Below are positions 1 through 64,000 of a stretch of 64,000 nt of DNA, piece after piece; within the stretch, counting starts at the first letter, position 1; each line of letters opens with the position of its first letter. The stretch comes from a virus (lineage: Duplodnaviria; Caudoviricetes). A model generated the notes under the pieces. The model ran no database searches, had not been told where the DNA came from, and worked only from the letters and a program-made list of their open reading frames with translations. The stretch lies in IMG/VR virus record IMGVR_UViG_3300042307_000844; one strand, given 5' to 3'. The position numbers and the translations under genes were made by a program.

Positions 1-162
1 GGAGAGCTTTCCATTAAAGATGGTCAGAGATTAGCTGATCATTGTAATCTTGATATTACAATTGACAAGGAAATGACACTGGCTGATATTTTCAATTATC
101 ATAAAGAAAACACTTCTACGAAGTCGTTTGAGGATCGTCCAATGGGGTTTGGGAATTTTTAA
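1..162 (+). CDS. 3' end of a gene starting before the window, possibly an AAA+ ATPase
   Basis: Frame 1 is open from base 1 to TAA at 160-162 (GELSIKDGQRLADHCNLD...MTLADIFNY...RPMGFGNF*). The 'TLADIFN...GFG' tail resembles phage AAA ATPases; this is inference only. Confidence 0.45.
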   Translation, partial: GELSIKDGQRLADHCNLDITIDKEMTLADIFNYHKENTSTKSFEDRPMGFGNF

Positions 163-889
163 TTTTGTTTCCGCCTATGGCATTTTTATTTCCCATCAAA
201 CTTTGAGAAATTCTTTTTCTTCGTTCTTCTGGAACTGGGTTACCATAGCTTGGATTATTTTCACCGCTCAATTTTAGAGATAATTTTAATCTTTCGTTGG
301 GGTCTTCGTATCGTTTTCTCATTATTTCAGCAGTTTTTCTTTTTCCTTCTTCGGAATTAGCTCGGATTTTTTGTGATCTTCTCATATTTTCAATAGCTTC
401 TGGAGAAGCTTTAACCCCCAATCTAGACTTTCTAATATTTTCCCTATGCTCTTCTGTGAATGGTTTCTTTTTCTTACCCTTCTTAGATAAGCTCATATTT
501 ATTCTAGCTTCAGGTGATGCTTTCTTTCCTAATTTAGCTAGTGACATTTTTTTTCTACTTTCTTCACTATATTTTCTTCCAGTATTATCTAAACCTCTAG
601 TGCAAACATTATACCCAAGTGGAACCAAACAATTATATTTTATTATTAATTGTTCTTCTAAGTCATGTAAAAATGTTTTATTGACATCTGGTAGGTAGTA
701 TATTTCTACGTGGAAATTATTAATACCATGTTTTTTAAAAGCTTTTGAAATAACTTGGTGTTTATGGGATCGGTGTTCACTTATTCGTTTATGGATATTC
801 ATCGTTTCCCCAATATAATACTTCCCATTCACCTCATTGCGAATGATATACACCCCCGGTTTGTTCTCAAATTTATCAGTTAGTCTCAT
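116..889 (-). CDS. GIY-YIG homing endonuclease (Seg-like) with NUMOD3-type repeats
   Basis: GVYIIRN...YYIGET...R at the N-terminus, then repeated (S/T)EESRKKMS / SPEARINMS / TEEHRENIR / SPEAIENMR units. Confidence 0.9.
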   Translation of the reverse strand: MRLTDKFENKPGVYIIRNEVNGKYYIGETMNIHKRISEHRSHKHQVISKAFKKHGINNFHVEIYYLPDVNKTFLHDLEEQLIIKYNCLVPLGYNVCTRGLDNTGRKYSEESRKKMSLAKLGKKASPEARINMSLSKKGKKKKPFTEEHRENIRKSRLGVKASPEAIENMRRSQKIRANSEEGKRKTAEIMRKRYEDPNERLKLSLKLSGENNPSYGNPVPEERRKRISQSLMGNKNAIGGNKIKNSQTPLDDPQTTS

Positions 890-1019
890 TCAATTTATCC
901 TCTAGTATTCTTTTGATATATTCGGTCATAGTCAGACCAGATTTCTTAGCAATTTTACGAATTTGTTCCTTCATCTCGGAAGTCACATACAGTTCTATTT
1001 TTTTCTTTATTGTTTCCAT
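876..1019 (-). CDS. 47-aa ribbon-helix-helix (CopG/MetJ-like) DNA-binding protein, missing from the ORF track
   Basis: METIKKKIELYVTSEMKEQIRKIAKKSGLTMTEYIKRILEDKLNETN*. TAAGTA lies 7 nt upstream, and the stop overlaps the GIY-YIG start. Confidence 0.7.
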   Translation of the reverse strand: METIKKKIELYVTSEMKEQIRKIAKKSGLTMTEYIKRILEDKLNETN

Positions 1020-1118
1020 ACTATATTACTTAGTAAATTTTAATGATTTTTCCATGATTTTTTCATAAAAAAGTTGAGAGAAGGTTATTATATTAAGTAT
1101 TATCAGACCGTGTAAAAA

Positions 1119-2198
1119 ATGAACGATTACAATTACTTCTTTGAAAATTCCCAACTCCTCAACATGTTCGTTGCAGCGTTTGACGATGCATTCGTATATC
1201 GTTATGATGCTCGCACCCGTGTAGCAAAGGAGAAGATTGAGGTTCGATACGTCAATGGACCGAAACACCGTGTTCTCCTCGATCTGAGCGATAGAGCCAA
1301 GACACTCACCCTACCCGTGGTGACGATTGAGCAAACCTCATTGGCGCGTGATCCGTCCCGTATCCATAATAAAGGCCAATTTATTTACAGAAAACAGTTG
1401 GATTCCACGAATCGGATGGCTAAAATTCCCCAACCAATTCCCGTAAATCTTACTCTGGATGTGAACATCATCTGCTATTTCAAGGAGGATTTGGATCAGA
1501 TCATTCAGAATTTCGTGGTGAATTGCAATCCATATATCATGGTTTCTTGGAAAATTCCTGAAAAATTCAACATGCCGTTCATTGATGAGATTCGTTCGGA
1601 AATTCAGTGGTCGGGAGATATTTCCTATGAAAATCCCAAGGACTTGTCTCCCGATGTGAAATGGAGAATTTCTGCTTCCACTTCTTTCACGGTCAAGGGA
1701 TGGTTGTTCAAGGATTACAATCAGACCCAAGCACCAATCTATGTAATCAATGCTGACTTTCATGCGCTTCCGTTTAGCAGCCGCTTCTGTGATTACAATC
1801 TCTTTGATGCGATCAGTGCTGAAGGAGTGGTGACGGATAGCGTATCAATCAGTGCATATCCAGAATTCACCAATTATTTCATCAACGGTATTCACCAAGG
1901 GGATTCTCTGGTTGTCACGGAATTGAATGACAGGAACTTCCAATTCTATGGTAAGCGATTTGGATATAATAACACTTGGTATCTATCAGGTGCTTATAAT
2001 ATTCCCGAATTGGTATATACGGAGATTGACACTGCCAAGTTCCCCACCATTTCCGCATACCAGTTACCAGAGAATGTGATTACCACAGTGAATGATAATA
2101 TTGTCACGGTGTCGCTAAGTTCCAATTATTTTAGTAATTTGTCAGGAAATATGGTTTTTGTGACAGCTAATGATGCGGGATGGGTTGCATCCTATTAA
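1119..2198 (+). CDS. gp15: Tail terminator / sheath stabilizer (T4 gp15-like) with C-terminal extension
   Basis: IEVRYVNGPK, TLPVVTI, PIPVNLTLDVNI...EDLDQIIQNFVVNCNP match the gp15 family; structural context agrees. Confidence 0.8.
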   Translation: MNDYNYFFENSQLLNMFVAAFDDAFVYRYDARTRVAKEKIEVRYVNGPKHRVLLDLSDRAKTLTLPVVTIEQTSLARDPSRIHNKGQFIYRKQLDSTNRMAKIPQPIPVNLTLDVNIICYFKEDLDQIIQNFVVNCNPYIMVSWKIPEKFNMPFIDEIRSEIQWSGDISYENPKDLSPDVKWRISASTSFTVKGWLFKDYNQTQAPIYVINADFHALPFSSRFCDYNLFDAISAEGVVTDSVSISAYPEFTNYFINGIHQGDSLVVTELNDRNFQFYGKRFGYNNTWYLSGAYNIPELVYTEIDTAKFPTISAYQLPENVITTVNDNIVTVSLSSNYFSNLSGNMVFVTANDAGWVASY

Positions 2199-2224
2199 AA
2201 AAAACAATTCAACTAAATAATATC

Positions 2225-2533
2225 ATGACTACGAAAGATCAATTTGCAATTTCAAATCTTATAACAGAGATGTATTCAGAACAATCAGGTATTGTTAAAT
2301 TGGAGCAAGATGAATTTGGAAATCTTTCGACCAGAACACCAGACGGTGAATTGGAAATGTTAATGGGATATTCTAGCGGTGGAGAACCAGTAACTTTCAA
2401 ATTTCCAATGAGTGAGTATCAACAACAATATTTTTCCAATGCTTTGTATGATGCAATTGAGACTGGTATGTTACCATCGTCCACGACAGCAGTTCAATTA
2501 CCAGATGGTTCCACTTTTGAAATACCTAAATAG
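2225..2533 (+). CDS. Late hypothetical protein
   Basis: TAAATA at 2214-2219, ATG 5 nt later (MTTKDQFAISNLITEMYSE...). Confidence 0.7.
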   Translation: MTTKDQFAISNLITEMYSEQSGIVKLEQDEFGNLSTRTPDGELEMLMGYSSGGEPVTFKFPMSEYQQQYFSNALYDAIETGMLPSSTTAVQLPDGSTFEIPK

Positions 2534-2573
2534 ATTTCATTGAATAATTGAAGATTCCGCTTAAATAATAAGT

Positions 2574-4397
2574 ATGGCGGGTATCGGCAGTTCAACAACA
2601 CCATCTTCAAACAAACAATACCAAGGAACGGATGGTAAAGGTTCCACATTTGATAGGAACATGCAATCCTATTTGAAGAATCGCGGGAATTTCATTGAGA
2701 AGACTCCTGACGAAGCGAAGAATACAAAATATAAATATTTCCAAAAGATTGGTTTACGCAGACCGGAAGCGATTGCTAGAAATTCCGTAGCTCTCAATAA
2801 CGACTGGAACAACACTGCATTTTCCGCAATTTACCAAGACAAGTCCTTTACGGATTTGATGTATTCCCAAGCTTCGGAGGAAAAACCGGGGCGTTTGCGG
2901 GACTACCGCATGATTGCCGCTTACTCTGAAGTGGCGGATGCCATGGATGAGATTTGCGATGAGACGATCAATGTGGATGAGAACGGAGAGATTGTAACTC
3001 TAGAAATCCGTAATACTGATCTGGAATCGGAAAAGAAAGAGGAGATTGAGAAGGAATTCTCCCGTTTCGTTGCCATGATGGAACTGGAAGACAATGGTTG
3101 GAATTATTTCCGCCAATTTCTTATTGAAGGCGAACTGTTCTTTGAATTGATTCTAAAAGATGATTATATCAAACAAGGGGTAGTTGCCATCAAAAACCTC
3201 CCTGCTGAACAATTTGATCCTGTATATGACAACATTCAGACGATGTTGGTGAAAGCGTTCATTTACAAGAAGCCAATCTTCTCTTCGGTGGATAATAAAA
3301 AGGTAGAACGCTATGAATACATTCCCTTTGAACAAAACCAAGTCCTCTATGTGAACAGTGGGCAATATAATGAAACCAAGGATTTTATCATTCCTTTCAT
3401 TGAGAATTGCCGTAGAGCTTACAGACAGCTTTCCATGATTGAGGATTCCGTGGTGATCCACAGAATGGTTCATGCGCCCCTCCGCTTCCTCTTCAACGTG
3501 GATGTGGGAAGATTGCCCGTCCCCGCAGCAGAAGCCTACCTACGCAAGCTACAGAGCCAATACTGGTCAACCAAGACGTTTGACATGGATCAGGGAGATA
3601 TTGTCAAGAAATACGCACCTCAATCCACGCTTGATTCATTCTGGTTTGCCAAGAGACAAGGACAAGAGGCAACTACAGTTGAAACATTTGGGGGTCAAAT
3701 GTCGGATGGTAATATGGAACCTCTTGATTGGTTCATCAAGAAATTATATCGTTCTCTCAAGACTCCAACTTCTCGTTTGAATAATGAAACGGGTTATAAT
3801 GATGGAACGGAGATGCTTCGGGAAGAACTGAAGTTTGCCAAGATGATCATTCGTCAACAACAACGCTTTGCCCAAGGTATCAAGAGAGCGTTTATCACAC
3901 ACCTCAAGTTCAAGGACATGTTCGATGATTGGGATTTGTTCGATGACAATATCCGCGTGGAATTCAATGTTCCCACCAATTTCTATGATATGCGGGAGAG
4001 CCAGAAGCTCAATCTTAAGATTGAGACTTTCAATAACATTACGGGTAATGAAATGGTATCCACGATTTATGCCATGAAGAAATATCTGGATTGGAGAGAT
4101 TCCGATATCCTTGCCAACCTACATTTCAAGAAGGTGGAAGCGGAACACATGTTTGAAATCGAACAAATAAAAACACTCGGACCCAACTACAAAGAGTTAT
4201 TAGCTCAACAAGCTGGAGGCGAAGCTGGTGGTGATATGGGAGCCATGGGAGGATCAAGTGGAGGTGGTGGGATGCCTCCAGATTTTGGAGGCTCTGGCGC
4301 AGCTATAACTGATTCAGAAGCTCCAAATGTCGAAGCTCCACTCGATCAAGCAGAAACGCCGGAAGCTCCGTCCAATGAACCAGAGATGGGTGTCTAA
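2574..4397 (+). CDS. gp20: Portal vertex protein (T4 gp20)
   Basis: YRMIAAYSEVADAMDEICDE, FRQFLIEGELFF, QLSMIEDSVVIHRMVHAPLRFLFNVDVGRLP, DSFWFAKRQG, KKLYRSLKTPTSRL, REELKFAK. Confidence 0.97.
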   Translation: MAGIGSSTTPSSNKQYQGTDGKGSTFDRNMQSYLKNRGNFIEKTPDEAKNTKYKYFQKIGLRRPEAIARNSVALNNDWNNTAFSAIYQDKSFTDLMYSQASEEKPGRLRDYRMIAAYSEVADAMDEICDETINVDENGEIVTLEIRNTDLESEKKEEIEKEFSRFVAMMELEDNGWNYFRQFLIEGELFFELILKDDYIKQGVVAIKNLPAEQFDPVYDNIQTMLVKAFIYKKPIFSSVDNKKVERYEYIPFEQNQVLYVNSGQYNETKDFIIPFIENCRRAYRQLSMIEDSVVIHRMVHAPLRFLFNVDVGRLPVPAAEAYLRKLQSQYWSTKTFDMDQGDIVKKYAPQSTLDSFWFAKRQGQEATTVETFGGQMSDGNMEPLDWFIKKLYRSLKTPTSRLNNETGYNDGTEMLREELKFAKMIIRQQQRFAQGIKRAFITHLKFKDMFDDWDLFDDNIRVEFNVPTNFYDMRESQKLNLKIETFNNITGNEMVSTIYAMKKYLDWRDSDILANLHFKKVEAEHMFEIEQIKTLGPNYKELLAQQAGGEAGGDMGAMGGSSGGGGMPPDFGGSGAAITDSEAPNVEAPLDQAETPEAPSNEPEMGV

Positions 4398-5436
4398 ATT
4401 TTAAATTAGCTCTCTTACTGTCGTTAAGAGACTCTGGTATTGTTTGGAGATTTCCATGGTGATGATAACCTCCTTTGGTTAGAGGTAAGATATGATCAAC
4501 ATTATATTTGATACCTAGACAATCTTCCAGCCTGATTCGCATATCAACATATGTTTTTTCAATGTTTTGATCGTGATTAGGATGTGTTGCGTTCTTTTTT
4601 AACGCTCGTCTTTTACTATTTCTCAATAATACCTTATCCCAATTATTTTTATCCCAATTATTCTTTTTAATATTTAATTGTTCTTTATTATTTTTATAAT
4701 ATTCAGAAAATTTTTTGTTGTGGCAAGCTTCACAATAAGACGATCTATTTTTAAATTTTTTATGTAATATACAAAAGCTATCAATTGGGGAAATTTGATC
4801 GCATGAGTAACATTTTTTATTACCACTCATTTCTAATTTTACATTTTCTATTTGTAATGCCTTGTCCCATAAAAATTCTGGAGTGTCCCCCCAATATTTT
4901 AATATGGGATTATCGTGCTTAATTAATTTATTGGCTATTCCCTCGAATGATTTTGGTATAACTTGAATATTTTGGTGATGATGATAACCTCCTTTATTCA
5001 TTGGGATTATTTTATGTAATATAAATTTAACACCTAAACATTTTTGCAATCTAATTTTCATTTCTATTAAAACAGCTTCTATCTTCGGATCATGTTGTTC
5101 GTGATAAGCATCGTTTTTAATTGCATTCGTCTTATAAGAACCCAATTGTCTAATCACCGGATTCTTCAATTTATAATTTTTAGAACGGAGTAATTCCTTT
5201 TCCAAATTCTTTTCTCTATATATTTTACCTCTCTCTATACAAAGCTCACGGTTTTCTTCTCTGTATTTTACCATATAAGCATCATGACGATCTTTATTTT
5301 TCAATCTCCATTCACGTTTTCGTTCTTTCCCACATTCAATACATTCATATTGCAAACCATCAGGACTTTTGGAAGATTTTGTAAATAAATTTAATGATAA
5401 CTCACTTTTACATCTAGTGCATTCCTTCGTATTCAT
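4303..5436 (-). CDS. HNH homing endonuclease with an internally duplicated Zn-finger/HNH module
   Basis: Two CxxC...CxxC regions, each followed by an HNH-like segment: ILHKIIPMNKGGYHHHQNIQVIP (degenerate) and VDHILPLTKGGYHHHGNLQTIP (intact). Confidence 0.85.
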   Translation of the reverse strand: MNTKECTRCKSELSLNLFTKSSKSPDGLQYECIECGKERKREWRLKNKDRHDAYMVKYREENRELCIERGKIYREKNLEKELLRSKNYKLKNPVIRQLGSYKTNAIKNDAYHEQHDPKIEAVLIEMKIRLQKCLGVKFILHKIIPMNKGGYHHHQNIQVIPKSFEGIANKLIKHDNPILKYWGDTPEFLWDKALQIENVKLEMSGNKKCYSCDQISPIDSFCILHKKFKNRSSYCEACHNKKFSEYYKNNKEQLNIKKNNWDKNNWDKVLLRNSKRRALKKNATHPNHDQNIEKTYVDMRIRLEDCLGIKYNVDHILPLTKGGYHHHGNLQTIPESLNDSKRANLKFRHPSLVHWTELPAFLLDRVELRHLELLNQL

Positions 5437-5509
5437 ATTAATATTTAACTAAACGGATCAAACTGGAAAGAAAAAATTGTGATAAATCACCATCAAATTA
5501 AATATTATC

Positions 5510-5929
5510 ATGACTTCCCACGACTTCAAAAATCTAGCACTATTATATGAAAGTATGGAAAACCATACCATGTCTCTGAACGATATTTATGGTGATATTG
5601 AATATGATGTTCCTGAAAACGAGGCACTTTATAGTGCTGTTGACCCCGAAATAGGGGATATCCAAATTCCGATCAAAACACTATCACCAGATCAATTGTT
5701 GAAATTGACGACATATAAAGATGATACCACGGTATTTCAAGCATATAAAGATTTTGCTGATAGGGATCAGAAGCAAATCGTAAATCATTACAAGAAAAAT
5801 TTAAATGAATTACACGATAACCCAATCGTCATTAATAATAACACGGCTTTGGATGGGTATCATCGAATTATTGCAGCTATTTTGATGAAACAATCTTTGA
5901 AAGTATTGGATGTGTCGGATATACAGTAG
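5510..5929 (+). CDS. ParB/Srx-like N-terminal domain protein (late)
   Basis: PIVINNNTALDGYHRIIAA motif; TAAATA 5 nt upstream. Confidence 0.65.
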   Translation: MTSHDFKNLALLYESMENHTMSLNDIYGDIEYDVPENEALYSAVDPEIGDIQIPIKTLSPDQLLKLTTYKDDTTVFQAYKDFADRDQKQIVNHYKKNLNELHDNPIVINNNTALDGYHRIIAAILMKQSLKVLDVSDIQ

Positions 5930-5930
5930 T

Positions 5931-6605
5931 TTAATTTAAAGGAATGCCATAAGTCTTGGCATATTCTTTCGATTTCTGGTCAAAAGGATAAATTGTCCCA
6001 TGCCACAGGAAATCGTTTCCCGAATCGATTGCCCCCAAAGGACGGACTTTCACAATCCACTCGCCCATATATTCGCCTTTGGAGTTTTTAAATTTTAATT
6101 TACCAGAAAACTGTGAAAATACATCGGTTGAATCCTCCCATCTACGCATGTAATCATCAAGTTGATGTTCGTCTTCCACGAAATTTTTCCAATTTAATCT
6201 AAGCAATTCTTCTGATGATGTTGCACACAGATTACAATATGCTTCATTCACCATAATATTAAGACCTTTGGAGGTAACTCTAAACGATGGTTTGGGATTG
6301 AGCCAAAACATAGCCTCTATTTCAGCTTTGATTATTTTCACAGAATCCCGCATGGAACCCCCACCATTCGGGGATATTTCATATTCAACATTTTTTAAAC
6401 GATCATCAATATTTGACACAGTTCCTTGAATATTTTTTAAAGATTCTGGTATGGAATTCCGAGATTTAATATATTCCTGACGTTCCTTATATTTTTCGAC
6501 AATAAAAGTCCTGAGTTGTTTCCAAGTCAATATAATGGCACCAATCGCCCCTAGAATAATTTTTATAAAATTGGCGTGTTGTTGAACAAAATCGTAAAAA
6601 TCCAT
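5931..6605 (-). CDS. Membrane-anchored protein with coiled coil and C-terminal PAS-like domain (possible holin/lysis regulator)
   Basis: Hydrophobic IKIILGAIGAIILTW, coiled coil to PNGGGSMRD, then the PAS-like NIMVNEAYCNL...LNWKNFVEDE. Confidence 0.6.
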   Translation of the reverse strand: MDFYDFVQQHANFIKIILGAIGAIILTWKQLRTFIVEKYKERQEYIKSRNSIPESLKNIQGTVSNIDDRLKNVEYEISPNGGGSMRDSVKIIKAEIEAMFWLNPKPSFRVTSKGLNIMVNEAYCNLCATSSEELLRLNWKNFVEDEHQLDDYMRRWEDSTDVFSQFSGKLKFKNSKGEYMGEWIVKVRPLGAIDSGNDFLWHGTIYPFDQKSKEYAKTYGIPLN

Positions 6606-6622
6606 AATATTATTTATGAAAG

Positions 6623-6919
6623 TTAATCACAAAAGCTCACACAGTTGAACGCGGAATTATAATAATATTTTGTTCCATTGTTTTCTTCAGCATTCCAACC
6701 CGAATCAGTGGGTCTATCACAGTCATAGAAGTAGAATTGACTCCCATTATTGGACGATGGGTGGATGTAAGTGGTGTCCTGCCCCCAGAGGATGAAATCG
6801 TTGGCAGATAGGTAATAATACGCGGAACCGTTGTTGGTATTAGCATTCCAACCTGAAACGGTGGGGATGCCGCAGGATAATTCGTAATAAATGGAACCGT
6901 TGTTTGATTCAAAGGACAT
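6623..6919 (-). CDS. Small late protein with four NNG(S/T)xYY repeats
   Basis: Likely start ATG at 6919 (MSFESNNGSIYY...), divergent from gp13. Confidence 0.6.
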   Translation of the reverse strand: MSFESNNGSIYYELSCGIPTVSGWNANTNNGSAYYYLSANDFILWGQDTTYIHPSSNNGSQFYFYDCDRPTDSGWNAEENNGTKYYYNSAFNCVSFCD

Positions 6920-6947
6920 AATAATACTTAACAGATTAAATAAGATT

Positions 6948-8087
6948 ATGAGCTTATGCCAAGTTGAACCAATTTCCGCTTTCATGTCCACCAATCTCAA
7001 TTCCAAGATTGAGTGTTACCAGCGTTTGGGAGAGAGGATTCTGAGAACCTTGGGACATCCCATGATTAATGTGGAGTTACATTACGATCAGTTACACGAA
7101 GCCATATCAATGGCGGTTGACTTCTATACAGTATATAGTGGTTACACTAAAGAATATCTTATTTTTGACAGCCGATTGTATGAGGGTAACAAAGGCTTAC
7201 GATTGGATCATCTTTTCACAGTTGCCAATTCGGGATACACACCATCGGAAAAGCTCAATGATAAGAGAACCGGACCACAACCGGATTATGAAGTGACTCT
7301 CCCAACTCCTTTATATGTTTCCCTTTCCACAATTCCCAGCGCATATTTCACAGCTTCTTCAGCATTAAGCGGAGTGGTTCCTTCCGATGGCATTACTTCC
7401 ATGCAAATTATTGACCAAACTACTTACGATCTTCTAGTGGGATTCAATGCTGGTTTGAGTGTGCTGTTCCAACAATCCTATCAAAAACCGTTCACGATAC
7501 AGTGTGAACAACAGGATGATGTGAACACATTCAATAATATGTTTGATTATGATGTCATGGATTACCGCAAAGTAGTTGATGTTATTTCTTTTGAGGAAGG
7601 TTCTTCCACAGGTGTAAACACATTGTTTTCCGTGGAACAAACCATGGCTCAACAAAGTTATCACGCTTATTCGCTGGGTAACTATGGATTTGATATTCTA
7701 TCTTGGCACACCGTCAAGGATTGGATTGATACCCGCGAAAAAATGTTTGCTACTCGTCGGGACATCTATTTTGATGCAAGAACACAATATCTCCGTTTAA
7801 TACCTCAACCGAAAAACACTCAATTTTTTGGCTTGCTCACTTGCTACGTGGAAAAACCTTTAAGAGATTTGATCAAGGAGAAGTGGATTTTGGAATACGC
7901 CACCGCCATGTCTAAGATCATGTGGGGACGGATACTCACTAAGATATCCGGTGTTACTTTACCCGGAGGTGGTTCCATTGATGGTTCCAGCATTCTTTCG
8001 GAAGGATTGGAAGCGAAAAAAGAATTGGAACAATTCTTAATTGAAGGTGGATTCTCAACGGACCCTCCCTTGATGCTCGTGATGTGA
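6948..8087 (+). CDS. gp13: Neck protein (T4 gp13-like)
   Basis: ILRTLGHPMINVELHYDQLHEAI, WILEYATAMSKIMWGRILTKISGVTLPGGGSIDG; TAAATA 6937-6942 supports the ATG at 6948. Confidence 0.85.
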   Translation: MSLCQVEPISAFMSTNLNSKIECYQRLGERILRTLGHPMINVELHYDQLHEAISMAVDFYTVYSGYTKEYLIFDSRLYEGNKGLRLDHLFTVANSGYTPSEKLNDKRTGPQPDYEVTLPTPLYVSLSTIPSAYFTASSALSGVVPSDGITSMQIIDQTTYDLLVGFNAGLSVLFQQSYQKPFTIQCEQQDDVNTFNNMFDYDVMDYRKVVDVISFEEGSSTGVNTLFSVEQTMAQQSYHAYSLGNYGFDILSWHTVKDWIDTREKMFATRRDIYFDARTQYLRLIPQPKNTQFFGLLTCYVEKPLRDLIKEKWILEYATAMSKIMWGRILTKISGVTLPGGGSIDGSSILSEGLEAKKELEQFLIEGGFSTDPPLMLVM

Positions 8088-8108
8088 GATACCTTATTAA
8101 GTATTGTT

Positions 8109-8834
8109 GTGTTTATTCGTGGATCAGGGGCGGGCAATGAGGCGAAAAGGAACGACGAATCGTTCTACCGTGGAATTGTGGTCAAGAACAACGATCCCCT
8201 GAAAATGAATCGGGTTAAGATATTCATTCCCGAATTATCCAACCAACCTTTTGAGGAATGGTTTGAGAAATATGAGGAAATGAATATTCAAAGACCCGGA
8301 CTCAACAACCCCGAAGACACTTGGGTTGATATCAAGATTTACGAAGAGATTTCCAAACACATTCCATGGGCGGAACCGTGTTATCCTCTGATGGGAGAAT
8401 CCGGTAATGGACGATACTTCAAACAGGATGGGGATGGTTTGGCTGTTATAACGGACAGTAACTATTCGGAGACTTACGAAAATAATAATACTGAAGTCCC
8501 AACTTTAAGCGGGGGATCGTTCTCCCCTTCATTTTTATATGAAAACATGGATACCATGGTATCCGATGCGTTTGCCAATCCTCTTGATGTTTTCGCTGTC
8601 AAATGCAATCCCTATGCTTTTGGATATAAATCGAATAATTTCACAAACAAATCCAAGGGAATGTTCGGTATTCCCGAAGTGGGTTCCAAGGTTTGGGTGT
8701 TCCATTATCTGGGAGATTTAAACTTTCCCATTTACTTTGGAGTGTCGCAGGATTTCCGTGGACTGACACTGATAAATAGAACCGACAATGATAATAAAAT
8801 TTCCCCTTATTATCCAAACGATTTTGAGAATTGA
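8109..8834 (+). CDS. gp5: Baseplate spike gp5 N-terminal OB-fold domain as a separate ORF
   Basis: YRGIVVKNNDPLKMNRVKIFIP...PWAEP...FGIPEVGSKVWVFHYLGDLNFPIYFG; GTG start 5 nt after TAAGTA. Confidence 0.75.
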   Translation: MFIRGSGAGNEAKRNDESFYRGIVVKNNDPLKMNRVKIFIPELSNQPFEEWFEKYEEMNIQRPGLNNPEDTWVDIKIYEEISKHIPWAEPCYPLMGESGNGRYFKQDGDGLAVITDSNYSETYENNNTEVPTLSGGSFSPSFLYENMDTMVSDAFANPLDVFAVKCNPYAFGYKSNNFTNKSKGMFGIPEVGSKVWVFHYLGDLNFPIYFGVSQDFRGLTLINRTDNDNKISPYYPNDFEN

Positions 8835-8836
8835 TT

Positions 8837-10429
8837 ATGGCCGATAAAATTTACAGAAATAGGACGATACTAAACCAAAGGGGTGGCTCTTTGGTGATTA
8901 CAAACACAACCGATCAGGAGAGCATTCAGCTTTCCCAAAGATCGGGAAGCAATGTTCTGATGAACAATCTGGTCAATTCAGAACTTGCCACTAACAACAA
9001 GCAAACCCATGTCATCAATGATAATTTTGAGACTGTTCTGAATGATGATAATAAATTCGTAAAAGGCGTTCAGACCAATCGTGTGGGAAATACCAGATAT
9101 GATTTCAAGGGGTTCCTGAAAGACGAGGAATTTGATGCTTACCAGCAATGGAAAGACACTTTTAATTCGGTGGCATTGGTAAATTCCAAATTCAAAATCA
9201 AACGGGGAGGAGTATCCGGCCCGAATGGTGTGGATACTGATTTGGAAGGAGAACGTGCGGACAATCCGGTGATCGGTTCCAAGGTCTATGTTGTCGAGAA
9301 TAAGTTCGGGGGGTATATAAAATTACCCCGAAGATTATCATCTACAGATGAAGTTACTGATTATTCCCCCGTTCCTGACCGTGGCAAGACCAAACCAGCG
9401 GAAGAAAAAGATATAAAAGAGGAGGATATTTCCAAGAGTGCGGGAGAGCAAGGATCGAAAGCTCCCGGTGTTTTGGAATTTGGAGCAAATAAATCAGCAG
9501 CTACGGAGAACGGGGAATGGGAGCCGGAAGAGGATGCCCAAAACATTGCTGATGCTGTATTGGCAATTCAGGAAGAACTCACTCCCATTGAAGAGAAGAT
9601 GGGTGATGGGGGGGATGAACATATCATCGTCAAGAGAAACAAAATTGAAACGGTGGGAGCGATTTTCAATGATTACCCATCGGTTCGCATTGATGAAAAA
9701 GGGAGAAGTCAACCATTTGAAATGTTGGTTGGTGATACGGGTGTATATAAAAACCATGATTACATTCCCCATGTGGAAGAAATAGATAATTCTTCCAATT
9801 TCCCTTGTGGACAGGACACTAAGATTGTGGGCAATTCCTACAACCGTATCGTCGGTTCCGGTGGCATTTCCCTGAAGACCACGGGAGCCACCGAATTGGG
9901 GGGAGCCACTTTAAAAGCCGGATTCAAAAAAATAAATATTAATGCTTCCCATGGTGTCCACATTGGATCGGAGAACGCAATTGAATTGCAATCCATGAAA
10001 ACCATCGTTCTCCGCACGAACAGGCAGGTTTATATCGAATCATCCCTTGGAGTTAAAAATAACTTAATTGTGGGGGGTGGTCTTGCCGTGGAGGGTCAGA
10101 CATACCTCCAAGGCGTTACTGCCCCGCTGGAGGTGCAGCAGACGGAAAATACGCTGGTTTCCGGCAGGTTCGCCACAACCACTGATCGCAGCTTGTATAT
10201 TGGGGACTGCGAAATTGCAGGAGAGTATTATCCCGTGTATGCCAGAGCCGCCGATGACCTGATTGTGACGTATCCCCATAGCCACCACTTCAACAACCTA
10301 CCGTTGAAACTTATGGAAGCCAATGAGGACGTTCGGAAGGATGCCCACAAGAACGGTATCAATGTCCACAATTCGATTGCCCAAGCGTATCCTCAGATGC
10401 ATGAGAAGAAGAAACCGCAAAAGGGCTAA
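8837..10429 (+). CDS. Baseplate spike gp5 C-terminal beta-helix-like protein
   Basis: Follows the OB-fold ORF directly; VxG-type beta repeats; His-rich C-terminal tip (YPHSHHF). Confidence 0.6.
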   Translation: MADKIYRNRTILNQRGGSLVITNTTDQESIQLSQRSGSNVLMNNLVNSELATNNKQTHVINDNFETVLNDDNKFVKGVQTNRVGNTRYDFKGFLKDEEFDAYQQWKDTFNSVALVNSKFKIKRGGVSGPNGVDTDLEGERADNPVIGSKVYVVENKFGGYIKLPRRLSSTDEVTDYSPVPDRGKTKPAEEKDIKEEDISKSAGEQGSKAPGVLEFGANKSAATENGEWEPEEDAQNIADAVLAIQEELTPIEEKMGDGGDEHIIVKRNKIETVGAIFNDYPSVRIDEKGRSQPFEMLVGDTGVYKNHDYIPHVEEIDNSSNFPCGQDTKIVGNSYNRIVGSGGISLKTTGATELGGATLKAGFKKININASHGVHIGSENAIELQSMKTIVLRTNRQVYIESSLGVKNNLIVGGGLAVEGQTYLQGVTAPLEVQQTENTLVSGRFATTTDRSLYIGDCEIAGEYYPVYARAADDLIVTYPHSHHFNNLPLKLMEANEDVRKDAHKNGINVHNSIAQAYPQMHEKKKPQKG

Positions 10430-12078
10430 CCTTCACAGGACTTACAATTCATGATCGATCTCGCCAAATCTTGGGAAGGATTTGAACTGCGACTGTAATA
10501 TAAAGATTTAATCCCCTGTTCCCAAGCGAAGATCATAAGCTGATTAATTTCCTTTGGTTTGGTTCCCGCTGGAATCATTAGGTTTAGCGATTGTCCTTGA
10601 TCTAGATATTGACCCCGTTGAGCAGCATGAACAACGATTTCTCGTTGGGAAATTTCTGCAAACGTCTTAAACACATCTTTCTCTTCTTGGGTTAAGAAAT
10701 CTAGATGTTGAACACTCCCCCCATGCGCCAAAATATCTTTCCAAACATCCTTGGTATTTTTATCTTTAGATTTCAATAATTCAATGAGATGTGGATTTTT
10801 ATATGTGAATTTACCTTTTGCCAAATTCTTTACAAAGTAGTTGGAATTGAGAGGTTCGATGGATGGAGAGACTTGCCCCAAAATAAAACTGCTTGAAGTT
10901 GTTGGAGCCACAGCCAACGTTGTAGTATTCCGTCTTCCATATCCTTTTAGGACTTCCGGTTCCCCGAACATTTGAGCCAATTCTTCCGTTGCCTTATCAG
11001 CACGTTCACGAATCTTGGAAAAGATTTCAATATTCTCGAAATGTGCATCCATACTTTCCCAAGCGATCATCTTGGATTGGAGGTAATTGTGATAACCCAG
11101 AACTCCCATACCTAATGCCCGATGATTCTTGGCAAATCTATGAGCAGCTTCCATCAATCTAATATCTGCGGTTTTTTCGATGAATTCGCTCATCACAGCG
11201 TCAAGGAACATAATCAGCGTTTCGACAGCATCAGTATCTTTGATTTCATCCCACCAAAGCAGGTTCAACGACGATAAACAGCACACGAACGATTCTTCTC
11301 TGGTTGAAGGGAGAAAAATTTCAGTACACATGTTGGAACTATTGATTTTATAATCTTTATCTTTATAAACTTGTGGTTTCTGATTGTTTGCATTATCAGT
11401 GAAAAATACATACGGATAACCAGTTTCAGAACGTTTTTTGATAACAGCAGACCATCTACGTCTTTTTTCCTTATCACCTTCAACCATTGATTGCATCCAT
11501 TCATCAGAAACACATACACCAATTGACATTTCTTGGATGGTATTACCTTCCGATCTAATTTTGATAAATTCATCAAAGTCATCATGATCAATTGGTAAAT
11601 ATGCAGCAAAGTGTCCTCTACGTGCGCTTCCTTGACTAACGATACTTGTTACAGTATCAAATAATTCCATACAACGCGCTGCACCTTCAGCAATTCCACC
11701 ACCAGTGATTTTAGAACCGCGAGGACGAATATCCCCAAAATAACCAGAACATCCCCCACCAACTTTCGTCATCATCCCCACTTCTGCTTGTTTGAAGAGG
11801 AAATCTTCAATACTATCAGAAACGTGTGAATTGAAACATGAAATACCCAATCCACGTTTATTCCCAAAATTCATCCAAACGGGAGTTGCCAAACTATAAT
11901 AACCCTTGGACATATAATCCTCGAATTTATCGGAAAATCCATCAACACCCAAGATTTTTTCGGCGGCATCAGCAATCTCTTTAATTCTCTCCAAAGGAGT
12001 CTGCCCCTCTTTCAAATATCCCTTCTCCAAAAATTTAACGGAGTCTTCGTTCAACCAATAGTATTTTTCTCTTGTCAT
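10426..12078 (-). CDS. nrdA: Class I ribonucleotide reductase large subunit, short form without ATP cone
   Basis: SSNMCTEI (NxCxE), VCCLSSLNL, LAVAPTTSSS, KSLYY, C-terminal CKSCEG; 550 aa. Confidence 0.95.
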   Translation of the reverse strand: MTREKYYWLNEDSVKFLEKGYLKEGQTPLERIKEIADAAEKILGVDGFSDKFEDYMSKGYYSLATPVWMNFGNKRGLGISCFNSHVSDSIEDFLFKQAEVGMMTKVGGGCSGYFGDIRPRGSKITGGGIAEGAARCMELFDTVTSIVSQGSARRGHFAAYLPIDHDDFDEFIKIRSEGNTIQEMSIGVCVSDEWMQSMVEGDKEKRRRWSAVIKKRSETGYPYVFFTDNANNQKPQVYKDKDYKINSSNMCTEIFLPSTREESFVCCLSSLNLLWWDEIKDTDAVETLIMFLDAVMSEFIEKTADIRLMEAAHRFAKNHRALGMGVLGYHNYLQSKMIAWESMDAHFENIEIFSKIRERADKATEELAQMFGEPEVLKGYGRRNTTTLAVAPTTSSSFILGQVSPSIEPLNSNYFVKNLAKGKFTYKNPHLIELLKSKDKNTKDVWKDILAHGGSVQHLDFLTQEEKDVFKTFAEISQREIVVHAAQRGQYLDQGQSLNLMIPAGTKPKEINQLMIFAWEQGIKSLYYSRSSNPSQDLARSIMNCKSCEG

Positions 12079-12081
12079 ATA

Positions 12082-13056
12082 TTAAAATAGTTCATCTTCC
12101 TCATAACACTGCCCCTTTTTAGAATATTCCACACTTTTTGAATGGAAAAAATCTGTCATATTGGAACCCATCAATTCTTCTTCAAACCATGATGTTTCAT
12201 CCAATAATACTTCATCAATATCAAAAACTTTTTTAAATCCAATCTGAACCAGAGATTCGTTGATCCTGTTTTTGATGAATTCCTTGAGAATTGGAGCAGT
12301 CAGTCCCTTTTCATCAATACCATTCACCATCCAGTCGATGATCTTCGATTCCGATATGAAAGCTTGTTCTGCTTCCTGTAAAATCTTGGTTTCCAATTCC
12401 TCATCAAAAAGCTCCGGTAGTTCCTCCCTAATGGTATTGATAATCTTAACACCTACCAACGCATGAATCATTTCTTCATTGCGGGTGTATCGAACCTGTT
12501 GATCAGTGTCTTTCAGGACACTCTTGTTCCGTCCGAACCAATTGATCACATAGAATTGAGAAAACAAGGATACGTTTTCCACAAACAATGTGAAAAGAAT
12601 CAGGGCATAAAGATATTGTTTCTTGGAATCCTTATAGAAACGATGGGTATATTTTTTGAGATATTTCACTCTTCCCTGAATCCATTCCAATTTAAGGTTC
12701 TCTTCAAAAACATCCTCCATATCCAATACGGACAGGAGACGTTCGTATGCATTATTGTGGATCACCTCAACATTTGCCATCACAAATCCTAGATCAGACA
12801 AGGATGGGTGGGGGAGGTTGTCCCCAAGCTTTGCCCAAAATGTCTTTACCGCAACCTCAATCTGTCCAATGGCAGACAAGGTTCTCACAATGATTTCCCG
12901 TTCCTGATCCGTGAGTTGTGTCTTGAATTGATGAAGATCGCTTTTGAAAGAGAATTCCTTGTCAGTCCAAAAACCATTGTGCATTGCTTCAATGAATTTT
13001 TCTGTCCACGGGTATTTGTTTGGTTTCCTGCTTATCTGTTCGTCAAAAATGCTCAT
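12082..13056 (-). CDS. nrdB: Class I ribonucleotide reductase small subunit
   Basis: FWTDKEF, EVIHNNAY, ENVSLFSQF, RNEEMIH, DFF near the C-terminus. Confidence 0.95.
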   Translation of the reverse strand: MSIFDEQISRKPNKYPWTEKFIEAMHNGFWTDKEFSFKSDLHQFKTQLTDQEREIIVRTLSAIGQIEVAVKTFWAKLGDNLPHPSLSDLGFVMANVEVIHNNAYERLLSVLDMEDVFEENLKLEWIQGRVKYLKKYTHRFYKDSKKQYLYALILFTLFVENVSLFSQFYVINWFGRNKSVLKDTDQQVRYTRNEEMIHALVGVKIINTIREELPELFDEELETKILQEAEQAFISESKIIDWMVNGIDEKGLTAPILKEFIKNRINESLVQIGFKKVFDIDEVLLDETSWFEEELMGSNMTDFFHSKSVEYSKKGQCYEEDELF

Positions 13057-13155
13057 ATCGCCTGATTATTTATTCCCCACTTTCGTTGTTTCTCTTTCTT
13101 GATTTTGGTTGTTCGCCACGCTAAATACTGGCATAGCTTTTCCAAAAATCAAGCC

Positions 13156-13797
13156 TTAAACGATCTCATCAACGATTCCGTATTGGAGGCATTCCTCTGC
13201 ATTGAGCCAGATGTCCCGCTTCAAAAGTTCATCCAATTTCTTCATGGGAAGCTTGGTATTCTTTTTATAGAAATCTTTCAAAAGTTTCATCAGATTGGTG
13301 CAATTGAAAATCTCATCCTCCATCTCTGAGAACTTACCATACACACCGGAACTCAATTGGTGGATCAAAAGATGAGCATGTTGTCCCATGTATCTCTTGC
13401 TACCAATGGCGGAAACCAAGGTTCCTGCACTTGCCACACTACCATCAATGTGGGTATGGACTTTGGATTTCAGTCTGCGGATGGTATCCACGGTGGAGAA
13501 TGCTGCAAAGATACTACCACCAAAGGTATTCAGGTGAAGATGGATGGTGGATTCATACGCACCGTCTAAAGCAAGTTCCATGCTTTGAAGCTTCAAATCT
13601 GTTTCTAAAAGAACCCTATTCAATTCTAACATCGCCCCCTCATTAACATCAGCATAAAATAAAATTTTATTATTGATGACTCTAATACCTTGAGGATATT
13701 GAGTTTCTTCATTATCAGAAGAATTTATGATAATCTGGGGCATTTGGAATGCATTCATGTTCTCCTTCTCCTCTTCGTTTCGGTAACGCCACTTCAT
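13156..13797 (-). CDS. clpP: ClpP-like protease
   Basis: IHLHLNTFGGSI, DGSVASAG, LLIHQLS, RDIWLNAEECLQYGIVDEI. Confidence 0.85.
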   Translation of the reverse strand: MKWRYRNEEEKENMNAFQMPQIIINSSDNEETQYPQGIRVINNKILFYADVNEGAMLELNRVLLETDLKLQSMELALDGAYESTIHLHLNTFGGSIFAAFSTVDTIRRLKSKVHTHIDGSVASAGTLVSAIGSKRYMGQHAHLLIHQLSSGVYGKFSEMEDEIFNCTNLMKLLKDFYKKNTKLPMKKLDELLKRDIWLNAEECLQYGIVDEIV

Positions 13798-13844
13798 GTA
13801 TAATACTTAACACAGAAATCGGGGTTCGCAATCTAAATACTAAT

Positions 13845-14150
13845 GTGGATCAAGAATTAAAAAACATCTATTCCGATATTATTTTGGAATACCAATCGGG
13901 TTTCAATCCTCCCCAAAGGGTTCCCAAGCAAGCGGTTCCCGATGAAGCTGGGGGTAAATTATCATATGGTAAGATTAAAATGGGAATGGTCAACACTCCA
14001 GTAACTACCAATGTCTATGGGGAACAGGAGGAGGAAGCTGAAGGTATTTTAAAAATTATTCAGGATGTGGAATCGGAATATCGGGGGGATTCTCCCATAA
14101 ATAATGCCGTGAGATTGGCATTCGGCAAATTAAAGGAAAAATTGGCATGA
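13845..14150 (+). CDS. Late hypothetical protein
   Basis: TAAATA followed by GTG at 13845 (MDQELKNIYSDIILE...). Confidence 0.6.
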   Translation: MDQELKNIYSDIILEYQSGFNPPQRVPKQAVPDEAGGKLSYGKIKMGMVNTPVTTNVYGEQEEEAEGILKIIQDVESEYRGDSPINNAVRLAFGKLKEKLA

Positions 14151-14398
14151 ACAAGGATCAGGAAATATTGGAAGAGATGGTGAGGGAAATTATCGAGGAA
14201 ATTGCCAAACATGGTAAGACCCGCAAGTTATATGAGCTTTTGGATGATGCCGTGAAAAAAGGATTTGTGAAATACGTCGAGAAAAATGGGAAGATTATGG
14301 TGAAGTCCCTGAAAGATGATCGCCAATATCTAGCTCATCTTGGGGAAGTTGCAGTTGATCCCGTTTTTCGTTTTCTGAAAAAGCTTGGATATAATTGA
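14147..14398 (+). CDS. Hypothetical protein, weakly HicA-like
   Basis: Coupled to the upstream ORF; the helix-3 strand-helix pattern suggests a dsRBD-like fold (inference). Confidence 0.5.
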   Translation: MNKDQEILEEMVREIIEEIAKHGKTRKLYELLDDAVKKGFVKYVEKNGKIMVKSLKDDRQYLAHLGEVAVDPVFRFLKKLGYN

Positions 14399-14399
14399 T

Positions 14400-15068
14400 T
14401 TATTGAAGATTTTTATTGTTTATGGAGATTTTTTTATCTTCTTTAGATTTTAGAAGATTTTCTATACCCCATAACGGGCGAAGATTTACATAATTAAAAC
14501 ATTTGAATTGTTCTTCAGGGATGGATAAATCAAAAGAACAACAAGGAATAATGTGATCAATATGCCACTCACCATAATTATCCCATGACATATTTTCTTG
14601 AAATTGATTTTGAAGATGCAGCTTAAAAAAATCTACATCACAACCAAGTAATTCTATTGTCGATTTCGACTTACATTTCCCATGTAAAGCTCTTCTAATT
14701 CTTATTCTTAAACGTTCAGATAAAACATGGTTTATATTATGTTTTCCTCTGCTGTGATACCATTTATTGATATTTCTCCTCTGAGAACCAGATTCTTTTC
14801 GCTGTTTATATACAGCATCCCAATTATTTTTCCGCCACTCTTGATTTCTTTCATATACCTTTTTTCTATTTTTTTCAGTATATCTTCTTTGGCTTTCTAA
14901 GTCTTTTTGTTTATATTCTGGATTGTTTCGATAAAAGGTTTTCGATTCCTTATCATATTTTCTTTTAATTTCCAATTGTTCGGGAGTCATGTCTTTTCGT
15001 GGTAGATTCCACCATAATGATACTCCTTCTGGGAATTTTGGTCGTTGTATTTCGATATCATCTTGCAT
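14400..15068 (-). CDS. HNH endonuclease
   Basis: WHIDHIIPCCSF...CFNYVNLRPLWGIENLLKS; the start at 15068 follows TAAATA. Confidence 0.85.
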   Translation of the reverse strand: MQDDIEIQRPKFPEGVSLWWNLPRKDMTPEQLEIKRKYDKESKTFYRNNPEYKQKDLESQRRYTEKNRKKVYERNQEWRKNNWDAVYKQRKESGSQRRNINKWYHSRGKHNINHVLSERLRIRIRRALHGKCKSKSTIELLGCDVDFFKLHLQNQFQENMSWDNYGEWHIDHIIPCCSFDLSIPEEQFKCFNYVNLRPLWGIENLLKSKEDKKISINNKNLQ

Positions 15069-15104
15069 AATCATATTTAACATGATTATGACAATATGCA
15101 ACAA

Positions 15105-15683
15105 CTACCGATTCACTGCTTCGTGGTGCATTGCATCGTATCCCCAAAAAGCACCAGCGGCAATCCACCCCTCACGGGCAAAGCATTCCATAATCTCCAA
15201 TGGCATATCTGATTTCATTGGCCAGCTATCGCGGAAAGTATTATCATCGGCATCCAAATCAATGGCAGCACCATAGGCATGTAGAGAATAAGAAGAACCT
15301 CCACGCTTCAAGCGGAAATTGAAAACGCCCCCATAATCTTCAGCTTCATCTTTAATATCTGGATATTTTGGAATTATATCCTTAATGTTGTTCAATACCC
15401 TCAAAAGAGAATCCACACATTTCTTATTAACACGGGTTTTAGTAACCAATTTACCACCATAATACATTGGGTATGGAAAGTTGATCATTACGAGATTTGA
15501 TTCGTCTCCGGGTTTTCCGTAAAATTTAGTTAAGGATGCTTGATCACTTTTTGGCCATGGGTTGTTCTTAGGCATCAGAGAGCGTAGATATGTTTTACAT
15601 GCGGCTTGTGATTTCGGACCCCAAAATCCATCAACAGTTGTTCCGATTTTTTTCTGCATTTTTTTAATTTCATCGCTATTCAT
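15105..15683 (-). CDS. Endolysin: peptidoglycan-binding domain plus M15 (L-Ala-D-Glu-type) peptidase
   Basis: QKKIGTTVDGFWGPKS, then YGGVFNFR...SLHAYGAAIDLD...DAMHHE. Confidence 0.85.
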   Translation of the reverse strand: MNSDEIKKMQKKIGTTVDGFWGPKSQAACKTYLRSLMPKNNPWPKSDQASLTKFYGKPGDESNLVMINFPYPMYYGGKLVTKTRVNKKCVDSLLRVLNNIKDIIPKYPDIKDEAEDYGGVFNFRLKRGGSSYSLHAYGAAIDLDADDNTFRDSWPMKSDMPLEIMECFAREGWIAAGAFWGYDAMHHEAVNR

Positions 15684-15691
15684 AAAAATAC

Positions 15692-16099
15692 TTAGTCCAA
15701 TCCATATTTTTCAAATCTCTTTTTCCAGATAAAATAAGAACCCGCAACAACAGCAGAATAAATCGTCCATCTCATGGGAAGAGATACCCCAGCCTCTTTC
15801 ATCAATTCTAAAAACATCCAGTTGGATTCCTTCCAAGTGAATTTGTCGTTGAATGGAGAGAAGCACCAATCATGAATCAGAGCCGCTGGAAAAGCTCCTC
15901 CAAATGGCCCGACAATTGGCCAAGCGAATTTCGGGGAACTGATCCCATCAGTGATGAATCCTTTCTTTACGGTGATGAGATGATTCTTATAAAAACAGCG
16001 AAAATTCTCCCCCAACTCAAATTTTCGGGTTCCTTTATGGATACCCAAATCTTTCAGATATATCGTATCAGGAAAGGTGTTTTTATTAACGGTGGTCAT
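15692..16099 (-). CDS. DUF1353-family protein
   Basis: GFITDGISSP...AALIHDWCF...SNWMFLELM. Confidence 0.75.
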   Translation of the reverse strand: MTTVNKNTFPDTIYLKDLGIHKGTRKFELGENFRCFYKNHLITVKKGFITDGISSPKFAWPIVGPFGGAFPAALIHDWCFSPFNDKFTWKESNWMFLELMKEAGVSLPMRWTIYSAVVAGSYFIWKKRFEKYGLD

Positions 16100-16112
16100 A
16101 ATAATATTTAGC

Positions 16113-16140
16113 TTGACATTGGGAAATATTTTATTATAGT
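16113..16140 (+). promoter_or_regulatory. Sigma70-type promoter for thyX (TTGACA-N16-TATAGT), leaderless start
   Basis: Seen directly; ATG at 16148 is 7 nt after the -10 box. Confidence 0.7.
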
Positions 16141-16147
16141 GATGGAA

Positions 16148-16783
16148 ATGAAAGCAGAACTAATGAATTATTTTGGAGACGATTTAATGATCGTCAATGC
16201 GGCTAGAGTTTCTTTTGGGAAAAATAAAAATATTTTGGATGAGAAAGATGAAAAGCTGATCAAGTATTTAGTGGAGCATAAACACACAGCACCTTTTCGA
16301 CATCCCCAATTACAATTCAGAATTGAATGTCCTATCTTTGTGGAACGACAGCTTTTCAAACATCAGGTAGGATTATCAGCCAACAGTATTAGTGGTAGAT
16401 ATGTGGATTTCTCCGATAATTATTATCATGTTGAGGAGCTTAGACAACAATCGTCTTCGTCCAAACAAGGGAGTGATGGGTTGTTGAATAGACCGGATTT
16501 GATTAGCCAAATGGATCATCATATTACATTGGGTAAGAAATTGTATAAGGAATTGTGTGATGCTGGTGTTGCCAAAGAACAAGCTAGAGTTATCCTGCCG
16601 CTTTGTTTGGAGACGCAATTTATCTGGACTGGATCGTTGTTGGCATTCATTCATATGTGGAAATTGCGGTTGAAAAGTGACACCCAACAAGAAACAAGAG
16701 AAATTGCCCAACAGATGTTTGATCTTGTTAAAAACATCGAGGGGAACCCGTTTGAACACACTTTAAACGCTTGGGGATATTAA
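16148..16783 (+). CDS. thyX: FAD-dependent thymidylate synthase
   Basis: IVNAARVSF, HTAPF, PIFVERQLFKHQVGLSANSISGRY, LRLKSDTQQETR. Confidence 0.95.
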   Translation: MKAELMNYFGDDLMIVNAARVSFGKNKNILDEKDEKLIKYLVEHKHTAPFRHPQLQFRIECPIFVERQLFKHQVGLSANSISGRYVDFSDNYYHVEELRQQSSSSKQGSDGLLNRPDLISQMDHHITLGKKLYKELCDAGVAKEQARVILPLCLETQFIWTGSLLAFIHMWKLRLKSDTQQETREIAQQMFDLVKNIEGNPFEHTLNAWGY

Positions 16784-16784
16784 T

Positions 16785-17162
16785 ATGATTACAATATTAG
16801 CAGGATCAAGAGAGGGTGTCCATTACGATGATATCCTAAAAGCCATGGAAACCTGCCCATGGTCGCCCACAGAAGTCGTGTCAGGCAAAGCCCGTGGGGT
16901 TGATACTATGGGAGAACAGTGGGCAATGGAAAATAATATTCCAATTAAAGAATTTCCTGCCGATTGGAAAAATCTAGGGAGGTCTGCTGGATATCGTAGA
17001 AATGAACAAATGGGAGATTATGCCGATGCTCTCATAGCTGTGTGGGATGGCTCAAGTAGAGGAACTGCACACATGATCAAATATGCCAAAGAAAAAGGTT
17101 TGAAAGTGTTTGTCCATGATTTAAGTAAAATCAATGAATACAAATTTCAAGATTGGATATAA
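16785..17162 (+). CDS. SLOG/YspA-like (DUF2493-type) protein
   Basis: AGSR, VVSGKARGVD, FPADW, AGYRRNEQM, AVWDGSSRGT. Confidence 0.8.
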   Translation: MITILAGSREGVHYDDILKAMETCPWSPTEVVSGKARGVDTMGEQWAMENNIPIKEFPADWKNLGRSAGYRRNEQMGDYADALIAVWDGSSRGTAHMIKYAKEKGLKVFVHDLSKINEYKFQDWI

Positions 17163-17326
17163 AGTTCAAGACCCGAAATGGGGGATGTGTGAGATTGGAA
17201 GTGAGGGTTCTATGATTGAAAGTGGGGAGATTGCTTATGTGGCAATTCCTCTTGAAGAAAGATATAAAGGTTGGGGTAAATTTTGTTTACTTGAAAAAGA
17301 TTTGGAACTCATTAAATAATTTCGTT

Positions 17327-17524
17327 ATGATTAAAATTCTAAAAAATAATAGTGTTCAATTGTGCTGCAAAGGAAAAAGTTGCCCTATCGTTACTGAACT
17401 TGCTGATGGAATGGTGGAGATTGTGGATGATAACGGCAATCGTATCGTAGTCCGCAAGGAAGAAGCCCTCTTGATTTCCGATGGGGTGAAAACGATTGAT
17501 AGTCAGAAATTGATCCTTGGATGA
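17327..17524 (+). CDS. Small Cys-containing hypothetical protein
   Basis: LCCKGKSCP; coupled to the next ORF. Confidence 0.6.
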   Translation: MIKILKNNSVQLCCKGKSCPIVTELADGMVEIVDDNGNRIVVRKEEALLISDGVKTIDSQKLILG

Positions 17525-17829
17525 GCCTTTGGTTTCAATCATTTGTTTTAATTGGCTGTTGTTTGATCCTGAAATACGGATCAATCCTTGAGCCTATTCG
17601 TGTCTTTCTCAGACAATGGGAATTCTTTGAAAAGCTTCTCAAGTGCTGTATGTGTATGGGCTTTTGGGTGGGAGTATTCTTTGGAATATTCTGGTCTGCC
17701 CACATTTGGGAGATTCCGCTTTGGGGATTCTACGCATCTGTAATCTGCTGGTTTGCAGACTATCTGACGATGGTGCTTGACAAATATCTGGATGATGGTA
17801 AAGTGGAGGATGAAGAAATTACCAAATAA
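17521..17829 (+). CDS. Membrane protein, DUF1360-like
   Basis: Hydrophobic segments with LLKCCMCMGFWVG. Confidence 0.6.
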   Translation: MSLWFQSFVLIGCCLILKYGSILEPIRVFLRQWEFFEKLLKCCMCMGFWVGVFFGIFWSAHIWEIPLWGFYASVICWFADYLTMVLDKYLDDGKVEDEEITK

Positions 17830-18398
17830 TTTTCATCAGAAAACGATTGAAGAAAAATCACAGTATTTTCATTCTTTATCTGACAAAGATGTGTATGATT
17901 TATCACCATCTATGTCTTTTATATTTTATAAAACCAATAACATCGAGGGATGTTTATATGATGGATGGTATTATGATAAGGTTGTAATTAATAAAAATGC
18001 CTCAACATATCAACAAAAATTAATTTGTAAGGTAGTGGAAAAATATTATGGGTTTTTGAAATGGGATGACATATTGGGATCGCAAAAAATAGTTAATCAC
18101 ATTAAAACATTATGAATAAAAAACATCCACATTATAAGGCAACTGTTGTGAGATACAGAGGGATCGGTGGCGGATTTAAAATTAAATGCAAAGACGGATC
18201 ATTGTCTGATGAAACATACGGAACTAGGAAAGGTGCGGAGAAAATGATCAACGGAACATTTGGAAGTGCTGGAGGTATTAGATGAAAACAAAGGAAGAGC
18301 TTTTAGAGGAATGGAAAGATGATGATAATGTGGAAGGTGAATGAGTGTAAGAATGCTGGATTAAAAACTAGATTATTATAAAGTGATTAAATAATCAA

Positions 18399-19163
18399 AT
18401 GGAAAGCTTCAAGACATTTTACGAAAAATTTGTAAACGGGGAACTCCCCCCAACCAACCGTAGGCGTAGGATGCTTCTGGAGGCGCAATACACTTACCCA
18501 TCCACCGGAGATAAGGCGATAATGGATTTATATGCCTTATATGCCCTGTGGTGGGAGCTTGGAGGGGGTAAGGCTTCTTATGGCTACGAAGACACCAACG
18601 TTCGCAATTATAAGGTCAGGGAAAAGGTTGACCGCTATTTTGAGGAAGCTCTGGTGGTTATTTCCAATACCCTTTTGGAAGAATCCAAGGAAGCCATTGC
18701 AGATGAAGCTGAAAATATCTTCGACGAATACCTAATCCCCTCTCAAGTGGTGGTGGATTGGTTTAAGGAAAATGATATGATGCCAAAATTGGCAAAAGCT
18801 TATAATGGCGGTAAAGGGGGAATTTGGTTCTCCGTGTTTGATTATGGGGATACCCTTGATATATTATCCGCGCCATTTTGGGAACAATATGCAAATCTTT
18901 ATGGTGGGGATAAATGGGTGACTATTACGGAAACCACCCGCCAACTGGATAATGCTATTCGTAGGGAGAAGGTTCAAAATCTTATGAACGCCTTTGTCAA
19001 ATTCATGGACTTGGAACACAATACTGGAAGTCTTTATTCCAAACTTAAAAGAATGAAAGTATCCAAGGAAACACTTGATCTTCGGGCGGGGTTCCGTTCA
19101 GCGGAGGATTTTAAACCGCATGTCAGTCCCCAAGTGGCGAAGCTGATTGGGCTTGTGAGATAA
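18399..19163 (+). CDS. Late hypothetical protein (possible internal virion protein)
   Basis: TAAATA 18388-18393 lies 5 nt before the ATG; an AAAAACTA early box is also present at 18363-18370. Confidence 0.7.
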   Translation: MESFKTFYEKFVNGELPPTNRRRRMLLEAQYTYPSTGDKAIMDLYALYALWWELGGGKASYGYEDTNVRNYKVREKVDRYFEEALVVISNTLLEESKEAIADEAENIFDEYLIPSQVVVDWFKENDMMPKLAKAYNGGKGGIWFSVFDYGDTLDILSAPFWEQYANLYGGDKWVTITETTRQLDNAIRREKVQNLMNAFVKFMDLEHNTGSLYSKLKRMKVSKETLDLRAGFRSAEDFKPHVSPQVAKLIGLVR

Positions 19164-20687
19164 TTAATTCAATGAATGAAAATATGTAACCCATTCATTG
19201 AATTGGTTCCCCTTCAAAATACCGGAAGCAATTGTTTTCATTTCCTCTTCATTCGGTTCCCTACCAGCATTCAATTCTTCTAGAACATATTCTTGCAAGG
19301 CTGCTGTGATATCCTTGAATTTGGATTTATCCTTGACAAGAATTGGAAACCATTGCATTAATTTATCACCACTGAAATATTGTTTCAGAAGTTTTCTGGT
19401 GTCATCTTCCGATCCTCCAATGTTGGAAACCTTCTCTTCCGCCCTTTTGATCTTCTCCCAAAATTCCTGTTTATTGAAAAGACCAGAACCACGGGATGCT
19501 TCATCACAGTAACCAACTGCTTTGATGGTTTCCCATGATGGATTCTGAATCAGCTTGGTGAGAGTCTTGATATTCAATTTATCTAAATTGTGAACAAGCA
19601 TATGTTTATCAACTGCTGCCAATATGTTCTTTTTATCTTGGGGGGATAATTCCGCAAAACGCAATCTTTTGAAAATTTCCTCAACAATGGGAACTCCCGC
19701 CGATTCGTGTCCATGATAATTACTGAAACCATTATCTTTCTTTCCTCTGGTAGTGGCTTTCCCGAAGTCATGGAAGAGAACTGCCAGATTGATCACAGGG
19801 TCTTTGTATGGTGATGCCTTTAGACATTCATAGATGTGTCCCAGAACTTGGGAATCCCCTTCGGGGTGGTGTTGTGGGTCGTGATCATATCCTTCCATCG
19901 TGGTAAATTCGGGAAGGATATCATGGAGGATTTTGGTGTCCTGTAATTTCTTTAGGAAATTCGCAAGCGTTTGTCCCGTTTTGGCGGATTTGAAAAATTC
20001 CTTGGAAATGCTTTCTTGGGAAATTGCCTTGGGGTCTTGGAGGAGATGCTTCAATTCAATTGCGGCAGCTTTGGTATTATCCTCAATTTCAAAATCCATC
20101 TTGGCGGCAAAACGAAAGACACGGAGGATTCTCGTAGCGTCTTCCAGAAATCTTTGTTTTGCGTCTCCCACGGCACGGACGATCTTGTTCTTCAAATCTT
20201 CCAGACCACCTTGGTAATCCACGATCTTACCCTCTTCATCCAACCCGAAAGAATTGATTGTTAAATCTCGCCGCTCCGTATCCTTTTCAAATGAATCTGT
20301 TTCTGTTGATATGTTGGATTGTCTTCCAATATCGCCGGAGTCGGTTCTGAATTTTGCCAGATCATAAACATAACCTTTCCAGAGAATGGCATACACGGGT
20401 TGGGAATCGTTCTTGGAAATATTTCTCAATTCAAAATGTTTTTCCAATTCTTCCACGGGAATATTGGTAGCCAAATCCACATCATCAATTGCGTTACCCA
20501 TGAGTAGATCACGGGGAACTCCCCCAACGATATAGATTTCTCCTTGTAATTTTGCCTTGATATTCTTCATCAAATCCAAAGCAACTTGGAGTTCTTCCGA
20601 TTCTTTGACAGCGGTATTCCACTTCTCATCAAAATCCTCCACGTATTCACGCATGAGTCGGTGATATAATTTATGAAATCTTTCCAT
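19164..20687 (-). CDS. cca: CCA-adding tRNA nucleotidyltransferase with HD domain
   Basis: IVGGVPRDLL...DDVDLAT, RRDLTINS, RFLEDATRILR, HHPEG...FHDFGK; TATAAATA at 20699-20706 supports the start at 20687. Confidence 0.9.
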   Translation of the reverse strand: MERFHKLYHRLMREYVEDFDEKWNTAVKESEELQVALDLMKNIKAKLQGEIYIVGGVPRDLLMGNAIDDVDLATNIPVEELEKHFELRNISKNDSQPVYAILWKGYVYDLAKFRTDSGDIGRQSNISTETDSFEKDTERRDLTINSFGLDEEGKIVDYQGGLEDLKNKIVRAVGDAKQRFLEDATRILRVFRFAAKMDFEIEDNTKAAAIELKHLLQDPKAISQESISKEFFKSAKTGQTLANFLKKLQDTKILHDILPEFTTMEGYDHDPQHHPEGDSQVLGHIYECLKASPYKDPVINLAVLFHDFGKATTRGKKDNGFSNYHGHESAGVPIVEEIFKRLRFAELSPQDKKNILAAVDKHMLVHNLDKLNIKTLTKLIQNPSWETIKAVGYCDEASRGSGLFNKQEFWEKIKRAEEKVSNIGGSEDDTRKLLKQYFSGDKLMQWFPILVKDKSKFKDITAALQEYVLEELNAGREPNEEEMKTIASGILKGNQFNEWVTYFHSLN

Positions 20688-20691
20688 ATTT

Positions 20692-22716
20692 TTATAGATA
20701 TTTATAATAGAGTTTATACAATTGTGGATAATTGTATTTTTTGGATAAATCTTCAAATTCTTCAGGGTTGGTTGCTACGGTTTTCAACATGTGTAAGGCA
20801 TACAATCTAAAAGCATTTATAATGTGGGGATACATATCATCAACAAATTGAACGAATTGATAATTTTTATTATCCATTTTGGGAAAGAGCATTTTGAGAT
20901 TTGTGAATTCCAAATCCCCATAATTGAAATGTGTATTACCCGACAACATATAATCAACCCCATCCAGAGGATTGGAATACGACTCGAAAAATTTGTCAAA
21001 TTGTAACTGCGCCGGATCATTATCCAACTTCGGTTTGAAATTTTCCATAGCCAGTTTTGTTATGATGTTTTCCAACACTCCTTTTGATTGACCATGTTTA
21101 CTATCCATAACACCCTGAAGAGCATGGCGGAAATCCTCAAGAATAATAAGTCTGCTTGGAAATCTTACAGTAAAGGATTTCCTGACATCGTTGCCTGAAA
21201 TTGTCAGGGTGTCGAACGGTTCTTCTTCCATTTCAATATAATCTTCAATCATGGAGAAATTGCTATCTCCGCTTGCAGCGGTTTTTATAAACCCACCATC
21301 AATAAGCACTGTATAAAGCTCATCCTCATCATCCAACATATCCTCAATCTTATCGTCAAAATTCTTCATATAGTGACAATATGTATCAAATTTATCGGAA
21401 TCATTATGATATTCCTCTTCTGAAAAGTGGATTTCCAAGCTGGTGTTGGTTAGGATCATTCGATATATGTTGATGTCGGTAGCGTCATATATGTATTGGA
21501 ACAATTGGGAATACTCATAATCATCATCATATTTCCCATCCCTAGCTTTACTCACATCATAATCTTCAGCTTCCAACTCGACATCATCCGGTAAATTGAA
21601 CTTGGTTAAATCGATGGTTGATGTTCCGCTTGCTTGGAAATATACTTCTTCATCGTCCATCAAGTAATAATCAACACTACTATATGTCAACCTGCCGTTA
21701 TATTCCTCTTTTATTTCTTCCAGTTCATCTTCCAGACCCAATTGGGAATGTCTGCTTTCCCCCCTTTCATCATCCCGATCATGGTTTATTCGTTTGAAAT
21801 CGGATGAGTCTTGGGTGGATTCCTCATCCGTGAAATAATTGGCAACCAGATCAAGGATTTCATCATCATAATAAGTTCCCCCCTTTTTCGTATAGGAATT
21901 ACCACGGAAATCTTCGGGAGTGGTTGTTTGTTTATTTTTCAGATAATTTACCAAGGATTTGTAGAAATTGGGGATTGCGGTATCTCCATATATCTTGGTA
22001 TCGGGAATGGCAATCTCATCTCCGTAATCATCCACCAATCGACGAACACGCAAACGGGACATGGGGCGCAATCCATATGCACCGGATATGCCCCTGTCGG
22101 AATCAACGAATATTTCCCTCTTCTGAAAGTCCTCTTCCGTAAGCTCATTGAAATCCTCTTCTCGCACCACATAAGCCACAGCACCTCCTGAAATGGCTTC
22201 TTGGATGGCACACTGGAAATATCCCCCACCTTGGGAATGACAGGATGATATGTTGCGGTGATCGGACATGCGAACCACATCAATGGGAGCGCGGGAAAGG
22301 ATGACTATGAATTCCGGTTTCTCAAACGCGGATTCCAGATTGTCCTTATACATTGCAAACCAATCCAGATATTTTTTCTTTTTATTCTCCGATACTTTCA
22401 GGGCAGCAATGGCTTTACCAATGTTGATTTTCTGTTCCTTGTGTTCCCCCTGCCCATATTTTGGATCAAGCTTTATTTTTCTGATGACTTCCCCTTTTTT
22501 CAAATCCACCTTGTCAAAATGCTGAATTCTTTTCAGGTCATCCATGATACTCTGAGCCGTGATGTCCGTCCCGATTGGAAATGCCACACGCATTTTGTCT
22601 CCAAAAATATGATCAAAAGGTAAGACATCCGAATGTTGGTTGAGATAATCCACGACCTTTTGGTTCATCTCTGTGATGAGGACGGATTCGTAGAGTTCTT
22701 GGAGTTGGAAAATCAT
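20692..22716 (-). CDS. Large acidic late hypothetical protein (674 aa)
   Basis: TAAATA precedes MIFQLQELYESVLITE; central RMSDHRNISSCHS...GAVAYV...SRLRVR...IYG; Asp/Glu-rich C-terminal half. Confidence 0.7.
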   Translation of the reverse strand: MIFQLQELYESVLITEMNQKVVDYLNQHSDVLPFDHIFGDKMRVAFPIGTDITAQSIMDDLKRIQHFDKVDLKKGEVIRKIKLDPKYGQGEHKEQKINIGKAIAALKVSENKKKKYLDWFAMYKDNLESAFEKPEFIVILSRAPIDVVRMSDHRNISSCHSQGGGYFQCAIQEAISGGAVAYVVREEDFNELTEEDFQKREIFVDSDRGISGAYGLRPMSRLRVRRLVDDYGDEIAIPDTKIYGDTAIPNFYKSLVNYLKNKQTTTPEDFRGNSYTKKGGTYYDDEILDLVANYFTDEESTQDSSDFKRINHDRDDERGESRHSQLGLEDELEEIKEEYNGRLTYSSVDYYLMDDEEVYFQASGTSTIDLTKFNLPDDVELEAEDYDVSKARDGKYDDDYEYSQLFQYIYDATDINIYRMILTNTSLEIHFSEEEYHNDSDKFDTYCHYMKNFDDKIEDMLDDEDELYTVLIDGGFIKTAASGDSNFSMIEDYIEMEEEPFDTLTISGNDVRKSFTVRFPSRLIILEDFRHALQGVMDSKHGQSKGVLENIITKLAMENFKPKLDNDPAQLQFDKFFESYSNPLDGVDYMLSGNTHFNYGDLEFTNLKMLFPKMDNKNYQFVQFVDDMYPHIINAFRLYALHMLKTVATNPEEFEDLSKKYNYPQLYKLYYKYL

Positions 22717-22744
22717 GTTATTATTTAAGGGATAATGTGGAAAA

Positions 22745-22825
22745 TGGTAGATGCTGAGGGAATCGAACCCAATCTCTGAGAGGATCAAAACCTCTAGTGC
22801 TAAAAAACCGTTACACTACGCATCA
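22745..22825 (-). tRNA. tRNA-Gln(TTG), partly degenerate
   Basis: Anticodon arm AGAGG-TTTTGAT-CCTCT, TTCGATT loop, CCA end; mismatches in the acceptor and T stems. Confidence 0.7.
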
Positions 22826-22835
22826 ATTATAAAAA

Positions 22836-22933
22836 TGGTCTAGGTGACAGGATTCGAACCTGCGAGAGACAGACACTTACTGCCCCCAAGTAGTTCCAAG
22901 CTACCCCGATTACCAAGCTATCGCAACACCTAG
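22836..22933 (-). tRNA. tRNA-Pro(TGG) with 25-nt variable arm
   Basis: CTAGGTG/CACCTAG-A-CCA; GGTAG-CTTGGAA-CTACT; GCAGG-TTCGAAT-CCTGT. Confidence 0.85.
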
Positions 22934-22936
22934 ATA

Positions 22937-23023
22937 TGGTGTGTCACATAGGATTCGAACCTACTCAGCCCAAAGGCAAATGATTTACAGTCATTCTCAA
23001 CTCTCCAACTTTGACGGTGACAC
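22937..23023 (-). tRNA. tRNA-Tyr(GTA)
   Basis: AATGA-CTGTAAA-TCATT, long variable arm, CCA. Confidence 0.92.
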
Positions 23024-23036
23024 ATATTAAAAAAAG

Positions 23037-23109
23037 AGCCGTAGGAGGAATTCGAATCCCCGACCACCGAATTACAAATTCGACGCTCTACCAACTGAGC
23101 TACTACGGC
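23037..23109 (-). tRNA. tRNA-Thr(TGT), no encoded CCA
   Basis: GCCGTAG/CTACGGC; TCGAA-TTTGTAA-TTCGG. Confidence 0.92.
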
Positions 23110-23114
23110 ATTGA

Positions 23115-23186
23115 CACTTCTGAGGGGAATCGAACCCCTATTTGGTGGATGAAAACCACCCGTCCTAACCATTAGACGACAGAAGC
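23115..23186 (-). tRNA. tRNA-Glu(TTC), ends TCA rather than CCA
   Basis: GGTGG-TTTTCAT-CCACC; TTCGATT loop. Confidence 0.92.
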
Positions 23187-23191
23187 AAAAT

Positions 23192-23270
23192 TGGCTCGCT
23201 TATTTGTTGACGGAGGCATTAGTCTTTCGACAGCGAACGATGATCACTATTACGATCCTCTCCGAAGCAG
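23192..23270 (-). ncRNA. Candidate structured RNA ending in CCA inside the tRNA cluster
   Basis: CTGCTT/AAGCGAG-CCA ends, CGGAG/CTCCG stem, GATC-GTAATAGT-GATC and GTC-GAAA-GAC hairpins; no TTCRA loop. Confidence 0.4.
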
Positions 23271-23312
23271 TTTTTTGATTTGGGGACATACTCAGCCCAA
23301 GATTTTATAAAA

Positions 23313-23387
23313 TGGCTCTCAGGGTAGGATTCGAACCTACAACCTAGAAATTAACAGTTTCCCGCTCTACCATTGAGCTACCTGAGA
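23313..23387 (-). tRNA. tRNA-Asn(GTT)
   Basis: GGAAA-CTGTTAA-TTTCT; GCCA end. Confidence 0.93.
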
Positions 23388-23389
23388 TT

Positions 23390-23466
23390 TGGTGAGAGTC
23401 GCGGGATTTGAACCCACAAGACCACGGATTAAAAGTCCGTTGCTTTACCAAATAAGCTTCACTCTC
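23390..23466 (-). tRNA. tRNA-Lys(TTT)
   Basis: ACGGA-CTTTTAA-TCCGT; ACCA end. Confidence 0.93.
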
Positions 23467-23553
23467 ATAATATTAAAAACATTCAGTGTGCTTGTTTCAT
23501 CACAATCTCCCTTTCGGACTTTAATGTGTTCGGCCACATAACCCCTAGATAAC

Positions 23554-23582
23554 AAAAAACCCCATCTTGTTAAGGATGGGGT
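23554..23582 (-). terminator. Intrinsic terminator upstream of the tRNA cluster
   Basis: ACCCCATC-CTTAACAA-GATGGGGT followed by a T6 tract on the minus strand. Confidence 0.8.
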
Positions 23583-23610
23583 GAAAACGAAACAGGATAT
23601 TACCATATAA

Positions 23611-23673
23611 TCATTTGCACCGCCACCCAGATGGTGTCGGTTTCTCCTGATTATAATTTTGGTTGTTGCTCAT
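23611..23673 (-). CDS. 20-aa putative leader ORF (MSNNQNYNQEKPTPSGWRCK)
   Basis: TAAATA upstream; a hairpin overlaps the Trp-Arg codons; the terminator follows. Confidence 0.35.
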   Translation of the reverse strand: MSNNQNYNQEKPTPSGWRCK

Positions 23674-25744
23674 GTCGTTATTCTTATTTAGCAGATGCGT
23701 TTAGATTTTCAAGTTCTTTTATAATAAAATTTCATTCATTTGATCAATTATCTCATTAATATTGATTGGAGATGCGTTTGTTTTATAGAATTGTGCTGCT
23801 GGTGAATACCAATTAACCCAATGGGTAATATTCTCAATAGATACACCATTCAAATATTTGGAGTAAATGAGTAAATCAATATCAGCAAAATCCATCTCTT
23901 TTAATTCTTTGTCCATATTATTCCCCAAGTTCTTTCTTCAATTGTTCCAGAAGCAGAATTTTCTGTTCCTTGGTCTTTGCCAATTTGTTCATTTCCTTCT
24001 CCTTTTTCTTACGTTCGTATTCTTCCTTGCGCTTACGTTCCGCTTCCAGACATTTGATACGTTCATCCTGTCTCTTTTTCACAATAAAATCAATTGCTGA
24101 TTGGGCGGTGATCTGTTCTTGTTTCACCACAAGGAACGCAAAAGATTTATTTTTATTTTTTGGCAAGTTGAAATTGCTCACAAATTCTTCCAATTCATAT
24201 AAATCATCATCCTCCACCTCTTCCCATGGGGAATGATCTTCCACTAAAACCCTTGTGATGTCGGAGTAATCGTCCCCATAATTGAAATAAACCGTGTTGG
24301 TTTCCGTATTTGCGATAATCAATTTTACTTGTTTCATGTCTTTATTGTATTCTAGTTTTTAAGGCACTCCAGCCCGTAATCGTTTTGATCTTCCGTTGTG
24401 ATAGGAATTACTGGCGGCAAACAACGTTCCTTTATCATTATAGATGGGAACCTTACCAAAGCTGATCATATACCAGAGAAAGTGGATGTCAATCCTCCTG
24501 TCCATGCAGATGTGAATACCAAAGGAAATATCGGGATATCCGAAATCGGTGATCCAGAATTTTTTAATCTTGTGGAATTTCATTCTTATCCTTACAAGTT
24601 CTTTTCCACTTAAACCATTTCAACCATTTGCAGGTTGAGGTTTCGTTTTTGATTTTCTTTCGTAGCTTTTTATATTTCATATCATGCGGGATGCTTCCCA
24701 ATCCGCCAAAGGACGGGCATTGTAATTACAATCAATATTGTGAACCTCTCGCCAATTTGCCAGACAGGATAGCTCATTAGCGAGATCATCAGCCAATTTC
24801 CTTTCGGCATTGAGATCATCGAGACGATCATTCAACTGATCGATGATAGATTGTAGGGCATCACGGGAACCGATGAACAGTTCATCACATTCCGCGATTT
24901 CCAGCTTGCCGTTTTTCCTTCGATGTAGGACTACTTGACTTGGTTCTTCTTTGTTCATATTTTTACAAATGTCCCATCTTCAACCGCTTTACGAATATAT
25001 CTCATAAAGTATATTGCCTTGTCATGATTTTGGAAGGTTGCATCTCCACAATCCTCAATAGGAACAGGGAATCTATAAAGACCGCATTCATCTTCTGGTA
25101 ATCCATTACCAATAACAACTACGTTATAATATAGAATACCTTTACGATACTCTACAAATCTCACATAATTTTTATCTACAATTTGTTTTATTGTTAATTT
25201 CATTTTATACTTGATCCGAATTTTTTATCAATCTTTGCTTTTTCGGTGACATCTTCCACTGATCTTGTGCCTTGACTAACACCAATCACTTCCCATCCAT
25301 CTTCCCAAGTCTTATCATCCTTTTTGATTTTGATGAACTTATTCATCACGGCGAATTTTGAAGGAATCCATGCCATATGATGTTGGTTTATTCGCTTGAG
25401 TGAACATTGTGTGTATGTATCTTTTTTCATAATTTTAATCAGTAATATAATATAAACCCCATCTTTCACAAACAAAATTGAGACTATCCTTGATAAATTC
25501 CCGCATTGTTTTATCATTGTTTGGTGTAATAACTTCAAACCAAACCCCTCTAAGTTCCGATATGAATGAAAAATCTTTTATAAATTCCTGTTTCAAAGAA
25601 TCATCGGGAAGCAGTAACAGCCCCCTTGAGTAATTTTCTATGTTTATTGTGGTATGAAAATCATATTTTCCTTCTTCAAGATCAACAATGGTTGCGTTAT
25701 TTTTAGTTCTTATATAGTGTGTCATATTTTTATTTTTTTGAAAG

Positions 25745-25821
25745 TGGAGCGACATGAGGGACTTGCACCCCCCAACCTGATGTTTGGAAAACACCCGCTC
25801 TACTAATTGAGCTAATGTCGC
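25745..25821 (-). tRNA. tRNA-Gly(TCC)
   Basis: GCGACAT/ATGTCGC-T-CCA; GGTGT-TTTCCAA-ACATC; atypical T-loop TGCAAGT. Confidence 0.88.
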
Positions 25822-25822
25822 G

Positions 25823-25910
25823 TTGCGGGAGTGGAATTTGAATCCACAACAGGACTTTAACCTTTCTCTTGGTTATGAGCCAAGGATTTTACCAATTAAA
25901 CTACCCCGCG
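25823..25910 (-). tRNA. Initiator-type tRNA-fMet(CAT) with 20-nt variable region, no full CCA
   Basis: CGCGGGG/TCCCGCA with C1:A72 mismatch; CTTGG-CTCATAA-CCAAG; GTGGA-TTCAAAT-TCCAC. Confidence 0.85.
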
Positions 25911-26756
25911 ATTGAAATTGTATTTAACCATGACAACCGTAATTGTCAATCATCTTCTGTTTGAATTCATCATCAAATCCACTGTAACCAACCAGAACGG
26001 GCAATCCCCCATTATCCCTGAAGTTACGCATGAGATTGACCAACATTTTCACATACACCCTACATTGGGAACGCTCTTTCCAAACATTCCCAATGAGGGA
26101 AGCAAGGGGATAATACCAACCCCACCCATTCATGTGCCATTCGGCAATCTCCTCATGGATCATCTTGATTTGTAGATCGTATTGTTGTTTGCCATTGATC
26201 ATGGGTTCCACGATCTTTTTCTCTTCTTCCGTGATACCCTTGTAACCTTGGGATTCAATTCTGGTAAAAATATCGATCTGTTCCCTTGTCGGTTCCGTAA
26301 AATCGGGGTAATAATTCCTATCCACGAAATGAGCAATCGTCTTGGCGATTTCGTAATGTTTCTTTTTTAATTTCATAATTATAGACAATTTGCTGCCATC
26401 CTTGCCATGTTCCATCCTTCCGTTGTCGGCTCAAACCGCGCACACACGATATGACCGTCTCCCAGAATGTGGGGATCAAGCTTTCCAAAGTATTTCACAT
26501 CAATGTGGCAACGCAATAATAATAATTTATCTCCCTTGAATGTGGTGCATCCCTCGTAATTCACCAGAAGGATCATTCCCCTTTCCAACTTTTCCTCTTT
26601 CAAAATTTTGAATTTGAAAGGGTTTGGATTGGGGGCATAAATCTTTTCCTTTGGAATCTTTAGAAAATTATTGATCGTTGAACTCGATGCCGTTTGGGGC
26701 ATTGAGTTCCTGTCACTGCTTTTTGATAATCCGATTGCCAATCCCATGATGGATTC

Positions 26757-26784
26757 ATTGTAGCTTAGTTTTTAAGAATGTCAA
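26757..26784 (-). promoter_or_regulatory. Hybrid promoter: TTGACA-N16-TACAAT with the AAAAACTA box inside the spacer
   Basis: Minus strand TTGACA-ttctt-AAAAACTA-agc-TACAAT-N9-ATG(26747). Confidence 0.8.
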
Positions 26785-26811
26785 GGGGGGATTATTTAGC
26801 TAAATAAGAGT

Positions 26812-27668
26812 ATGAACAAGGATGATTTATCCCTACAACAAATCTACCAAGAAATGGCTCTTTCCAATCTACAAAAGATTGGCAAATGGGATGATAAGAA
26901 AAATCGCCATGGTTATGACAAAGCATCCATTGGGATTTTGTCGTCTCCTGCTGGTTTGAAAAAGCTGGAACAAAAATTTAATAATATTGGTAATTGGGAT
27001 TTTAATTTATATTTCGTCAAGAATCCCAATGCTTGGAAATATGCCGAACAGGGAAAAGTAACCGCTGGTCAACTTCAAGCTAGATTGGGATTGGAAGTTG
27101 GAAAAGATTTCCCCAACCGAAAGGCGATCAGATCACGGTCTTCTTCACAAACAATGCCGCTGCTGAGAAAGTTCCCCTGACCCCATGGACAATCGCTCAC
27201 AGAATTGGTCATGCTTTTGCAAAAACCTTTCGCAATGGTATTGGTTCGAGTAGGGTGGAATGGAATAATGATCAAATTTCAAGAATCCTAAGTAAAATAT
27301 TGGGATGTTATGGAATCCAAAAAGGGTGGTCTGGATTGAGATATTCCGAAGAATATTATATTCGGGACTTGTATCAAAAGATTGGAAAATTCCGCAGTGC
27401 GAGAATGAGTAAGTTAATAAGACCCAATGAATTCTACCACGAAGCATTTGCCTATTGGTTACTACATGATGGGGAACTTGATTTTAACGATCCTCCCCAA
27501 TATCTGACATCATCCAATAAAAAAGCATGGGGTAATCCAACGGGAAGAAATTACATGTTAAAGGATGAGGACGGTGCCACAGAACTTGTTCACCAATTGA
27601 GATATGCTCTGGAGGAAATGTTTCATACCATGGTAGGGGAACATATGGGAGAAATATCCATCATGTGA
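26812..27668 (+). pseudogene. Late gene split by a -1 frameshift near 27110-27115 (HxxxH motif AHRIGH)
   Basis: ORF 26812-27180 and a second frame open from 27084 to 27668 join at TTTCCCC into a coherent ~285-aa protein. Confidence 0.6.
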
Positions 27669-27724
27669 CGATAACCTTCCCTTGCACGATAAACACCGGA
27701 ACTTTATCGTGCGGAATCAGGGTA

Positions 27725-27752
27725 TTGACAAAACCAAATATTCTGTTAAGAT
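27725..27752 (+). promoter_or_regulatory. Sigma70-type promoter TTGACA-N16-TAAGAT with extended -10 TG; leaderless ATG 6 nt later
   Basis: Seen directly. Confidence 0.75.
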
Positions 27753-27758
27753 AAAGCC

Positions 27759-28280
27759 ATGATAAACAAAATCTTCATCGATCTGGACGAGTGTATGCTA
27801 CATTCGATGCTTCGTAAACCCAACCAAGAACATATCCAATTCACTCTGGAGAATGATGACAACACCTATTACACCGTCATCCGTCCCTGCGCCCAAGGAT
27901 TGATTGATTTTGCACGGGAACTTGTGGGAAAGGATAACGTGTATATCCTAACCACATCCACCACCGATTACGCCAATATGATCAATGAAAAGGCGGGATG
28001 GGGATTTGAGAGGGATCATATCATTGCCAGAGAGGAGATTAAAAGACACCTGATACCCACGGCTTATGGCGGAAGCGCATACATCGAGAAAGAAGGGATT
28101 GCTCACAAGGACAACGTTCTCATCGACAATCTCCCTTATCGGGAAAACATGGGTAAAGTCACCCTGATTGGAATTAAGGAAGATCGCTATCTGAAGGTGA
28201 AAGATTACTGGGGAGTAAACGGGATTGAAAATTGGTTTGAGGAGGATGTGAGGGAATTCCTGAAGGAAAAAATGGTATGA
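27759..28280 (+). CDS. HAD-superfamily FCP1/NIF-like phosphatase
   Basis: IFIDLDECMLHS, VIRPCAQGLIDF, VYILTTSTTDYA, VLIDN. Confidence 0.75.
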   Translation: MINKIFIDLDECMLHSMLRKPNQEHIQFTLENDDNTYYTVIRPCAQGLIDFARELVGKDNVYILTTSTTDYANMINEKAGWGFERDHIIAREEIKRHLIPTAYGGSAYIEKEGIAHKDNVLIDNLPYRENMGKVTLIGIKEDRYLKVKDYWGVNGIENWFEEDVREFLKEKMV

Positions 28281-28498
28281 CAAACGAAGAATTAATTAAG
28301 AAATGGGAAGCGGTTCTGGATTATACGGATGGGGAGACTCCTGCTTTGAACGAATTTCAAAGGTTATACAGAGCAACATTGATGGAAAATTGTGAGTTGG
28401 ATTATTTTAAATACGGGAATTATCCTGACCAAGCCCTGTTCGAAATGATTGGCGAAATACGGAGAACAGGTAAGCTACTCAACTCTCCATACGAATAA
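28277..28498 (+). CDS. Small protein resembling the N-terminal delta region of T4-like major capsid protein gp23
   Basis: LIKKWEAVLD...ALNEFQRLYRATLMENCE parallels the gp23 N-terminal pattern KWxxxL...R...AxLLENQE. Confidence 0.55.
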   Translation: MTNEELIKKWEAVLDYTDGETPALNEFQRLYRATLMENCELDYFKYGNYPDQALFEMIGEIRRTGKLLNSPYE

Positions 28499-28502
28499 TA
28501 AT

Positions 28503-28790
28503 ATGAACACACTGACACCAAGAATGAAAGAGGCATGGGAAAGCTCATCGAGAACGGCTGATGGGTTTTATTCAACCACAACTCCTATGAGTGTTTATGC
28601 TAGAATCTGCTATGAAGAAGGATGCAAACTGGAAAACGAACTCGCCGCCGTTACCGCACAGCGCGACATGCTGGCGGAGGCTTTGGGAAGACTAGAAAAA
28701 ACAGCAGGTTTGCCAGCATTGCAGGATGACCCAGCAAGAGTTCAAGCACGACAAGCCCTCCAATCCCTAACCCCGAAGGAAGAACCATGA
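28503..28790 (+). CDS. Hypothetical protein (ELAAVTAQRD coiled coil)
   Basis: ORF; last plus-strand gene before the boundary. Confidence 0.55.
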   Translation: MNTLTPRMKEAWESSSRTADGFYSTTTPMSVYARICYEEGCKLENELAAVTAQRDMLAEALGRLEKTAGLPALQDDPARVQARQALQSLTPKEEP

Positions 28791-29093
28791 CCCTAGAACA
28801 ACAAAGAATTGCCATCGCGGAAGAATCCGGCAGAGAATAACGAAATCACCATATTGCACGGAGGAGTTCCGGTAGATATCGGAAGTATTTGGGAAAATCG
28901 AGAAAAATATAATAAAAAAATTTTTTTCAATGGGGGGGAATTTCGATTTTTTATAGAAAAAAAATAAAAATTTATATGTCATATTTTTTCAAATGGTAAT
29001 TTTTATATTTTTTATAAAAATAATTTTAGCCATGGCACCCCACCCCATACCCCCCCATCCCTAGTTTTTAAAGCAAATCGAAGTAGCCCCCCC

Positions 29094-29156
29094 CTAACAG
29101 TTAGATATGGCATATCTAACAGAAAGCATTTATATATCATTTGCATATCTAACAGA
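29094..29156. repeat. Inverted and direct repeats in the non-coding boundary
   Basis: GTTAGATATG-G-CATATCTAAC palindrome at 29100-29120; GCATATCTAACAGA at 29110 and 29143. Confidence 0.85.
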
Positions 29157-29172
29157 TCATATATCATGACAC

Positions 29173-29216
29173 AAAAAAAGCCCCTTGGCATACCTTCAAG
29201 AGATATGCCAAGGGGC
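29173..29216 (-). terminator. Strong intrinsic terminator ending the early array
   Basis: 13-bp stem GCCCCTTGGCATA/TATGCCAAGGGGC plus T7 on the minus strand. Confidence 0.9.
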
Positions 29217-32200
29217 GAGGGGATCAGGCGAAGTCGGCAAGGAACTCTTTCAGGGTGCTGCCGTTGACCGTGACAGTCTCACCGTCATAACAATCAACTT
29301 GTGCGTAGAACGTGAAGGCTCCCCGCTTGCGGGACATGTAAACGGTTTCGGAATCTTGCGCGTTCCAACGAAACCCCTTCTTTTCAAGGACGGTGACAAC
29401 GGCAACGAATTGTGGTAATGTGGTGGTATTCATGGTAGTAGCATCTTACCCTAGTTTTTATAGGGTGATGATCTCCGCATCCTTCAGAGTGGCGGCGAAC
29501 GCTTGCGCTTCCTCCAAGGTAGCGTAGCGGGAGAAGCCGAAGGCATCGCAAACCTTGAACTTCTTTGCGTCCTCCTTGGCGCGATAGGCATCGAAGGCTG
29601 CGGCTTCTGCGCGTTGTGCTTCCTCCGATGGAGTGCAGCGTCCGGTGAAGTCATACTCAGGTGTCAGGTATCTCATGGTAGTAGCATCTTACCCTAGTTT
29701 TTATTCTCCACAGGCTTTCAGGAAAGTGTCAATCAGTCGCAACCATGCAACATCATCTCGTCCTCATTCATCACTTCATCCTCACTCTCAACATCACGAA
29801 CAGCGAGGGCAAACGCTTGTGCGTAATCCATTCCATCCCCTAGTCCACGGTGGATGAAGTTTTCGCCGGAGAAATTCCAATGCCCGATCTCAACTCGAAC
29901 CTTGGCGAACCTTGCACAAGCCCAATGAGGTTGGACATCCTTGGAGATGACAGTGAAGGTTTCTTTGTAGCGTGGGGAATAATAGGTGGTGGTCATGGTG
30001 GTGTTGATGGTGTTGGTCACAAGGGCATCTTACCCTAGTTTTTAAACGCTAGGACGTTGAGCGTGTCGGATGCGCTCCCCCCGTTTTGATCATGCTTCGT
30101 AAGCCATCCACGTTCCCGCGTCATATGGCTCCGCATACAGCCCCAAGGACTTCAGGGCTTTCTGGACTTCAGGATGCACCTGCTCGTCGTGGTAGCAGTC
30201 GAAGAAGGGCATTCCATCCGTGTGAAGATTCCCTTCTTGGCGAAACCAGATGCCGCCTTCCTCCCCATCCCATTCGGTGGTGGATACGGCTTTGATCTTG
30301 GGGAACAACTCATTCAGCTTGGCGATTTTGTTTTTCATGGTGAGGCTATCTTAGGCTAGTTTTTAAAAGGGGGATCGAACCCCTTTCGCTTATCAGATCA
30401 GGCTGAAGACCAGCAACCAGCTTGGACTACCGTCCGGGCCGTGACCGTCAGACTCCACACGCTTACCCGTAGGAGTCTTGCAAACTCCATCCATTCCCCA
30501 CCGTTCCAAGGAGGACATCGATGGGGCTTTGAATGCGCTTGTGATACGCACCTGAAGCGGTTCGGGATGCGCTGGCGAGTGAACAAGGCAACGGCTGTCC
30601 TTGCCCTCGATGAAGGAGACGGGCAAGCCCTTGGCAAGTGTGGAACCGTCTTTGAGTAGGATGTCTTTTTGTGTTTTCATGGTAGTAGGATTCTAGGCTA
30701 GTTTTTAACCCTCGTTGTTATAGGTGGTTGCGTGAGACTTCTTTGTAAAGGCGCGGTATCCGCCACCCACCCGCACAAGGTAACGGTAGTTTGGGTGAGG
30801 ATTGTCCTTGGCGTTATTGTCAAACGTGGTGATACCGTTCTCAATGGAAAGGTCAGCATCCATGTCAATCTCATAGGATTGAATGAACACGTTCGGGAAC
30901 TCTTCGGATTTGTATCGGGTGATCATGGTGAGGCTATTTTGTGCTAGTTTTTATTCGCGTTTTCCCAGAGGGTTTTGATTTCCCATTTGTCCCATATGAT
31001 TTGATCTTCATCGGTGACATCGTTCCCCACGTAGAGAACGGTTTTCCCAAGCTTTGCGGGACGGGTTCCGGTTCCGGGTCGTCCATACAAGCCAGAGGTT
31101 TCCCCACAGTAAAGCGTATGGGTTGCGCCTTGTGCCTTTGACCAGTCACAAGGTGCGCCCCCATAGACTTCATGGGTCTTGCCATAACTCTTTTCACGGA
31201 CTCCCGTGATGGAGGTTTTACGGGCGCGGAGGATGTCTTCCAATGGGTAGTTGCTCATGGTGCAATCAGTCTAGGCTAGTTTTTATCAGGCGTATTCTGC
31301 TCCGATCAATTCGTTACCCCAGCGAACGGGGCGACGAGCGAAATTTGAGATGGCAATTGCCTCATCCCTTGTGATGGCATAGGCAAGGACTTGTCCGCTG
31401 GCGGTGAATAACATATCGTTCATGGTGCAATCAGTCTAGGCTAGTTTTTAAAACCACAGATAAAGGAAAAACAGGAGAAGGGCGAAAGGCCACAAGCCAT
31501 AGGCAAGCAAGCCGACAATGGCGAGGATAAAAATGAGTTCTTTCATGTTAGTTTTTAAATGGTTTGCCCCTCCCCGGAACCACCCGGAGAGGGGACTTTT
31601 ACCATGTTACCCCACGAAAGAGAAACCCGCTTGGGCGATTGCGCCCCGAACCATGCCTTGTTGCTTTGAAGTTGTGACGCTGTAGCGGTCAGGATTGACC
31701 CAGAAACCGCCTTCCACACGCTTGGCAAGGGGGAAGTGGTAGCCATAGCTGTAAAGGGTGTCCCCTTCGATGAACATGCTCTTCAGGCTATTCTTGCCCT
31801 TGGTTGCGCCGGATACGAATGCTTTAACGATTTGTTTGTTGGTCATGGTGGTGTGTGTTGTTGGTGTTGGTTACGAGATCAGTCTAGGCTAGTTTTTATC
31901 CAACCGTTACCGTTGTCCCAAAGGGAAGGTGCGCGGTGAATGGAAAGACCTTGGCAATGTCCACCTTGCCATCGCTGGAAAGGGTGAACTTGGAATGGCG
32001 GGTGTTTCCGACAGTGATGGAGACGAGTATCAGTTTCATGGTGAGGCTATTTTGGTTTAGTTTTTATGCGATGGAGTCGATGAATGCCTTGGCTTCCGTG
32101 GTTGTCAAGGTGTGTCCGATCTTCCGCATGTCAGGGGAATAGATGTCAAATCCATCCCCGATCATGCCCGACTTAATGATTGTATGTGTTTTGTATTTCA

Positions 32201-34660
32201 TGGTGCAGCTATCTTACGCTAGTTTTTAAGGGGATTGAACCCTTAGGTTTGTTTGATTAACGGCCATTCAAAACCATCTTAATGGCTTTCACGGTGTCGG
32301 GCTTCCACCCGTAGCAACGGGCATCCGTCTCCAGATTCATGGCGACTCCGAAAGGCATCCCCTTTCCTTGTTGACCAAAGGTGAAGTTCTCCACCGCGAT
32401 ACGTTTGGCCTTTGGATACTTGGCCATTGCTTTCTCGACTGCTTGTGTGTGTTCGTTCATGGTAATGTGATGTTAGTCTAGTTTTTAAGCAAGGCGGGAC
32501 AACCAGACTTCGCTCGCCTTTGGCAATCCCCTCTCAGCAATCGCACCGTCCCGCATGACTTCCTTTGTCATGGCTTTTCTTGCGCTTTGAAGGGCTTTGA
32601 TTTGAGCCAAGGAAGGGGCGCGATAGCTTGGGAAAACCGCTTGAATCGCCTTCTCTTCCGCTTGCAAGTTGCGGTGATTCTCTTCCGCGCTCTTGAAGGA
32701 ATCAACATAGGGCTTAAATGTAAGTAAACGCTTACCTTTCACCTTTTCCCCGTCCTTAAAGAGATTGTAGCATCCTACGCCAAGGGGAACGATGTTCGCT
32801 TCACGGGCGGGGACGATCTTTTCGATTTCAGGTATTATATCAGATATATGTTTCATGGTAGTAGCAGTTTACGCTAGTTTTTAAAAGGGGGATTGAACCC
32901 CTTTCGGGGTTGGTTTAATATCCGGCAAACTTGAATTTCACCTCTCCGAACATATCGTCTTCGAAGTAAAACCAGCCACCCTTAAAGGTTATTTCCTGAT
33001 GCTCCCAAAGGATAGGGAAATCGGTGGATACCTCATCGAAAAGGATGAAATGGGGAGGAGTTCCAAACTCATCGGCGGGGTGATATTCAAATTGTCCCAG
33101 AACGATGTTGCCATCGACATAGGTTTCAACTGCGATGGGGGCGGTGCTTGTTAGTTGTATTTTCATAACGAGACGATCTTACTCTAGTTTTTATCCAATC
33201 AGGATGAACAGGATGATGGGGGTGAACGCGAACAGGAAGAACGCAGCGAGGGTGTCAAGGATGAGTTGTTTCATGGTGCAGCTATCTTAATCTAGTTTTT
33301 AAGAGAAGAGTCTGTCCACATGGCGAACAATCCAAGGCTGGTTTCTGTCCTTCTCGATGGCAGCAAAGATTTCCTTGCCCTTGTGCATCACCCGGACAGT
33401 CCCGGCTTGCCAGTCCTTTTCCACGGGCAGTCCCGCGCTTTCCAGAGCTTTTACCATTGCTTTAACGTGTTCTTTTGTAAGTAATTTGGTCATGGTTAAA
33501 TCTTAGTCTAGTTTTTATTCCTCTTCTTCCTCTTCTTCCTCGTCCTCTTCTTCTTCCTCGATGAATCCTTCGCGCTCGCAAAGGTCTTGAACATCGGCTT
33601 CCGACATGTAGGAGCAGAAGGCACTGATCACGGTATCCTTATCAAGAATACCCTCTTCGATCATTTCAAGCAGTTGGTTTGTGTATTGTCTGGTCATGGT
33701 GTTATCTTAATCTAGTTTTTAAACGATCACATATTCCCCGCGCTCCAATAGAACCCCCACAGGATCATCCTTTCGCTCATGGATAAAAATCAATCCTTTT
33801 TCCTTCCAATCGGGTTGATTGGTGGCATGGGAGAATCCATAGGTCTTGCGAACATCAAGAACAATATCAGTTCCCAACAGCTTGTAATTATGTAGTGGCT
33901 TTGCTTTCATGGTGAGGCTATCTTACGCTAGTTTTTATCGCTTCAAATTCATTTGAATATTTTCGCTCATCCGCATTCACCCTTGCCATTTCAGCAAGGA
34001 CAAAATCCTCGACAAGTTGCGTTTGCTCTCCCGTGATAATGCCTTGTTTGTAAAGGTTGTATGCAAGGAACTCAAAGGTCGTGGTGAGCTTTCCAACAAG
34101 ATATGGGTAACAGATAGGTGCTTCGTTCATAGTGACAATATCTTAGGCTAGTTTTTAAATGGTATCACAACCCGCCTTCGGTTATGTTCAGATGTTGAAT
34201 AGGTTGAGGATCTCAACTTTCATGTTTTCCAGATACGCATCCATGTGTTCCGCATCGTATTCCATGGAGACTTCCATCTCAAAGTAATTGGAGATTTCAT
34301 TTTGATATTGCAGAATGATATCTGCGATTTTTTCTTTCATGCTGTCAGTGTTTTGTGGCGTGTTCATGGTGACAATATCTTAGGCTAGTTTTTAAATGAA
34401 TTGGGCTACTACTGTGGAGCTTCCTACCAATTCTTCCTTGAAAAAGCAGTCATTTCTATCAGAATTCCATCCACTGAAAAGGAACTTTCGCCCCTCGTAG
34501 GTGAGAACTTTCTTACTAATTTTCTTTACATCATCCCATCCGTTAGGGACTTCGATATAAAGCCATCCACGCCCATCGGTGGAAACACGGTAATCTGCTT
34601 TGATTTCTTTCGGGTTAATGGTGATGTTGGACATGGCTAAATCTTAATCTAGTTTTTAAA

Positions 34661-34735
34661 TGGTGGAGCGTGTAGGAATCGAACCTACATTGGAGGTGTA
34701 GAAAACCTCAGTCCTATCCGTTGAACGAACGCTCC
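34661..34735 (-). tRNA. tRNA-Arg(TCT)
   Basis: GGAGCGT/ACGCTCC-A-CCA; GAGGT-TTTCTAC-ACCTC. Confidence 0.92.
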
Positions 34736-34758
34736 GATTTTGTGTTAGTTTTTAAGAG

Positions 34759-34834
34759 TGGTGCGCCCGAATGGATTTGAACCATTGACCCGCCGATTAT
34801 GAGTCGGATGCTCTAACCACTGAGCTACAAGCGC
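34759..34834 (-). tRNA. tRNA-Ile2(CAT), lysidine type (elongator Met not excluded)
   Basis: TAGCTCAGTGGTTAGAGCA...GA-CTCATAA-TCG resembles bacterial Ile2; CCA present. Confidence 0.85.
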
Positions 34835-34862
34835 ATTTTGTTCCACGTGGAACATTGAAAGG

Positions 34863-34945
34863 TGCTTCGGAAGGGACTTGAACCCTTACGCCATTACTGG
34901 CAACGGATTTTAAGTCCGTAGTGTCTGCCATTCCACCACCAAAGC
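34863..34945 (-). tRNA. tRNA-Leu(TAA), ends CCT
   Basis: ACGGA-CTTAAAA-TCCGT with long variable arm. Confidence 0.92.
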
Positions 34946-35544
34946 ATGAGACTTTATTTAACGATTCCGTTGTGATAGTCAATCATGTCTTGGATATCGG
35001 ATTCGGTCATTGTTTCGTTCATGGTGCTATTTTGGTTTAGTTTTTATCAGTGTCCCATAGCAACCTTGAATCCATATTGGTAATATCCACCAGTATCCAA
35101 TTCGGAAATAATTACGTCTTTCGTCCACACACCGTTCCATTCCATGTGATAGACTTGTCCTAACGTCATTATTCTAAATTTTGTCGTTATCATAGCTTTA
35201 TTCTGCGCTAGTTTTTATCGTGTTCCTTTTGCGATTTCAGCATGATGATCGGCTTGATACTTTCCGGCGCATATTGTGATTGTGCCTTGAAAAATCCCAC
35301 CCAATCCCCGAATTTGTCGATCAGCTTTTGCTTTTGCTCGTCGGTGATGAAGTCGCCTTTCATATACATTCCCGCTTTTGAATTGTCCTTGTTTCGCATG
35401 ATTCCGCTTTCATGATATCGAAATCCGATATTGCAAGCGAAGGAAATAAAGTCTTATTCCGTTGGTTTTCTTTTCATGTCAAAATCTTACGCTAGTTTTT
35501 AAAACCAATTGCCTCCATCCTTTCGTATTCCCCTATCCCAAAAT

Positions 35545-35654
35545 CTTAGCCAAGGCTAAGTTTCTTAGTCCTAACATACTTTCTTAGCAGGGACTTAGAT
35601 TGTTTTTCATGGCTAAGAAACTTAGCCTGTACTAAGTTTTTTAGTCTTGACTAA
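35545..35654. repeat. Cluster of CTAAG/CTTAG palindromes in a non-coding gap
   Basis: CTTAGCC-AA-GGCTAAG, GCTAAG-TTT-CTTAGT, GGCTAAG-AAA-CTTAGCC, ACTAAG-TTT-TTTAGT; eight CTNAG sites in about 100 bp. Confidence 0.85.
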
Positions 35655-35666
35655 TAACTATCCCTA

Positions 35667-36047
35667 TCAGTCTTTAATCCTTAATTGTTCTACCTTGATT
35701 CCCATCTTATCAGCAATTTCTTGCAATGTCATTTCAACCACTTTTGGGCGTTTGTCAAATAAAACTCCATAGGAGTTTTCCCGATAGATTTCATTGCCCC
35801 TTGAATCGTATTCACTTTTACTCCAATAACCAGTGGAGTCTTCCCGATAGATTTCATTGCCCCTTGAATCGTATTCACTTTTACCCCAATAACCAGTGGA
35901 GTCTTCCCAATAGATTGTATTGCCATTGGTATCCCGTTCTCTTTTGCTCCAAGAACCAGTGGAGGTTTCATAATAGATTGTATTGCCATTCTTATCTTTG
36001 ATGACGAATGGAAATGTTGTTACTTTTAATTGTTTGGCGATTGTCAT
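35667..36047 (-). CDS. Protein with 20-aa tandem beta repeats (GNEIYREDSTGYWSKSEYDS) and an HTH-like tail
   Basis: 60-nt tandem repeats at about 35778-35990; tail MTLQEIADKMGIKVEQLRIKD. Confidence 0.8.
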   Translation of the reverse strand: MTIAKQLKVTTFPFVIKDKNGNTIYYETSTGSWSKRERDTNGNTIYWEDSTGYWGKSEYDSRGNEIYREDSTGYWSKSEYDSRGNEIYRENSYGVLFDKRPKVVEMTLQEIADKMGIKVEQLRIKD

Positions 36048-37246
36048 AGTGCTATTCTGCTTTAGTTTTTAAGAGAGAAATCCGATCCCCATCAATCCAT
36101 ATAAACCCCAGCCTTGGAAAGTTAGTCTCCTCAAAGTTGCCACCATTCCACCAGTGTTTCCTCGGGAATTTCCATCCTTTTCGCAGCATTGGCCATGCGT
36201 TTGCATTCCCTGTATTGCTGGGGAGTCATCATGGAATCATCGAATTCCTCCCGCCCATTGCTTACATCGGATGCAAAGCAGAAAAGGATATCTTTCCCAT
36301 CGGGTTCCTTATTGTTTTGTGTATTGTAAATACTAGCGAAGTAATCGAAGGATACGCTGTTTCTTCCCTTGGAAACCCTCACCTTGTAATGGTTATGTAT
36401 TCCCATTGACCACGTTGGTTGCTTGGTATTGGAAAGGGTTGTCTTGATTGTGATTCCGTTGATTGTGTCTTGCATGTTCTTATTATCGTTTAGTTTTTAA
36501 ACCAATCCCACAAGTCCTTCGGATTCCTTAATATCCTTGAAGTCTTGAAGGTGTTTTTCTTTGAATTCATGAAATACTTGGAATGATTCTGCTTGTTCTT
36601 TTGAATACACTCCCCCTTTGGAAACACGCAAACCGCTTTCCTCATGGATGATGCTTGCGTGTCTTCCCCAAGATAGGGTTTCAGTTTTCAATTTGAATCC
36701 GATTTTCTTTAATTCTTTTCTTAATTGATTTAATGTCATGGTGCTATTCTGCTTTAGTTTTTAATACTTCCTCTCCACCTTGGGGCAAATCTTCCGCAGG
36801 GCGGTTTCAATATGGGAATCGTTCATATACTCATAAAGCTCATTGATAAAATTGTATTGCTTTGTGGAAAATAGGATATCCCACACGAATCTCTTTTGCA
36901 GGTCTTTCACCCTATCGGCACGGGGAAATTGTCCTTGTTCATAAAGGGATTTGATATGTTCTATTCCCCCGCATCTTTCCGCTTCCGTATTGATAATGGT
37001 TTCCAGCTTTTGGTAATCCTCCCGTTTGATCTTCATGGCTTTATTATCCTCTAGTTTTTAACCTTCGTAAAGTTCCTTGCCTTTTTCAATGATCGCTTTC
37101 ATTCCGCTTGGGGAAAGATTGTAATCCCCTGCCATCTTTTCAATTGTCAGATAATTATTAACCCAATCCAGATACGTTTTGATTGTCCATGCATCCAAAG
37201 CTTGTTTTGCTTGTGTTTCGGTCATGTCCAAATCTTAATCTAGTTT

Positions 37247-37810
37247 TTAAAGGAATGGATTGGGAATCATTTCCCGTATCATCTCACAGTGTTCTAACCT
37301 TGCTGCTGACGCTGCTGACCGTGCTGTTGACCATGCTGCTGACTCTGCTGACCATGCTGCTGACGCTGCTGCTGACGCTGCTGACTCTGCTGACCATGCT
37401 GCTGACCATGCTGCTGACGCTGCTGCTGACGCTGCTGACTCTGCTGACCATGCTGCTGACCATGCTGCTGACGCTGCTGCTGACGCTGCTGCTGACGCTG
37501 CTGCTGACGCTGCTGACCGTGTTTCTTCGCAAGGGTTTTCAATCCATGCCCTTGCAGCTTCAATTGCAAGTTTTGGGCGATTTTCCCCTTTAGGTATATT
37601 GACAAGACATTTTTCCGCAAATGCTATGGACAATCTCACTGATTGTTCCTTTTCAAGAGGTTTGCATTTTTCAAGCATCCAAAAAAGCCATTCTGGTTCC
37701 TCACAAGCATCCCAAACTTGGGACATGGTTTCGTGGCTTAGAGCAAATTCTCGCCCTTCCTCACACATCTCATTCGGGGAGTATTTGTTACAAAATTCAG
37801 TCGTGTTCAT
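37247..37810 (-). CDS. Imm5-like helical protein with Ala/Ser/Trp repeat expansion
   Basis: RPKLAIEAARAW followed by (AASA/AWSA/AESA)n encoded by the repeat at 37301-37520. Confidence 0.7.
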   Translation of the reverse strand: MNTTEFCNKYSPNEMCEEGREFALSHETMSQVWDACEEPEWLFWMLEKCKPLEKEQSVRLSIAFAEKCLVNIPKGENRPKLAIEAARAWIENPCEETRSAASAAASAAASAAASAAWSAAWSAESAASAAASAAWSAAWSAESAASAAASAAWSAESAAWSTARSAASAARLEHCEMIREMIPNPFL

Positions 37811-39335
37811 GGTGTTATTGTATTCTAGTTTTTATTGTTCAGTTTTTCCGCCATTGCTTGGGCTTCCTCCATCGTTTGGATGATCTTCCCATAGAAGTAA
37901 TTGGAATAGGTGATTCTTCCGCGATCATTGATTTCCATGGAAGGCTTGTGAATCACTTCATAAGCTTCCTTGGGGGAGGGCATTGCGCCATGAAAGGAAA
38001 CGTGTTTGGGTAATAGCAGATGGGCATATTCATCCTTGAGCTTCCATAAGGGATTTGATATCGCTTTGTAGGTCATGGCTAAATCTTAATCTAGTTTTTA
38101 ACCCGTGTGATTTGCACCAGTTCAATCCCATAGGTATCCCCTTGCCATGATATGATGCTATTCCAGAACCAATCTTGGATTTCAAAAACATCCCCCCCCT
38201 TGCGATATTCCGTGATGATTTCCCCACAATCCTTGTAAGTGATCCTGTATTTGTTCATGGGGTAATTGTGGTTTAGTTTTTAAGCTTTTCTTTTCTCCAG
38301 ATCAGATTCCCCGAATGTCGCCTGTCCCAGAAAGTCAAATTCCTCATCAGTGCATACGTTTTTAGCGGAGGCGCATTCGTTGAGCCTGTCAAACCCTGTC
38401 ACAATACAAGTTCCCCAGCGAGGGGCGTTGAATTTGTCGCCTTTGCGAACGGGCTTTTGATCGTGGTATCGGAGTGTCTTCATGGCTCTATATTACGCTA
38501 GTTTTTAAAGAGGGCATGGGCATTCCCCATTCACCCAATCGCAAATTTCCTCAGATAATTCGTTAATCGCACTTTGGAGCGTTTCAATGTTCCTCCCCTT
38601 CCAATGCTCTCCCATACCATCAGGAACAGCGAGGATTTTGCGCTTGCCTGTCACAACATGGATAGGATAAAAGAACCATCGGCTCCCCATGTCACTTGAG
38701 CGATCCCAAGCTGCATCAATGCTTTTGAAATTCCTTCCTTCCGTAACCATTTCACCATCGATGGCAATACATTTGAGTTGAATCATGTCGTTATTATGGT
38801 TTAGTTTTTAAAAGTCTGATTCAGGGCAACAATCGGGATTATAGAAACTTTCCACCTCCTCCCCAATAGTTACCAATTGCAGATATTCCACATTTTCATC
38901 ATGTTCATATGAGTCAAAAGCGTGTTTGGCATCTTTCAGAAATTGAAAAGATTGGTAAGTCTTATCACAATTTCCCCATTCAATCAGTAGTAAGTAAGGC
39001 ATGGCTTTATTATTGTTTAGTTTTTAAAGGCAGCTTTCGGCATCTGCCAGAATTTCCTTGGCAACCTCTCGACAATTGGAATTCCGAAAGAGATATCCCA
39101 CTCCCCACGTTGGATAAAGATAAGCTCCCCCCGTATAGCTATTATCCCCCGTTTGATATCCCCATTCCCCATTTTCCGTATTGATCCCAATTGTGATTTG
39201 CATGGATGGCGTATCCCCATCCTCAAATGCACGGGAATCCTCATCAATGTATTTCTTGCAATGTATGAGAAGCTTTGTAATTTCCTTGATCGTTGGTAGC
39301 TTGTGTTTCGTCATGTCCTTATTATGGTTTAGTTT

Positions 39336-39794
39336 TTAAGCTCTCACATAATAGTCATCCCCTTGATAGGAAACGATTGTGTAATCTTGTGCCAAGGCTT
39401 CCGCCGCAGCTTCCCAATCAATATGATTGTAAGGCCATGACGCATTTCTTTCAGTTACTCCCAAATCTTCCGCCAGTTCCCTTGCATAGTCCTCAAAATC
39501 ATCGACGGGAATCATCGTTTCCCCACGGCTAAAATCGGAAATTTCGCTTTCCAGTTCCTCCAATTCCTCCAGTTCCCCTTTCTCGTCATCGGAGAAATTA
39601 TCAATGGCATTTTGCAAGGTTTCCTCCAATTCATCCAATTCATCCTCCCATTCCCTGATTTCTTCCTCATCCTCTTCGGAGGGTTTCAAATCGCGGTGTT
39701 GATCCAATTCCGATTGGGCATCCGTAACGACATCCCGCAGGGCTTCCAGTTCTTCCTTGCGCTCTTTCAAGTCTCTTGTGTCAATTGTTTTCAT
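39336..39794 (-). CDS. Highly acidic ArdA-like putative DNA-mimic antirestriction protein
   Basis: FEDYARELAEDLG...IDWEAAAEALAQDY resembles the ArdA C-terminus; very Asp/Glu-rich. Confidence 0.6.
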   Translation of the reverse strand: MKTIDTRDLKERKEELEALRDVVTDAQSELDQHRDLKPSEEDEEEIREWEDELDELEETLQNAIDNFSDDEKGELEELEELESEISDFSRGETMIPVDDFEDYARELAEDLGVTERNASWPYNHIDWEAAAEALAQDYTIVSYQGDDYYVRA

Positions 39795-39825
39795 CGTGCT
39801 TTTATTTTATTCTAGTTTTTAAAAG

Positions 39826-39903
39826 TGGTAGTCCGGGCGGGTGTCGATCCCGCAACCTCTCACTTATAAGGCAAGCGCTCTCACCGCTTTGAGCTACCGG
39901 ACA
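39826..39903 (-). tRNA. tRNA-Ile(TAT)
   Basis: CTTGC-CTTATAA-GTGAG; T-arm GCGGG-ATCGACA-CCCGC; ACCA end. Confidence 0.85.
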
Positions 39904-42900
39904 ATTTTTATTTAATTTTATAGGACTTTTTCAAATCTCGCAAATGTTATAAATGTCTTCAATTTCAAAGTGTAGAAGAATCAATTGCCTACGCATCTCC
40001 CCAAGTTCCTTTTTCACTTTCTTCATATGAATCTTGGATTCAAGAGAGATATTTCCTTTTTCTTTATTGGCAATGTCCTGAATCATCGTTGCCAATTGCT
40101 GTTTAATGCTCTCGTATTGGTGCATGATCAAATCTTAATCTAGTTTTTAAGTAGTCGGGCGGTGTATTTGTCAATTGCGGGTTTCAAATCGTAAATCAAA
40201 TCTCTCAAATACAATGCAACTTCACTCTCCCCCGCTGAATGTCCCCTTTCATATGCCATATAGGACAAAACTGAAACAAATTCTTCGGGAATGCTTTTCA
40301 ATAGAAGCTCAGATTCCGTGGTTTCCTCAATCACCAGATCATCGCAAAAATCCATTTCATTTTCAACCTGCTCTTTGGTTGGATATTGGCAAGTGTATTT
40401 ATACTTTGCGCTTGTGCCGATATAAATTTTGTTCATGTTTGAAGTATCCTCTAGTTTTCACTCGCCCAAATATGTCCACCCCACAAATCCCAACCTTTGG
40501 AATAGCTCATCCTTGAAGATTGTTCGTGCTTCCTTTTCCGTCAAACGGATTTCCAGAGTATCCCCTTGGCATCCCTTGATTGCAGCGAACAAATCCGCGC
40601 TTCTCTCAAACCGATACAGACCTGCTTTGTGTTTCATGTTTGAAGTATCCTCTAGTTTTTAATAAGACATGATTCGGTAGAAATCATCATTCTTGTCCAC
40701 CCCAGCACCCGTTTCAGCAAAAGCAATCGACAATCCTTTTATGAACCAATCGGCTTGCTCTTTCGTCAGACCATAGGCGGAATCCCTACCGTTCATTCTC
40801 ACAGTGAAATACCCATTTTTGTCCTCTTTGAGTTCAATGCGGTGTGTCATGGGCTGATTATGGTTTAGTTTTTAAATTCTGATACTCCCGCCCATTCCAG
40901 AAGTTGGACATCCCCTGAATTGATATGCTCTTTCAGGGATTCCAGTTCCGCGATTTCCTCATAACTGATACGTTCCGCTTCAATCTCCCCGCGAAGGTAT
41001 TCCAATCGTTTTTGAATTTCGTTCATGGCTTAATTATCGTTTAGTTTTTAAGAGATTTTGGCAACCATCTCCACCCCATTCAAAGGGCGAGCGAAGAAAG
41101 CTTCGTTCCTATCGCTATTCCATCCCGTGTAAGCGAATTTCCTCCCCTCAAACGTGAGAACCTTTTTCACAAGCTTCTTCACATCATCCCATCCTTCGGG
41201 ACAATCCACTGTCAGGAATTCCCTCCCCACATCTTCCCGGATGCTATGTCTCACTGTCACTTCCTTGGGATCAATTGTTGCTTTCATGTCCGTATTGTGG
41301 TCTAGTTTTTAACCTCTTGATTTTCCTCATTATCCCAAACCATGAAATCAATCCGGTTCAAATCTTTCCTTGGCTTGCGATTCGTGAAACGTTCATTAGA
41401 ATCAGACAAACGAACAATCGTGAATTTGTAAAGATTTGAAAGAGGATTTTTCATACCTTTTGCGGGCGGGGCTTGCCAATGGATATAATACATGTTCATG
41501 TGCTGATTATGGTCTAGTTTTTAAAAGTCGTCCCCTTCCCTTGCAAACCCTACTCACCAGCGGGAGGAAGGGGACTATCCGACGAGAATTTATAGGGCGA
41601 TCTTGGCTTGGAATGCGCCATTGACTCGCGGTTGGATATACGATCCACTCTTGGAATGCCTCACCTTTGCGTCAGGATGCTCCTGTAGGGCGTTTGTCGC
41701 GGCAAAGAACCTTTCCCGCTTGGCTTTCTCTTCCGCCGCCTTGTTGCGCTCCTGAAAGAGCAATTCAACCCGTTCCGCCTTGCGATGGGCGCGATCCTTT
41801 TCCGCGAAGATCATTTTCAGCTTCTCCGAACGTGTGAACACGTTGCCCCTTGATGCTGCTCGGAAGATCGTTGGTGCTGAGTTCTTGCTTCCCATCCAGT
41901 TGCTTTTAAGTGTCGTTGTCATTGTGGTATCAGTGTAGGCTAGTTTTTATGCTTCCAGATTCAGGAGAGTCATACGGATTTCAATGGATACCCGCAAATC
42001 CCTGTCAATCTCGGAGAATTTCTTAGTGTAGAAAAACAAATCTTCCATGAAAATCTTGCGATTGTCAGAGGTTGTTTCGTGAAGATTTGCCTGAAGCTTG
42101 TCGCGCTCTTCGTAGAGACGGTTGATCTTATCTTCGTGGTATGCGATGTGTTCTTGCTTGGTCATGGTGTTATTGTGTTCTAGTTTTTATGCGTCTTGAA
42201 AGTTCTCCAATGCTCGGCAAAGTTTCCGCTTGTCGGCATGATCCATTTGCATTTCACTGGCAATGAACATAATATCACCATCCTTTAGGTTTTGGATGAA
42301 ATCCAGCAGGGCATCCCGCTCATCTTCCGTTAGCTTGTTGAGTTTGTCTTAGTAGTAGGACATGGCTTTATTATCGTTTAGTTTTTATTTTTTCCAAAGA
42401 ATTTAGAAAATCTTCCGCCGCCCATTTGAAATCGAGTGCGAGTGTATTATTTAAAATCGCTTCTCGTAGCCAGAAGGCTAATTTTTCAGCATTGTTCAAA
42501 AATTCATCGTCCATGGGTTCAGTATCGTTTAGTTTTTAATATCCGTTCTCCAATGCCCAATCCTCAATCTGAGAAAGAACCTTATTGGAAATCTTCTCTT
42601 CCCCCCCATTATCTTTCTCAAGGAATCCCATGTCCAGAGCAAGACCAAGGGAAGATGCTCCCCCCGTATTGCTCTCAATGTCACAATATGATCGTTGATC
42701 CCCTCCCTCCTCAAAGAGTTCCAAGGTGACGGTATATTTTCCAAATGTCTTGGTAATGGTTTCGTTTCTCATGGCTTTATTATCGTTTAGTTTTTAAGCG
42801 AAGTTGGTTTCGTATTCCGAATGGATTTCCCCGTTTTTGAAAATATAAATATATTTCACTTCCTTGTGGAAACCTTTCTTTTCCGCGAAGCTGTCCCAAT

Positions 42901-44816
42901 AATCACAGTCAATTATATGTTCCTTGACCCATGCTTTGGCTTCCTTGATTGTCAGGTGTTCCATGGGAGTTCCGATATGGTATTTCTCCCCATCAATCTC
43001 TTCAATACCTACGGTTTCAATTGTCATGGCGTAATTATGGTTTAGTTTTTATTCAGCAGTCCATCCCGAATCGCTTGCGTGGTTTCCTTGTTCCACCCAT
43101 ACAAACGGGCATCCATGTCCAGATTCATCAGGGCATTGGGAATGTTTCCGCTATAGTGCGCGGTTCCCAGAAAGTTCCACACAGCGGTTTCGTTCACCCT
43201 TGCGCGATTGGCAAGCTTTTCAATCTCTTCCCTCGGTATCTTGTTCATGGTCGCAATATTAATTTAGTTTTTAAGATTTCCAGTTCCTTTCGAATCTCTG
43301 CGATCTTTACCCGATTTTTAATAAAGTTATCCACGATATACATGGGAACTTTACTTTTAATTAAAACCTGAGAGGTTTCATCCATTGACAACATCCCCGC
43401 AAGTTTGATTTCCAATCGATCAATCTTTTCCGATAGTGTTTCTCTTTTGAATATGTTCATATGTGTATTATGGTTTAGTTTTTAAGATTCTATCTCTCTT
43501 CATGTTCAAAGGGAGGAGACACGTAAAAATTATCATACCAGAGAGAATAATTTTCGTGATAAACGGGACTGAGAGGATTGTTGGACAACCTAAATTCCAT
43601 GTCGCTTTTTGCAGAGATCATTAAAGCGCACAAACCACTATCGTTTTTAGACTCCCACGCTCTTATCATGGATTTGATTTTACTTTCCAGAACACAAATC
43701 CTTTCGTGTTGTGCGGATGAATATTGTCCATACCTATTCAATTTCCTTTTCATGATAGGATTGTGTGCTAGTTTTTAAAGGACTTCAATTCCCCGCGCCA
43801 TCAGATATCCCGTCATAACACCTTGGATATATGATTGCGTTTGCTGGTATGTCCCATAATCATCGGGAACATAATATTCCGATATCATATCACAATAGAA
43901 ATATCTATCATCACAACGAAAATTGTCAGTGGAGAATCCCGCACCCCAATTATAATTGAGGAATCGTTCAATCAATTCTTGCCGATATGGTTCCATGTCT
44001 TCTTCAAACGCATGGTCGTATTTGATATATATAATTTCTTTTTGCATATCATACATCGTGTGAGAAATCAATTGCAATATCCCATAGAACGTGATCGGAA
44101 TCATCCAACCATTCCTCATGTCCCAGCGCATCTGCACAACATTGTGCTGCTTCCGTCCAATTGGAAAAGTCTTGCATATTAATGGCGAACCATTTTTCAA
44201 TTTGTTTTTCCTCTGTCATGTCGTAATTGTGTTCTATTTTTTATGCGCCACCGGAGCATCCCCACAATCGTTCTCTTGAACGTAGCAAGCTCCCACATCC
44301 TGAAAAACATCCAGAAATTTCTGGATCAGTTCCACGCTATTCCCCCACATTCCAAGAGAGAAAATGATTCCCCGCTTGCCAAGTTCCCCGTGGCATTCCT
44401 CAAAATCTTCCGTGTCCATATGGACAAACATTTGCCGTTCGTCAACCCCATCCTTGAAACGGAAGATATAGAAATTCCAGTGAGGATCATATTCAGGCTT
44501 TACAAATACATTGGAATTGCTTACAAATGTATTTGTAGCTTCTCCTTGAATAGTTCTGATTACATCAAGCACCCTCTTACCAATCTCCCGAACATCAATG
44601 TTGTCGGTAACTACATATCCTTTAGTGTCGCATCCCATGGTTGTATTATGGTTTAGTTTTTAAAAGCAATAATCTTATTCCAAGATTCTCCCACCTTGTG
44701 ATTCCATTTCCATGCCAACTTATCAACCCGACGATTCCAGTATTTCCACCTACGGAAATTCCCACGTATCAGGCGATTTTCATTTTTGATTGCTTGGGAT
44801 AACTTTTCTCTCGTAG

Positions 44817-45038
44817 TCATGGCTTGTTAGCGATAAGAGATTCGAGAGCTACCACCTGCTCGTGGACTTCGCATGTTGCCAAATTGTAGTCTGGTTTTGT
44901 GCCGTGCTCGTATCCGCCGTTATAGAGGCAGACGAGCGACATACACTCTCCATTCGCGTGTCGGTTGCAGCGAGATTTCAAATCGCTAACAAGGCGGTGG
45001 AGGACAACAGCCTCCCGTTGAGTCTCAGGTGTATTCAT
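44817..45038 (-). CDS. Captured integron-type cassette gene (Cys-rich, 73 aa)
   Basis: Bounded on the minus strand by GTTAGCGAT (44990-44982) and its exact reverse complement ATCGCTAAC (44834-44826). Confidence 0.75.
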   Translation of the reverse strand: MNTPETQREAVVLHRLVSDLKSRCNRHANGECMSLVCLYNGGYEHGTKPDYNLATCEVHEQVVALESLIANKP

Positions 45039-45080
45039 AGATTTTCGGCGGGAGGCTGTGCCTCACCTTGGTCGATATTG
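44984..45080 (-). mobile_element. Degenerate attC-like site
   Basis: AACAAGGCGGTGGAGGACAACAGCCTCCCG...CGGGAGGCTGTGCCTCACCTTGGTCG(AT); one core is replaced by the phage promoter's -10. Confidence 0.7.
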
Positions 45081-46524
45081 GTTTAGTTTTTAAATAGAAA
45101 TTCCTGCTCATTGTCGATGGATTCCTTACACTCTTCCATGTCATCAAACTTGAGAAAACGTTCTTGCGTATCGGAATAATACTCAAACATTCCAGAGGGG
45201 AATAGAATAGTGATACCTTTGCCGTTGTGTTCAATGTAATCAGTCATGGCTTTATTATCGTTTAGTTTTTAAGATCACCGATCAGTCCTTGCGCTTGCCC
45301 AGACCTTGACAATCTCTCCACTTTTCAACTTAACTTCCACGCTGTTAATGGTTGCCGAATCCTCAATGACTTTCTCAATATCCTTGGAAAATTGATAGGA
45401 TGGGCAAGATGAATATCCGATTTGCCATTGTTCATCCAATTCTTGGCATTCCTCTCGCTCAATTTCCTCCCCATCCCTTGTCCCTTCGGAGATACGCCAT
45501 TCCGCCACAATATCCATGGGAATGCTATAATCACCTTGGCATCGCATGAACAAAGGATAGGCATAACCTCCCCGCACATCACATCCCGTATGGGCATAGC
45601 ATACCATGATAGCTTCGTCATCGTAAATCCAATCCCGCTTCACATTATCAAAATGGGAATATACTTCCCATACATAGTCCTGAGATAAGTCATTCTCATT
45701 ATTATATGTATTGTCCCTTGCAAGTTGTGTTAATCCCAACACTTCGGTTGCAAAGGTTTTCCCTGCTTCAAACCATGATAAATCGGAATTCTCTTCCAAT
45801 GCCGCCCATGCTTCAAATTGCTCTTGGATATCGAAATCCACTTCACAAGTTTCAGCAAGGAAAAGAGCGGTTTCAATGGTTGCGGTAACATCGTTACCAT
45901 ATACATCGATCCTCACCATCGGTTGCTCTTCGGAGATTGGAGGCTTTTCATAATGCCTTCCGTAGTAGTCTCCACTATCCAACATGGACTTGCCTGTATT
46001 GAATCGGAATGCCTTGGCGATTGTCTCTTGGTTCTTGGTCATGTCGTAATTGTGTTCTAGTTTTTAATGCGTCTTGGTCTTGTCGGATTTGTCGGGCGCG
46101 GTTCATCCACATCATTGACATTGCGAAAGATGTTCCTGTATGCCGCCACAATCACCCCCATGGGCAATCCTGAAACTTCCGCCATCTTTTCCATGCTCAC
46201 ATCTTCCAGAATGTATCGGGCGGAACCAATGGCTTGCCAACGATCATCGTCAGTCATGTCCTCATAGGGCTTGATGTTTTCAATGTCCATGTCGTAATTA
46301 TTGTTTAGTTTTTATGGGAGGAGATAGTAGCATTCCCCATCCTCATCCCTCCAGTATCCCCCGAACAGACTTTGATCCTTACACCATTCAAAGCGTATCA
46401 TCATCCCCTTGCATTGCTTTTCCGTTCCCCGGAAATATTCGGGAAGATCAAGCATGTCCGTTCCCTTGTGCAGATGTTCCAGAGTGTGTTTAACGATCTT
46501 CATGATAGGAGTATGCTCTAGTTT

Positions 46525-47010
46525 TTATACCGCTTTAATCTCACCCTTACAGCACATGCAAGTGTATGTTTTACCCTCCATGATCCGATTCACAATCGTT
46601 TTGGATACAGTATGTTGACGGCATCCACAAGCGAAGAGATATTTCTTGACCTTGCGTGTCCTCTCAATGCCTGTAACATCGTAGCTATGGCATCGTGGCA
46701 TGGTTTCCCCCGTAAGCACACGGCAAAAGTGACCCCATTCCCTCCCATGTGGCTTGGAATGGGGATAATGCTTGAACTGTAGGATGTGTGCCATTTCATG
46801 GGGGACCGTGCTGGACAAGAATTCGTCCATGTGCCTTTCAGCAAGAGCGAGATTGAATCGCATCTTGTGGCTTCTACGGAAAGCCTGTCCAGCGGTAGCA
46901 CCCTTGAGAGAAAAATCAATCACACACTTGGGGAATTCGTAACCCTTAATTCGGGCAACTTCCGCAAATTGTTGGATTGTCTGGTGAATTCGGTTCTTGG
47001 TATCGGTCAT
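46525..47010 (-). CDS. SprT-like zinc metalloprotease
   Basis: TVPHEMAH, HGREW, FACGC, YTCMCC. Confidence 0.88.
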   Translation of the reverse strand: MTDTKNRIHQTIQQFAEVARIKGYEFPKCVIDFSLKGATAGQAFRRSHKMRFNLALAERHMDEFLSSTVPHEMAHILQFKHYPHSKPHGREWGHFCRVLTGETMPRCHSYDVTGIERTRKVKKYLFACGCRQHTVSKTIVNRIMEGKTYTCMCCKGEIKAV

Positions 47011-49528
47011 GGTGGGATTATCTGCTAGTTTTTATACGCAGAGATAGACTCGCTTGCTTGATCCATCCTCATTGGAGTAGATTGTGATATATGGGAACAT
47101 GCGAACACCATCCCTAACTTCACTCTTATCAAACATCAGATCATATTCCAGATCGGATAAGTCCTTGGGAAGCATATCTTCGTATTCCCATTCCACAGTA
47201 TATAGATCATAGTCTTTCATAATATTAAAGGTTCCTGATTACCGTATATCAGGATCGGGCGGGAGCTTCCGCTATGCTTGGCTATGGAAACATATCAATC
47301 AATCACTTCTTCAGTGGAGAGAACGTTTTCCATCTTGATCGTGAAGCATTCAGGCTTTTCCTTTTCCCCCGTCAGTTTCTTGGCTTCCGATGGAGTGAGA
47401 TATGTGGCAAAGATATCTTTTGATATCTCATTACCATTGGCAAAATATCGCACAACAGGAATCGAATCAGTTGGATACATGCGAAGATAATAATTGGTAT
47501 TGCCTTCCTTTTCATATTTGATTAGGTAGGGAAAGTAGGCCCACTCCCCGAAAGGAAGGGATTGAACTTCCCCACGTTCGCCGGATTCGATCCCAGCCTT
47601 GACACTGGAAAGATTGGCGAAATCAAGACCAGAACGAATAATTGAAGTGGTGCGTTTTTCCAGAACAACATCCTTGAATGAGGCTGCTGGTTTTGGATTG
47701 CTTTTCCATGCCGCTCGCATGAATTGACCCTTTCCTTTGAAAAAGTTGGAAAGGATTTCGTTGGCAGTCAATGACTGAATGTTTGTAGTGATGTTCATGT
47801 TTGTAGTGTAGTCTAGTTTTTAATAAAAAATGTATCCCAGCCCAAGACTATCTTGTTGGAGATTTCTGAGAACGTTTTTCAATTCCTTTACACCCGTAGT
47901 ATCATAGTCCTCTCCCATGTCCTTGGCATCAAGAACCATTTCAAAGAAACATTCCCCGATTGCTCCCATGAGATCGTCCTTACTATCGCACGTAATGGCG
48001 GTTGTTGTCTTCCCATACATTCCCCGTCCACTGTAATCTTCGTAAAGGGATAGGTCGTTTCCGTAATCAATAATCATTTCTGCGATGTCTTTGTTCATGT
48101 GCGTATTATGTTTTATTTTTTAAATAATATCAATGTGTGATTTTTCGCAATCCACTGTGATCATGGCAGAGAATTGATCGACATTATGATCAATCTCCAC
48201 AATTCCATCCTTAAAGTCCTCCGCAAAAAATGTATAGAATTCCCGATTTTCAGCATTCATCAAATCGGAGATATTGTTGTGAGCATCCGCCACATCAGGA
48301 TAGATATCAACCGGAACATACATTAGAACCGGAATCGCGTGGTATTGTTTTGTCATAGTATAAGTATCGTTTAGTTTTTAATCCAGATTCGGAACCCATA
48401 GATATGCTATCAATAAAGCAACACCCCATAGAAAGTTTCCTGATATCATCAGCCAACACATTGTAATGAAAATAATTCCAGTTATCATAATTAAAATTCC
48501 TCCCCTTCTTCGGTGTAGATATCCGCATCTTCATCCAGATAATCCATGATACATTCCTCACTTGTGAGATATGCGTATTCGTTCTCCAGAGTATCGCAGA
48601 ACATCTTGGCGACTTGATCAAATGCCTTGCGAACAGTTCTCCCATCAAGCAGTTCCTTCCATACGCATTCCACGATGTCCTCGTCAAAGCATACACCCGT
48701 GAATCCGCACACACCGGGGAATTCCATGTCCTTGAAATGTTTGGGACGCGCATAGCCATTGTCGATCAGAACCCGCAGAAACCATGCCAGAGCGCGATTG
48801 CCTTCCAAGTCTTTAACGTAATAATTAGCAACTTTCACCTTCCAATTTTGGCAATAGCTACCAAAGGAATAGTCAACCAATCGCAGATTGCAAGCTTCAC
48901 AGACTGCTTTCAGGGAATCCAGCATCTCTTGGGAAGTGAATTCCAAAAGACATTCATCGTTCTCCGCATCCCTGATCTTGTTGGTGATTACCCGTGCTTG
49001 CGCTTCGGGAGATAACTCCTTGTAGGAGTAGAGTTGTGTGGTGATTGTTGTCATGGTTTGATTGTGGTTTAGTTTTTAAAAGCGAATGCTTCAGGATACG
49101 AGTTCCATGCGGGATTCTTTTTCCGTAGGATTTCCAATTCTTCCAATGTCGGCTTGTTGTCCTGCTTTGCAATCCAATCAATGGCATGGTATCGTTCAGC
49201 GATTTTCCGTTGGGATTGGTAGAACATTTGTTGTTGCGTCTGCATGTTCAAATATTAATCTAGTTTTTATTCCTCCAACCCCAAAGCTTTCAACATGTCT
49301 TTTTTTGTTTTCAGTTTATTTGCGTATGATATATCAACATCACATCTAGTAGCTGTCATATCCTCCCAAACCTGAATTCCCCTTGAACGATTCGTCTTAC
49401 CTTTGGTAATGAAAATACAATCGTGACAATGGGATACCCTATAATTGTTTTGCTCCGCAATTTCAATCACTGCTAGTATCTTTTTAGAGATATTTTTCAT
49501 ATCCAAATCTTAATCTAGTTTTTAAAAG

Positions 49529-49583
49529 TGGTCGGGCGTAATGCTATTCCCGTTCCTTCCGTCTCAGCATTTTTCCCGTCCGA
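49529..49583 (-). ncRNA. Possible tRNA remnant / CCA-ending hairpin
   Basis: CGGACG...AATGCT-loop-AGCATT-ACGCCCG-A-CCA, in the same context as true tRNAs (ACCA-CTTTTAAAAACTA). Confidence 0.35.
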
Positions 49584-49973
49584 GCGGGATTAATCGGAAG
49601 CTGTTTTTGACACTCAAGCCTCTACCAGAGCATGGGAAAATTCTTTCTCCGTGATATCAGCATCCCCATACTTTTCCATCCATTCCATGGCTTCTGATTC
49701 GCTTAGGGCGATGATATCAGAAGAACCTCCCCGCCCGTTGTTTCCAACTGGACATGAATATTTGCTCATGGCATTACCAGAACCATATAGAAAGTAATTC
49801 CCCTTCTTGGTTTTGTAAAGCGATTCAGTGTAATGATTGAAATCCGTTGAATAATAATTATTGGAATAATAATCAATTTCAGTTGCGGTTTCCGTGTTAT
49901 AGACTTTTCCTTCGATTACTTTTTTCATATGTTTCTTTCTCGTTACGACCAAATCTTAATCTAGTTTTTAAAA

Positions 49974-50079
49974 GGTTGGGGCGGGAGGACTTGAACCTCC
50001 ATCGCTGACTCGTCTGGCAGACAGTGGATATCATGTCTGTTGCGACCACATGCCGACATACCATTAGTCGCACACCCCA
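49974..50079 (-). ncRNA. tRNA-like RNA with 11-nt anticodon loop and 31-nt insert
   Basis: TGGGGTG/CGCCCCA-A-CC; D-arm CGAC-TAATGGTAT-GTCG; T-arm GGAGG-TTCAAGT-CCTCC; CATGT-GGTCGCAACAG-ACATG. Confidence 0.75.
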
Positions 50080-50432
50080 AATCTATCATCCAGCAGTAAG
50101 AACCAGATCACCCCGCTTGATAAGCTTCTCACGCTCCACGGGATTGACAAGAGCAGATACAAAGCTTCTCTTGTTCTCCATACCCAAGCCGAATTCAGCG
50201 GAGTATGCCTTACGTCCAAGGTCTTTGTTCGATCCACCAGTGCCATTGCCCCTAGTCCAGAATTCCGTCGCACCTTGGGCAAGGTAGAACATGTTCCCGC
50301 CGCGATTACCTGCACCATTCCATGCCAGAGAGACGATTTCCGTCATCTGATTCAGAGAACGGGTGGAAAGCTTCTCATCGCTCTTGGTCTTGTCTTCATG
50401 TTGTCAGTGTAGTCTAGTTTTTAAAGAGCATG

Positions 50433-51066
50433 TTAGTAAGCCCATTTAGCATCCCCAAGGATTTCTGTTGAGTCTTGCCACCAGTCATCCCATTGTTCGT
50501 TTGTAGCGACATTCCAATCAGGTATGCGCTCCACTGCACCTTTCGGAGTAAGACTGATTGGCAACCATTTCAAACGGTTGTTTGGATAGATTGCAATTTG
50601 TCCATTTGACAACTTCACAACATTCCCCTCCTTGTGTTCTTCAAGAAGTTCCACATCGCCAATGTCAATCATCCCAGCAGCTTGTCCTTCTGGAAGGAAA
50701 TCAATGGTGAACCAGTAATGTCCAGTCATGGGGGCGCAACCTTTCCCCATATTCACCAACATAGGGACATCTGCAAGCTGACTTTTCTGCCAAACCTCGA
50801 TACTACCCGTTAAACACTCCCACATTTGCACTTTATGAAGCGGAAGATTAACTTGTTCACCATTCGGCTCATAGTGATAGACACATTGAGGGGGAATCTT
50901 GTCGAAACAAGCAGCAAATCGATCTACCCAAACTTGAAAGCAGAACGGACGATTCCGCATTGCTCTGACACTGAGTAACCACGCAGGTTCAAAATCAGTC
51001 TCATTACCACCGAATGCATCGGCGCGAATATAGACTCTGGCTTTAGGTATATTAACGTTTCTCATA
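50433..51066 (-). CDS. Conserved phage hypothetical protein
   Basis: WLLSVRAMRNRPFCFQVW...FDKIP...QMWEC...YWFTIDF...YPNNR; start placed at MRNVNIPK, coupled to the upstream stop. Confidence 0.6.
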
Positions 51067-52589
51067 ATTTTATCCTTCGATGCAATGCTCATCAAATTTC
51101 GCAATCGCCTCATCCAGATTGATGGGAAGGAAAGATGGCTTGCTGCCGTTCTTCATATCCGCAATGGGATTTGCCCATTGATCCGATTCTCTTCCCAAAT
51201 ACCAGTAAGCTTTCTTGTTCCTTGCGATGACCCTACCAGAGAATAGATTACCAGTAGGAATCCCATCCGTCTCCACAACGAATCGGGTGTTCTTTTCCTT
51301 GTCAATGTCCAGAGGAATGAACATGTAGTATTGTTTGGTCATGGCGTTATTGTGTTCTAGTTTTTATCCAGCAAATCCAGCACCCATTGAAGGCGGAATT
51401 GTGCGGGGAAACGATCAGAAATATATTGAAGATTGATAAGGATTGATTCTTCCGATTCATATCCATAGGTATCCACTCCCTTTCTATTATCTAAAGGCAT
51501 CCACCCCCTCATTTGATCATACCAATTCAGATAGCGAAGTTCAGCAGCAATCTCTCCCCTGTGTGGTTTCAGGATTTCAATAGCTTTGGGGAGTGTCATG
51601 TCCTTCAAACCATAAAAATTTGAAAATACCCGTCTAAGAATTTCATAGCGATGCTCTCGCTTCCTTTGGATTCTGTTGATTGTTGTTCTCTTCATGGCTC
51701 AAGTATCGTCTAGTTTTTAACCCCTTTGGGTAATCTTACCATCCGCATCCCAAGCTTCCACTCTCCGATAGCTAAGACTTGCCTCAATAGCATCCATCGT
51801 TTGTTCCACATAATGGGAAAGCTTGCAGGTTTCCAGATAGTTCCATCTTTTGGTGAGTTCTTCATCTGTCCACTCCTCAAATTTATCTACGAAATCTTCC
51901 ATGGGTTGATTATAATTTAGTTTTTATCCAAACTTCGCGCCACATAATCCTCAATCCCATCGCTTGGATCGTCCACGCATACCAGAGAATTGTTCAGCAT
52001 TGCCTTGATCTGATTCATGTTCAGGGCTTGCATATCATCCTCTACTCCCAACCACCCTTCAACATATTCTCGAACTTGTTTGATTGTAAATGTTTTATTC
52101 GGCATGAGAACAGTGTGTGCTATTTTTTAATTCACATATCGTAATAGATAGTGTCGTTCGCATCACCAAACAACCTCTCCATCAAACGGTTCTTCCATAG
52201 CCTGTCCGTTTCGTTTCCAACCTCTCTCACTACGTTTCCAATGATATCCCTAAACGATGGATACTCTTCGTAATGCCCGATATAATCAGAATAACAACCA
52301 TCCCAATAGATATCAATTTTCAATCCTTTTTTAAGTTGTCTTTCCTTAACCGTGAAACCAAGTTCTTCCAATTGTTCTTTTGTCAATGCTTTCATATTAT
52401 TTTGATTGAGGAATCATCATATTGTGAGATACTTCTTTAATATCGCCATCGTGTTCAACATAAAGAGTTGAAGCATCGGGATTACAATCCTGCATAAATA
52501 GACATGCTTCGGTTATTTCAACAACTCCTAGATTCCTATGTGTTGCTTTACCCAACTTAAAATCATTATCAAATTTAATTTCTTTCATA

Positions 52590-52844
52590 TTATTTTTCGT
52601 GATATCCACTTGGGGAATGAATGCAACCATGACCGGATGCCGTATTTCCACACCACCTACACTTGTTCTTGCCACTACCATGCTTGTGCTTCTTCACGGG
52701 ACTAAGTGTGCATCCTGCACCATAGCCTGTCTGTCCACAAAATTCACATTTCCTTTCATCATCAAAGTGTTCATGCTTTCCATAAGGGGAAGCGGGACAT
52801 CCTAGACCATATGATGAGGACTGACAGTATCTACATTGGGACAT
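52590..52844 (-). CDS. Cys/His-rich triple-repeat metal-binding protein
   Basis: Three CxxC-x6-GC-x2-SP-x3-H units. Confidence 0.75.
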   Translation of the reverse strand: MSQCRYCQSSSYGLGCPASPYGKHEHFDDERKCEFCGQTGYGAGCTLSPVKKHKHGSGKNKCRWCGNTASGHGCIHSPSGYHEK

Positions 52845-53373
52845 GGTATTATTTAATCTCAAGAATTCTCTTGGCATTCAGTCCCCCGACCTTGTTCGTT
52901 GGGTGATCCTTGCGTGTTGGAAATCTATCATGGACTTCATAGAATGATATAAACGCCGCAATATCCTTATCATTGATATTTCTGCAAGTATCTAACATAT
53001 GTTGTTCTCCGCTTGGTAGAATTACATTATGATAATACCAGAAATCATCATCATCTTCATCACGTTCAATTAAGATGGTGTATTCTCCGATTTTGTAAAT
53101 ATCAGTCATCATATTAATAATATTTTGAGATTAAAGGATGTTGTGTGACATTGACATTGAACTTGATTCGCTTATGCCATCCCCGAATGCGATCACCTTT
53201 GATGTTATGGAAATGCGACACCCTACCGTTCGTGGAGTCGATCACGTTGGAGAAGATGTTGGATGCACTCTTCATACTGGATTGGTAATCCTTGCCTAAA
53301 GATAGGTGATAATACATTTTCCAAATGATGGACTTAATCAGACTGATTGTTGGTTTCATACTTCGATTATACG

Positions 53374-54447
53374 CTAGTTTTTATGGAACTTGTAGTAGAG
53401 TCCTGCTTGGGTTGCGATCATCAGGAGAAATGCCGTGACGATCATCCAAGTCTCTACCACAAATTCATCGTCCTGATATTGCTCCCAATTATGAGGCTTG
53501 TAATTTTTCAGAATTTCCGATTTTATCAAAGGTATGATATTAATATCAATTGGATTATCCAACAAGATCGTCTGAAGATTCATCTTAACCAGTTCCTTAT
53601 CAGTCCATCCAAACACATAAGACCAACCATCACCATAGCATAGAACCAGATCATTCTTCCTACCGTTCTTCCAATGTTGTTGGAATTTCTTGGCAGTATC
53701 AATGCTACCCAATTTGACCATGAGAACATTCACCCCCCTTTGATCATATAGATAGGTATTCATCTTATCCCAATCCCAATGGCTTAGGGGAACACCCCCC
53801 AACAATCGGGATGACTTGAATTTATCATGGTTCGGATAATCAAATAGTCCGTATTGTTGGATTTCATTGTCTGATAGCTTTTCATATCCACGCAATCCCT
53901 TTTGGGTTAGGATTGGATTTAACCACATGGCAGTTCCATTGACCGGATAATCACAAAATTCGGGATCATCAGATACCGTGGAATGATAATCATATCTATC
54001 TCCTGAATCATAATCGGGACGATACCCCAACTCTTTACGAATTCCATGTTGTCTCCCAATGTAATTAAAATATCCTTCCGTGATTTGCATACTACCGATT
54101 GTCGTATCTGCAACCCATGTGGGGGAATGTGTTTTTCTTCTTGTAACCAGTCTTGTATGTGTATGGGATTTACCCTTGGAATCGGTTGTGGTGTATGTCT
54201 CCGTCTCCGTCCATTCAGCCTTCCATTTAGGAGTGTGGACAACCGACATAATCCTACCGGATTCGGTATAAGTATCATGACTCAGGCTACATTGTGATAT
54301 GCCAAAAACAGAGATGATCACAACCAGTGCCGCTCCCACGCTTGTTGCCGATTCCCACAATTCAATTGTGTGGAACTTTTGCCATGAGACAACCCCCGCG
54401 ATCACGGGGATTATCATCAACAGGAATATCCAGTATCCGCTCATCAC
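53374..54447 (-). CDS. Multi-pass membrane protein with extracytoplasmic (TPM-like) domain
   Basis: Two N-terminal TM segments and a C-terminal TM; coupled to the LemA-like gene. Confidence 0.65.
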   Translation of the reverse strand: MMSGYWIFLLMIIPVIAGVVSWQKFHTIELWESATSVGAALVVIISVFGISQCSLSHDTYTESGRIMSVVHTPKWKAEWTETETYTTTDSKGKSHTHTRLVTRRKTHSPTWVADTTIGSMQITEGYFNYIGRQHGIRKELGYRPDYDSGDRYDYHSTVSDDPEFCDYPVNGTAMWLNPILTQKGLRGYEKLSDNEIQQYGLFDYPNHDKFKSSRLLGGVPLSHWDWDKMNTYLYDQRGVNVLMVKLGSIDTAKKFQQHWKNGRKNDLVLCYGDGWSYVFGWTDKELVKMNLQTILLDNPIDINIIPLIKSEILKNYKPHNWEQYQDDEFVVETWMIVTAFLLMIATQAGLYYKFHKN

Positions 54448-55004
54448 TCAACCCAATTGGAATTATCCTCACCAGTGGCAAAATTACCTTCGGTTTCCTT
54501 GGAAGTTACGATGATAATTTCAATTTCCTTTTTACCAAACCATTTCAGAATGGTTCCAGATGGTACGGTTCCAATCATATTATCCGCTTGTCGTTTGATA
54601 TCAACCAATCGTGTTTGTGCCATTTGCCAATCCTTTCGTCCTGCAACCACGATGTTCTGGAGATTCTTCAGCGTTTCAATACCTTGGATACTTGGGACTG
54701 CTTCCGTCACCATACCTACAGTGACAAGTTGACCATCCCCGGCAGTATTACCCCCTCTTGCATCGGCATAACCCGTGATGATATTGGTAAGGGCTTCCAC
54801 TTCCTTGTCCGATACGTTGGCAGCTTCCCGAATGGATTTTCGAGTGTTATCAAGGATATTCTTATTATCCGTTTGTGCTGCTTTTGCAAGATTCTCAAAT
54901 CTTGTGTAAGAGTTGAAGCTTCCCAGAACGGAAACCAAAAGGATTACTCCAAGGAGGATGACACCTCCAAGAACCGACAGTGTTGTAATTAGCGTTTTGC
55001 TCAT
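54444..55004 (-). CDS. LemA-like membrane-anchored protein
   Basis: N-terminal TM, helical body, C-terminal NMIGTVPSGTILKWFG. Confidence 0.6.
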   Translation of the reverse strand: MSKTLITTLSVLGGVILLGVILLVSVLGSFNSYTRFENLAKAAQTDNKNILDNTRKSIREAANVSDKEVEALTNIITGYADARGGNTAGDGQLVTVGMVTEAVPSIQGIETLKNLQNIVVAGRKDWQMAQTRLVDIKRQADNMIGTVPSGTILKWFGKKEIEIIIVTSKETEGNFATGEDNSNWVE

Positions 55005-55386
55005 TGTGTTATTGTGTTCTAGTTTTTAAGAATGTAGTAAGGAAAGCGCATAATTGATTCCGGCATGGTTATGGACACTTATTGGGGGTCATAAGTTACT
55101 GTTCTCCGGAAATGATTCCCCACGTCAGGGACTTTTCAGCTTCGACCATGATCGGGCCGATCCACGTCCGGCGCGTCCGAGTCCATCCGTGATGGTAGTA
55201 GCTAACATCCGTGTGGTAGAAGTCCCGCCCGCTGGATGAGAAGCCGCAGCGTCCCCACCATTTGCCCAGCCACCATATTTTCAGGCACCAGCGGTGTTTC
55301 TTTTCCGCCGTGAGGCAGAGTCCGTTCCATTTTGTGATTCGTATCGTCATATCGTGATTTGTAGGTTGGTTGGTAATTCGGAAGAG

Positions 55387-55481
55387 CGAGAACAAGCCAC
55401 GGCACACGACCGAGACTAGCTCTCCAGTTTCATTTCAAAGGCTTCTCATTGGCTCCCGGCGCGTGCGTTGTGACGTTAGCG
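55387..55481 (-). mobile_element. attC-like site (95 bp)
   Basis: Minus: CGCTAAC-GTCACAACGCACGCGCCG...CGGTCGTGTGCCGTGGCTT-GTTCTCG. Confidence 0.8.
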
Positions 55482-55701
55482 AAGAAATACTCAGCGTCCT
55501 TGCCCAGCTGCTCGATGGCGTCCTCGGCGTTGTCGTCGCAGTGTCCCATGTCCTCCTCTTTTTCGTTTCCAGACGGATCGAGCGGGTAGGTGCTGAACAC
55601 CCATTTTCCGGGCATTCCGTCAGTCCACCCTCCTCGAACGTATTTCCCGCCGGGGCGGATTCCAAGACCTAGACGTTTGGCTTCTTTCTGTATTCGAGCA
55701 T

Positions 55702-55735
55702 TCATGGTCGGCGTGCCTCCACTTGATCGTTCGCC
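55702..55735 (-). mobile_element. Truncated attC (left arm only)
   Basis: GGCGAAC-GATCAAGTGGAGGCACGCCGACC runs straight into the next ATG. Confidence 0.65.
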
Positions 55736-55958
55736 GTATGCTTCGTGTGAGCCGAGTAGATCAGCAGCGCCACGGGAGCGATGCCGAAATGCCACTCGCT
55801 GACATTCCCGCAGAGTCGGCACTTGTAGGTTCCAAGTCCGTCGCCATTGCTCGCCAGCCAGTAGGCTTGATCGTTGAGCATGTCGTGGCACTTCGGGCAG
55901 TAGGTCACGCATCCACAGTTCTGGATGATGTCGCGCTCTCTGCGTGTCCACCGCCAAC

Positions 55959-56087
55959 GGCGAACCAGACGCTGGACCCAACTGCATGGGCCTTCCTGTT
56001 CTTCTCTGAGTTTTCTGTGATTCGGCATATTATTTCTCCGGTTGAGTCTTCCCCCGCCCATGCAGCGGGTCAGCTTGGTCGTTCGTC
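55959..56087 (-). mobile_element. attC-like site (129 bp)
   Basis: Minus: GACGAAC-GACCAAGCTGACCCGCTGCATGGGC...GCCCATGCAGTTGGGTCCAGCGTCTG-GTTCGCC. Confidence 0.85.
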
Positions 56088-56315
56088 GGAAGAAAGGTCA
56101 TCAGCCGCTTGCAGTTTTCGGCGTCCCGGAATCGGTCGTAGATCGCCCACCATTCGGGGTCGGTTTTACCCACGATCAGTGAGAGTTCGTTGCGGCGGTC
56201 GAGTAGTTCGTGATGCCAGATATCGCTTGGATCGTAGCCGAGATTCCACGCGACGTTTTTCTCTATCTGGATTTCCATGCGTTTGAGTTGCATCCGACGT
56301 TTCAAAATCAAAGAC

Positions 56316-56439
56316 GACGAACAAGGCGTGAGAGAGCAACGGGCGGGGTGTTTTGATTTCGTAGTTTTCATGTAGTTATTGAGTCGGGGGCTTCGGCGGT
56401 GCGGCGTTGTCCGCCCGTGCCTCCACATTGGCGTTATGC
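56316..56439 (-). mobile_element. attC-like site (124 bp)
   Basis: Minus: GCATAAC-GCCAATGTGGAGGCACGGGCGG...CCGCCCGTTGCTCTCTCACGCCTT-GTTCGTC. Confidence 0.85.
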
Positions 56440-56525
56440 AGAATGCCAGTCCCCCACTTGGTAGAGCTTCCATTTGCCGTCAGGTCACGCATTTTCGCGG
56501 TGGTTAGTGTTTTATTTATTAAAAA

Positions 56526-56726
56526 GGTGGAGCAAGTGGGTCTTACCCCCACTCTAGGCTGATCATGCCCACAATCTACTCAACATATCTGGCTTTCACC
56601 ACGACTGGCTACTCGATGCGTCAGGAGGAAGGGTTTCGTCTTTCCTTCTTTCTTGCCTGATAAACTAATCCAGAGATACTTCAAGCGACTCTGCTGTGTG
56701 TCTAAGATTTTCCACACCGTTGCTCC
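56526..56726 (-). ncRNA. 201-nt tRNA-like structured RNA
   Basis: GGAGCAA/TTGCTCC-A-CC acceptor, adjacent 5-bp/7-nt arm GTGGG-GGTAAGA-CCCAC, several internal hairpins, followed by a T tract. Confidence 0.7.
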
Positions 56727-56738
56727 ATTGGAAAATTG

Positions 56739-57200
56739 TTAGTCAACGATACCTTCGTTGATTTCGTAGATATTGGAAGGCTTGCCACGGGTTCCGCTAG
56801 GTTTCTTCACCTTGCCTACCACGCTTGCCTTGCCCATCTTGATTAGGGTTTGAAGAAATCCGTTCACATACACGGTATCTACTCCCAGCTTCTCACTCAG
56901 TTCCTTTACTGTTGTTTTCATAATGTTATTGTATTCTAGTTTTTGTTTGATTTTCAGATAGAAATTTGTTGCTCCAATGTTTCGGAAGAATGCTCTATCT
57001 CCTTCGATTGATTCCGGTTCTTGGGTTGTCCAAATGAAAAGGTCTTCCTGATCATCGTCTTCCGGTGCTTGCTCAAATACGATCTTATATTGGTCTTCCC
57101 CAATGTCAACGATTTTTGCGTCCTCCCCAATGGAATCTTTCCAATAGGAGATTTCCAGAGGTTTGTTAAGCAGGGCTTGGGGATTGAATTGGGGGTGCAT
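56739..57200 (-). CDS. Read-through fusion of two array genes; the C-terminal 60 aa (from ATG 56921) is wHTH-like
   Basis: The internal junction reads CAAAAACTAG-AA-TACAAT instead of TAAAAACTA, so there is no stop. Confidence 0.7.
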   Translation of the reverse strand: MHPQFNPQALLNKPLEISYWKDSIGEDAKIVDIGEDQYKIVFEQAPEDDDQEDLFIWTTQEPESIEGDRAFFRNIGATNFYLKIKQKLEYNNIMKTTVKELSEKLGVDTVYVNGFLQTLIKMGKASVVGKVKKPSGTRGKPSNIYEINEGIVD

Positions 57201-59919
57201 TACTTTAATTTTTGTTGAAAATGCTCAACCAATACCATTCGTGGTGCAACCTTAATTTTAACCATATCAACAACACTCATAATAGTAATTGGTATGAATG
57301 CACCTGCAATCACCAACGCCAAAGAGGTAGATATAGAAATTGCTGCTCCTTTGTTGCAATAACCATATTCAAAATTCCAAGCTTTAATACACGGTTTGAT
57401 TAGAAACAGAGAACCAATAATCCAAATGATGCCGATGATTACCGTTATCATATTACCATAGAATGTCCAATTGAGAACTTCCTGACAGTAGAGAGGAGAT
57501 TGTTCGCCAGTGAAGTCAACCAAAGATTGACCCGTCGATTGTAGCCATTGAAGGGCTTCGTTTATTTGTTGTTCGTTATTCATATTGATATTGTATTCTA
57601 GTTTTTAAACAATCACATCAACCAATTCCTGATTGAATTCTTCCCCCAAAGTTAGGATATGTCCCTCAAAAATGAATCGGGCATAATCACCATATTCTTT
57701 CATAAGGTCTTCAATGGAATTAGCTTCCACCCAAGTCTTCTTTGTGATACAATGATGATGTGATCCTGATTGCCAGCGGTCTTCCCAAATTACTGTGTAT
57801 TTCATGTCTTTATTGTATTCTAGTTTTTAAATTCTACGCTTGTGATGTAATCGACATGTTCCTTATTCTCACACTTCACCACGATCATGGGATTTCCCTC
57901 ATGTCTGATATTCTCCCCCACTTGAACACCCCACCCATATTTGTGATGAATGGTATTCATATCGGAAACGAAAAACCCAATCAGATCATTTGGATCAAGA
58001 TTCGGGAGTTCCCATTCAAAGCTATGTATATTAAAGAATACATCTTTTCCAAATTCCTCAAGCCACACATAAGAACTGGATGAATTGAGTTCCGTCTTGA
58101 GAACAGTATATTCCTTTCCAATCTTCAGCTTTTTAGTATCTTCCACCACTGATAGAAACCACGAATTGGTTTTGTTAGTAATGGCTTCGATCTTCTGACC
58201 ATCCTTTGGAAGGCCATGGAGAATCTTGCGGTTGTCAAACATGCTACCCATCAGTCCTTGCCTTGTTGTGATATCCTACCATAGACCTTTCGCGCTCGCT
58301 TGTTGGATGCTTTCGCGTTCCATGCAGTATCGCAAACGTCTCCCTTGAAGATTTTGTTGCCATTGGTTTGCTCATCCAGTGTGCTGCACCATCCTCTTGC
58401 CCGACTTGCCCTTGTTTTTTTATTAGCCATGTTATTTGTTTTTTTCGTTATATGCTTTTGTTGCTCCTTGTTTGTAGAATGGAAAGTGTTCCACAATCAT
58501 TGTAAATTGTTCACCACCCCAACCACAGTCATATATGGACTTCATCCACTTTTCCTGACAAAATGCTTCGGGATGTTCCCCTTGTTGGTTATCATAATAA
58601 CCTTCTTCAAACCATAATTTTTGATACTTTGTCATGTTATATCTTAATTGTTGTAATGTAGTGCCATTGATTCTTGAAGAATGCGAATAAGTCCCAGAAC
58701 TTGTCATTGCTTAGAACAACCTTGTGATCCGTTCCCTCTTCGTAAGCGATCTTACGACATGGAATGAGATTTGCAAGTTCTTTCTGCTTGGTTTGTTGGA
58801 ATTGTTCCAATGTCATATTATGATTTTGAGATTGAGAGAAAGGCAAGCACACCCCCCACCATACAAAGTGTGAGACGGATTGCCCCGATTGTTAAGTCAT
58901 CCATACCAAATTCAATGAAAGTCTTTCGTGTTAAAAAGAACGAGGGGATAAACACGAACATGCCCAACAGGAAGAACATGGGAGTATTCCCAAATCCGCT
59001 ATCCAATGCGAAAGGACGGGAGATAAAGAACGTGCCAACAAGTGCCAATAACATACCAAACAGGCTGAAGAATCCCAGAGGGATGGACATGCCGATAAAG
59101 AATAGGATACAGCCAATGATTATTTGTGGTAGCTTAAACATGTTGCTATTGTATTCTAGTTTTTAACCTTATCTTTAGCCATCTGTTTGAACGTATCCTT
59201 GATAACCTCATGGATCGTGGCAATATCCTCATCAGCCTCTTTGGTTGTGTAATTGGATTCCACCCCAAGTCTCCGTAATTCATTGAACACCATACTACTC
59301 GTTTGTGCGTCAATTTGATGATAGAGAACCCAATACAGACGCTCATCAGCACGAATGTTCTTCAATTTCTGCTTGATTTCATCCCAAGGTTTCCAGTTAT
59401 ATCTGACATCAGCAAGATGGAAATCCTCCACTTCCCCAAGGATTTGTTGGCAACGGTTTGGATCACCCGTTGACCATCCTTGCTCATCCCTTCCCAGAAT
59501 ATGATCCACCACGGATTCCATGACTTCCCCATCGGTGGCAAGCCATGATAGGACTTCTCTCTTCTGTTCCTTGGACATTCCATTGATGATGGTTTCCAAA
59601 GATACGCACAATTTTGTTCCGTTAATTTCAATGTCGGGCATGGGATCAGTGTATTCTAGTTTTTATTCGTTGATTCTTCTTGTGATGATCTGACAATTCT
59701 TGGGATTCGGCAGATCATTGAATTCCTCCACAGTGTTCCCATCAATGTTCTTTCATCCAGCATCGTTTGTTTCCTTTGTTACTCTCTTCAAATATTAAGG
59801 TTGCCTCAATTTGTCCCATTGGCCAACCAGAATCGTAGTATCCAACAGTTACAACGGCGAGTTCTTCCTTGATCACCGACCAAGTTTCTTTTCTGAAAAT
59901 GTTAAAAAATTTCATATTC

Positions 59920-60375
59920 TTATCCCCAAGTGTTATGGACTTCTGCGATATGCTCCATACCATCGTATTCCGCAATAGTGTATTTCACACCATCAGGAAT
60001 TTCCACGATCTTCAGTTCCGCACAATCACCGTTGGCAGCTTCCCCCAACTCTTCCACAGCTTGAATCATAGCAGGATCACTCCTATCGCTTAGTCTTTTA
60101 TCAATGGAGATGGCATCCCATTTCTTGTTATCTGCTTGCCTCTCTTCAATCGTCATTTCACGCCACTCTTTTTCAGATTGGTAATCATTCGGATTGGGAA
60201 CATGGAATGCAAACCAACACCATTCTTCAGCATCATCCTCAATGGGGATGTATTGATTGGTTTTAAAATCATTTTTGAAAAAATAACATTCCTTCCCTTG
60301 AAGTTCCGCCATTCTTCGCACCGCTTTTTTGGAAAGGCTAAACCCCCCAAAACATTTATTTATTACAACTCGCAT
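59920..60375 (-). CDS. Conserved phage hypothetical protein
   Basis: MRVVINKCFGGFSLS...RSDPAMIQAVEELG...LKIVEIPDG...EYDGMEHIAE. Confidence 0.7.
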   Translation of the reverse strand: MRVVINKCFGGFSLSKKAVRRMAELQGKECYFFKNDFKTNQYIPIEDDAEEWCWFAFHVPNPNDYQSEKEWREMTIEERQADNKKWDAISIDKRLSDRSDPAMIQAVEELGEAANGDCAELKIVEIPDGVKYTIAEYDGMEHIAEVHNTWG

Positions 60376-60598
60376 TTTATTATTTTTTATTTTCAAATTC
60401 CCACAAATAACCACCACAATGACGGGTTTTGCCACTTAGATGATTTGACATACTAGAACTATTTAAATTCAGATCGACGCAAGCATCCTTGGTAGATTCC
60501 CATCTTCTAATAAAAGAATGTTCAATATCATACTGAATGATGGGTTTTTTATTTTTTTAGTCACCTGAACTCTGTAATAATCGTGTTCTTCCATAATA

Positions 60599-61558
60599 TT
60601 ATTTCGTTAAATGTTTGTGTAATTTCTGACATTCTTGTGCGATTTTCCAGACAGCGTTCACACCCCTGCCAAATTTCTGCATCTTACCCTCTCCAACAAG
60701 CTCCCGAAGGAGAATGCCAGCGGTTTGACCGGACACCTCAAGCTTATCACACACCCGATCCAGAGTCAAGTGAGGAGGTTCATCCATATTGAGAATTTCT
60801 TCCTTGCGAATCTCCGCAGTGGGAGTCTTATTCTTCTTAGGCTTTTCAGCTTCCACAGGAGCAACATAAGCACCCTTGAAGTCAAATCCCTTGGAAGTCA
60901 TCATTGCCATGTGAATCTTGGTTTCCCCGAAGCGATTCTTATATACATGGAAGAGACGCATGGAATCATCCTCCTTATCCACCGTGACTTTCATGTTCAC
61001 ATCCACGGCATGGATGATATCGGTTCCTCCCTTGGGAAGACCTTGGGTTGTGATATGGAGAACGAACACCAGAACGCATCCGGTTTCCTTGGCAGTTGAT
61101 AGAAGCAAATCTTGTGCGTATTGGTAGAATTCCCTCTTCTTCATTTTAGAATTGGAAGAACGAAGGGCTTGAAAGCTATCCACCACCATGAAATCGTAAT
61201 CAGACATGGCTTCCGCAATATCCTCCACGTTGCTGATATGGGCAACATCAACATCCGTAACACCCAAACGCTTGCAAGCATAGGCGATTTGAAGATGGGA
61301 TTCCTCGCCAGAAGCAATGGCAGCACGTTTACCTTGGGTGGTAAGCATTTGAGCTATTTGACACAGTGCGGTAGATTTTCCAGAACCTCCAACGCCACAG
61401 ATGGAGATTGCACTACCAGACATAAAGCCGGAAAGATGTTCAGTGCCAAACATCATGTCAATTTCGGAACATCCCGTAGTCATCCTATTGAAGTAGGAAT
61501 CGGGAATCTCGATTGAGGAGCATTTGGCGAATTTGGTTTCTAGCGTGTTAATCTGCAT
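60599..61558 (-). CDS. RadA/Sms-like RecA-fold ATPase with C-terminal wHTH
   Basis: Walker A GVGGSGKST, SGEES, MVVDSFQ, IHAVDV, YKNRFG; lacks the RadA Zn finger and Lon domain. Confidence 0.8.
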   Translation of the reverse strand: MQINTLETKFAKCSSIEIPDSYFNRMTTGCSEIDMMFGTEHLSGFMSGSAISICGVGGSGKSTALCQIAQMLTTQGKRAAIASGEESHLQIAYACKRLGVTDVDVAHISNVEDIAEAMSDYDFMVVDSFQALRSSNSKMKKREFYQYAQDLLLSTAKETGCVLVFVLHITTQGLPKGGTDIIHAVDVNMKVTVDKEDDSMRLFHVYKNRFGETKIHMAMMTSKGFDFKGAYVAPVEAEKPKKNKTPTAEIRKEEILNMDEPPHLTLDRVCDKLEVSGQTAGILLRELVGEGKMQKFGRGVNAVWKIAQECQKLHKHLTK

Positions 61559-61579
61559 GGGGGTATTGTGTTCTAGTTT

Positions 61580-62014
61580 TTAAGAATCGGCAAGCAGCTT
61601 TTCAATTATCGGATGAAGTGCCTCTGCTCCCTCGTAAACAATGGTCGTTTTAAATACTCCCCTGAATGTTTCAAATATTCCATGACGCATTGCAGGTTCT
61701 TTCACTCTGGTATGTTCAAAAGTGTTGTTCAAATCAGCAATTGTTTTGGTTGCTAAAATCCAACAAACCATATCTAAGGGATGGAGAGGGATAAAATTCA
61801 CTTTATATTCTCCAAATTGTGTTATAAAACCCTCAAAGTATTCACTTTCCTTGATATTATCACATTTGTCTTTAATATCCGCTATTAAATGGTTGGGAAT
61901 ACAAACATCCCAATCACTCCCTTCTCTTGGGAATCCCATGGCTCTACTTCCAGATAAAAATGCCGTATTTGGTAAATTGAATCTGTTTATAATTTCTTCA
62001 GGTATCTTGATCAT
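61580..62014 (-). CDS. Pol-beta-family minimal nucleotidyltransferase-like protein
   Basis: FLSGSRAMG...SDWDVC (GS...DxD). Confidence 0.7.
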   Translation of the reverse strand: MIKIPEEIINRFNLPNTAFLSGSRAMGFPREGSDWDVCIPNHLIADIKDKCDNIKESEYFEGFITQFGEYKVNFIPLHPLDMVCWILATKTIADLNNTFEHTRVKEPAMRHGIFETFRGVFKTTIVYEGAEALHPIIEKLLADS

Positions 62015-62920
62015 AATTTCGTGAATGATTCCAATAATTCATTCCATTCAAAATCCTCCAGATCACCCTTAACAGACTTCATCAGGATTTTGATCAATTC
62101 CAACGTGAAACCCACATCCTTGTATGCAGCATCAATTTCCGTGATGAATTCCAGACACTCACCTCTGGTCAATTCTCTCTTGATTGTTATAGGCTCAATA
62201 TTAACGTATGCTTGAATATTCATTTTTCTTGATATTCTGAGATAATCCCGACATTGATAATGTCGTTGATAACACTTTCCGCAAGCCTAATTGCCGAATC
62301 TTTTGTGAAACATTGGACACGATGCGTCATGCGCGATTTGTTATTGAAGATAATTACAGGGTAAAATCCAGTCTTTGTTTTGCGATAACTTGCTTTCATG
62401 GTATCGGTGTAGTCTAGTTTTTAAGAGAAATCATTCCGATTGTAGATCAATAAAGTCTTTTAATATTGCCGTCACTTCTTCAAGATTTGTAGCTTGATCG
62501 GCTCTTGTTTTAAGAGCTTCAATCTTGTTTGTTTTAATCCTAGCCTCAGTTCCATGAACTGGACAATTCGGGTCTTCTGCAATCCAAGGTCCACCAATTT
62601 TATAACAATCACACATAATTCAAAATATTGTGTCCCGATTTTCTATTCTCCAAATTGGTAATTTCGGCTTTCAATTTTTTGATCTCTACATCTTTATGAT
62701 ATTGGTTTCCGCTGGTATTCCCCTTGCCAAGATCAACCACTTTGATCAGTCCCTTATAACTCTTTGACATCAACAGTGGCCATTCGTCCACCCCCTCATC
62801 GTTTTTACATTTACATGCTTCACACATCAAATCCATTAGATTATCCCAAAGTTCTTTGGATGTGTTACCATCAAGTTCGATATAAAGTTCTTGCTTCATG
62901 TCCTGAGTGTGATCTAGTTT

Positions 62921-63091
62921 TTAATAAAGGTTCTCACTGTAGAGCGTTCCATCAGAAGATACTTTTCGTCTGATCTGACCTTCTTTTTCAGCTATTTTCC
63001 AAGCATCCTCACGATGGCGTATCGTCATTGCTTTGTCCTTGTAGTAATGCTTGTCGCCATATTTGCCGATGTTAATGTATACTGGAGTCAT
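62921..63091 (-). pseudogene. Truncated third paralog of the HREDGPA-repeat gene with an unrelated tail
   Basis: MTPVYINIGKYGDKHYYKDKAMTIRHRED then AWKIAEKEG...; not in the ORF track. Confidence 0.7.
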
Positions 63092-63121
63092 AATGTTCGT
63101 TTCGTGTTCGTTTCGTGTTCC

Positions 63122-63652
63122 TTACTTAGAGATCTTCAACTTGCTAACATCAATCCCAAACTTAGATGCAATCTCGTCCATCGTCAAGACGATTTCTGGA
63201 GCAGTTCGCTTGAGGAATTCTTGTTCATCGTGTTCCACTCCATTGACGTACCATTCTTTATGTCCATCGGCAAATTCAATAGCAGGACCGTCTTCACGAT
63301 GGCGTTTTCCATCGACGTACCAAGATTTATCTCCACCGGCATGTTCAATTGCAGGACCGTCTTCACGATGGCGTTTTCCATTAGAGTACCAAACTTTATG
63401 TCCATCGGGGTATTCAACCGCAGGACCATCTTCACGATGGCGTTTTCCATTAGAGTACCAAACTTTATGTCCATCGGGGTATTCAACCGCAGGACCATCT
63501 TCACGATGGCGTTTTCCATTAGAGTACCAAGCTTTACTCCCATCGGCAAGTTCAACCGCAGGACCGTCTTCACGATGGCGTATCGTCATTGCTTTGTCCT
63601 TGTAGTAATGCTTGTTTCCGTATTCGTTGATGATAATGTATACTGGAGTCAT
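63122..63652 (-). CDS. MORN-variant/YwqK-like repeat protein (five 23-aa HREDGPA repeats) with HTH-like tail
   Basis: 69-nt tandem repeats; tail LTMDEIASKFGIDVSKLKISK. Confidence 0.85.
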   Translation of the reverse strand: MTPVYIIINEYGNKHYYKDKAMTIRHREDGPAVELADGSKAWYSNGKRHREDGPAVEYPDGHKVWYSNGKRHREDGPAVEYPDGHKVWYSNGKRHREDGPAIEHAGGDKSWYVDGKRHREDGPAIEFADGHKEWYVNGVEHDEQEFLKRTAPEIVLTMDEIASKFGIDVSKLKISK

Positions 63653-63671
63653 AATGTTCGTTTCGTGTTCG

Positions 63672-63995
63672 TTACTTAGAGATCTTTAGCTTGCTTACTT
63701 CAATGCCAAACTTAGATGCAATCTCGTCCATCGTCAAGACGATTTCTTTAGCGGTTTTAAGAAGGAATTCTTGTTCACCGTGTTTCACTCCGTCGAGATA
63801 CCAAACTTTATGTCCATCGGGGTATTCAACCGCAGGACCATCTTCACGATGGCGTTTTCCATTAGAGTACCAAGCTTTACTCCCATCGGCAAGTTCAACC
63901 GCAGGACCGTCTTCACGATGGCGTATCGTCATTGCTTTGTCCTTGTAGTAATGCTTGTTTCCGTATTCGTTGATGATAATGTATACTGGAGTCAT
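63672..63995 (-). CDS. Paralog with two HREDGPA repeats
   Basis: Near-identical 5' region and tail to 63122-63652. Confidence 0.85.
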   Translation of the reverse strand: MTPVYIIINEYGNKHYYKDKAMTIRHREDGPAVELADGSKAWYSNGKRHREDGPAVEYPDGHKVWYLDGVKHGEQEFLLKTAKEIVLTMDEIASKFGIEVSKLKISK

Positions 63996-64000
63996 AATGT

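Follow-up and report, generated by a model that had tools for sequence, protein, structure and literature searches.

It is taken as a fixed rule that the initiator tRNA has a short variable loop, and the locus described here raises the question of whether a phage gene with an initiator acceptor stem, a CAU anticodon and a variable region of 20 nt specifies a real initiator tRNA and, if so, what the additional arm is for. The gene lies in a window of 64,000 nt (the whole stretch of DNA analysed) from a T4-like phage of a lake, which encodes a tail sheath stabiliser, NrdA and ThyX. A sequence-only reading had described it as a tRNA-fMet with a class II-like arm, perhaps adapted to leaderless initiation or to the evasion of host tRNA nucleases.

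The CAU tRNA gene

The gene was read directly on the minus strand, from 25910 to 25823, with the C1·A72 signature and the CAU anticodon; the sequence-only reading had not given the strand. ARAGORN called a tRNA-Met(CAU) at 25822-25910 on the same strand, and Rfam model RF00005 matched the gene at 53 bits (E 1.5e-8), treating the additional nucleotides as an insert within the variable region, whose 20-nt sequence is the one previously quoted. Beyond the C1·A72 mismatch, the acceptor stem carries G2-C71, C3-G70 and G4-C69, with A73, and also G7·U66; the acceptor branch geometry is 7/5. The D stem has four pairs, with U11:A24 in place of the initiator A11:U24, and the T arm is closed not by the usual G53-C61 but by A53-U61, which occurs in one of 63 long-arm genes and also in the close homologue L302; neither of these features had been remarked on in the sequence-only reading. 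CCA is indeed not encoded, there being a single C (25822) between A73 and the start of a tRNA-Gly gene at 25821.

The 7-nt anticodon loop (CU-CAU-AA) is supported by U29-A41, G30-C40 and G31-C39, giving two G:C pairs. This had been regarded as an oddity, a view that did not survive comparison: among initiator-type genes on phage contigs, G29-C41 is present in just 21 of the 82 with a short arm and 23 of the 63 with a long arm, so that two G:C pairs, as the majority state in both groups, are no special trait. Contigs from four lake metagenome runs (released 2018-2025), one of which may be the source sample, cover the gene with zero differences, and it is therefore not an assembly error. An Ile2 identity was rejected on account of the C1·A72 acceptor and of a separate, ordinary CAU tRNA gene with G1-C72 (34759-34834) among the 12 tRNAs called in the window.

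Table 1. Features of the CAU tRNA locus and related genes in the window.
Feature	Position	Strand	Remarks
Initiator-type tRNA(CAU)	25823..25910	-	88 nt; C1·A72, A73, without encoded CCA; ARAGORN, Rfam
CAU anticodon	25875..25877	-	7-nt loop closed by G30-C40 and G31-C39 (29-41 is U-A)
20-nt variable region	25848..25867	-	A44 G45 A46, hairpin, ending U48; covariation
Variable-region hairpin arms	25859-25863 + 25851-25855	-	3 Watson-Crick pairs, U·U and U-G in the window copy
T arm	25831..25847	-	rare A53-U61 closing pair
TAAATA box, putative T4-type late promoter	25921..25926	-	10 nt upstream of tRNA position 1
tRNA-Gly(UCC)	25745..25821	-	one base downstream of the CAU tRNA
Phage tRNA nucleotidyltransferase, predicted CCA-adding type	19164..20687	-	candidate for 3'-end completion
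tRNA-Pro(UGG)	22836..22933	-	25-nt paired variable arm; second long-arm class I tRNA of the same phage

The computed lowest-energy fold of the gene (-24.0 kcal/mol) has the arm paired with the anticodon arm, the cloverleaf lying at -22.3 kcal/mol. We considered whether the arm might mask the anticodon by pairing with positions 36-40, as in this fold, and rejected the idea; the pairing is broken in the nearest homologues, L017 and L302, and we therefore take it as incidental.

The variable arm and the tRNA core

Covariation of the arm was assessed in 13 distinct, related members of the 20-nt subfamily, including the tRNA-Met of phage crAss001. All five helices hold across this set, with 98.2% of cells paired, and all four standard stems covary. 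For the arm alone, 96.9% of cells are paired, against at most 58.5% when the pairing is slid, and two-sided changes occur in three of its five pairs; because the members are related, this covariation represents few independent events. The pattern shows the arm to be a real helix, and the proposal of an initiator-type tRNA with a long paired arm is borne out. The hairpin would very probably be retained in the mature RNA. A second, 17-nt subfamily has a shorter and nearly invariant hairpin.

The description 'class II-like' held for the length of the arm and failed for the core. A class II core has a 3-pair D stem, a purine-purine 13·22 and no 13-22-46 triple, and the contacts 13-22-46 and 15-48 belong to the class I core. 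Among 48 distinct genes whose variable region starts with AG, U13-A22 is found with A46 in 39 and C13-G22 with G46 in four, with no crossed combinations; the 15-48 pair is A-U in 35 genes, G-C in 15 and A-C in nine, kinship being ignored in both counts. Three homologues, of the L001 type, have G13·A22. As both contacts covary, position 47 is the best placement for the hairpin, and the CAU tRNA is not a true class II tRNA but a class I core with a hairpin graft. With the class II tRNAs (Leu, Ser, Tyr and Sec) it shares a variable region of >10 nt and a covarying hairpin, but it differs from them in combining CAU with an initiator acceptor, in its 4-pair D stem and U13-A22, in the A44-G45-A46 that precedes the hairpin and in a 13-22-46 covariation like that of class I. 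The tRNA-fMet of E. coli (metZWV/metY) has in common with it CAU, C1·A72, G2-C71, C3-G70, G4-C69, A73, G30-C40, G31-C39 and the 4-pair D stem; the window gene differs in its 20-nt paired variable region (rather than 5 nt), U11:A24, U29-A41, A53-U61 and the lack of CCA.

Distribution of long-arm initiator-type tRNAs

IMG/VR was scanned with a pattern that picks out initiator-type genes having an enlarged gap, and of the 100 matches 58 have variable regions of 12-23 nt. The other 42, with an apparent 11-nt loop, form a separate family and were set aside; these initiator-type genes, found on large gut phage contigs, have a normal variable loop, and the 5' strand of their T stem bulges by 6 nt (for example L004:6383-6432, with ~40 similar loci). 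In an unrestricted sample, three of 117 initiator-type phage pattern matches had long arms, which suggests a share of ~2-3%. A design that recurs in dozens of distinct phage genes is not chance. Across 63 distinct long-arm genes, position 1:72 is a mismatch in 46, an A-U type pair in 16 and G-C in one, and A73 is present in 58; U11:A24 occurs in 43 of them, compared with A11:U24 in 54 of 82 short-arm genes.

Among the members of the 20-nt subfamily are tRNA t23 from the cultured phage crAss001 (MH675552, 5720-5808) and genes of about 25 cultured relatives, so that cultured phages can serve for tests. This tRNA, annotated as tRNA-Met in MH675552 and as tRNA-fMet in OQ198717, shares with the window gene the 20-nt architecture, U11:A24, C1·A72, the absence of CCA and an adjoining tRNA-Gly, but has a stronger arm helix with different pairs, a body only 68% alike and a Bacteroides host. 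A blastn search of cultured phages found no full-length relative of the exact window gene, and only a partial match to crAss001. The arm goes unmentioned in the paper on the isolation of crAss001, which reports 25 tRNAs (PMC6235969). We found no description of long-arm phage initiator tRNAs in the literature consulted, in which subscription journals were sparsely covered; the nearest exceptions described there, nev-tRNAs and allo-tRNAs, differ in identity or in the geometry of the acceptor. The window locus contributes the signature of a class I core and, as described below, the swapping of genes in place between sister phages.

A pattern scan of 185,579 cellular species, which demanded exact motifs that variants may escape, gave 19 matches, none of them a clean chromosomal long-arm initiator. 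The matches include internal duplications, N-gapped assemblies, a normal gene with a chance match after it, D-arm-less oddities and, in L118, one chimeric-looking copy alongside two normal copies. One good example was present in the cellular set, a long-arm gene of initiator type that has a GNRA-type loop and belongs to an 11-tRNA array (L105:4978-6845) on a 7-kb contig of an Anaeromyxobacteraceae MAG. An alphaproteobacterial MAG contains tandem repeats of a D-arm-less CAU tRNA-like element (L102:913-1204).

Promoters and processing

The ATG lies exactly 5 nt past a TAAATA box in 10 genes of the window, dozens of genes have a AAAAACTA box shortly ahead of the ATG, and SD-like motifs precede only 7 of 128 genes, below the 9% background. 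By these motifs the phage is leaderless. In dozens of small genes between 29224 and 62899 (minus strand), the ATG follows within a few bases of a AAAAACTA box and a -10-like hexamer. A TAAATA box stands ahead of the CAU tRNA slot in every sister contig that covers it, and a sigma-70 scan gave no match at the CAU tRNA gene itself. The tRNA-Ile(UAU) gene (39826-39914, minus strand), which also occurs in crAss001 and L017, starts exactly 5 nt past a TAAATA box, the spacing of the leaderless ATGs, and may for that reason need no 5' processing.

Processing of the 5' end of the tRNA-Gly would free the CAU tRNA with an end at A73-C74. A candidate for completing this end is the phage nucleotidyltransferase (PHROG 2244, E 4e-61; NCBIfam CCA models, E 2e-47, under the curated cut-offs), predicted to be of the CCA-adding rather than the poly(A)-adding type.

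Exchange of tRNA genes among sister phages

Sister contigs, found by means of two neighbouring proteins, keep the gene order, the promoter motifs and the TAAATA-CAU-Gly slot, with syntenic blocks ~70-93% identical to the window. The content of the slot varies. In nine sister contigs it holds a short-arm initiator in seven (three different bodies), a tRNA with a long arm and a T-stem bulge in L292, and a non-cloverleaf CAU element in L338, and the sister CAU bodies are only 59-69% like the window gene. Of the homologues whose contigs have genes that can be compared, the nearest (84%) is that of L017, a more distant phage (67.5% in the nrd genes). The comparison indicates that whole tRNA genes are exchanged in place among the sister phages. 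The L292 gene (L292:1890-1983) is a 94-nt CAU tRNA with relatives in L247-L249, L254, L255, L280, L282 and L285, and the element of L338 (7511-7590, the same as that of L293 near 9030-9110) received no ARAGORN call.

Long arms are not confined to the initiator in this group. They occur on Pro in the window, on Lys and Thr in L291, on Lys and Asn in L292 and on Thr in L346, and arms of at least 10 nt were found on 47 of 577 other class I tRNAs (8.1%) beside long-arm initiators and on 2 of 203 (1.0%) in controls, as counted from ARAGORN parses, a few of them doubtful, and with kinship ignored. The arm of the window tRNA-Pro(UGG) forms about 8 pairs; similar long-armed Pro genes are present in L066, L248, L257 and L287, and the sisters have short-arm Pro. 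In the tRNA clusters of L291, L292, L338 and L340-L346 the order of isotypes is mostly kept, and most of the tRNAs, unlike the flanking protein genes, cannot be aligned by blastn. L344, from a relative of the window phage, contains a tRNA with a CUA anticodon (6153-6227), a possible amber suppressor.

Probable function of the CAU tRNA

The CAU anticodon alone suffices for MetRS, and the determinants for Fmt lie in the acceptor stem (PMC9976931), where the Fmt set is complete in the window gene. A11:U24, which helps formylation (PMC7949028), is missing. We suggest the following course, the charging and formylation step being drawn from the known determinants. The CAU tRNA would be transcribed together with tRNA-Gly, from the TAAATA box or from an early promoter upstream, cut free by RNase P and finished at its 3' end by a phage or host CCA enzyme. 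Host MetRS would read CAU, and Fmt would read C1·A72, G2-C71, C3-G70, G4-C69 and A73, probably with weaker formylation for want of A11:U24. The product would then top up the initiator pool for the many leaderless messages of the phage. That the tRNA is used in initiation seems likely to us.

The arm itself belongs to one of several interchangeable bodies that occupy the same slot in this phage group. The likeliest driver of such exchange may be evasion of host enzymes by which tRNAs are cut or modified, since retention of the anticodon and acceptor identity with replacement of the rest of the body is what selection by such defences would be expected to produce; the swapping pattern thus agrees with evasion of tRNA nucleases, one of the two explanations offered earlier. 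Retron-Eco7 and PrrC are known to be countered by phage tRNAs (PMC11555353), and VapC cleaves tRNA-fMet, with evasion patterns reported in phage tRNAs (PMC10264068). The window gene resembles these cases in being a phage copy of a defence-targeted tRNA, but overexpression or changes in the anticodon loop have been described for them, with no added arm (PMC11555353, PMC10264068). Any nuclease resistance of the window tRNA would be steric, because the anticodon loop and the two adjacent G:C pairs, the area of VapC-type cutting, are unchanged. Other results speak against the reading as a whole: the window copy lacks A11:U24 and G29-C41, its arm contains a U·U and its cloverleaf has a competing computed fold, and many gut phages share one identical crAss001-type arm, which for that group fits purifying rather than diversifying selection better. 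On balance we give about even odds to a working initiator with a body that is exchanged because tRNA-targeting defences select for it, and the same to defence evasion as the driver.

Alternative explanations

The tRNA might instead be a working initiator in which the arm has no link to defence, being merely tolerated or else stabilising (through folding, half-life or independence of host modification), and moved by ordinary recombination of tRNA cassettes. The strong conservation of the arm sequence within subfamilies agrees with this, as does the fact that short-arm sisters manage without an arm; it leaves unexplained, however, the fact that within the same phages arms recur on many different isotypes of class I, and the absence of a clean chromosomal example from the pattern scan of 185,579 species, and we think it unlikely. 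Somewhat less probable still is that the gene is not a normal initiator at all but a decoy for fMet-targeting enzymes, a donor of elongator Met, or a tRNA that is wrongly given Leu or Ser by way of its arm. The absence of A11:U24 (PMC7949028) and of one of the three G:C pairs would suit such a role, and of the elements recognised by E. coli LeuRS (PMC9976931) A73, A15-U48 and G18G19 are all present. Yet A20a, a further LeuRS element, is absent, CAU alone is enough for MetRS (PMC9976931) and the Fmt acceptor set is complete; moreover, Leu at AUG would hurt the phage, and the same slot in the sisters holds canonical initiators. Mischarging has a precedent in the nematode nev-tRNAs, which likewise have a long variable arm on a tRNA with the anticodon of a short-arm amino acid, but these are eukaryotic, have Gly or Ile anticodons and are charged with Leu in vitro, whereas the window gene has a bacterial initiator acceptor and the anticodon read by MetRS (PMC3333845).

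An adaptation of the arm to 70S initiation on leaderless mRNA, the other explanation offered by the sequence-only reading, started from a correct observation, in that the phage carries the TAAATA and AAAAACTA arrangements and few SD-like motifs. The arm is nevertheless not required for leaderless initiation, since in seven sister contigs, which have these promoter motifs too, the slot is occupied by a short-arm initiator, and the 5-nt TAAATA spacing is little commoner in long-arm (13 of 108) than in short-arm loci (8 of 87); we consider such an adaptation very unlikely. To a decaying pseudogene one could ascribe the U·U of the arm, A53-U61, G7·U66 and the competing computed fold, but every stem is intact, A53-U61 has changed on both sides and recurs in L302, the sequence is the same in four runs and the promoter box is kept, so that decay appears just as improbable. 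The least probable explanation, in our view a barely credible one, is that the precursor loses the 15 additional bases as an intron. Their excision could leave a normal 5-nt loop; bacterial tRNA introns, however, are of group I or II, at least 100 nt long and situated at the anticodon loop (PMC4033280), and the variable regions span 12 to 23 nt continuously, vary in sequence and keep their internal pairing. The known intron types and the graded arm lengths thus make an intron unlikely; Rfam found no intron family in the window, and no bulge-helix-bulge motif was spotted by eye.

Wider significance

As a conserved natural exception, the long-arm initiator-type tRNA suggests that a long arm may be compatible with the P site, IF2 and Fmt, a property useful in engineering initiator tRNAs. 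One promoter slot that cycles through unrelated initiator bodies is as expected in an arms race, and gives a concrete handle on the old question of why phages carry tRNAs. If a defensive role is true, the arm would be a structure-based form of counter-defence. More tentatively, and with less confidence than for the initiator itself, we propose a class of phage tRNAs missing from cellular chromosomes, in which class I cores of initiator and other isotypes bear a hairpin at position 47 and are swapped between sisters as alleles, the arm blocking immune enzymes while sparing synthetase, formyltransferase and ribosome. Other non-canonical tRNAs with long arms, the allo-tRNAs and the 8/4 phage tRNA-Ser/His, are also found in bacteria and phages, but allo-tRNAs have 8/4 or 9/3 branches and mostly G73 or U73, compared with 7/5 and A73 in the window gene (PMC5389517).

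Two further observations were made in the window. A tRNA-Gln(UUG) gene with an enlarged D loop (22745-22825, minus strand) was missed by ARAGORN at its default setting and found at a relaxed threshold. At 26812-27668 on the plus strand, two frames share what is a single gene of ~290 aa in L291 and L293, and the frameshift looks real in the window strain because the lake-run contigs carry the same letters.

Follow-up and report, generated by a model that had tools for sequence, protein, structure and literature searches.

A recurrent promoter-like box at gene junctions of an uncultured lake phage related to T4

Why should an uncultured lake-water phage related to T4 (IMGVR_UViG_3300042307_000844) carry nearly the same short sequence ahead of one small gene after another, and is that sequence a promoter, a signal in RNA or a product of recombination? 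The window, meaning the whole 64,000-nucleotide stretch analysed, was scanned with an iterated weight matrix and the box TTAAAAACTAR-NN-nAnnAT was found in 87 minus-strand copies between 24360 and 62922 and in 1 plus-strand copy. Scores were split in a sharply bimodal manner, so that the count stayed at 87 for all cut-offs between 8 and 14 bits, and mononucleotide shuffles yielded approximately 3 sites at 8 bits and approximately 1 at 10 bits, confirming the recurrent box ahead of genes described in the original prediction. The exact pattern AAAAACTA-N3-TA-NN-AT was matched 35 times against 0.03 expected.

Organization of the box array and its junctions

All but two of the boxes (85 of 87) lie within 29061-62922, the others being at 24360 and 26773. 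Weight-matrix scan, site list, spacing and stop table and interval statistics together define a minus-strand array of 85 junctions (29061..62938) in which the promoter box is followed by 6 or 9 nt and then by ATG. Box-to-box spacing has a median of 275 nt and every box is co-oriented with a small ORF downstream; comparison with a complete relative suggests that the array runs on past the right end of the window. Single-ORF modules make up approximately 60-65 of the 86 inter-box intervals, with several ORFs, tRNAs or short ORFs in the others, and the earlier figure of about 80 one-gene modules was therefore too high. Similarly, a box had been reported in front of several tRNAs and only tRNA-Arg (34661-34735) is directly preceded by one. 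The identical junction versions, of 26-31 bp, are real and occur at 29459/29702, 31284/31449, 40459/40660 and 42386/42795/45270.

A typical junction lies at 33695..33722 on the minus strand, where the box opens with the TAA stop (33719-33721) of a 63-aa ORF and continues with the hexamer TAAGAT, after which come 6 nt and the ATG (33697) of a 60-aa ORF. Between hexamer and start codon, 62 sites have 6 nt, 19 have 9 nt and 2 have 7 or 8 nt, with no start codon nearby at 4 of the 87 boxes. The stop of the preceding ORF falls within the box at 46 of 86 junctions, being the box's own TAA in 32, as had been noted for the leading TAA, and the CTAR triplet 7 nt after the TAA in 14. The upstream ORF reaches into or up to the box at 50/82 junctions, and the box carries stops in two reading frames, all three frames being closed at 47/83. 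Through the strict 6-or-9 spacing the ATG is in frame with the box TAA at 81/83 sites. Such in-frame spacing is not required of a promoter; it may reflect descent of whole junctions or an unrecognised translational constraint.

It is unlikely, in our estimation, that the box acts in RNA, in which case a long polycistronic transcript would be made and the box would direct either an endoribonuclease cut just before the AUG or ribosome termination-reinitiation from the TAA/TAG to the AUG 24 or 27 nt on. The in-box stops and in-frame ATGs described above are in keeping with such a signal, as are the A-rich, unstructured character of the box, its strand specificity and invariable co-orientation with genes, and the clear use of stop-start coupling elsewhere in these genomes. 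The terminator scan gave one strong intrinsic terminator, at the array end just past the last module (29180..29216, minus strand, a 16-bp stem and then a T run), and no other convincing minus-strand terminator in the scanned 29000-48900 stretch; read-through RNA is therefore likely in any case. Against a signal in RNA, T(-1) of the box is retained whether or not it is used as a stop, and the relative G002 has lost the second in-box stop, with CTAC in 46 of its 74 boxes.

The hexamer, the putative start site and neighbouring promoter classes

Of the 87 sites, 96% have A at hexamer position 2 and 95% have T at position 6, with A or C at position 5 and the remaining positions free in the weight matrix. 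Across 53 pairs of orthologous junctions, one from the window and one from a relative, A-11, T-7 and box positions -1 to 7 showed 0 changes (3 at position 5), and other junction positions differed in 15-53% of pairs. This conservation of A at 2 and T at 6 with the rest free is the pattern of a -10 element rather than of an RNA signal. Downstream, a pyrimidine is present at hexamer+6 in 61/62 and A/G at hexamer+7 in 62/62 sites of the 6-nt class, and in 19/19 and 19/19 of the 9-nt class. The corresponding figures for G002 are 72/74 (C in 70) and 74/74, a count that includes 13 boxes without ATG in the 12 nt past the hexamer. The C-1/purine+1 start signature thus appears to be independent of the ATG, and its fixed distance from the hexamer even where the ATG is missing is a further argument against an RNA-level signal, although the C before ATG is kept in the 9-nt class too and part of the signal could be translation context. 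Sequence and comparative evidence, in the form of the A-11/T-7 constancy and the start-site signature, supports the original assignment of TANNAT as the -10.

No -35 was detected at the boxes, -35 matches being distributed as at random positions, and the -35 region scores like random sequence. The box lies directly against the -10, as originally stated. The 40 nt before boxes fold at a mean of -5.7 vs -5.1 kcal/mol in controls and hairpins lie upstream of the box at only a few junctions, in support of the predicted absence of a stem-loop. There is likewise no excess of Shine-Dalgarno sequences, SD-like words being present at -18 to -5 in 31/357 genes vs 36 expected at random, and G is depleted at -12 to -7 upstream of start codons. 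In the relative G001, most genes that lack a promoter motif show stop-start coupling (92/357). The sole box site scoring 6/6 in the -35 check is at 26757..26784 (minus strand), where reading of the sequence confirmed that the box sits inside the 16-bp spacer of a TTGACA...TACAAT promoter, 9 nt before the ATG at 26747. The combination of box and canonical promoter at this site ties the hexamer to the -10 position.

Two other promoter classes are present in the same phages. Canonical host-type promoters (TTGACA-N16/17-TAnnnT, then 5-7 nt and ATG) were found in the window, with further examples in G001; one at 27725..27761 on the plus strand reads TTGACA, 16 nt, TAAGAT, 6 nt, ATG. In such genes the same hexamer position is served by a canonical -35 at 16-17 bp, which again does not favour an RNA signal. 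The second class is a T4-type late promoter, TAARTA-N5-ATG, exemplified by TAAATA, 5 nt and ATG at 5499..5512 (plus strand), with 13 at N5 in the window vs 1 in a reversed-sequence control and 58 vs 7 in G001. Both classes adjoin the ATG at the same distance as the box class, and since the T4 late box spans -13 to -6 (PMC2988020), +1 of the late class would be the A of ATG. Boxes show a strand bias (123 vs 7 in G001) and late-class promoters occur on both strands, which is the behaviour of T4 prereplicative and late transcripts, from one strand and both strands respectively (PMC2988020). All three promoter classes of this clade seem to operate as leaderless units.

We consider it probable that the box defines a clade-specific prereplicative promoter class in which an invariant element replaces the -35 and mRNAs are leaderless, and that it is also a crossover point for cassette shuffling. 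In the proposed layout the invariant box TTAAAAACTA(R) would occupy approximately -25 to -15 and the sigma-70-type hexamer nAnnAT -12 to -7, followed by C(-1)/purine(+1). We infer that with the 6-nt spacer of most copies the +1 purine would be the A of ATG, and with the 9-nt spacer the A of ACC-ATG. Each small gene would then give an mRNA with either no leader or one of 3 nt, whose translation would not involve a Shine-Dalgarno sequence; at the sequence level the near-leaderless mRNAs originally proposed are borne out as a prediction by the hexamer-ATG spacing and the start-site signature. The box would stand in for the absent -35 and might be read by host holoenzyme alone, by an injected factor or by an early phage factor. 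Leaderless translation depends on an AUG at the very 5' end, so that each gene would need its own promoter or tight stop-start coupling, a requirement that would lead to one box per gene.

Conservation of the box and gene turnover among relatives

The motif is present in >45 IMG/VR contigs and 79-123 boxes per genome were counted in three near-complete relatives. It is not an element of bacterial genomes, with 7 single matches in 596 Gb, by estimate approximately the chance number. Among five relatives the modules show presence/absence and some changes of order. Homology blocks between relatives begin and finish at the box, as proposed, with 126 of 202 block ends in junction windows vs 21 expected. 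The further proposal of a homology hub is in keeping with the enrichment of breakpoints at boxes but is confounded, since the box is essentially the only intergenic DNA and surviving gene-sized indels must end there, so that the enrichment is partly forced. The box is the sole sequence common to neighbouring cassettes, and recombination inside it would move units of box plus gene with expression intact, giving rise to the gene-by-gene mosaic observed among relatives.

These comparisons also bear on the idea, which we regard as improbable, of a selfish or recombinational junction repeat spread by gene conversion, with promoter activity in the hexamer alone and a core that plays no part in transcription. 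Junctions next to one another resemble each other more than random pairs do (mean 6.9 vs 8.5 differences, 0/2000 permutations), box position 8 shifts genome-wide (C in G002, G/A in the window and G001) as expected under concerted evolution, and junction positions outside the core differ between orthologues by up to 53% vs approximately 30% at third-codon-like positions. The core is also more invariant than typical promoter elements; invariance of its 10 bp exceeds that of most protein-read promoter elements and could instead result from homogenisation by recombination. In addition, a box lies between tRNA-Met and tRNA-Arg (34737..34755, minus strand; site list and sequence read) with its hexamer ending 1 nt ahead of the 5' end of mature tRNA-Arg. 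Transcription beginning 7 nt downstream would start inside the tRNA, and the box could not serve tRNA-Arg as a promoter. This box is probably a junction scar, or non-productive for tRNA-Arg, and the box-tRNA-box unit reappears as a module in L053 and L054. A repeat of this kind does not explain why the distance between box and hexamer is fixed to the base, for which recombination alone has no need. Moreover, in most bacteria a bare nAnnAT that lacks both a -35 and an extended -10 has very little promoter strength, and box junctions must make up for this in some way. Nor was a tyrosine or serine recombinase found in two complete and one 89%-complete relative, in searches whose controls gave matches.

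Candidate readers and related systems

The complete relatives encode a gp55-like late sigma, no other sigma being found, and the dedicated activator or sigma originally suggested for the box was not borne out. There was no match to MotA (Pfam MotA_activ) or AsiA in G001-G003, where controls were silent and distant homologues could escape, and no Pfam match in relatives to sigma region 4, to the DnaA C-terminal domain or to AP2 (control silent for the last). To our knowledge no characterised activator site is centred at approximately -20, as the box is. We tentatively entertain a box at -25 to -15 read by an unrecognised phage protein, injected or early, that would replace -35 recognition from a novel position in a new form of sigma appropriation, each gene with its leaderless start being an autonomous cassette driving fast turnover. 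If so, promoter, start codon and previous stop would all be held in 27 bp, with rapid gene turnover in an abundant lake phage clade.

It is very doubtful that the 19-bp block is recognised as a promoter by a non-canonical RNA polymerase in the manner of T7 or N4, whether encoded by the phage or carried in the virion. The block is a long, uninterrupted sequence that keeps a fixed distance from the start and exists in many near-identical copies per genome, but its 3' half varies exactly like a sigma-70 -10, one site joins the box to a canonical -35 at 16 bp, and these are T4-like phages with a gp55-type late system relying on host core polymerase; the lack of a single-subunit enzyme match (PF00940) in G001-G003 is weak evidence, as the control was silent. 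Least credible of all is an integron-like store of cassettes bounded by site-specific recombinase sites, suggested by single-gene units with presence/absence variation, as the box is non-palindromic with neither dyad symmetry nor inverted-repeat arms, the recombinase searches above were negative, and the cassettes all point the same way and each carry a promoter-like element, which integron cassettes lack.

Timed transcription in phages is classically taught from the T4-like phages, whose early and middle promoters retain leaders and ribosome-binding sites. In T4 middle promoters the MotA box, (a/t)(a/t)(a/t)TGCTT(t/c)A, has its centre at -30 and lies 11-13 bp upstream of the -10. Middle promoters (MotA plus AsiA, 'sigma appropriation') resemble the box class in that a phage-specific box takes over from the -35 and the sigma-70-type -10 is retained, in prereplicative genes on one strand. 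The present box differs in being TTAAAAACTAR, with its centre near -20 and its 3' end 2-3 bp from the hexamer; its sequence and position depart from those of the MotA box. T4 late promoters (TATAAATA, gp55/gp33/gp45; PMC2988020) likewise lack a -35 and have a short element at the -10, and this clade has its own TAARTA-N5-ATG late class and gp55 homologue. The box class is separate from late promoters within the same genome, with a sigma-70-like hexamer not of the TATAAATA type, an extra upstream box and single-strand polarity.

The PeSL cassettes (promoter-early stem-loops) of the T4-type phages RB49/phi1, T4/PST and KVP40/nt-1 combine a strong sigma-70-like promoter with a terminator stem-loop (Arbiol et al. 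2010, PMC2839356; Comeau et al. 2014, PMC4122927). Box junctions share with these the character of short repeated regulatory cassettes amid small non-essential genes in hyperplastic regions of T4-like genomes. Indels and replacements that distinguish related phages terminate at both kinds of cassette, which would thus serve as points of crossover in modular shuffling. They are a new variant of PeSL-type cassettes, differing in the lack of a -35 and stem-loop, in an unrelated invariant box against the -10, in adjoining the start codon, which would leave no leader or ribosome-binding site, and in a far higher density of one per gene (approximately 85 in 34 kb).

Outside the T4-like phages, Thermus phage phiYS40 reportedly produces leaderless middle and late transcripts. 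Expression from a -10 adjacent to the ORF is found in Deinococcus-Thermus (PMC12340547), and both cases share with the box junctions a -10 directly ahead of the start codon; their mRNA begins at AUG and is expressed without Shine-Dalgarno dependence, as is predicted for the junctions. phiYS40 belongs to another phage lineage, however, and in the lake phages all three promoter classes appear leaderless and the prereplicative class has an added invariant box. At the level of abstracts, halovirus HF2 offers a tailed virus with repeated intergenic sequences acting as promoters (29 and 58 bp; PMC8707807), although it is archaeal, with other transcription machinery and longer repeats. Literature searches returned no description of T4-like phages with leaderless box promoters of this kind.

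In this lake clade the invariant box marks approximately 85-120 presumably prereplicative genes per genome. If confirmed, it would represent a new promoter architecture in which to seek a polymerase-redirecting factor, a natural 27-bp 'promoter + start + stop' junction for synthetic cassettes, and a clear setting in which to quantify the part that repeated regulatory elements play in driving gain and loss of genes in environmental phages. For annotation, gene callers expecting ribosome-binding sites will misplace starts here, and the box fixes starts to the base.

Some boxes depart from the common arrangement. Site list and spacing table reveal a minus-strand sub-array (29443..34409) that occupies a GC-richer section of the array and forms a local family of junctions much like one another, almost all with the 9-nt spacer, which ends C-A-C-C-ATG. 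Pattern and matrix scans placed an outlying minus-strand box at 24344..24362, ahead of a 139-aa ORF (23918-24337) that is itself upstream of the first tRNA cluster, and located the single plus-strand box at 18361..18379, upstream of the late-type TAAATA-N5-ATG start of ORF 18399-19163.

Organization of the box array

The sequence under study comes from lake water and belongs to an uncultured T4-superfamily phage. Besides 12 tRNAs, it carries genes for a portal of the gp20 type (Pfam E 9e-88), a gp15-like protein, a prohead protease and a class I ribonucleotide reductase. Portal identity to the closest phages listed, which include KVP40 and a Synechococcus phage, is only ~29%. A megablast search of GenBank returned no near-identical phage record for the window, and the 20 listed runs matching window positions 36480-38300 were lake metagenomes (DNA), with no RNA data set among the listings for 36480-38300 or 33000-42900. 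Many relatives were present in IMG/VR. Two of these, G001 (207,489 bp) and G002 (197,682 bp), are complete and have terminal repeats, and the former served as a stand-in for the window phage in whole-genome comparisons.

The recurrent junction pattern described in the original prediction proved genuine, with 35 exact matches against 0.03 expected, and lies on the minus strand; the identical long versions of the box listed there were also recovered. An iterated weight matrix returned 87 minus-strand sites (24360 to 62922) and a single plus-strand site (18363), with sharply bimodal scores, and shuffled sequence yielded 1-3 sites. The consensus was T-T-A-A-A-A-A-C-T-A-R-(A/C)-N followed by a hexamer nAnnAT, the invariant box core being AAAAACTA and the most frequent hexamers TAAGAT, CACAAT, CATAAT, TACAAT and GATAAT. 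The distance from hexamer to start codon was 6 nt at 62 sites, 9 nt at 19 and 7 or 8 nt at two, with none at the remaining four. Boxes were separated by a median of 275 nt, and 58 of the 86 intervals were 350 nt or shorter. One-gene intervals dominate as predicted, although about 60-65 of the 86 intervals hold a single ORF rather than the approximately 80 proposed. The upstream ORF terminated at the TAA of the box itself in 32/86 junctions and at the CTAR triplet 7 nt later in 14/86. The T of this TAA was retained irrespective of its use as a stop, so stop-codon use looks opportunistic. At virtually every junction the box closes two reading frames, and in 47/83 it closes all three.

A GC-richer island (about 0.50) at 54000-56500 contained few boxes, at intervals of 1.6-1.9 kb. 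Boxes also preceded very short minus-strand ORFs of 4, 7, 15 and 22 codons (42351-42386, 35456-35500, 50354-50422 and 34956-35045, respectively) which were followed by a non-coding gap or tRNAs; these may represent decayed cassettes or regulatory mini-ORFs.

The hexamer as a putative -10 element

Five lines of evidence agree in identifying the hexamer as a putative -10 element, as originally proposed, and the ATG as the probable RNA start. Hexamer positions 2 (A-11) and 6 (T-7) were near-invariant, position 5 was A or C and the rest were free, matching the conservation pattern of the sigma-70 -10. When the window was aligned with four relatives at 53 orthologous junctions, A-11, T-7 and box positions -1 to 7 showed zero changes, save three at position 5, whilst the remaining junction positions differed in 15-53% of the 53 orthologous pairs. 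Judged from these alignments, the view that hexamer conservation represents purifying selection, and not shared ancestry alone, holds.

In nearly all boxes of the 6-nt and 9-nt spacing classes, and likewise in G002, hexamer+6 (the predicted -1) was a pyrimidine and hexamer+7 (the predicted +1) a purine; the purine corresponds to the A of ATG in the 6-nt class and to the A of ACC-ATG in the 9-nt class. In G002 there was a C at hexamer+6 in 70/74 boxes and A or G at +7 in 74/74, including 13 boxes with no ATG in the 12 nt that follow the hexamer. Since the signature is kept in these 13, it is phased to the hexamer and not to the start codon, as would be expected of a transcription start; retaining C-1/A+1, their transcripts would have leaders.

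The other promoters of these genomes pointed to the same arrangement. Canonical TTGACA-N16/17-TAnnnT promoters were located 5-7 nt before an ATG, as at 27725-27761 in the window, and the G001 genes that follow such promoters include those for thymidylate synthase and glycosyltransferases. The T4-type late motif TAARTA was found exactly 5 nt before ATG 58 times in G001 and 13 times in the window; the reversed-sequence controls gave 7 and 1, respectively. In T4 the late box covers -13 to -6 (PMC2988020), so TAARTA-N5 places +1 on the A of ATG. A late sigma resembling gp55 (phrog_234, E 2e-23) is encoded in G001. Box, canonical and late promoters thus share the same geometry relative to ATG, and late-type and canonical ATG-abutting promoters occurred throughout window positions 1-29000 (both strands) and the whole of G001.

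Shine-Dalgarno-like words preceded 31 of 357 G001 genes compared with 36 expected at random, and G was depleted at -12 to -7 before starts. Genes without a promoter motif were mostly stop-start coupled to the preceding gene (92/357 G001 genes). The C/R signature at hexamer+6/+7, the ATG 6 or 9 nt after the hexamer and the missing Shine-Dalgarno signal are consistent with the near-leaderless mRNAs originally predicted, and the whole phage family appears to rely on leaderless mRNAs. Translation would then start at a 5'-terminal AUG or through termination-reinitiation, in which case nearly every gene of the array would need its own promoter. The transcription start position is predicted here from sequence and comparison.

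Two other assignments were rejected. The core AAAACT does not act as the -10, since the 16 bp that follow the canonical -35 at 26773 lead to the downstream hexamer and not to the core, and it is with this hexamer that both the ATG and the start-site signature keep phase. Nor is the box an extended -10 (TGn), its G being at -15 rather than -14 and often replaced by A or C.

Contribution and possible readers of the box

The -35 window of boxes matched TTGACA no better than random positions, and the box therefore stands in for the -35. At 26757-26784 (minus strand) the box is present within the 16-bp spacer of a TTGACA ... TACAAT promoter, as had been noted. The box extends from about -25 to -15, and the MotA box is centred at -30; this placement is not that of a MotA box, an extended -10 or a class II activator. 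No stem-loop was detected upstream of the box in general, again as predicted (mean energy -5.7 kcal/mol versus -5.1 kcal/mol in controls), and the only strong terminator on this strand in a scan of 29000-48900 was at 29216-29180, after the last module.

Boxes were strongly biased to one strand (87 versus 1 in the window, 123 versus 7 in G001), with late motifs on both strands. T4 prereplicative and late transcripts follow the same polarity rule (PMC2988020), and by analogy we infer that the box class is prereplicative. At 18361-18412 the lone plus-strand box precedes a late-type TAAATA-N5-ATG start by 19 nt, so gene 18399-19163 may be served by a late as well as a prereplicative promoter.

Pfam-type searches of three relatives gave one weak sigma region 2 match each (the gp55 homologue) and no credible match to sigma region 4, MotA, AsiA, AP2, the DnaA C-terminal domain or a single-subunit polymerase, several controls in these searches being silent. 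Eight small proteins encoded behind canonical G001 promoters contained no Pfam DNA-binding domain, and one was a glycosyltransferase. It is possible that the host holoenzyme alone reads the box.

Shuffling, distribution and related systems

In five relatives, whose 255-aa marker ORF shows 78-88% protein identity, the homologous 14-21 kb contained 25-64 co-oriented boxes. Nucleotide homology to the window was split into gene-sized blocks, typically starting at box position -1 or 0 and ending 8-32 nt into the next box, and the module map was a mosaic of presence and absence with a few order changes. The predicted homology breaks at the box were observed: junction windows make up 10% of the sequence and contained 126/202 block ends. 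However, as the box is the only non-coding DNA, selection alone would also place surviving indel ends there. Adjacent junctions were more alike than random pairs, and box position 8 in G002 was C in 46, G in 21 and A in 7 boxes genome-wide, compared with no C in the window; both observations fit homogenisation among boxes. In G002 (IMG/VR relatives L168-L170, 120-180 kb), AAAAACTAC was present in 46/74 boxes, with loss of the second in-box stop. A box-tRNA-Arg-box unit moves as a module, yet its box is predicted to start transcription inside the tRNA and would not serve as its promoter, which argues that the box is important as a joint too. No tyrosine or serine recombinase was encoded in the relatives, in searches whose controls were positive, making general or microhomology recombination the likely mechanism, as proposed for promoter-early stem-loop (PeSL) cassettes (PMC2839356, PMC4122927). 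This mechanism, too, is deduced by comparing sequences.

PeSL cassettes of T4-type phages are the closest known system and have an equal genomic role. However, PeSLs have a -35, a terminator hairpin and leaders, whereas box junctions lack the -35 and the hairpin, carry an unrelated box that is invariant and would have leaderless starts. T4 middle promoters similarly carry a phage-specific box in place of the -35, although box junctions are not members of that class. Literature searches returned no description of leaderless transcription for T4-like phages; it is reportedly known in Thermus phage phiYS40. Leaderless transcription is common in Deinococcus-Thermus (PMC12340547).

The box motif was clade-wide, occurring in >45 IMG/VR contigs. 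It is limited to this clade, because the more distant relative L055 (IMGVR_UViG_3300006867_000048; 50% protein identity to the 255-aa ORF) lacked the box and had a different palindromic repeat instead. Approximately 20 copies of this 20-bp palindrome, of CTGT-N8-ACAG type and similar to the proteobacterial LexA box, were present at ~3400-18800 of L055, mostly in apparently intergenic positions. The exact box 19-mer gave 7 single matches among 185,579 species genomes, close to the number estimated for chance, and the box is evidently not a bacterial genome element. These matches identified no host, and an Atlas look-up of the CCA-adding enzyme returned mixed phyla.

Several tRNA-like structures were observed near boxes. 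A tRNA-like RNA of ~117 nt at 49972-50088 (minus strand), directly before the box at 49969, comprised a 7-bp acceptor stem, a D-arm-like stem, a canonical T-arm (GGAGG-TTCAAGT-CCTCC), an ACC end and a long interior; it was not called by ARAGORN or Rfam. Acceptor-like 3' ends of similar kind preceded the boxes at 49523 and 40148. T-arm-like hairpins (GGGG-TTCRAT-CCCC, minus strand) adjoined three boxes where the array is GC-richer, at 30366-30390, 32884-32908 and 32229-32250, and form an exception to the general lack of stem-loops at junctions. These hairpins may be small stem-loops or what is left of tRNA genes.

Follow-up and report, generated by a model that had tools for sequence, protein, structure and literature searches.

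The 248-bp insert found in the 64,000-nt stretch of phage DNA analysed here, which we refer to as the window, is one complete integron-type cassette, in which a small gene follows a single attC-type hairpin. According to the explanation that we consider best, and to which we assign as a whole a probability of roughly three in four, a circular 248-bp cassette was inserted once and precisely by an attC x attG-like reaction; the phage would represent a natural case of a virulent T4-like phage from lake water that gained a gene by integron-style insertion. The layout put forward in a preliminary description of the locus, a single integron-type cassette directly behind a phage promoter-like box, is borne out, and the strings quoted in it (the box, the repeats and the ATGA overlap) all lie where it had placed them. 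The features of the locus are as follows.

45083-45247, minus strand: upstream 54-aa phage gene, the end of which falls inside the box
45081-45091, minus strand: promoter-like box AAAAACTAAAC, which also holds the stop of the 54-aa gene
45075-45080, minus strand: -10-like hexamer CAATAT, left half of the target, ending in the AT of the AT|C junction
44827-45074, minus strand: inserted cassette, 248 bp, attC and then gene body, reading from C-GACCAA... to ...ATCGCTAA
45074, minus strand: first base of the cassette, C
45073-45068, minus strand: spacer GACCAA (6 nt)
45067-45049, minus strand: 5' arm GGTGAGGCACAGCCTCCCG (19 nt)
45048-45018, minus strand: 31-nt loop, containing the ATG at 45038-45036
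45017-44996, minus strand: 3' arm CGGGAGGCTGTTGTCCTCCACC (22 nt, three unpaired bases)
44995-44991, minus strand: spacer GCCTT (5 nt)
44990-44982, minus strand: GTTAGCGAT, in bottom-strand reading the R'' half of the R box, identical with ORF codons 17-19 (V-S-D)
44984-45080, minus strand: attC-type site in its present form (97 nt), assigned from model R1, covariation and folding
44834-44826, minus strand: ATCGCTAAC, i.e. ATCGCTAA|C, far end of the cassette and R' half of the R box, exact complement of 44990-44982
44821-44826, minus strand: phage spacer CAAGCC, right half of the target, as aligned to the empty sites
44817-45038, minus strand: 73-aa ORF with four invariant cysteines, its start codon inside the attC loop
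44653-44820, minus strand: displaced 55-aa phage gene, the ATG of which shares ATGA (44820-44817) with the TGA of the cassette ORF

Empty sites, junctions and mobility of the unit

The insertion/absence polymorphism that the preliminary description had proposed to look for does exist, as the site is filled in the window and is found without the cassette in three sister phages (L015, L064 and L068). In L015, the empty site reads ...TTTAAAAACTAAAG-CAACAT-CTAACC-ATGACTACG, and the insert is missing between flanks that share 90% and 98% identity with the window; in L064 and L068 the box is likewise located directly 5' of ATGACTACG. The left half of the target aligns as CAATAT in the window, CAACAT in L015 and CATACT in L064 and L068, and the right half as CAAGCC, CTAACC and CCAACC, respectively, each abutting the start of the displaced gene. 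The spacer reconstructed for the window differs from those of the empty sites at two to three of six bases, and the ancestral target is thus matched approximately. The displaced 55-aa gene is 98% identical in L015, where it directly follows its own box, and the L015 contig was the sole match when IMG/VR was searched for the exact start of this gene. The upstream 54-aa gene is present in L015 and missing from L016, L017, L064 and L068. A blastn search with the region against 50,697 phage records gave no match.

Deletion of positions 45074-44827 in silico yields AAAAACTAAAC-CAATAT-CAAGCC-ATG, i.e. the order box-6-6-ATG. Counted from the end of the 11-mer box to the ATG, this 12-nt (6+6) gap occurs at 29 of the 36 boxes of the window, while the copy at the filled site is an outlier with 42 nt. 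The 36 copies of the box (at most one mismatch; 2.5 expected) are all located on the minus strand, and the box is regarded as a putative promoter; a scan of positions 44500-45400 for terminators and, by a generic sigma-70 model, for sigma-70 promoters found none. On the plus strand, the junctions read CTTG|TTAGCGAT and TTGGTCG|ATATTGG and hence represent the G|TT of an attC joined to a G|AT target, the plus strand of which reads CTTG|ATAT; the crossover at the far end falls between 44827 and 44826. Thus, the junction sequences match the product expected from insertion of an attC at a 5'-GWT-3' ("attG") site. The CTAAC-C spacer of L015 was also considered as an AA|C target and was rejected, since the junctions that it predicts disagree with those in the window.

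The same reaction accounts for the altered triplet of the upstream site. The R-box triplets of the cassette are GTT (44990-44988) and, at the far end, AA|C (44828-44826), while the outer upstream AAC reads ATC exactly at the phage join, as had been pointed out before. AAC and GTT are preserved in 44-47 of about 50 sites of this type, and ATC in place of AAC was observed in only three of them (the window, L033 and L039), each of which was the first one found in its own array. We rejected decay as the origin of ATC, because recombination with a G|AT target leaves precisely this triplet.

Gene exchange at promoter boxes is a familiar feature of T4-type phages, in which small early genes are swapped among sister phages at repeated boxes (PeSL-type modules), and L015, L016, L017 and L064 differ from the window by such early-gene swaps. 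In contrast, the cassette is accompanied by a box on its upstream side only and breaks at attC cores rather than at boxes, which argues for a separate mechanism of gene flux in the same region.

Copies of the cassette in other contigs delimit the same unit. Homology starts just past the upstream AAC and stops exactly at ATCGCTAAC; the copies in L010, L011 and L012 are 248 bp long and 82-86% identical, and that in L014 has 265 bp. In five contexts of the 73-aa gene the upstream attC is constant and the downstream sequence is different or lacking, strongly indicating that the hairpin travels together with the gene body. L035 and L043 have the upstream attC and the gene body in common and diverge immediately past the next AAC, and the breakpoints in independent contexts lie inside the AAC triplet, at AA|C. 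The copy in L001 is eroded, with AAC changed to AAA, an altered 5' arm and an extended ORF; the element in the window looks recent and precise, and not eroded.

A polymorphism by itself is directionless, and cassettes inserted into genomes can be excised by the integrase at the point of insertion (Loot et al., bioRxiv 10.1101/2022.09.11.507474). The cassette might thus be ancestral and have been lost by precise excision in the lineages of L015, L064 and L068. We consider this unlikely: one filled allele is opposed by three empty ones in two gene contexts, i.e. with and without the 54-aa gene, and the GC content of the cassette (0.528, compared to 0.40-0.44 in the flanks) is foreign to the phage. 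In addition, the present R box (ATC/GTT, with its outer bases unmatched) would be a poor substrate for excision. The mechanism and the family involved are the same for gain and for loss.

The attC-type site and the ends of the cassette

The attC-type site is ordered as R' CAATATC, GACCAA, 19-nt arm, 31-nt loop, 22-nt arm, GCCTT and R'' GTTAGCG, with ATC as the R' triplet where AAC is expected. Features of attC sites are the AAC/GTT triplets and two to three extrahelical bases opposite AAC, with a 6-bp stem between the first, usually a G, and the last, usually a T (Nivina et al. 2016, PMC5027507). In the phage hairpin, the 3' arm leaves a C (at about position 16/17), a T (about 21) and another T (about 23/24) unpaired. 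The stem between the outer two measures 6 bp, and the first one is a C in place of the usual G. Both the spacers (6 and 5 nt) and the total length of 97 nt fit the limits for attC sites (5-6 nt and 57-141 bp). The stem has an exact core of 11 bp, with predicted folding energies of -19.9 kcal/mol for DNA (z -4.4) and -36.7 kcal/mol for RNA (z -5.0).

The assignment to the attC class is supported by a covariance model, R1, which is itself phage-derived (trained on 16 phage sites). R1 scores the hairpin at 106.9 bits, and the upstream attC does have both arms, as described previously. In total, 55 R1 sites were obtained from 29 sources, with arrays in many viral contigs. Sites of this type also occur at another locus of the window, as had been suggested, namely in an island at 55-56 kb with two clear matches (E 6e-9 and 3e-7) and a weak third one (E 0.027). 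Among 51 distinct sites, 88.8% of the cells are paired and all 26 pairs have changed on both sides; for the stem helix alone the values are 94.9% and 19 of 19, and the paired values of the stem were unmatched in 500 shuffles, keeping in mind that the alignment is model-fitted and somewhat favours structure.

R1 also matches four attC sites next to a true integron integrase (399.7 bits against the TIGR02249 cut-off of 265 bits) in a bacterial genome, L061, a verrucomicrobial MAG with the NCBI title 'uncultured Akkermansia sp.'. All four occupy the integrase-sense strand, in canonical terms the bottom strand of attC, and R1-type sites occur in 34 of 101 genomes of the same bacterial order. The repeats of the L061 array belong to one family, like those of Vibrio cholerae, and resemble the phage site in the spacer motifs AACG-CCAAG ... 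CGCCTTGTT, in a G(T/G)GA(T/G)GGCAC arm, in bulges on the same arm and in large loops; one of the L061 cassettes also has a bottom-strand ORF that begins with an ATG in the loop. In contrast to the chromosomal array, the phage site has neither an integrase nor an attI nearby, and the listed ORFs of a phage array, L038, point in the direction of the bottom strand. When bacterial genomes were queried with the exact 19-nt arm, six matches were obtained, of which one, in L047, is a real site; the other five were dismissed as chance matches in GC-rich genomes.

No integron integrase or other tyrosine recombinase was found when the window's 20 largest ORFs were examined, and intI is absent from two complete or nearly complete viral contigs that carry arrays. 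The arrangement of a complete integron, i.e. intI and attI adjoining the cassettes, was therefore not found in the window, and the integrase of a host is presumed to be the actor. A hairpin without ties to integrons would also fit the missing integrase, the gene's non-classic orientation and the position of the start codon in the loop, by which the hairpin acquires a plausible role as RNA. Such a hairpin might regulate a mobile phage gene from its 5' side, or might mark the end of a different hairpin-guided element such as one of the IS200/IS605-like or HUH type, with either another enzyme or illegitimate recombination responsible for its movement. Such an origin appears quite improbable, as the same model detects the attCs of a true integron on the expected strand and recurs in a third of the genomes of that order. 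Moreover, the AAC/GTT cores, the spacers, the bulge geometry and the complementary cassette ends are all attC-like, and the breakpoints fall into the AAC triplet across independent contexts.

The two ends of the cassette are related as expected for a single R box. GTTAGCGAT and ATCGCTAAC are complementary at nine of nine positions, and the inverted repeat is exact over 12 bp (CTTGTTAGCGAT / ATCGCTAACAAG). The preliminary description, which had the 73-aa gene bounded by a 9-bp complement, was thus correct with regard to the complement, but not with regard to what it encloses: GTTAGCGAT lies inside the ORF, and the repeats therefore bound the cassette body. In other cassettes of the family, five to six of the six outer positions of the ends are complementary for 13 out of 20 adjacent pairs, compared to baseline means of 2.5 in situ and 2.2 at random. 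Chance yields about 1.3 inverted 12-mer pairs per shuffled window, against 12 overlapping ones observed, at about six loci, and the corresponding number of 9-mer pairs within 250 nt is about 74. The repeat alone is within chance, and its significance is therefore drawn from the comparison with other sequences.

The complementary ends also bear on the proposal that the downstream attC had been cut and that the locus represents a later, domesticated stage, in which the cassette once lay between two attCs, the downstream one was lost and the upstream one damaged from AAC to ATC. There is attC-like sequence on either side of the gene body, and an eroded copy of the gene does exist in L001. The downstream element is, however, the 9-nt R' half that is present at the far end of every cassette; ATCGCTAA|C is the cassette's own end, which pairs with GTTAGCGAT in the circle. 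The locus thus has only one attC, and this one is whole. The adjoining AAGCC was examined as a possible attC remnant and rejected, as the sequence that follows AAC corresponds to the phage spacer seen where the site is empty. Finally, removal of exactly AT|C...AA|C restores the 12-nt spacing, which is not expected from trimming, and in view of this and of the score of the hairpin we regard the trimmed-attC scenario as very unlikely. That the gene is an ordinary, vertically inherited phage gene flanked by fortuitous repeats, frequent as 9-bp inverted repeats are by chance, has a practically negligible likelihood considering that the site is empty in sister phages, that unrelated contigs share the 248-bp unit and that the structural model matches strongly.

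Orientation and product of the cassette gene

The 73-aa ORF is located on the attC's bottom strand, as follows from the match of R1 to the integrase-adjacent attCs, all of which lie on the canonical bottom strand. Consequently, the attC is positioned 5' of the gene and provides the ATG and the first 16-17 codons. A classic cassette has a promoterless top-strand ORF with the attC downstream; here, the attC precedes the gene and holds its start. The bottom-strand gene and the attC-first layout had been overlooked in the preliminary description. The last three codons of the ORF are derived from the phage (the C of AAC, followed by AAG CCA TGA), and the next gene starts in the overlapping ATGA, as noted before.

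Homologs of the 73-aa protein are 86-95% identical. The comparison to L010, L011 and L012 revealed 17-22 synonymous and 5-6 non-synonymous codon changes, which indicates that the ORF is under purifying selection. The wider family, of phage type and with four cysteines, comprises 168 clusters and was encountered solely in phage and metagenome sequence. A copy of the gene in bacteria, as envisaged earlier, did not emerge, since no relative was returned when the protein was compared by tblastn with 185,579 species genomes; a search with the family profile in the 101 genomes of the order of the MAG was also negative, but shows little as it had no positive control. Thus, the cargo has no known bacterial donor integron. 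Pfam, PHROGs and PADLOC gave no hits for the 73-aa, 55-aa and 54-aa proteins. With 9 sequences as input, AlphaFold produced a mediocre model (pLDDT 70) for which Foldseek retrieved nothing from the PDB, while a model from 45 sequences (pLDDT 93) brought up only generic helical matches with a VIA Z of at most 5.2. A structure search of BFVD with the latter model and a profile search of PDB sequences with the 73-aa family yielded nothing. Longer members of the family bear unrelated zinc-ribbon or ClpX zinc-finger domains and provided no functional lead. As a mere guess, the four-cysteine protein could be an early host-directed or counter-defence factor.

Proposed route of insertion and relation to known systems

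In the scenario that we favor, a circular cassette of 248 bp with one attC and a small gene would have entered the T4-like phage by one precise insertion. The target would have been 5'-G|AT-3' on the plus strand (AT|C in gene sense), between the -10-like hexamer and the ATG of the 55-aa gene, a leaderless early gene behind the promoter-like box. The reaction would resemble that by which an integron integrase joins the folded bottom strand of an attC to a non-att 'attG' (GWT) site, presumably catalyzed by a host integrase. The variable loop of the attC supplies the start codon, and the 3' arm encodes roughly residues 7-17. Transcription from the phage box might now begin at the foot of the attC hairpin, presenting the AUG for translation in the 31-nt loop. 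Having crossed the right junction, the ORF ends at the TGA that overlaps the displaced ATG, and the displaced gene may be translated by coupling.

Integron integrases have been demonstrated to insert cassettes at genomic 5'-GWT-3' sites, cutting after the G, and a single attC that arises from such attC x attG insertion in the absence of an integron integrase is referred to as a SALIN; cassettes of this type are expressed when they adjoin a resident promoter (Loot et al., bioRxiv 10.1101/2022.09.11.507474). The locus in the window resembles a SALIN in that a single attC with a CDS is located at 5'-G|WT-3' outside an integron and away from other att sites (no other R1 site of the window lies within about 10.9 kb), with junctions at G|AT and, at the opposite end, at a reconstituted G|TT, and in that it adjoins a resident promoter-like element. 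It differs in that the recipient is a virulent T4-like phage with a natural empty allele rather than a bacterial chromosome, that the insertion has split the promoter-like box from a leaderless start, and that the gene is on the attC's bottom strand. A second precedent is provided by published attC clusters of lytic phages that lack an integrase, from which five of six tested attCs were recombined by IntI1. These are likewise integrase-less attC cassettes, and the 55-56 kb island of the window is of the same kind. However, the description of these clusters, which was based on IntegronFinder, included neither a precise insertion with its empty site nor a GWT junction or start codons in loops, and the cargo here is a member of a phage gene family for which the searches of bacterial genomes came back negative.

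To our knowledge, the origin of isolated cassettes by integrase-driven insertion at GWT sites has been proposed and has so far been shown only in laboratory assays. In the present case, sister genomes from nature display the filled as well as the empty allele of a single event of this kind, with a virulent phage as the recipient. The insertion suggests that integron recombination may reach the DNA of lytic phages, and T4-type phages, whose early genes are shuffled through boxes, would have a further, site-specific way of gaining genes. The attC-first design with a start codon in the loop could explain how promoterless cassettes are expressed wherever they land, and the confinement of the cargo to phage and metagenome sequence bears on the question of where cassettes originate. 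It might tentatively be speculated, although we do not consider it the probable case, that virulent lake phages trade small genes of their own as phage-adapted integron cassettes, with the gene placed on the bottom strand and a portable translation start provided by the attC loop. If so, a single reaction of a host integrase at any GWT site behind a promoter would install an expressed gene, integron integrases would act on the DNA of infecting lytic phages, and phages would be a reservoir, perhaps even the birthplace, of cassettes.

Cassette locus and its empty counterpart

The preliminary description placed a single integron cassette directly behind a phage promoter-like box, a claim that holds. 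Its reading of the element as trimmed and domesticated could not be upheld: the locus contains a whole, precisely inserted and probably recent single cassette of the SALIN type, with its gene on the bottom strand of attC. All sequence strings cited in that description were found in place within the locus, the surrounding genes of which lie on the minus strand:

45091-45081, minus strand: promoter-like box AAAAACTAAAC
45080-45075, minus strand: CAATAT, directly after the box
45074, minus strand: C, then GACCAA, then GGTGAGGCACAGCCTCCCG, after CAATAT
45038, minus strand: ATG within a 31-nt loop, after GGTGAGGCACAGCCTCCCG
After the loop, minus strand: CGGGAGGCTGTTGTCCTCCACC, then GCCTT
44990-44982, minus strand: GTTAGCGAT, after GCCTT, then the rest of the 73-aa ORF
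44834-44826, minus strand: ATCGCTAAC, after the body of the 73-aa ORF, then AAGCC
44820-44817, minus strand: ATGA, after AAGCC

The inverted repeat of the cassette is exact over 12 bp, and the hairpin stem has a perfect core of 11 bp. The repeat taken alone is weak evidence: inverted 9-mer pairs at most 250 nt apart arise often by chance, and a shuffled window yields about one 12-mer pair. It also does not bound the gene from outside, as had been stated, since its 5' copy sits within the 73-aa ORF and not ahead of it.

Sister phages were retrieved via the neighbouring 255-aa gene. In one of these, L015, no sequence corresponds to the stretch between the flanks, which are 90% and 98% identical to those of the window, the empty site reading ...TTTAAAAACTAAAG-CAACAT-CTAACC-ATGACTACG; in two others, L064 and L068, the box similarly resides immediately ahead of ATGACTACG. 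The insertion/absence polymorphism proposed earlier as a check is thus present, filled in the window and empty in these three phages, and no attC-like site was found in the fetched parts of the sister phages. Removing the 248 nt from 45074 to 44827 from the window leaves AAAAACTAAAC-CAATAT-CAAGCC-ATG and restores the 12-nt spacing between box and ATG. The GC content of the insert is 0.53 versus 0.40-0.44 in its surroundings.

Genomic insertion of cassettes by integron integrases has been shown at 5'-GWT-3' sites, with the cut after the G; cassettes inserted in this way are expressed when near a promoter, and isolated cassettes found in genomes have been named SALINs (Loot et al., bioRxiv 10.1101/2022.09.11.507474). 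On the plus strand, the junctions read CTTG|TTAGCGAT and TTGGTCG|ATATTGG, which are the products to be expected if the cassette attC (…G|TTAGCGAT) recombined with a target CTTG|ATAT. Because the junctions match these products, the ATC described in place of the outer AAC, which is indeed present at the join, is what recombination with a G|AT target leaves behind and not a mark of decay. Only three of the sites found carry ATC (window, L033 and L039), and no other site was found ahead of any of them in its array. In contig L033 (10740-10960, minus strand), the ATC that opens the array immediately follows a sigma-70 promoter close to consensus, TTGACA-N17-TACTAT|C; the third case, L039:901-1001, reads TACCAT|C. 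It may be that first cassettes are encountered, or retained, just behind -10 elements.

A comparison of window positions 44200-46100 with the sisters L015, L016, L017 and L064 reveals that the set of small genes between the 255-aa and 134-aa genes varies, the 54-aa and 55-aa genes being variably present and a 71-aa gene swapped in. As the breakpoints coincide with promoter-like boxes in every case, genes in the cassette region are also exchanged in a second way, via the boxes.

Relationship to attC sites of phages and bacteria

In attC, it is the bottom strand that recombines; its 5' arm includes 5'-AAC-3', with cleavage between A and C. The arm opposite AAC holds the extrahelical bases, with 6 bp separating the first and last, spacers are 5-6 nt long and sites span 57-141 bp (Nivina et al. 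2016, PMC5027507). Similarly, the gene-sense strand of the cassette has AAC (ATC in the window) on its 5' side, spacers of 6 and 5 nt, a site length of 97 nt and a 3' arm with three unpaired bases (C, T and T), of which the outer two are separated by 6 bp. The only departure from this definition is the first unpaired base, a C where G is usual. As the gene-sense strand has the features of the bottom strand, the gene lies on the latter, the reverse of its orientation in a classic cassette.

A covariance model built from 16 phage attC-type sites (R1) identified in the window the cassette site and two sites of the 55-56 kb island (E 6e-9, 3e-7), all on the minus strand, thereby linking the two loci; a third, weaker R1 site appeared once filters were off. 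In total, R1 yielded 55 sites over 29 sources, many in arrays. Among 51 distinct sites, 88.8% of cells were paired, with both-side changes in all 26 pairs, and none of the shuffle and slid controls came near these values. Also within the window, ACGGCGAAC-GATCAA-GTGGAGGCAC (55700-55745, minus strand) resembles the 5' half of an attC and has its exact complement partner, GTTCGCCGT, at 55965-55957; the model found no complete hairpin there, and this site may have been truncated, or the start of the next ORF may overlap it.

Relatives of the 73-aa protein at 86-95% identity occur in freshwater metagenome and viral contigs. In a DNA alignment of five different contexts of the cassette gene, homology starts a few bases past the upstream AAC, 6 nt before GGTGAGG, and stops exactly at ATCGCTAAC, past which the sequence differs in every context. 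Contigs L010, L011 and L012 carry copies that equal the window insert in length (248 nt) and are 82-86% identical to it, and in L010, L011 and L014 the gene resides within a row of small ORFs separated by like-built hairpins. In L001 (2996-3303; one of the 61.6-kb phage contigs L001-L009, with RusA and DnaC-like genes), the same four-cysteine gene has an eroded attC, AAC being changed to AAA, the 5' arm altered and 12 codons added at the N-terminus of the ORF. Here, in a phage of an unrelated type, the copy is genuinely domesticated. The exact 19-nt arm is present in 14 IMG/VR contigs, 12 of which have an intact hairpin, and the gene bodies that come after GTT in these bear no relation to the 73-aa gene; in the other two (L041, L042) the hairpin is truncated.

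Three agreeing lines define the mobile unit, in gene sense, as C-spacer-hairpin-GTT...body...AA: the upstream hairpin of the 73-aa gene is constant in the five contexts while the downstream sequence is variable or absent; contigs L035 and L043 have an upstream hairpin variant and gene body in common and diverge immediately past the next AAC; and, by comparison with the empty site, the window insert itself includes the upstream hairpin. In 13 of 20 pairs of adjacent array hairpins, the 3' box of one hairpin and the 5' box of the next show complementarity at 5-6 of 6 outer positions (for example GTTCGCCAT/ATGGCGAAC and GTTCGCGCA/TGCGCGAAC), whereas the agreement between the two boxes of one hairpin in place does not exceed random (2.5 vs 2.2). 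Such complementarity across gene bodies is the hallmark of a cassette with ends that join to form a single site, and it lends meaning to the 9-bp complement noted in the preliminary description.

A true copy of the 19-nt arm was found in one bacterial genome, a 7.3-Mb MAG titled 'uncultured Akkermansia sp.' (G001), with an integron integrase at 399.7 bits (TIGR02249 cut-off, 265 bits). Its contig C40 (L061:9409-12962) harbors a true integron, consisting of the integrase and an adjoining array of four attCs identified by R1, all on the integrase-sense strand, the canonical bottom strand. These attCs have spacer and arm motifs in common with the phage sites and belong to the same sequence family; one cassette has a bottom-strand ORF (11518-11090) with its ATG in an attC loop resembling the phage loops. 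The search, a phage-derived model run on a bacterial integron, reverses the direction of the attC-model test proposed earlier, and its matches tie the phage sites to real integron sites, with the polarity fixed independently. Of 101 sampled genomes of the MAG's order, 34 contain R1-type sites; a single genome has up to 17 matches, several of which form clusters. This order (G037 and 33 other genomes with R1 sites) is a candidate host or source of the phage cassettes.

Predicted expression, and the cargo, in a T4-like phage

The window encodes a T4-type portal (PF07230, 295 bits), a gp15 tail-sheath stabiliser, both ribonucleotide reductase subunits and ThyX; a homing-endonuclease-like ORF with GIY-YIG and NUMOD3 (116-889, minus strand) adjoins the gp15 and gp20 structural genes. 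This gene set identifies the virus as a T4-like myovirus. No close DNA relative of the window region was found among deposited phages (blastn, 50,697 phage records). The AAAAACTAAAC motif occurs in 36 copies with at most one mismatch between about 23.7 and 62.4 kb, all on the minus strand (chance expectation 2.5), and in 29 of these ATG follows after exactly 12 nt, the spacer being a NATAAT-like hexamer plus 6 nt. We infer that the box is a promoter giving leaderless messages; a generic sigma-70 scan did not pick it up. The copy at the cassette locus is an outlier, with ATG at 42 nt.

As RNA, the cassette hairpin is predicted to fold at -36.7 kcal/mol (z -5.0), placing the AUG in the 31-nt A-rich loop without a Shine-Dalgarno sequence. 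Compared with three copies, the 73-aa ORF shows 17-22 synonymous versus 5-6 non-synonymous codon differences and is under purifying selection. The ORF continues past the right junction, so that phage DNA encodes its tail (the C of an Asn codon, then Lys-Pro-stop); the tails of the other copies differ. The TGA of the ORF and the ATG of the 55-aa gene overlap; the 55-aa gene no longer has its own spacing between box and ATG, yet is 98% identical to the L015 copy. Translational coupling to the 73-aa ORF would be the simplest way to keep the 55-aa gene expressed.

The protein family comprises 168 clusters at E ≤ 1e-3, with four invariant cysteines and the motif CNR-x-NG-x-C-x4-C...ATCE-x-HE. A confident AlphaFold model (pLDDT 93) displays a helical hairpin with a cysteine-rich connector; fold, PDB, Pfam, PHROG and PADLOC searches gave no match. 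It might be speculated that the 73-aa protein is a metal-binding early protein. No relative was found by tblastn in 185,579 species genomes, nor did the family profile, in a search without positive control, match in 101 genomes of the MAG's order. Among distant members, L077 lies in an attC context and L076 and L078 lie outside such contexts.

CALINs are known in phages (Qi et al. 2023), and SALIN/attG insertion is of a kind already known in bacteria; here, the recipient is a virulent phage. New are the occurrence in nature of both the filled and the empty site in a virulent phage, the GWT junction at a phage cassette, the placement of the cassette inside what would be a promoter-to-start spacer, and a start codon carried by attC.

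Follow-up and report, generated by a model that had tools for sequence, protein, structure and literature searches.

What is an RNA that is framed like a tRNA around a rebuilt interior, and what could it do for a phage? The question is raised by a 106-nt element (49974..50079, minus strand; p1 corresponds to position 50079) in a 64,000-nt stretch of DNA, hereafter the window, which is part of an uncultured T4-like phage from lake water. The gene content of this phage includes a portal, a ribonucleotide reductase and a tRNA nucleotidyltransferase, many lake metagenomes contain the phage, and all 12 tRNAs that ARAGORN calls in the window (12/12) lie on the minus strand. An earlier note, made from the sequence alone, had described the element as a tRNA-like RNA with intact acceptor, D and T arms, an 11-nt anticodon loop and a 31-nt insert, and had considered a non-decoding mimic, a frameshift-suppressor-like tRNA and a switchable RNA.

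Results

The element is located between an early gene and a promoter box

Upstream of the element lies an early gene of 86 aa without a known family (50086..50346, minus strand), the TGA stop of which is 6 nt ahead of the element start (50079); its homologues with 81-98% identity anchor the same slot in related phages. At its 3′ end, the element runs into a T-run that forms the beginning of the following copy of a repeated promoter box, AAAAACTAGATTAAGATTTGG (49949..49969, minus strand; motif AAAACTA[AG]). Copies of the box TTAAAAACTA[AG] number 85 on the minus strand and one on the plus strand, and an ATG follows 10-20 nt past the box in 75 cases, which implies leaderless or near-leaderless early messages. 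The minus-strand copies between 24 and 63 kb usually precede an ATAAT- or AAGAT-like hexamer, and the gene after the element is an exception with its 20-nt leader.

Neither neighboring gene that was considered as a partner is linked to the element. The downstream gene (104 aa; 49614..49928, minus strand) was rejected because no tRNA-like element lies upstream of its homologues in other phages, and in the related phage L128 the gene downstream of the same element differs from that of the window. Linkage with a conserved 226-aa gene (50433-51113, minus strand) was ruled out as well, as a tRNA is found downstream in 0 of the 40 loci scanned out of 80 related ones and BLAST detects an element copy in 0 of the 80. 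The 226-aa protein itself has no Pfam match, belongs to PHROG 3704, labelled "ferredoxin", and recurs with up to 88% identity in IMG/VR contigs, at least 174 of them, that otherwise have unrelated flanks; the gene is auxiliary and highly conserved, and the region around it is variable.

A tRNA frame surrounds an interior that does not decode

Upon re-reading of the sequence, all the stems listed in the earlier note were found on the minus strand from 50079 to 49974. The acceptor stem is formed by TGGGGTG (50073..50079, p1-7) and CGCCCCA (49977..49983, p97-103), with seven pairs, one of them T.G. In L128 and in the short forms described below, the 3′ strand reads CACCCC(T); acceptor pair 6-67 is T.G in the window and T-A in L128, and pair 1-72 is T-A in the window and T.T in L128, the short forms and phage tRNA-Gln genes. 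A D-arm-like hairpin, CGAC-TAATGGTAT-GTCG (50054..50070, p10-26), follows the acceptor strand and is invariant in the three distinct copies, while the T arm GGAGG-TTCAAGT-CCTCC (49984..50000, p80-96) is present in all short and long forms, and its loop variants (TTCAAGT, TTCGAAT in L128 and TTCAATC in L129) are all of the T-loop type. The tail is ACC, as had been seen before, then TTTT (49970..49976), and reads TTCTTTT in L128 and the short forms.

Between these outer parts lies a "tRNA body" of 72 nt (50001..50072). It includes the anticodon arm that the earlier note had proposed (CATGT, the 11-nt loop GGTCGCAACAG and ACATG; p28-48), and the sequences of the 31-nt insert after ACATG (p49-79) and of its two alternative pairings, CAGACA/TGTCTG and GTCTG/CAGAC, were likewise confirmed. 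Two further helices can be drawn: P2, in which TGGTCGCA (50041..50048, p32-39) forms eight pairs with the D-arm 5′ strand (p8-15), and hairpin P3, CAGACA(TG)-loop-(CA)C-TGTCTG (50018..50039), a remodelled anticodon arm whose loop has 10 nt, or 5 nt if two further pairs form. The P2 partner strand, judged from its sequence, may have arisen incidentally, when the 3′ strand of the D stem underwent a short tandem duplication. A 17-nt linker (50001..50017) takes the place of the variable loop, with one change, C to T at p64, that is common to L127 and L128.

The element was then measured against the features of a tRNA. For the acceptor (7 bp, discriminator, CCA encoded or added) it has seven pairs, A, CC and then T, with ACC lacking in L128; for the T arm (5-bp stem, 7-nt loop TTCRANY) it has GGAGG-TTCAAGT-CCTCC, and L128 has the loop TTCGAAT. 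A D arm (3-4 bp, GG in the loop, two bases past the acceptor) is present in the sequence, and its predicted pair probability is 0.004 because of the competing 8-bp P2. An anticodon arm with a 5-bp stem, a 7-nt loop, U33 and purine 37 is absent, since the loop has 11 nt in CATGT/ACATG and 10 or 5 nt in P3, and no loop register fits U33-NNN-purine37.

The detectors of known RNA classes are silent. ARAGORN does not call the element at default settings, and calls it at 70-80% stringency with a forced 27-nt intron; the Rfam tRNA model (RF00005) gives no match at E<=10, and tRNA-Sec (RF01852) gives 13.5 bits against a cut-off of 47 (E=9.8), the UCA loop being absent. In tmRNA mode ARAGORN finds none, and 106 nt are too short for a tag. 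The Rfam search of 49800-50300 at E<=10 yielded, besides the weak tRNA-Sec hit, a folP-RNA chance match outside the element, and the bacterial Y RNA (YrlA), riboswitch and small ribozyme models leave the element unmatched at the same threshold. Kinship with integron-like attC sites in the window was also rejected, as the sites were read and bear no likeness to the element.

The intact acceptor, T and D-like arms and the tail near CCA could be explained by a working tRNA with an enlarged anticodon loop, such as a frameshift suppressor or recoding tRNA, and the phage does have other odd tRNAs with long extra arms. However, this explanation is close to refuted. The stem of the 11-nt loop is not a conserved helix, no register places U33 and purine 37, and the phage has a separate tRNA-Gln(UUG)-like gene at 22748-22825. 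A hidden intron was rejected by deleting every internal segment of 4-65 nt and re-running ARAGORN, whereupon 18 of 2449 variants were called with poor stems and inconsistent anticodons (Gly, Ala, Trp, Arg), and the ORF statistics show no sign of an alternative genetic code or of recoding. Because CATGT/ACATG is neither favoured nor conserved, the frameshift suppressor suggested in the earlier note has no basis. The element cannot read codons, and it is not a working or frameshifting tRNA.

Comparison of copies supports hairpin P3 and a slowly changing interior

The CATGT/ACATG sequences claimed to close the 11-nt loop are thus present, but they do not form a favoured helix: their pair probability is 0.001, and the cloverleaf built on them has -26.8 kcal/mol versus -35.4 to -39.0 kcal/mol for folds with CAGACA/TGTCTG. 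The pair probabilities of P3 and P2 are 0.91 and 0.93, and the fold z-score of the element is -1.87. When the D arm is imposed, the best fold (-36.1 versus -39.0 kcal/mol unconstrained) has one long irregular central arm with the P3 hairpin at its tip, and the 17-nt linker pairs in part with the 5′ linker p27-36.

Identical elements were found in L116, L117 and L130-132, with identical copies in independent JGI, ENA and Logan assemblies, and diverged copies in L127, which is cut inside the T arm, and L128; a covariance model built from the copies gives 134-136 bits in its self-hit. The recurrence in these copies, and hits of such a model to phage tRNAs and other framed elements at E ~1e-5, speak against a chance arrangement. 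As the distinct copies are three in number (window, L127 and L128), the covariation comes from one comparison, that of L128 with the window, in which 5 of 72 interior positions differ. Four of these five changes constitute two compensatory C-G to T-A replacements in P3 (41-62 and 45-58), and the fifth lies in the linker and is common to L127; the chance that five random changes strike both sides of at least two candidate pairs is about 0.003. P3 and the CATGT/ACATG stem are mutually exclusive, and a C-to-T change of L128 that is compensated in P3 leaves only a G.U pair in the latter. The other pairing of the insert, GTCTG/CAGAC, was rejected, having a 1-nt loop and one pair broken in L128. The comparison therefore supports CAGACA/TGTCTG, not CATGT/ACATG, and the homolog covariation that had been suggested as a check does back P3. 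The P2 region shows no variation among the copies. Coordinated changes of the two arms can also arise by templated repair of an inverted repeat, without selection on the RNA.

The interior has also changed slowly. L128 differs from the window at 5 of 72 interior positions, whereas in the adjoining gene 15 of 81 third-codon positions have changed (p=0.005); for L127 the numbers are 1 of 72 and 11 of 85 (p=0.0005). This slowness fits purifying selection, and a recent transfer between lineages could look alike. With an interior conserved in two other lineages and slower than third-codon positions, the earlier suggestion of a non-decoding tRNA-shaped RNA, as opposed to random decay, gains support.

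Because two mutually exclusive folds exist, the element is conceivable as a switch or attenuator, in which the D arm plus the anticodon-like stem would alternate with P2 plus P3 and so set the closure of the acceptor before the T-run, and hence read-through. The competing helices share the strands CGAC and ACA, the imposed D-arm fold comes near to the unconstrained optimum, and a T-run follows in all copies. On the other hand, the element is immediately followed by a promoter box that serves the next gene, so that control of read-through would be of no obvious use, one fold dominates the predicted ensemble through P2 and P3, and there are neither conserved loops like a ligand pocket nor an Rfam riboswitch match. 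We thus consider a switch improbable.

The frame resembles phage tRNA-Gln(UUG)

When covariance models were made from the three copies, real phage tRNAs came up at E ~1e-5, and with model R2 the tRNA-Gln(UUG) genes of G002 and G003 are the highest among true tRNAs (29.9 and 28.6 bits). When the frame was compared with 41 tRNAs of the window and its relatives, these two tRNA-Gln(UUG) genes were the closest, and among 42 distinct tRNAs the start TGGG[GC] is confined to the two tRNA-Gln, both of which have a CAGA/TCTG anticodon stem. Like tRNA-Gln, the element begins with TGGGG at the 5′ end, carries a TG spacer and the D loop AATGGTA, and has CAGA/TCTG as a stem; its T arm is nearly that of the G002 phage tRNA-Gln, and a weak or mismatched 1-72 pair is shared as well. 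The anticodon loop TTTTGAT corresponds to CATGATATCCACTG in the element, both flanks of the stem are longer, and 13-14 nt have been added 5′ and 17 nt 3′ of the old anticodon stem. From modest score margins and these shared motifs, the frame appears to go back to a tRNA-Gln(UUG) carried by related phages. Unlike a true tRNA-Gln(UUG) (RF00005), the element has a loop of 10-14 nt in place of the 7-nt anticodon loop, no UUG anticodon and the 17-nt linker for a variable loop, and goes uncalled by ARAGORN and the Rfam tRNA model.

The window has in addition a thirteenth tRNA, tRNA-Gln(UUG)-like, at 22748-22825 (minus strand), which adjoins tRNA-Pro and was missed by ARAGORN; it scores 28.3 bits (Rfam cut-off 29), its T stem has 3 bp and its D loop is oversized, and G001 has an 80-nt tRNA-Gln at the same place. 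Since the acceptor stem and T arm of this gene differ from those of the element, the element represents a remodelled additional copy rather than the sole Gln gene of the phage. Two other tRNAs on the minus strand are unusual for their isotype, a tRNA-Pro(UGG) of 98 nt with a paired extra arm of ~25 nt (22836-22933) and an initiator-like tRNA-Met(CAU) of 89 nt with a C1/A72 mismatch and a long variable region (25822-25910). Among the phage tRNAs without an encoded CCA (34861-34945 and 23036-23187, minus strand), tRNA-Leu ends in ACC and T, and tRNA-Glu and tRNA-Thr have none of it.

The slot holds long, short and unrelated forms in related phages

Related phages were fetched via the 86-aa gene, the exact protein of which is listed in 127 index blocks, and the slot between this gene and the box was found to hold at least six kinds of filler. 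The long form with the ACC tail is that of the window and its identical copies in L116, L117 and L130-132 (the tail of L127 is unseen), and L128 has the long form with the tail TTCTTTT and a different downstream gene. In a third kind (L095-097, L114, L115 and L126), GGGGTG is joined directly to GGAGG-TTCAAGT-CCTCC-CACCCC plus TTCTTTT; the short form of L109 has a compensated lower stem, GGGATG/CATCCC. The remaining kinds are a T-arm-only hairpin (L129), plain G-run/C-run hairpins or C-runs in a clade of 81% identity (L100-108), and an unrelated structured element of ~90 nt (L098, L099 and L125). GGGGTG and GGAGG thus stand either side by side or, in the window, L127 and L128, with the 72-nt body between them and with no microhomology or duplication at the junctions; therefore, the body is an exact presence/absence polymorphism. 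It was rejected as a mobile element, as its junctions have no terminal inverted repeats or target duplication, and no further copies were found in the window when it was searched as a repeat or mobile element. The tree of the flanking gene mixes long- and short-form carriers, with L128 beside the short-form L115 and L109, and by this comparison the slot changes its filler independently of its neighbors, as the promoter-early stem-loop (PeSL) sites of T4-type phages would be.

IMG/VR scans returned no long form, a metagenome scan returned short forms only, and GenBank phages showed no similarity beyond a T arm and 3′ acceptor that match other tRNAs (e.g. Myrna tRNA-Ser). Four lake DNA runs from 2018-2024 gave contigs that equal the window and show neither variants nor a joint across the insert; they are possibly the source of the window and in that case not independent of it. 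A normal tRNA, which the earlier note had imagined at this place in relatives together with an unconserved insert, is found there in none of the relatives compared, and most relatives are without the insert.

The reduced forms bear on another explanation, a decaying tRNA-Gln pseudogene, whose acceptor and T arm would act as the terminator of the upstream gene and whose 72-nt interior would be filler en route to deletion. The short form, an acceptor plus T minihelix with a T-run, is indeed terminator-like (11 pairs, nine of them G-C, tail TTCTTTT) and holds exactly the outer stems, and the T-arm-only hairpin of L129 and the plain GC hairpins of L105 and L106 are reduced further. Other tRNA 3′ remnants lie ahead of promoter boxes in these phages, the detectors are silent, the tail is unconserved, and near-repeats read within the element suggest slippage-type expansions. 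The argument that perfect outer stems speak against decay is also weakened, as sister phages keep the outer stems alone as a terminator-like hairpin. However, decay would not predict two compensatory changes in P3 with a single unpaired change in the interior, or an interior slower than third-codon positions. Moreover, the long form is branched, with ACC before TTTT, and as it is no simple hairpin by a T-run and receives no terminator score, the filler would harm the supposed sole function. The position before the box fits a PeSL. The pseudogene is therefore a serious but unlikely explanation.

In the window, T-loop-like hairpins with 7-nt loops abut promoter boxes at 30363, 32226 and 32881 (minus strand), reading GGGG-TTCGATC-CCCC, AGGG-TTCAATC-CCCT and GGGG-TTCAATC-CCCC. 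These sequences suggest that T-arm-derived terminators may be general in this phage.

Other lake phages carry tRNA-framed RNAs

The covariance models also find tRNA-framed elements that are not tRNAs in other lake T4-like contigs. One of them is a framed RNA of 126 nt with a 73-nt interior (L123:674-799; models R1/R2, 27-31 bits, E 1e-4 to 6e-6), which shares with the element the GGGTG-TG start, CGAT before the T arm and a T-rich tail plus box, and whose T stem differs from that of the element by one compensated pair. On the same contig, R1/R2 detect a framed RNA of 71 nt with acceptor, D and T arms and a 15-nt linker for the anticodon arm (L123:2180-2250), and in both of these the D-like arm has the position and style seen in the element. 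A third of 94 nt lacks the D arm and combines the anticodon-like loop CTTCTAA with a long extra arm (L136:1501-1594), and the framed RNAs at L102:364-474 and L103:93-203 resemble a 201-nt element at 56526-56726 of the window. Each is followed by a T-run, and mostly then by a promoter box. The element has the same layout, namely acceptor, 2 nt, D arm, non-tRNA interior, T arm, acceptor and T-run, and the homology of the frames is detectable. It differs from these variable-interior RNAs of lake T4-like phages in being the smallest loaded member seen here, in having an interior that appears to be a remodelled tRNA-Gln arm and not foreign cargo, and in that its frame is also found empty, as a minihelix, at the same site.

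Discussion

Based on these findings, we propose, with a probability of about one half, that the element is a conserved non-coding RNA module with a phage gene of the tRNA-Gln(UUG) type as its ancestor; having lost the decoding function, it would serve as a tRNA-scaffolded 3′ end or small stable RNA. The sequence, the homology, the P3 covariation, the slowly changing interior and the polymorphic slot are observed here. For its transcription, processing and stability, and for the activity of the rebuilt arm, we infer the following course. First, the element would be transcribed from the box of the upstream gene as the 3′ end of an early message, and the tRNA frame would provide a defined, nuclease-resistant RNA end. 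This end could be made by a pause or stop at the T-run, or by an RNase P cut at p1 plus 3′ trimming, and the CCA-adding enzyme of the phage (19164-20756, minus strand) could thereafter turn the ACC end into CCA. A small stable RNA would result, with the rebuilt arm as its working part, as a natural counterpart of the engineered "tRNA scaffold". The processing capacity exists in that the phage encodes the tRNA nucleotidyltransferase, and its bona fide tRNA-Leu also ends in ACC plus T. Against the proposal stand the lack of the element in most close relatives, including the complete G001 and G003, in which BLAST and the covariance model find it absent, the ACC tail, which is unconserved (TTC in L128), and the D arm, which faces a much stronger alternative pairing.

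The slot itself resembles a known arrangement of T4-type phages, whose PeSL cassettes were reportedly described by Arbiol in 2010. PeSLs consist of a G-run/loop/C-run stem in promoter-terminator cassettes (Comeau 2014, PMC4122927). In its short form, the slot likewise places a G-run/loop/C-run hairpin and a T-run immediately ahead of a conserved early promoter, and it behaves as a gene-cassette exchange site, the tree of the flanking gene being decoupled from the slot filler. Unlike in PeSLs, the stem-loop is an exact acceptor plus T-arm minihelix with a T loop, and in the window lineage a tRNA body of 72 nt interrupts the minihelix; likeness to tRNA goes unmentioned in the PeSL text (PMC4122927).

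In the engineered tRNA scaffold, the acceptor, T and D arms are kept and the anticodon arm is replaced by a foreign hairpin (Ponchon and Dardel; PMC3753655), and the product is processed and stable in E. coli and nuclease-resistant (PMC3753655). The element similarly keeps acceptor, T and D-like arms around a rebuilt anticodon arm, but the scaffold is a laboratory construct. By analogy, T4 RNAC and RNAD may be the closest natural precedent. They are encoded together with tRNA genes and matured like tRNAs. Both are small stable RNAs without a known function (PMC9697503). Unlike these, the element resides in an early-gene slot and not in a tRNA cluster, and the likeness is one of analogy alone.

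A wider reading, which we regard as doubtful, is that the acceptor plus T minihelix is a docking frame and the 72-nt body an exchangeable cassette, such that functional RNAs would be plugged into a natural tRNA-scaffold system, matured by tRNA enzymes and swapped between phages, and that PeSL terminators would be exapted tRNA minihelices. As for the proposal of a conserved RNA module, it would mean that a phage tRNA gene has been converted to a non-decoding structured RNA, and literal tRNA acceptor/T-arm minihelices can serve as the terminator hairpins through which genes are shuffled in T4-type phages. If processed and stable, the element would be a natural version of the tRNA scaffold of biotechnology and would give access to a group of phage tRNA-shaped RNAs; if it is no more than a pseudogene in decay, the steps from a tRNA to a terminator are documented here, from full body through minihelix and T arm to plain hairpin.

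A second structured RNA of ~90 nt was observed in an equivalent gene-to-box slot (49524-49613, minus strand; L098:3259-3348, L099:3259-3348 and L125:2930-3022). It belongs to no Rfam family at the gathering threshold and has an ACCA end followed by a T-run, and in the comparison with the diverged L125, five predicted pairs are kept through two-sided changes, for example in the helix CTTCCG/CGGAAG, which becomes CCCTTG/CAAGGG.

Follow-up and report, generated by a model that had tools for sequence, protein, structure and literature searches.

Mosaicism of phage genomes is commonly put down to homologous or illegitimate recombination. So-called PeSL (promoter-early stem-loop) mobile regulatory cassettes of T4-type phages, reportedly described by Arbiol and colleagues in 2010, are said to be conserved repeats with a promoter that recombine by homology.

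Integrase-less arrays of integron-type cassettes (CALINs) have also been published for phages by Qi, Rajabal, Ghaly, Tetu and Gillings (2023, Front Microbiol, PMC9892861): model prediction yielded 17 of them in 10,705 cultured-phage genomes, and IntI1 was able to recombine five out of six attC sites from phages. Co-oriented cassettes are described as typical of bacterial arrays (PMC9892861). On its bottom strand, an attC site carries AAC in the R′ box and an unpaired spacer of 5–6 nt and has a length of 57–141 nt; bases bulge from its 3′ arm at position 16 and at position 23/24, 6 bp apart, the last of them being a T (Nivina et al. 2016, PMC5027507).

Here, we confirm the presence of integron-type cassettes with attC-like sites in phage DNA. 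Four small foreign genes, separated by folded attC-like sites, form an island in a lytic T4-like lake phage, represented by a 64-kb stretch of DNA that was analysed as a whole (hereafter the window). We assign a probability of roughly three in four to the reading that this island is a genuine CALIN in a lytic T4-like freshwater phage, whose cassettes would be exchanged by an IntI-type enzyme acting in trans.

A foreign island between two GTT junctions

The limits of the island were set by comparison with a relative (L001/G001), which breaks homology with the window at two GTT triplets of the plus strand, 55101–55103 and 56433–35.

55102..56433, minus strand: foreign island in its full extent, its four units flanked by the two backbone junctions
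55060..55101, minus strand: backbone flank at the downstream junction, C AGTAACTTATGACCCCCAATAAGTGTCC..., including a small ACTTAT/ATAAGT hairpin
56376..56492, minus strand: 38-codon leader frame

The flanks of this relative are 96–99% identical to the window, and two different cassettes lie between the same two GTT junctions; two further relatives (L002 and L003) are without the whole 55028–56743 stretch. Backbone 55060..55101 is identical in the window and G001 although the adjoining cassettes differ and, judged by its position, is a putative attI-equivalent or secondary site. At the other end of the island, the first 21 codons of the leader frame belong to the backbone and are common to G001, while the later codons, which differ in G001, come from the first attC (5′ arm and loop).

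The preliminary description of this DNA had called the island richer in GC than its flanks, and its GC content is indeed 55.9% vs 41.3% for the window. The 8-mer GTTCGYCG or its complement occurs four times in the 1.3-kb island vs three times in the other 62.7 kb. All features noted in that description are present in the sequence, offset by 1–4 nt from its coordinates, and direct reading recovered the three full sites and one half site, framed by AAC and GTT, that it had listed.

Sites with attC architecture

Sites were scored by a home-made template (maximum score 14) used in place of a curated attC covariance model; it was tuned partly after the window sites had been seen and was validated on eight real attC sites. 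In this control scan, the attC sites of aadA1, aac(6′)-IIa, GES-5, aac(3)-Ib, aac(6′)-Ib4 and orfF scored 13–14 and those of dfrA12 and IMP-1 11.5, with the 6×5 spacer and G...T bulges in six of the eight class 1 sites. The window contains the following sites.

56316..56439, minus strand (template hit 56435->56320): attC-type site 1, of the P0004 cassette, template score 14/14
55959..56087, minus strand (template hit 56083->55963): attC-type site 2, of the P0003 cassette, template score 13.5/14
55387..55481, minus strand (template hit 55477->55391): attC-type site 3, of the P0001 cassette, template score 13/14
55707..55731, minus strand (55731->55707): half site, read directly

Read on the minus strand, the 5′ side of site 1 consists of R′ GCATAAC, spacer GCCAAT and arm GTGGAGGCACGGGCGG, followed by a 62-nt loop; its 3′ side consists of arm CCGCCCG-T-TGC-T-CTC-T-CAC, spacer GCCTT and R″ GTTCGTC, with three bulged T at positions 16, 20 and 24. 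The minimum-free-energy DNA fold gives the same hairpin. In the equivalents of this site in G001, L010, L036 and L041, the outer parts are kept and the inner stems are different yet complementary (arm complementarity was counted by our own script; MAFFT aligned the outer parts, not the inner stems).

Site 2 has R′ GACGAAC, spacer GACCAA and arm GCTGACCCGCTGCATGGGC on its 5′ side, a 64-nt loop, and arm GCCCATGCAG-T-TGGGT-C-CAGC, spacer GTCTG and R″ GTTCGCC on its 3′ side; the minimum-free-energy fold agrees with the template reading, and the site is conserved whole, along with its gene, in L009 and L012. Site 3 (R′ CGCTAAC, spacer GTCACA, arm ACGCACGCGCCGGG, a 40-nt loop, a 3′ arm with bulged C and T, spacer GCTTG, R″ GTTCTCG) is thermodynamically weak, its arms being paired in the centroid fold only. 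The half site comprises AAC, spacer GATCAA and the 5′ arm GTGGAGGCACGCCGA with no matching 3′ arm, and it runs directly into the ATG of P0002 (55705). It had no template match; a complete site in L010 matches it at 91% identity over 34 nt, in the 5′ arm and the start of the loop.

All three full sites in the window thus share AAC in R′ and GTT in R″, the unpaired 6×5 spacer, the positions and spacing of the extrahelical bases (16 and 23/24, 6 bp between) and T as the last bulged base. The missing extrahelical-base pattern that the preliminary description had named as a ground for refutation was instead found on the bottom strand of all three. Site lengths of 87, 121 and 116 nt, with loops of 40–74 nt, fall within the 57–141 nt range of attC. 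The three sites have T, C and C as their first bulged base, the usual bacterial base being G, and the R boxes (GCATAAC, GACGAAC and CGCTAAC with GTTCGTC, GTTCGCC and GTTCTCG) depart from the consensus RYYYAAC/GTTRRRY; those of the phage sites are mostly GTTCGYC.

Shuffles of the window gave 0.25 matches with a score of at least 12.5 per 64 kb, and shuffles of the island gave 0.001 template matches each vs the 3 observed; the rest of the 64-kb window and a 207-kb relative contained no comparable match. DNA folding energies were no better than those of shuffles (z-scores of –0.3, –1.8 and +1.3 vs –4.9 for the aadA1 attC), and an Rfam scan of the region, in a database that holds no attC model, returned noise only. 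Sense-strand sites were collected from 12 phage loci: 29 distinct ones, with 25 different arm sequences among them (mean arm identity 0.42). T is the last bulged base in 28 of these 29, and C the first in 17. The template fits poorly to the second G001 site (L001 5582–5685) and to the P0003-type site of L012.

The preliminary description had further claimed that the ends of the cassettes are reverse complements of each other, and the three end pairs are there: GTTCGTCG (56081–56088) with CGACGAAC (56315–56322), GTTCGCCGT (55729–55737) with ACGGCGAAC (55957–55965), and GTTCTC (55101–55106) with GAGAAC (55388–55393). Units begin with GTTxxxx and finish with a complementary xxxxAAC; the paired ends span 8, 9 and 6 bp for the three pairs of the window and 8 bp for both pairs of G001, while the P0002 unit fails in this respect. 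At the phage loci, complementarity of at least four bases beyond the triplet was seen in 10 of 17 adjacent pairs vs 5.6% of control pairs. A circular cassette in which the R box is paired would be expected to show just such end-to-end complementarity.

Cassette genes, their orientation and their borrowed ends

Each unit of the island contains a single small ORF.

56030..56371, minus strand: ORF P0004, cassette 56433->56082
55702..56028, minus strand: ORF P0003, cassette 56081->55730
55430..55705, minus strand: ORF P0002, segment 55729->55476
55096..55350, minus strand: ORF P0001, cassette 55475->55102

All of these genes lie on the recombinogenic (bottom) strand, i.e. the minus strand of the attC sites, so that, compared with bacterial integrons, the cassettes are inverted and every attC precedes its own gene on the 5′ side; all eight control attC sites lay on the strand antisense to their gene. 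On the coding (minus) strand, a unit therefore reads C, attC hairpin, gene and then xxxxAA. The attC often carries the ribosome-binding site of its own gene as well as the ATG in its loop, and the last codons and stop of each gene are supplied by whatever sequence follows the junction. A loop ATG thus belongs to the same cassette as its attC, and what is borrowed from the downstream attC is only the tail and stop of the upstream gene.

For site 1, the loop holds the stop of the leader ORF (56378–56376) and the ATG of P0004 (56371). The loop of site 2 contains the P0004 stop (TAA, 56032–56030), GGAGA and the ATG of the next ORF, P0003 (56028), and that of site 3 the P0002 stop (55432–55430); the ATG of the last ORF (55350) is outside its site. 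Stops and starts inside attC loops had been part of the preliminary description, and they are borne out as stop plus ATG at sites 1 and 2 and as a stop at site 3. Its cassette layout stands with regard to these loop stops and ATGs, having missed that the genes are located on the bottom strand.

Protein conservation in the P0003 and P0004 families stops exactly at the Asn coded by AAC. P0004 has a conserved core from M27 (56293) to N97, an N-terminal extension coded by its own attC, and 16 last codons plus stop coded by the attC of the next cassette; its 14 homologues (61–81% identity over the alignment) are all conserved up to ...FLPTN and all divergent beyond. Its structure model (pLDDT 50) was too poor for a structure search. 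P0003 is a small helix plus zinc-ribbon protein, with its ATG and GGAGA inside its own attC loop; conservation ends at ...HTKDTAN, and the tail beyond N100 is coded by the half site. The structure model of P0003 (pLDDT 72.6) matched generic zinc-ribbons only, and searches of Pfam and PHROGs with the four ORFs gave only a weak zinc-ribbon/HNH-like PHROG match, for P0003. The ATG of P0002 overlaps the P0003 stop (ATGA), and the P0002 segment is not a proper cassette, since it has neither a 3′ arm nor a GTT end complementary to its GCTAAC end. P0001 starts 38 nt past its attC, and its stop (TAA, 55098–55096) lies in the phage backbone just beyond the junction.

Cassettes shared among unrelated phages

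The P0003 and P0004 units recur with 87–90% DNA identity in L009, L010 and L012, which share nothing else with the window, and the homology ends at AAC. According to the preliminary description, homologues never flanked by such sites and a fixed gene order would have spoken against cassettes; homologues are in fact site-flanked, and the arrays at one locus differ. An MT-A70 cassette is present in L036.

A host integron pool, which that description had proposed as the source of the cassettes, receives no support: the two well-populated cassette families have no relative in 185,579 prokaryote species genomes, and every recovered context of the families tested is a phage contig. The comparison of cassette ORFs with bacterial chromosomes that it had called for, carried out for these two families, thus led to phages only. 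A megablast search of the region against 50,697 phage records gave no match.

In lake metagenomes (18 runs, covered as assembled contigs), the array stayed unchanged between 2018 and 2024, and no more than two array types occurred at the locus. No excision or circle junction turned up in the assembled contigs, a data type in which a negative is not evidence of absence. The array may be a static relic in this lineage. The predicted empty site and the upstream anchor of the array were unmatched in the metagenome contigs, as was even the window's own anchor, so that these negatives are uninformative. Among viral contigs, an 18-mer anchor produced one chance match besides the G001 type. Both matches to a 17-mer from the shared 5′ arm were due to chance.

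Absence of a recombinase and class assignment

Three complete carrier genomes contain no tyrosine recombinase (PF00589), no serine recombinase (PF00239) and no Y1 transposase (PF01797); the search for intI that the preliminary description had suggested accordingly gave no tyrosine recombinase there. PF00589 had no match in the complete 207-kb relative or among 18 Pfam-scanned ORFs of the window, including all 14 ORFs of at least 250 aa, and the carrier phages are without a tyrosine recombinase apart from one unrelated record. With three sites within 1.05 kb and no intI, the island classifies as a CALIN; the intI, adjacent attI and Pc promoter that make up a complete integron are lacking. Its earlier designation as a CALIN is upheld by the site architecture, the attC controls, the shuffles, and the comparison with relatives and unrelated phages. 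As there is no recombinase in cis, the CALIN would depend on an integrase provided in trans.

Two other kinds of element were considered and rejected. An IS200/IS605 element is at odds with the absence of PF01797 from the three complete carrier genomes and with the presence of one hairpin per gene and of ends that are complementary across the gene. The other was a homing-endonuclease insert.

Alternative explanations

The sites could belong to a phage-specific attC-like system served by a non-integron recombinase, encoded either by the host (an Xer-type enzyme) or by the phage (a protein not recognised as such), with a likeness to attC that is convergent or very distant. R boxes off the integron consensus, a first bulged base that is mostly C, the inversion of all genes (unlike in bacterial arrays) and the lack of relatives of the cassette genes in prokaryote genomes would all fit. 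Yet the geometry equals that of a real class 1 attC (6×5 spacer, 3 bp, bulge, 6 bp, T bulge), the junction lies, as it does with IntI, in the 5′ AAC of the strand whose 3′ arm bears the bulges, and the three complete carrier genomes contain no tyrosine recombinase of any kind. We consider such a system unlikely.

Less probable still is that the hairpins are expression signals (translation starts, RNA stability elements or terminators) akin to the promoter-stem-loop cassettes of T4-type phages, with genes shuffled by homologous recombination across these repeats. T4-type phages recombine very actively, ribosome-binding sites and ATGs do lie in loops or 5′ arms, and several sites have sequence in common, e.g. 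GTGGAGGCAC and CACGCCTTGTT. Complementary unit ends play no part in expression or homologous exchange, however, and the bulge pattern is strand-specific and matches attC. PeSL-type homologous shuffling is rejected on account of these complementary ends, of junctions that are common only in AAC with unrelated sequence on one side, and of arms that are too diverse. That the inverted repeats are functionless chance features of a GC-rich foreign insert is effectively refuted: 1.4 kb of GC-rich DNA will commonly contain inverted repeats of 8–10 bp, and the folding z-scores are weak, but this leaves the three observed sites far above the count in island shuffles, the same architecture at 29 distinct sites in other phages, and homology boundaries that coincide with sites.

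A model for cassette exchange

Under the preferred reading, an integrase-less array of integron-type cassettes, the bottom strand of attC, which is the coding strand, would fold and be cut between the A and C of the 5′ AAC. Sequence comparison places the likely exchange point somewhere within the shared AAC triplet. An IntI-type tyrosine recombinase, made in trans by a host integron or a co-infecting element, would act on folded single-stranded attC sites of replicating phage DNA and excise cassettes as circles. These could then enter any phage genome in the cell, with another attC or a GTT secondary site as target. As an example, the predicted circle junction is ...CCGACGAA joined to CGCCAATGTGG, and the predicted empty site is ...CTGCATAA|CAGTAACTTATG.

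Judged from these sequences, phages appear to trade genes as integron cassettes. We see about even odds that freshwater phages of unrelated families share a phage-to-phage cassette pool with its own polarity, i.e. a phage-adapted branch of integrons that uses an integrase borrowed from the host. The carriers named for such a pool are a T4-like myovirus, lambda-like phages and polA-type 63-kb phages; it would also have the bottom strand as sense strand and attC as a 5′ translation-start module, and would be absent from sequenced bacterial integrons.

Accessory genes of lytic phages appear to move singly between unrelated phages by a precise, structure-guided reaction of the integron type. This offers a concrete mechanism, amenable to testing, by which phages could exchange genes in the plastic parts of their genomes. 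This raises the new question of why phage cassettes are uniformly inverted, possible consequences being that the sense strand is the folding strand and that attC serves as a translation-start element.

Comparison with known systems

Like PeSL cassettes, as these are reportedly organised, the island has small accessory genes in a plastic region of a T4-type phage that are bracketed by stem-loops and exchanged as modules. Unlike in PeSL cassettes, its sites are diverse in sequence with a conserved structure, its junctions are site-specific in AAC, and its unit ends are complementary.

With class 1 and sedentary chromosomal integrons (PMC5027507), the island shares the AAC/GTT ends, the junction in AAC and R′/R″ boxes that are complementary in the circle. 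Further common traits are an unpaired central spacer, extrahelical bases that are 6 bp apart with a conserved T as the last one, a terminal loop that varies, a length of 57–141 nt and one gene per cassette. It differs from them in being without intI, attI and Pc, in having attC 5′ of the gene together with the gene's start signals, in R boxes of GTTCGYC rather than GTTRRRY, in a first extrahelical base that is mostly C, in long and weakly structured loops, and in gene tails and stops that come from the neighbouring unit.

The phage CALINs of Qi 2023 resemble the island as integrase-free attC arrays of small genes carried by lytic phages, and they resemble the phage arrays described here in including methyltransferase cargo (MT-A70 in L036). 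In contrast to those CALINs, every gene here is inverted relative to attC, and the carrier is an uncultured T4-like myovirus from lake water. While natural exchange was not reported by Qi 2023, the comparative evidence here consists of varied arrays at one site and of the same cassettes in unrelated phages, extending the published reports of phage CALINs from prediction towards natural exchange.

Integron-type cassettes in a T4-like phage

The window derives from an uncultured T4-like myovirus with a gp20-type portal, a gp15-like protein, ribonucleotide reductase and 12 tRNA genes, and 18 metagenome runs of lake water (2018-2024) contain the region in full. The island at 55102-56433 had been noted to be richer in GC than its surroundings, and at 55.9% compared with ~41% for the window it is. 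Its four small ORFs, like the adjacent genes, all lie on the minus strand.

Features of the island, in order of transcription (window coordinates)
56439-56316, minus strand: first attC-type site
56371-56030, minus strand: ORF P0004
56087-55959, minus strand: second attC-type site
56028-55702, minus strand: ORF P0003
55731-55707, minus strand: 5′ half site
55705-55430, minus strand: ORF P0002
55481-55387, minus strand: third attC-type site
55350-55096, minus strand: ORF P0001

Every repeat seen in the preliminary description was recovered, i.e. three long imperfect AAC...GTT hairpins and one 5′ half site, and the unit ends proved to be exact reverse complements of 8, 9 and 6 bp. In the attC bottom strand, which is the one folded and recombined by IntI, the R′ box holds 5′-AAC with the cut falling between A and C, the central spacer comprises 5-6 unpaired nt, and extrahelical bases protrude from the L′′ (3′) arm at positions 16 and 23/24, 6 bp apart, the final one being a conserved T; an extra bulged base at position 20 is optional, and sites range from 57 to 141 nt (Nivina et al. 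2016, PMC5027507). A template scan based on these rules (maximum 14), refined after the window sites had already been seen, gave 14, 13.5 and 13 for the three sites on the minus strand. A 6x5 spacer and a terminal bulged T are common to all three, and in the first site bases bulge at three positions, 16, 20 and 24. No comparable site was found on either strand in the rest of the 64 kb, nor in the 207-kb genome of a close relative (G001/L001) except at the same locus, and dinucleotide shuffles returned 0.25 hits per 64 kb and 0.001 per island shuffle. In five class 1 integrons from plasmids, used as a positive control, the attC sites of aadA1, aac(6′)-IIa, blaGES-5, aac(3)-Ib, aac(6′)-Ib4 and orfF scored 13-14 and those of dfrA12 and blaIMP-1 11.5, with a 6x5 spacer and G...T bulges in six of the eight. 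Because their loops are long, the window sites have DNA folding energies no better than those of shuffles (z of -0.3, -1.8 and +1.3; aadA1 attC, -4.9).

P0002 does not form a proper cassette: it is preceded by the half site, to which a complete site in another phage contig (L010) is 91% identical over 34 nt, in the 5′ arm and the beginning of the loop, and the P0002 unit has neither a 3′ arm nor a complementary end. The P0003 stop overlaps the P0002 start in ATGA (55702-55705), an overlap suggesting that translation of the two genes is coupled over the defective half site.

Elsewhere in the window, a second GC-raised stretch (29000-33000, about 50%) yielded no convincing attC-type site, the best candidate (32896-32990, plus strand, 12.5/14) having atypical bulged bases and lying at chance level. 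A free-standing GIY-YIG and NUMOD3 homing-endonuclease gene (116-889, minus strand) adjoins the tail-sheath-stabiliser and portal genes.

Sites are chained by complementary ends

In the window, G001 and six phage contigs with homologous cassettes or sites (L009, L010, L012, L036, L038 and L041), GTTxxxx after one site is complementary to xxxxAAC before the next. Such complementarity is the signature of a circular cassette in which R′ and R′′ are paired. Of 17 adjacent pairs, 10 show at least 4 further matching bases, compared with 5.6% of control pairs, and the failures fall where the template scan missed an intervening site. Across 12 phage loci, the scan detected 29 distinct sites on the sense strand versus 3 on the opposite strand; among these 29, the 14-nt arm takes 25 different sequences, whose mean identity is 0.42. 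Relatives of the first window site keep its outer parts, while their inner stems are different yet complementary (CGGGCGG/CCGCCCG; TCGCTGCC/GGCAGCGA; CGCCGA/TCGGCG; AGAG/CTCT).

Evidence of exchange at one locus and between unrelated phages

The complete 207-kb genome of the close relative, which has terminal repeats, is 96-99% identical to the window in the flanks and carries two different small genes, each with its own hairpin, in place of the window's four. Homology breaks exactly at the plus-strand GTT triplets 55101-55103 and 56433-56435, and the stretch 55028-56743 is missing entirely from two more distant relatives (L002 and L003). Among 20 contigs with an identical flanking protein, arrays are either of the window type or of the G001 type, and the array seems not to change across the lake series. 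In the assembled contigs of this series neither an empty site nor a circle junction was seen.

Just upstream of the array, ~240 nt (56500-56743, minus strand) that include an AT-rich box and a hairpin with a T run after it are common to the window and G001 and missing from L002 and L003. L003 has in the same place 115 nt with tRNA-like pieces (5860-5975; ggtgtagtggtagcac ... ggttcgattcc); ARAGORN and Rfam called neither a tRNA nor a tmRNA in either stretch. The motif TAAAAACTAGA (window 54990-55030; L003 5960-5990), ~15 nt before the ATG of a 186-aa virion protein gene, is conserved whether or not a relative carries the island.

Close homologues of P0003 (38) and P0004 (14) reside in phage contigs with no other detectable DNA similarity to the window in the region compared. 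The carriers include a 63-kb phage with polA and PD-(D/E)XK genes, phages with DnaB and an Sf6-type terminase, and lambda-like phages with a GpA terminase. Cassette DNA is 87-90% identical between phages, and the similarity ends at AAC; at this divergence, the transfers are not recent. Protein conservation likewise stops at the AAC-coded Asn (...FLPTN| in P0004 and ...HTKDTAN| in P0003), beyond which the tails differ in every homologue.

Further genes and sites of this kind were encountered in other phages. An MT-A70 DNA methyltransferase gene (L036 209-822; ends GTTAGCGGT / ACCGCTAAC) is a cassette of the same kind, with its ATG inside the attC loop and its first 10 codons from the 3′ arm, and whole-cassette differences between L036 and L037 adjoin it. 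Lambda-like phages with a P0004 homologue have small genes flanked by attC-type sites in the stretch from terminase to portal (L041 7256-7643 and 8547-8629; L043 3624-4011), and one of these sites has an inverted copy that adjoins a masked (N) stretch. In each of four lake runs, short contigs match the first attC site (aligned window 56310-56423) at ~92% identity and nothing beyond it, the sequence on either side being unrelated; the site family thus occurs in other genomes of the same lakes.

Inverted polarity and translation signals

Two independent observations, the bulged bases on the 3′ arm and the exchange point at the 5′ AAC, identify the coding (minus) strand as the attC bottom strand. 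In bacterial integrons and in all eight class 1 control sites, by contrast, it is the antisense strand of the gene that forms the bottom strand. A phage cassette therefore runs C, attC, gene, xxxxAA, and each gene has its attC on its 5′ side. Starts and stops had been described within the attC loops; they are indeed there, but the loop ATG, often preceded by GGAGA or GAGGAG, is the start of the gene in the cassette that owns that attC. The upstream gene reads through the junction into its neighbour's 5′ arm up to the first stop, which is why gene tails vary. At the other end, the conserved core of P0004 begins at M27, and its attC-coded N-terminal extension varies among homologues.

In one cassette of another lake phage (L038 1100-2147), the gene, which codes for a 336-aa DUF4365 protein, lies on the opposite strand, as is normal for bacterial integrons; both bounding sites obey the end-complementarity rule (GTTAGGCA / TGCCTAAC).

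Recombinase, cassette source and a possible mechanism

The complete carriers G001 (207 kb), G003 and G004 (63 kb each) encode neither tyrosine nor serine recombinases nor a Y1 transposase; the same holds for the partial carrier records, and a Pfam scan of window ORFs likewise gave none. This makes the array a CALIN, an attC array without integrase, as had been proposed, and we infer that the recombinase must be supplied in trans. The alternative idea that cassettes are captured from a host integron pool found no support: no relatives of the P0003 and P0004 families were found in representative genomes of 185,579 prokaryote species. What is seen here is a cassette pool of phages rather than a known bacterial one.

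Alongside the observed architecture, junctions within the shared AAC, alternative arrays, cassettes in unrelated phages and lack of a recombinase in cis, we propose that an IntI-type integrase in the infected cell would act on folded single-stranded attC, made available by replicating, recombining or transcribed phage DNA. Recombination of attC with attC would release circles, and these would integrate into a further attC, or into a GTT secondary site, on a phage genome present in the same cell. Array polarity would have to be uniform for excision and co-oriented with phage transcription for expression, demands that together would impose a single polarity on the entire pool. We speculate that the inverted polarity is favoured because transcription exposes the non-template strand, which is then the folding strand, or because the hairpin loop presents start signals.

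Comparison with known integrons

The presence of attC in lytic phages was already known: 17 CALINs were predicted in 10,705 phage genomes, and IntI1 recombined five of the six virulent-phage sites tested (Qi et al. 2023, PMC9892861). Our literature search found no paper with direct comparative evidence for phage-phage cassette exchange, nor one on uniform gene inversion relative to attC, start signals within attC or attC cassettes in a T4-like lake phage. The phage sites also differ from bacterial attC in detail: their R boxes are GTTCGYC-like rather than GTTRRRY, their first bulged base is mostly C and their loops are long.
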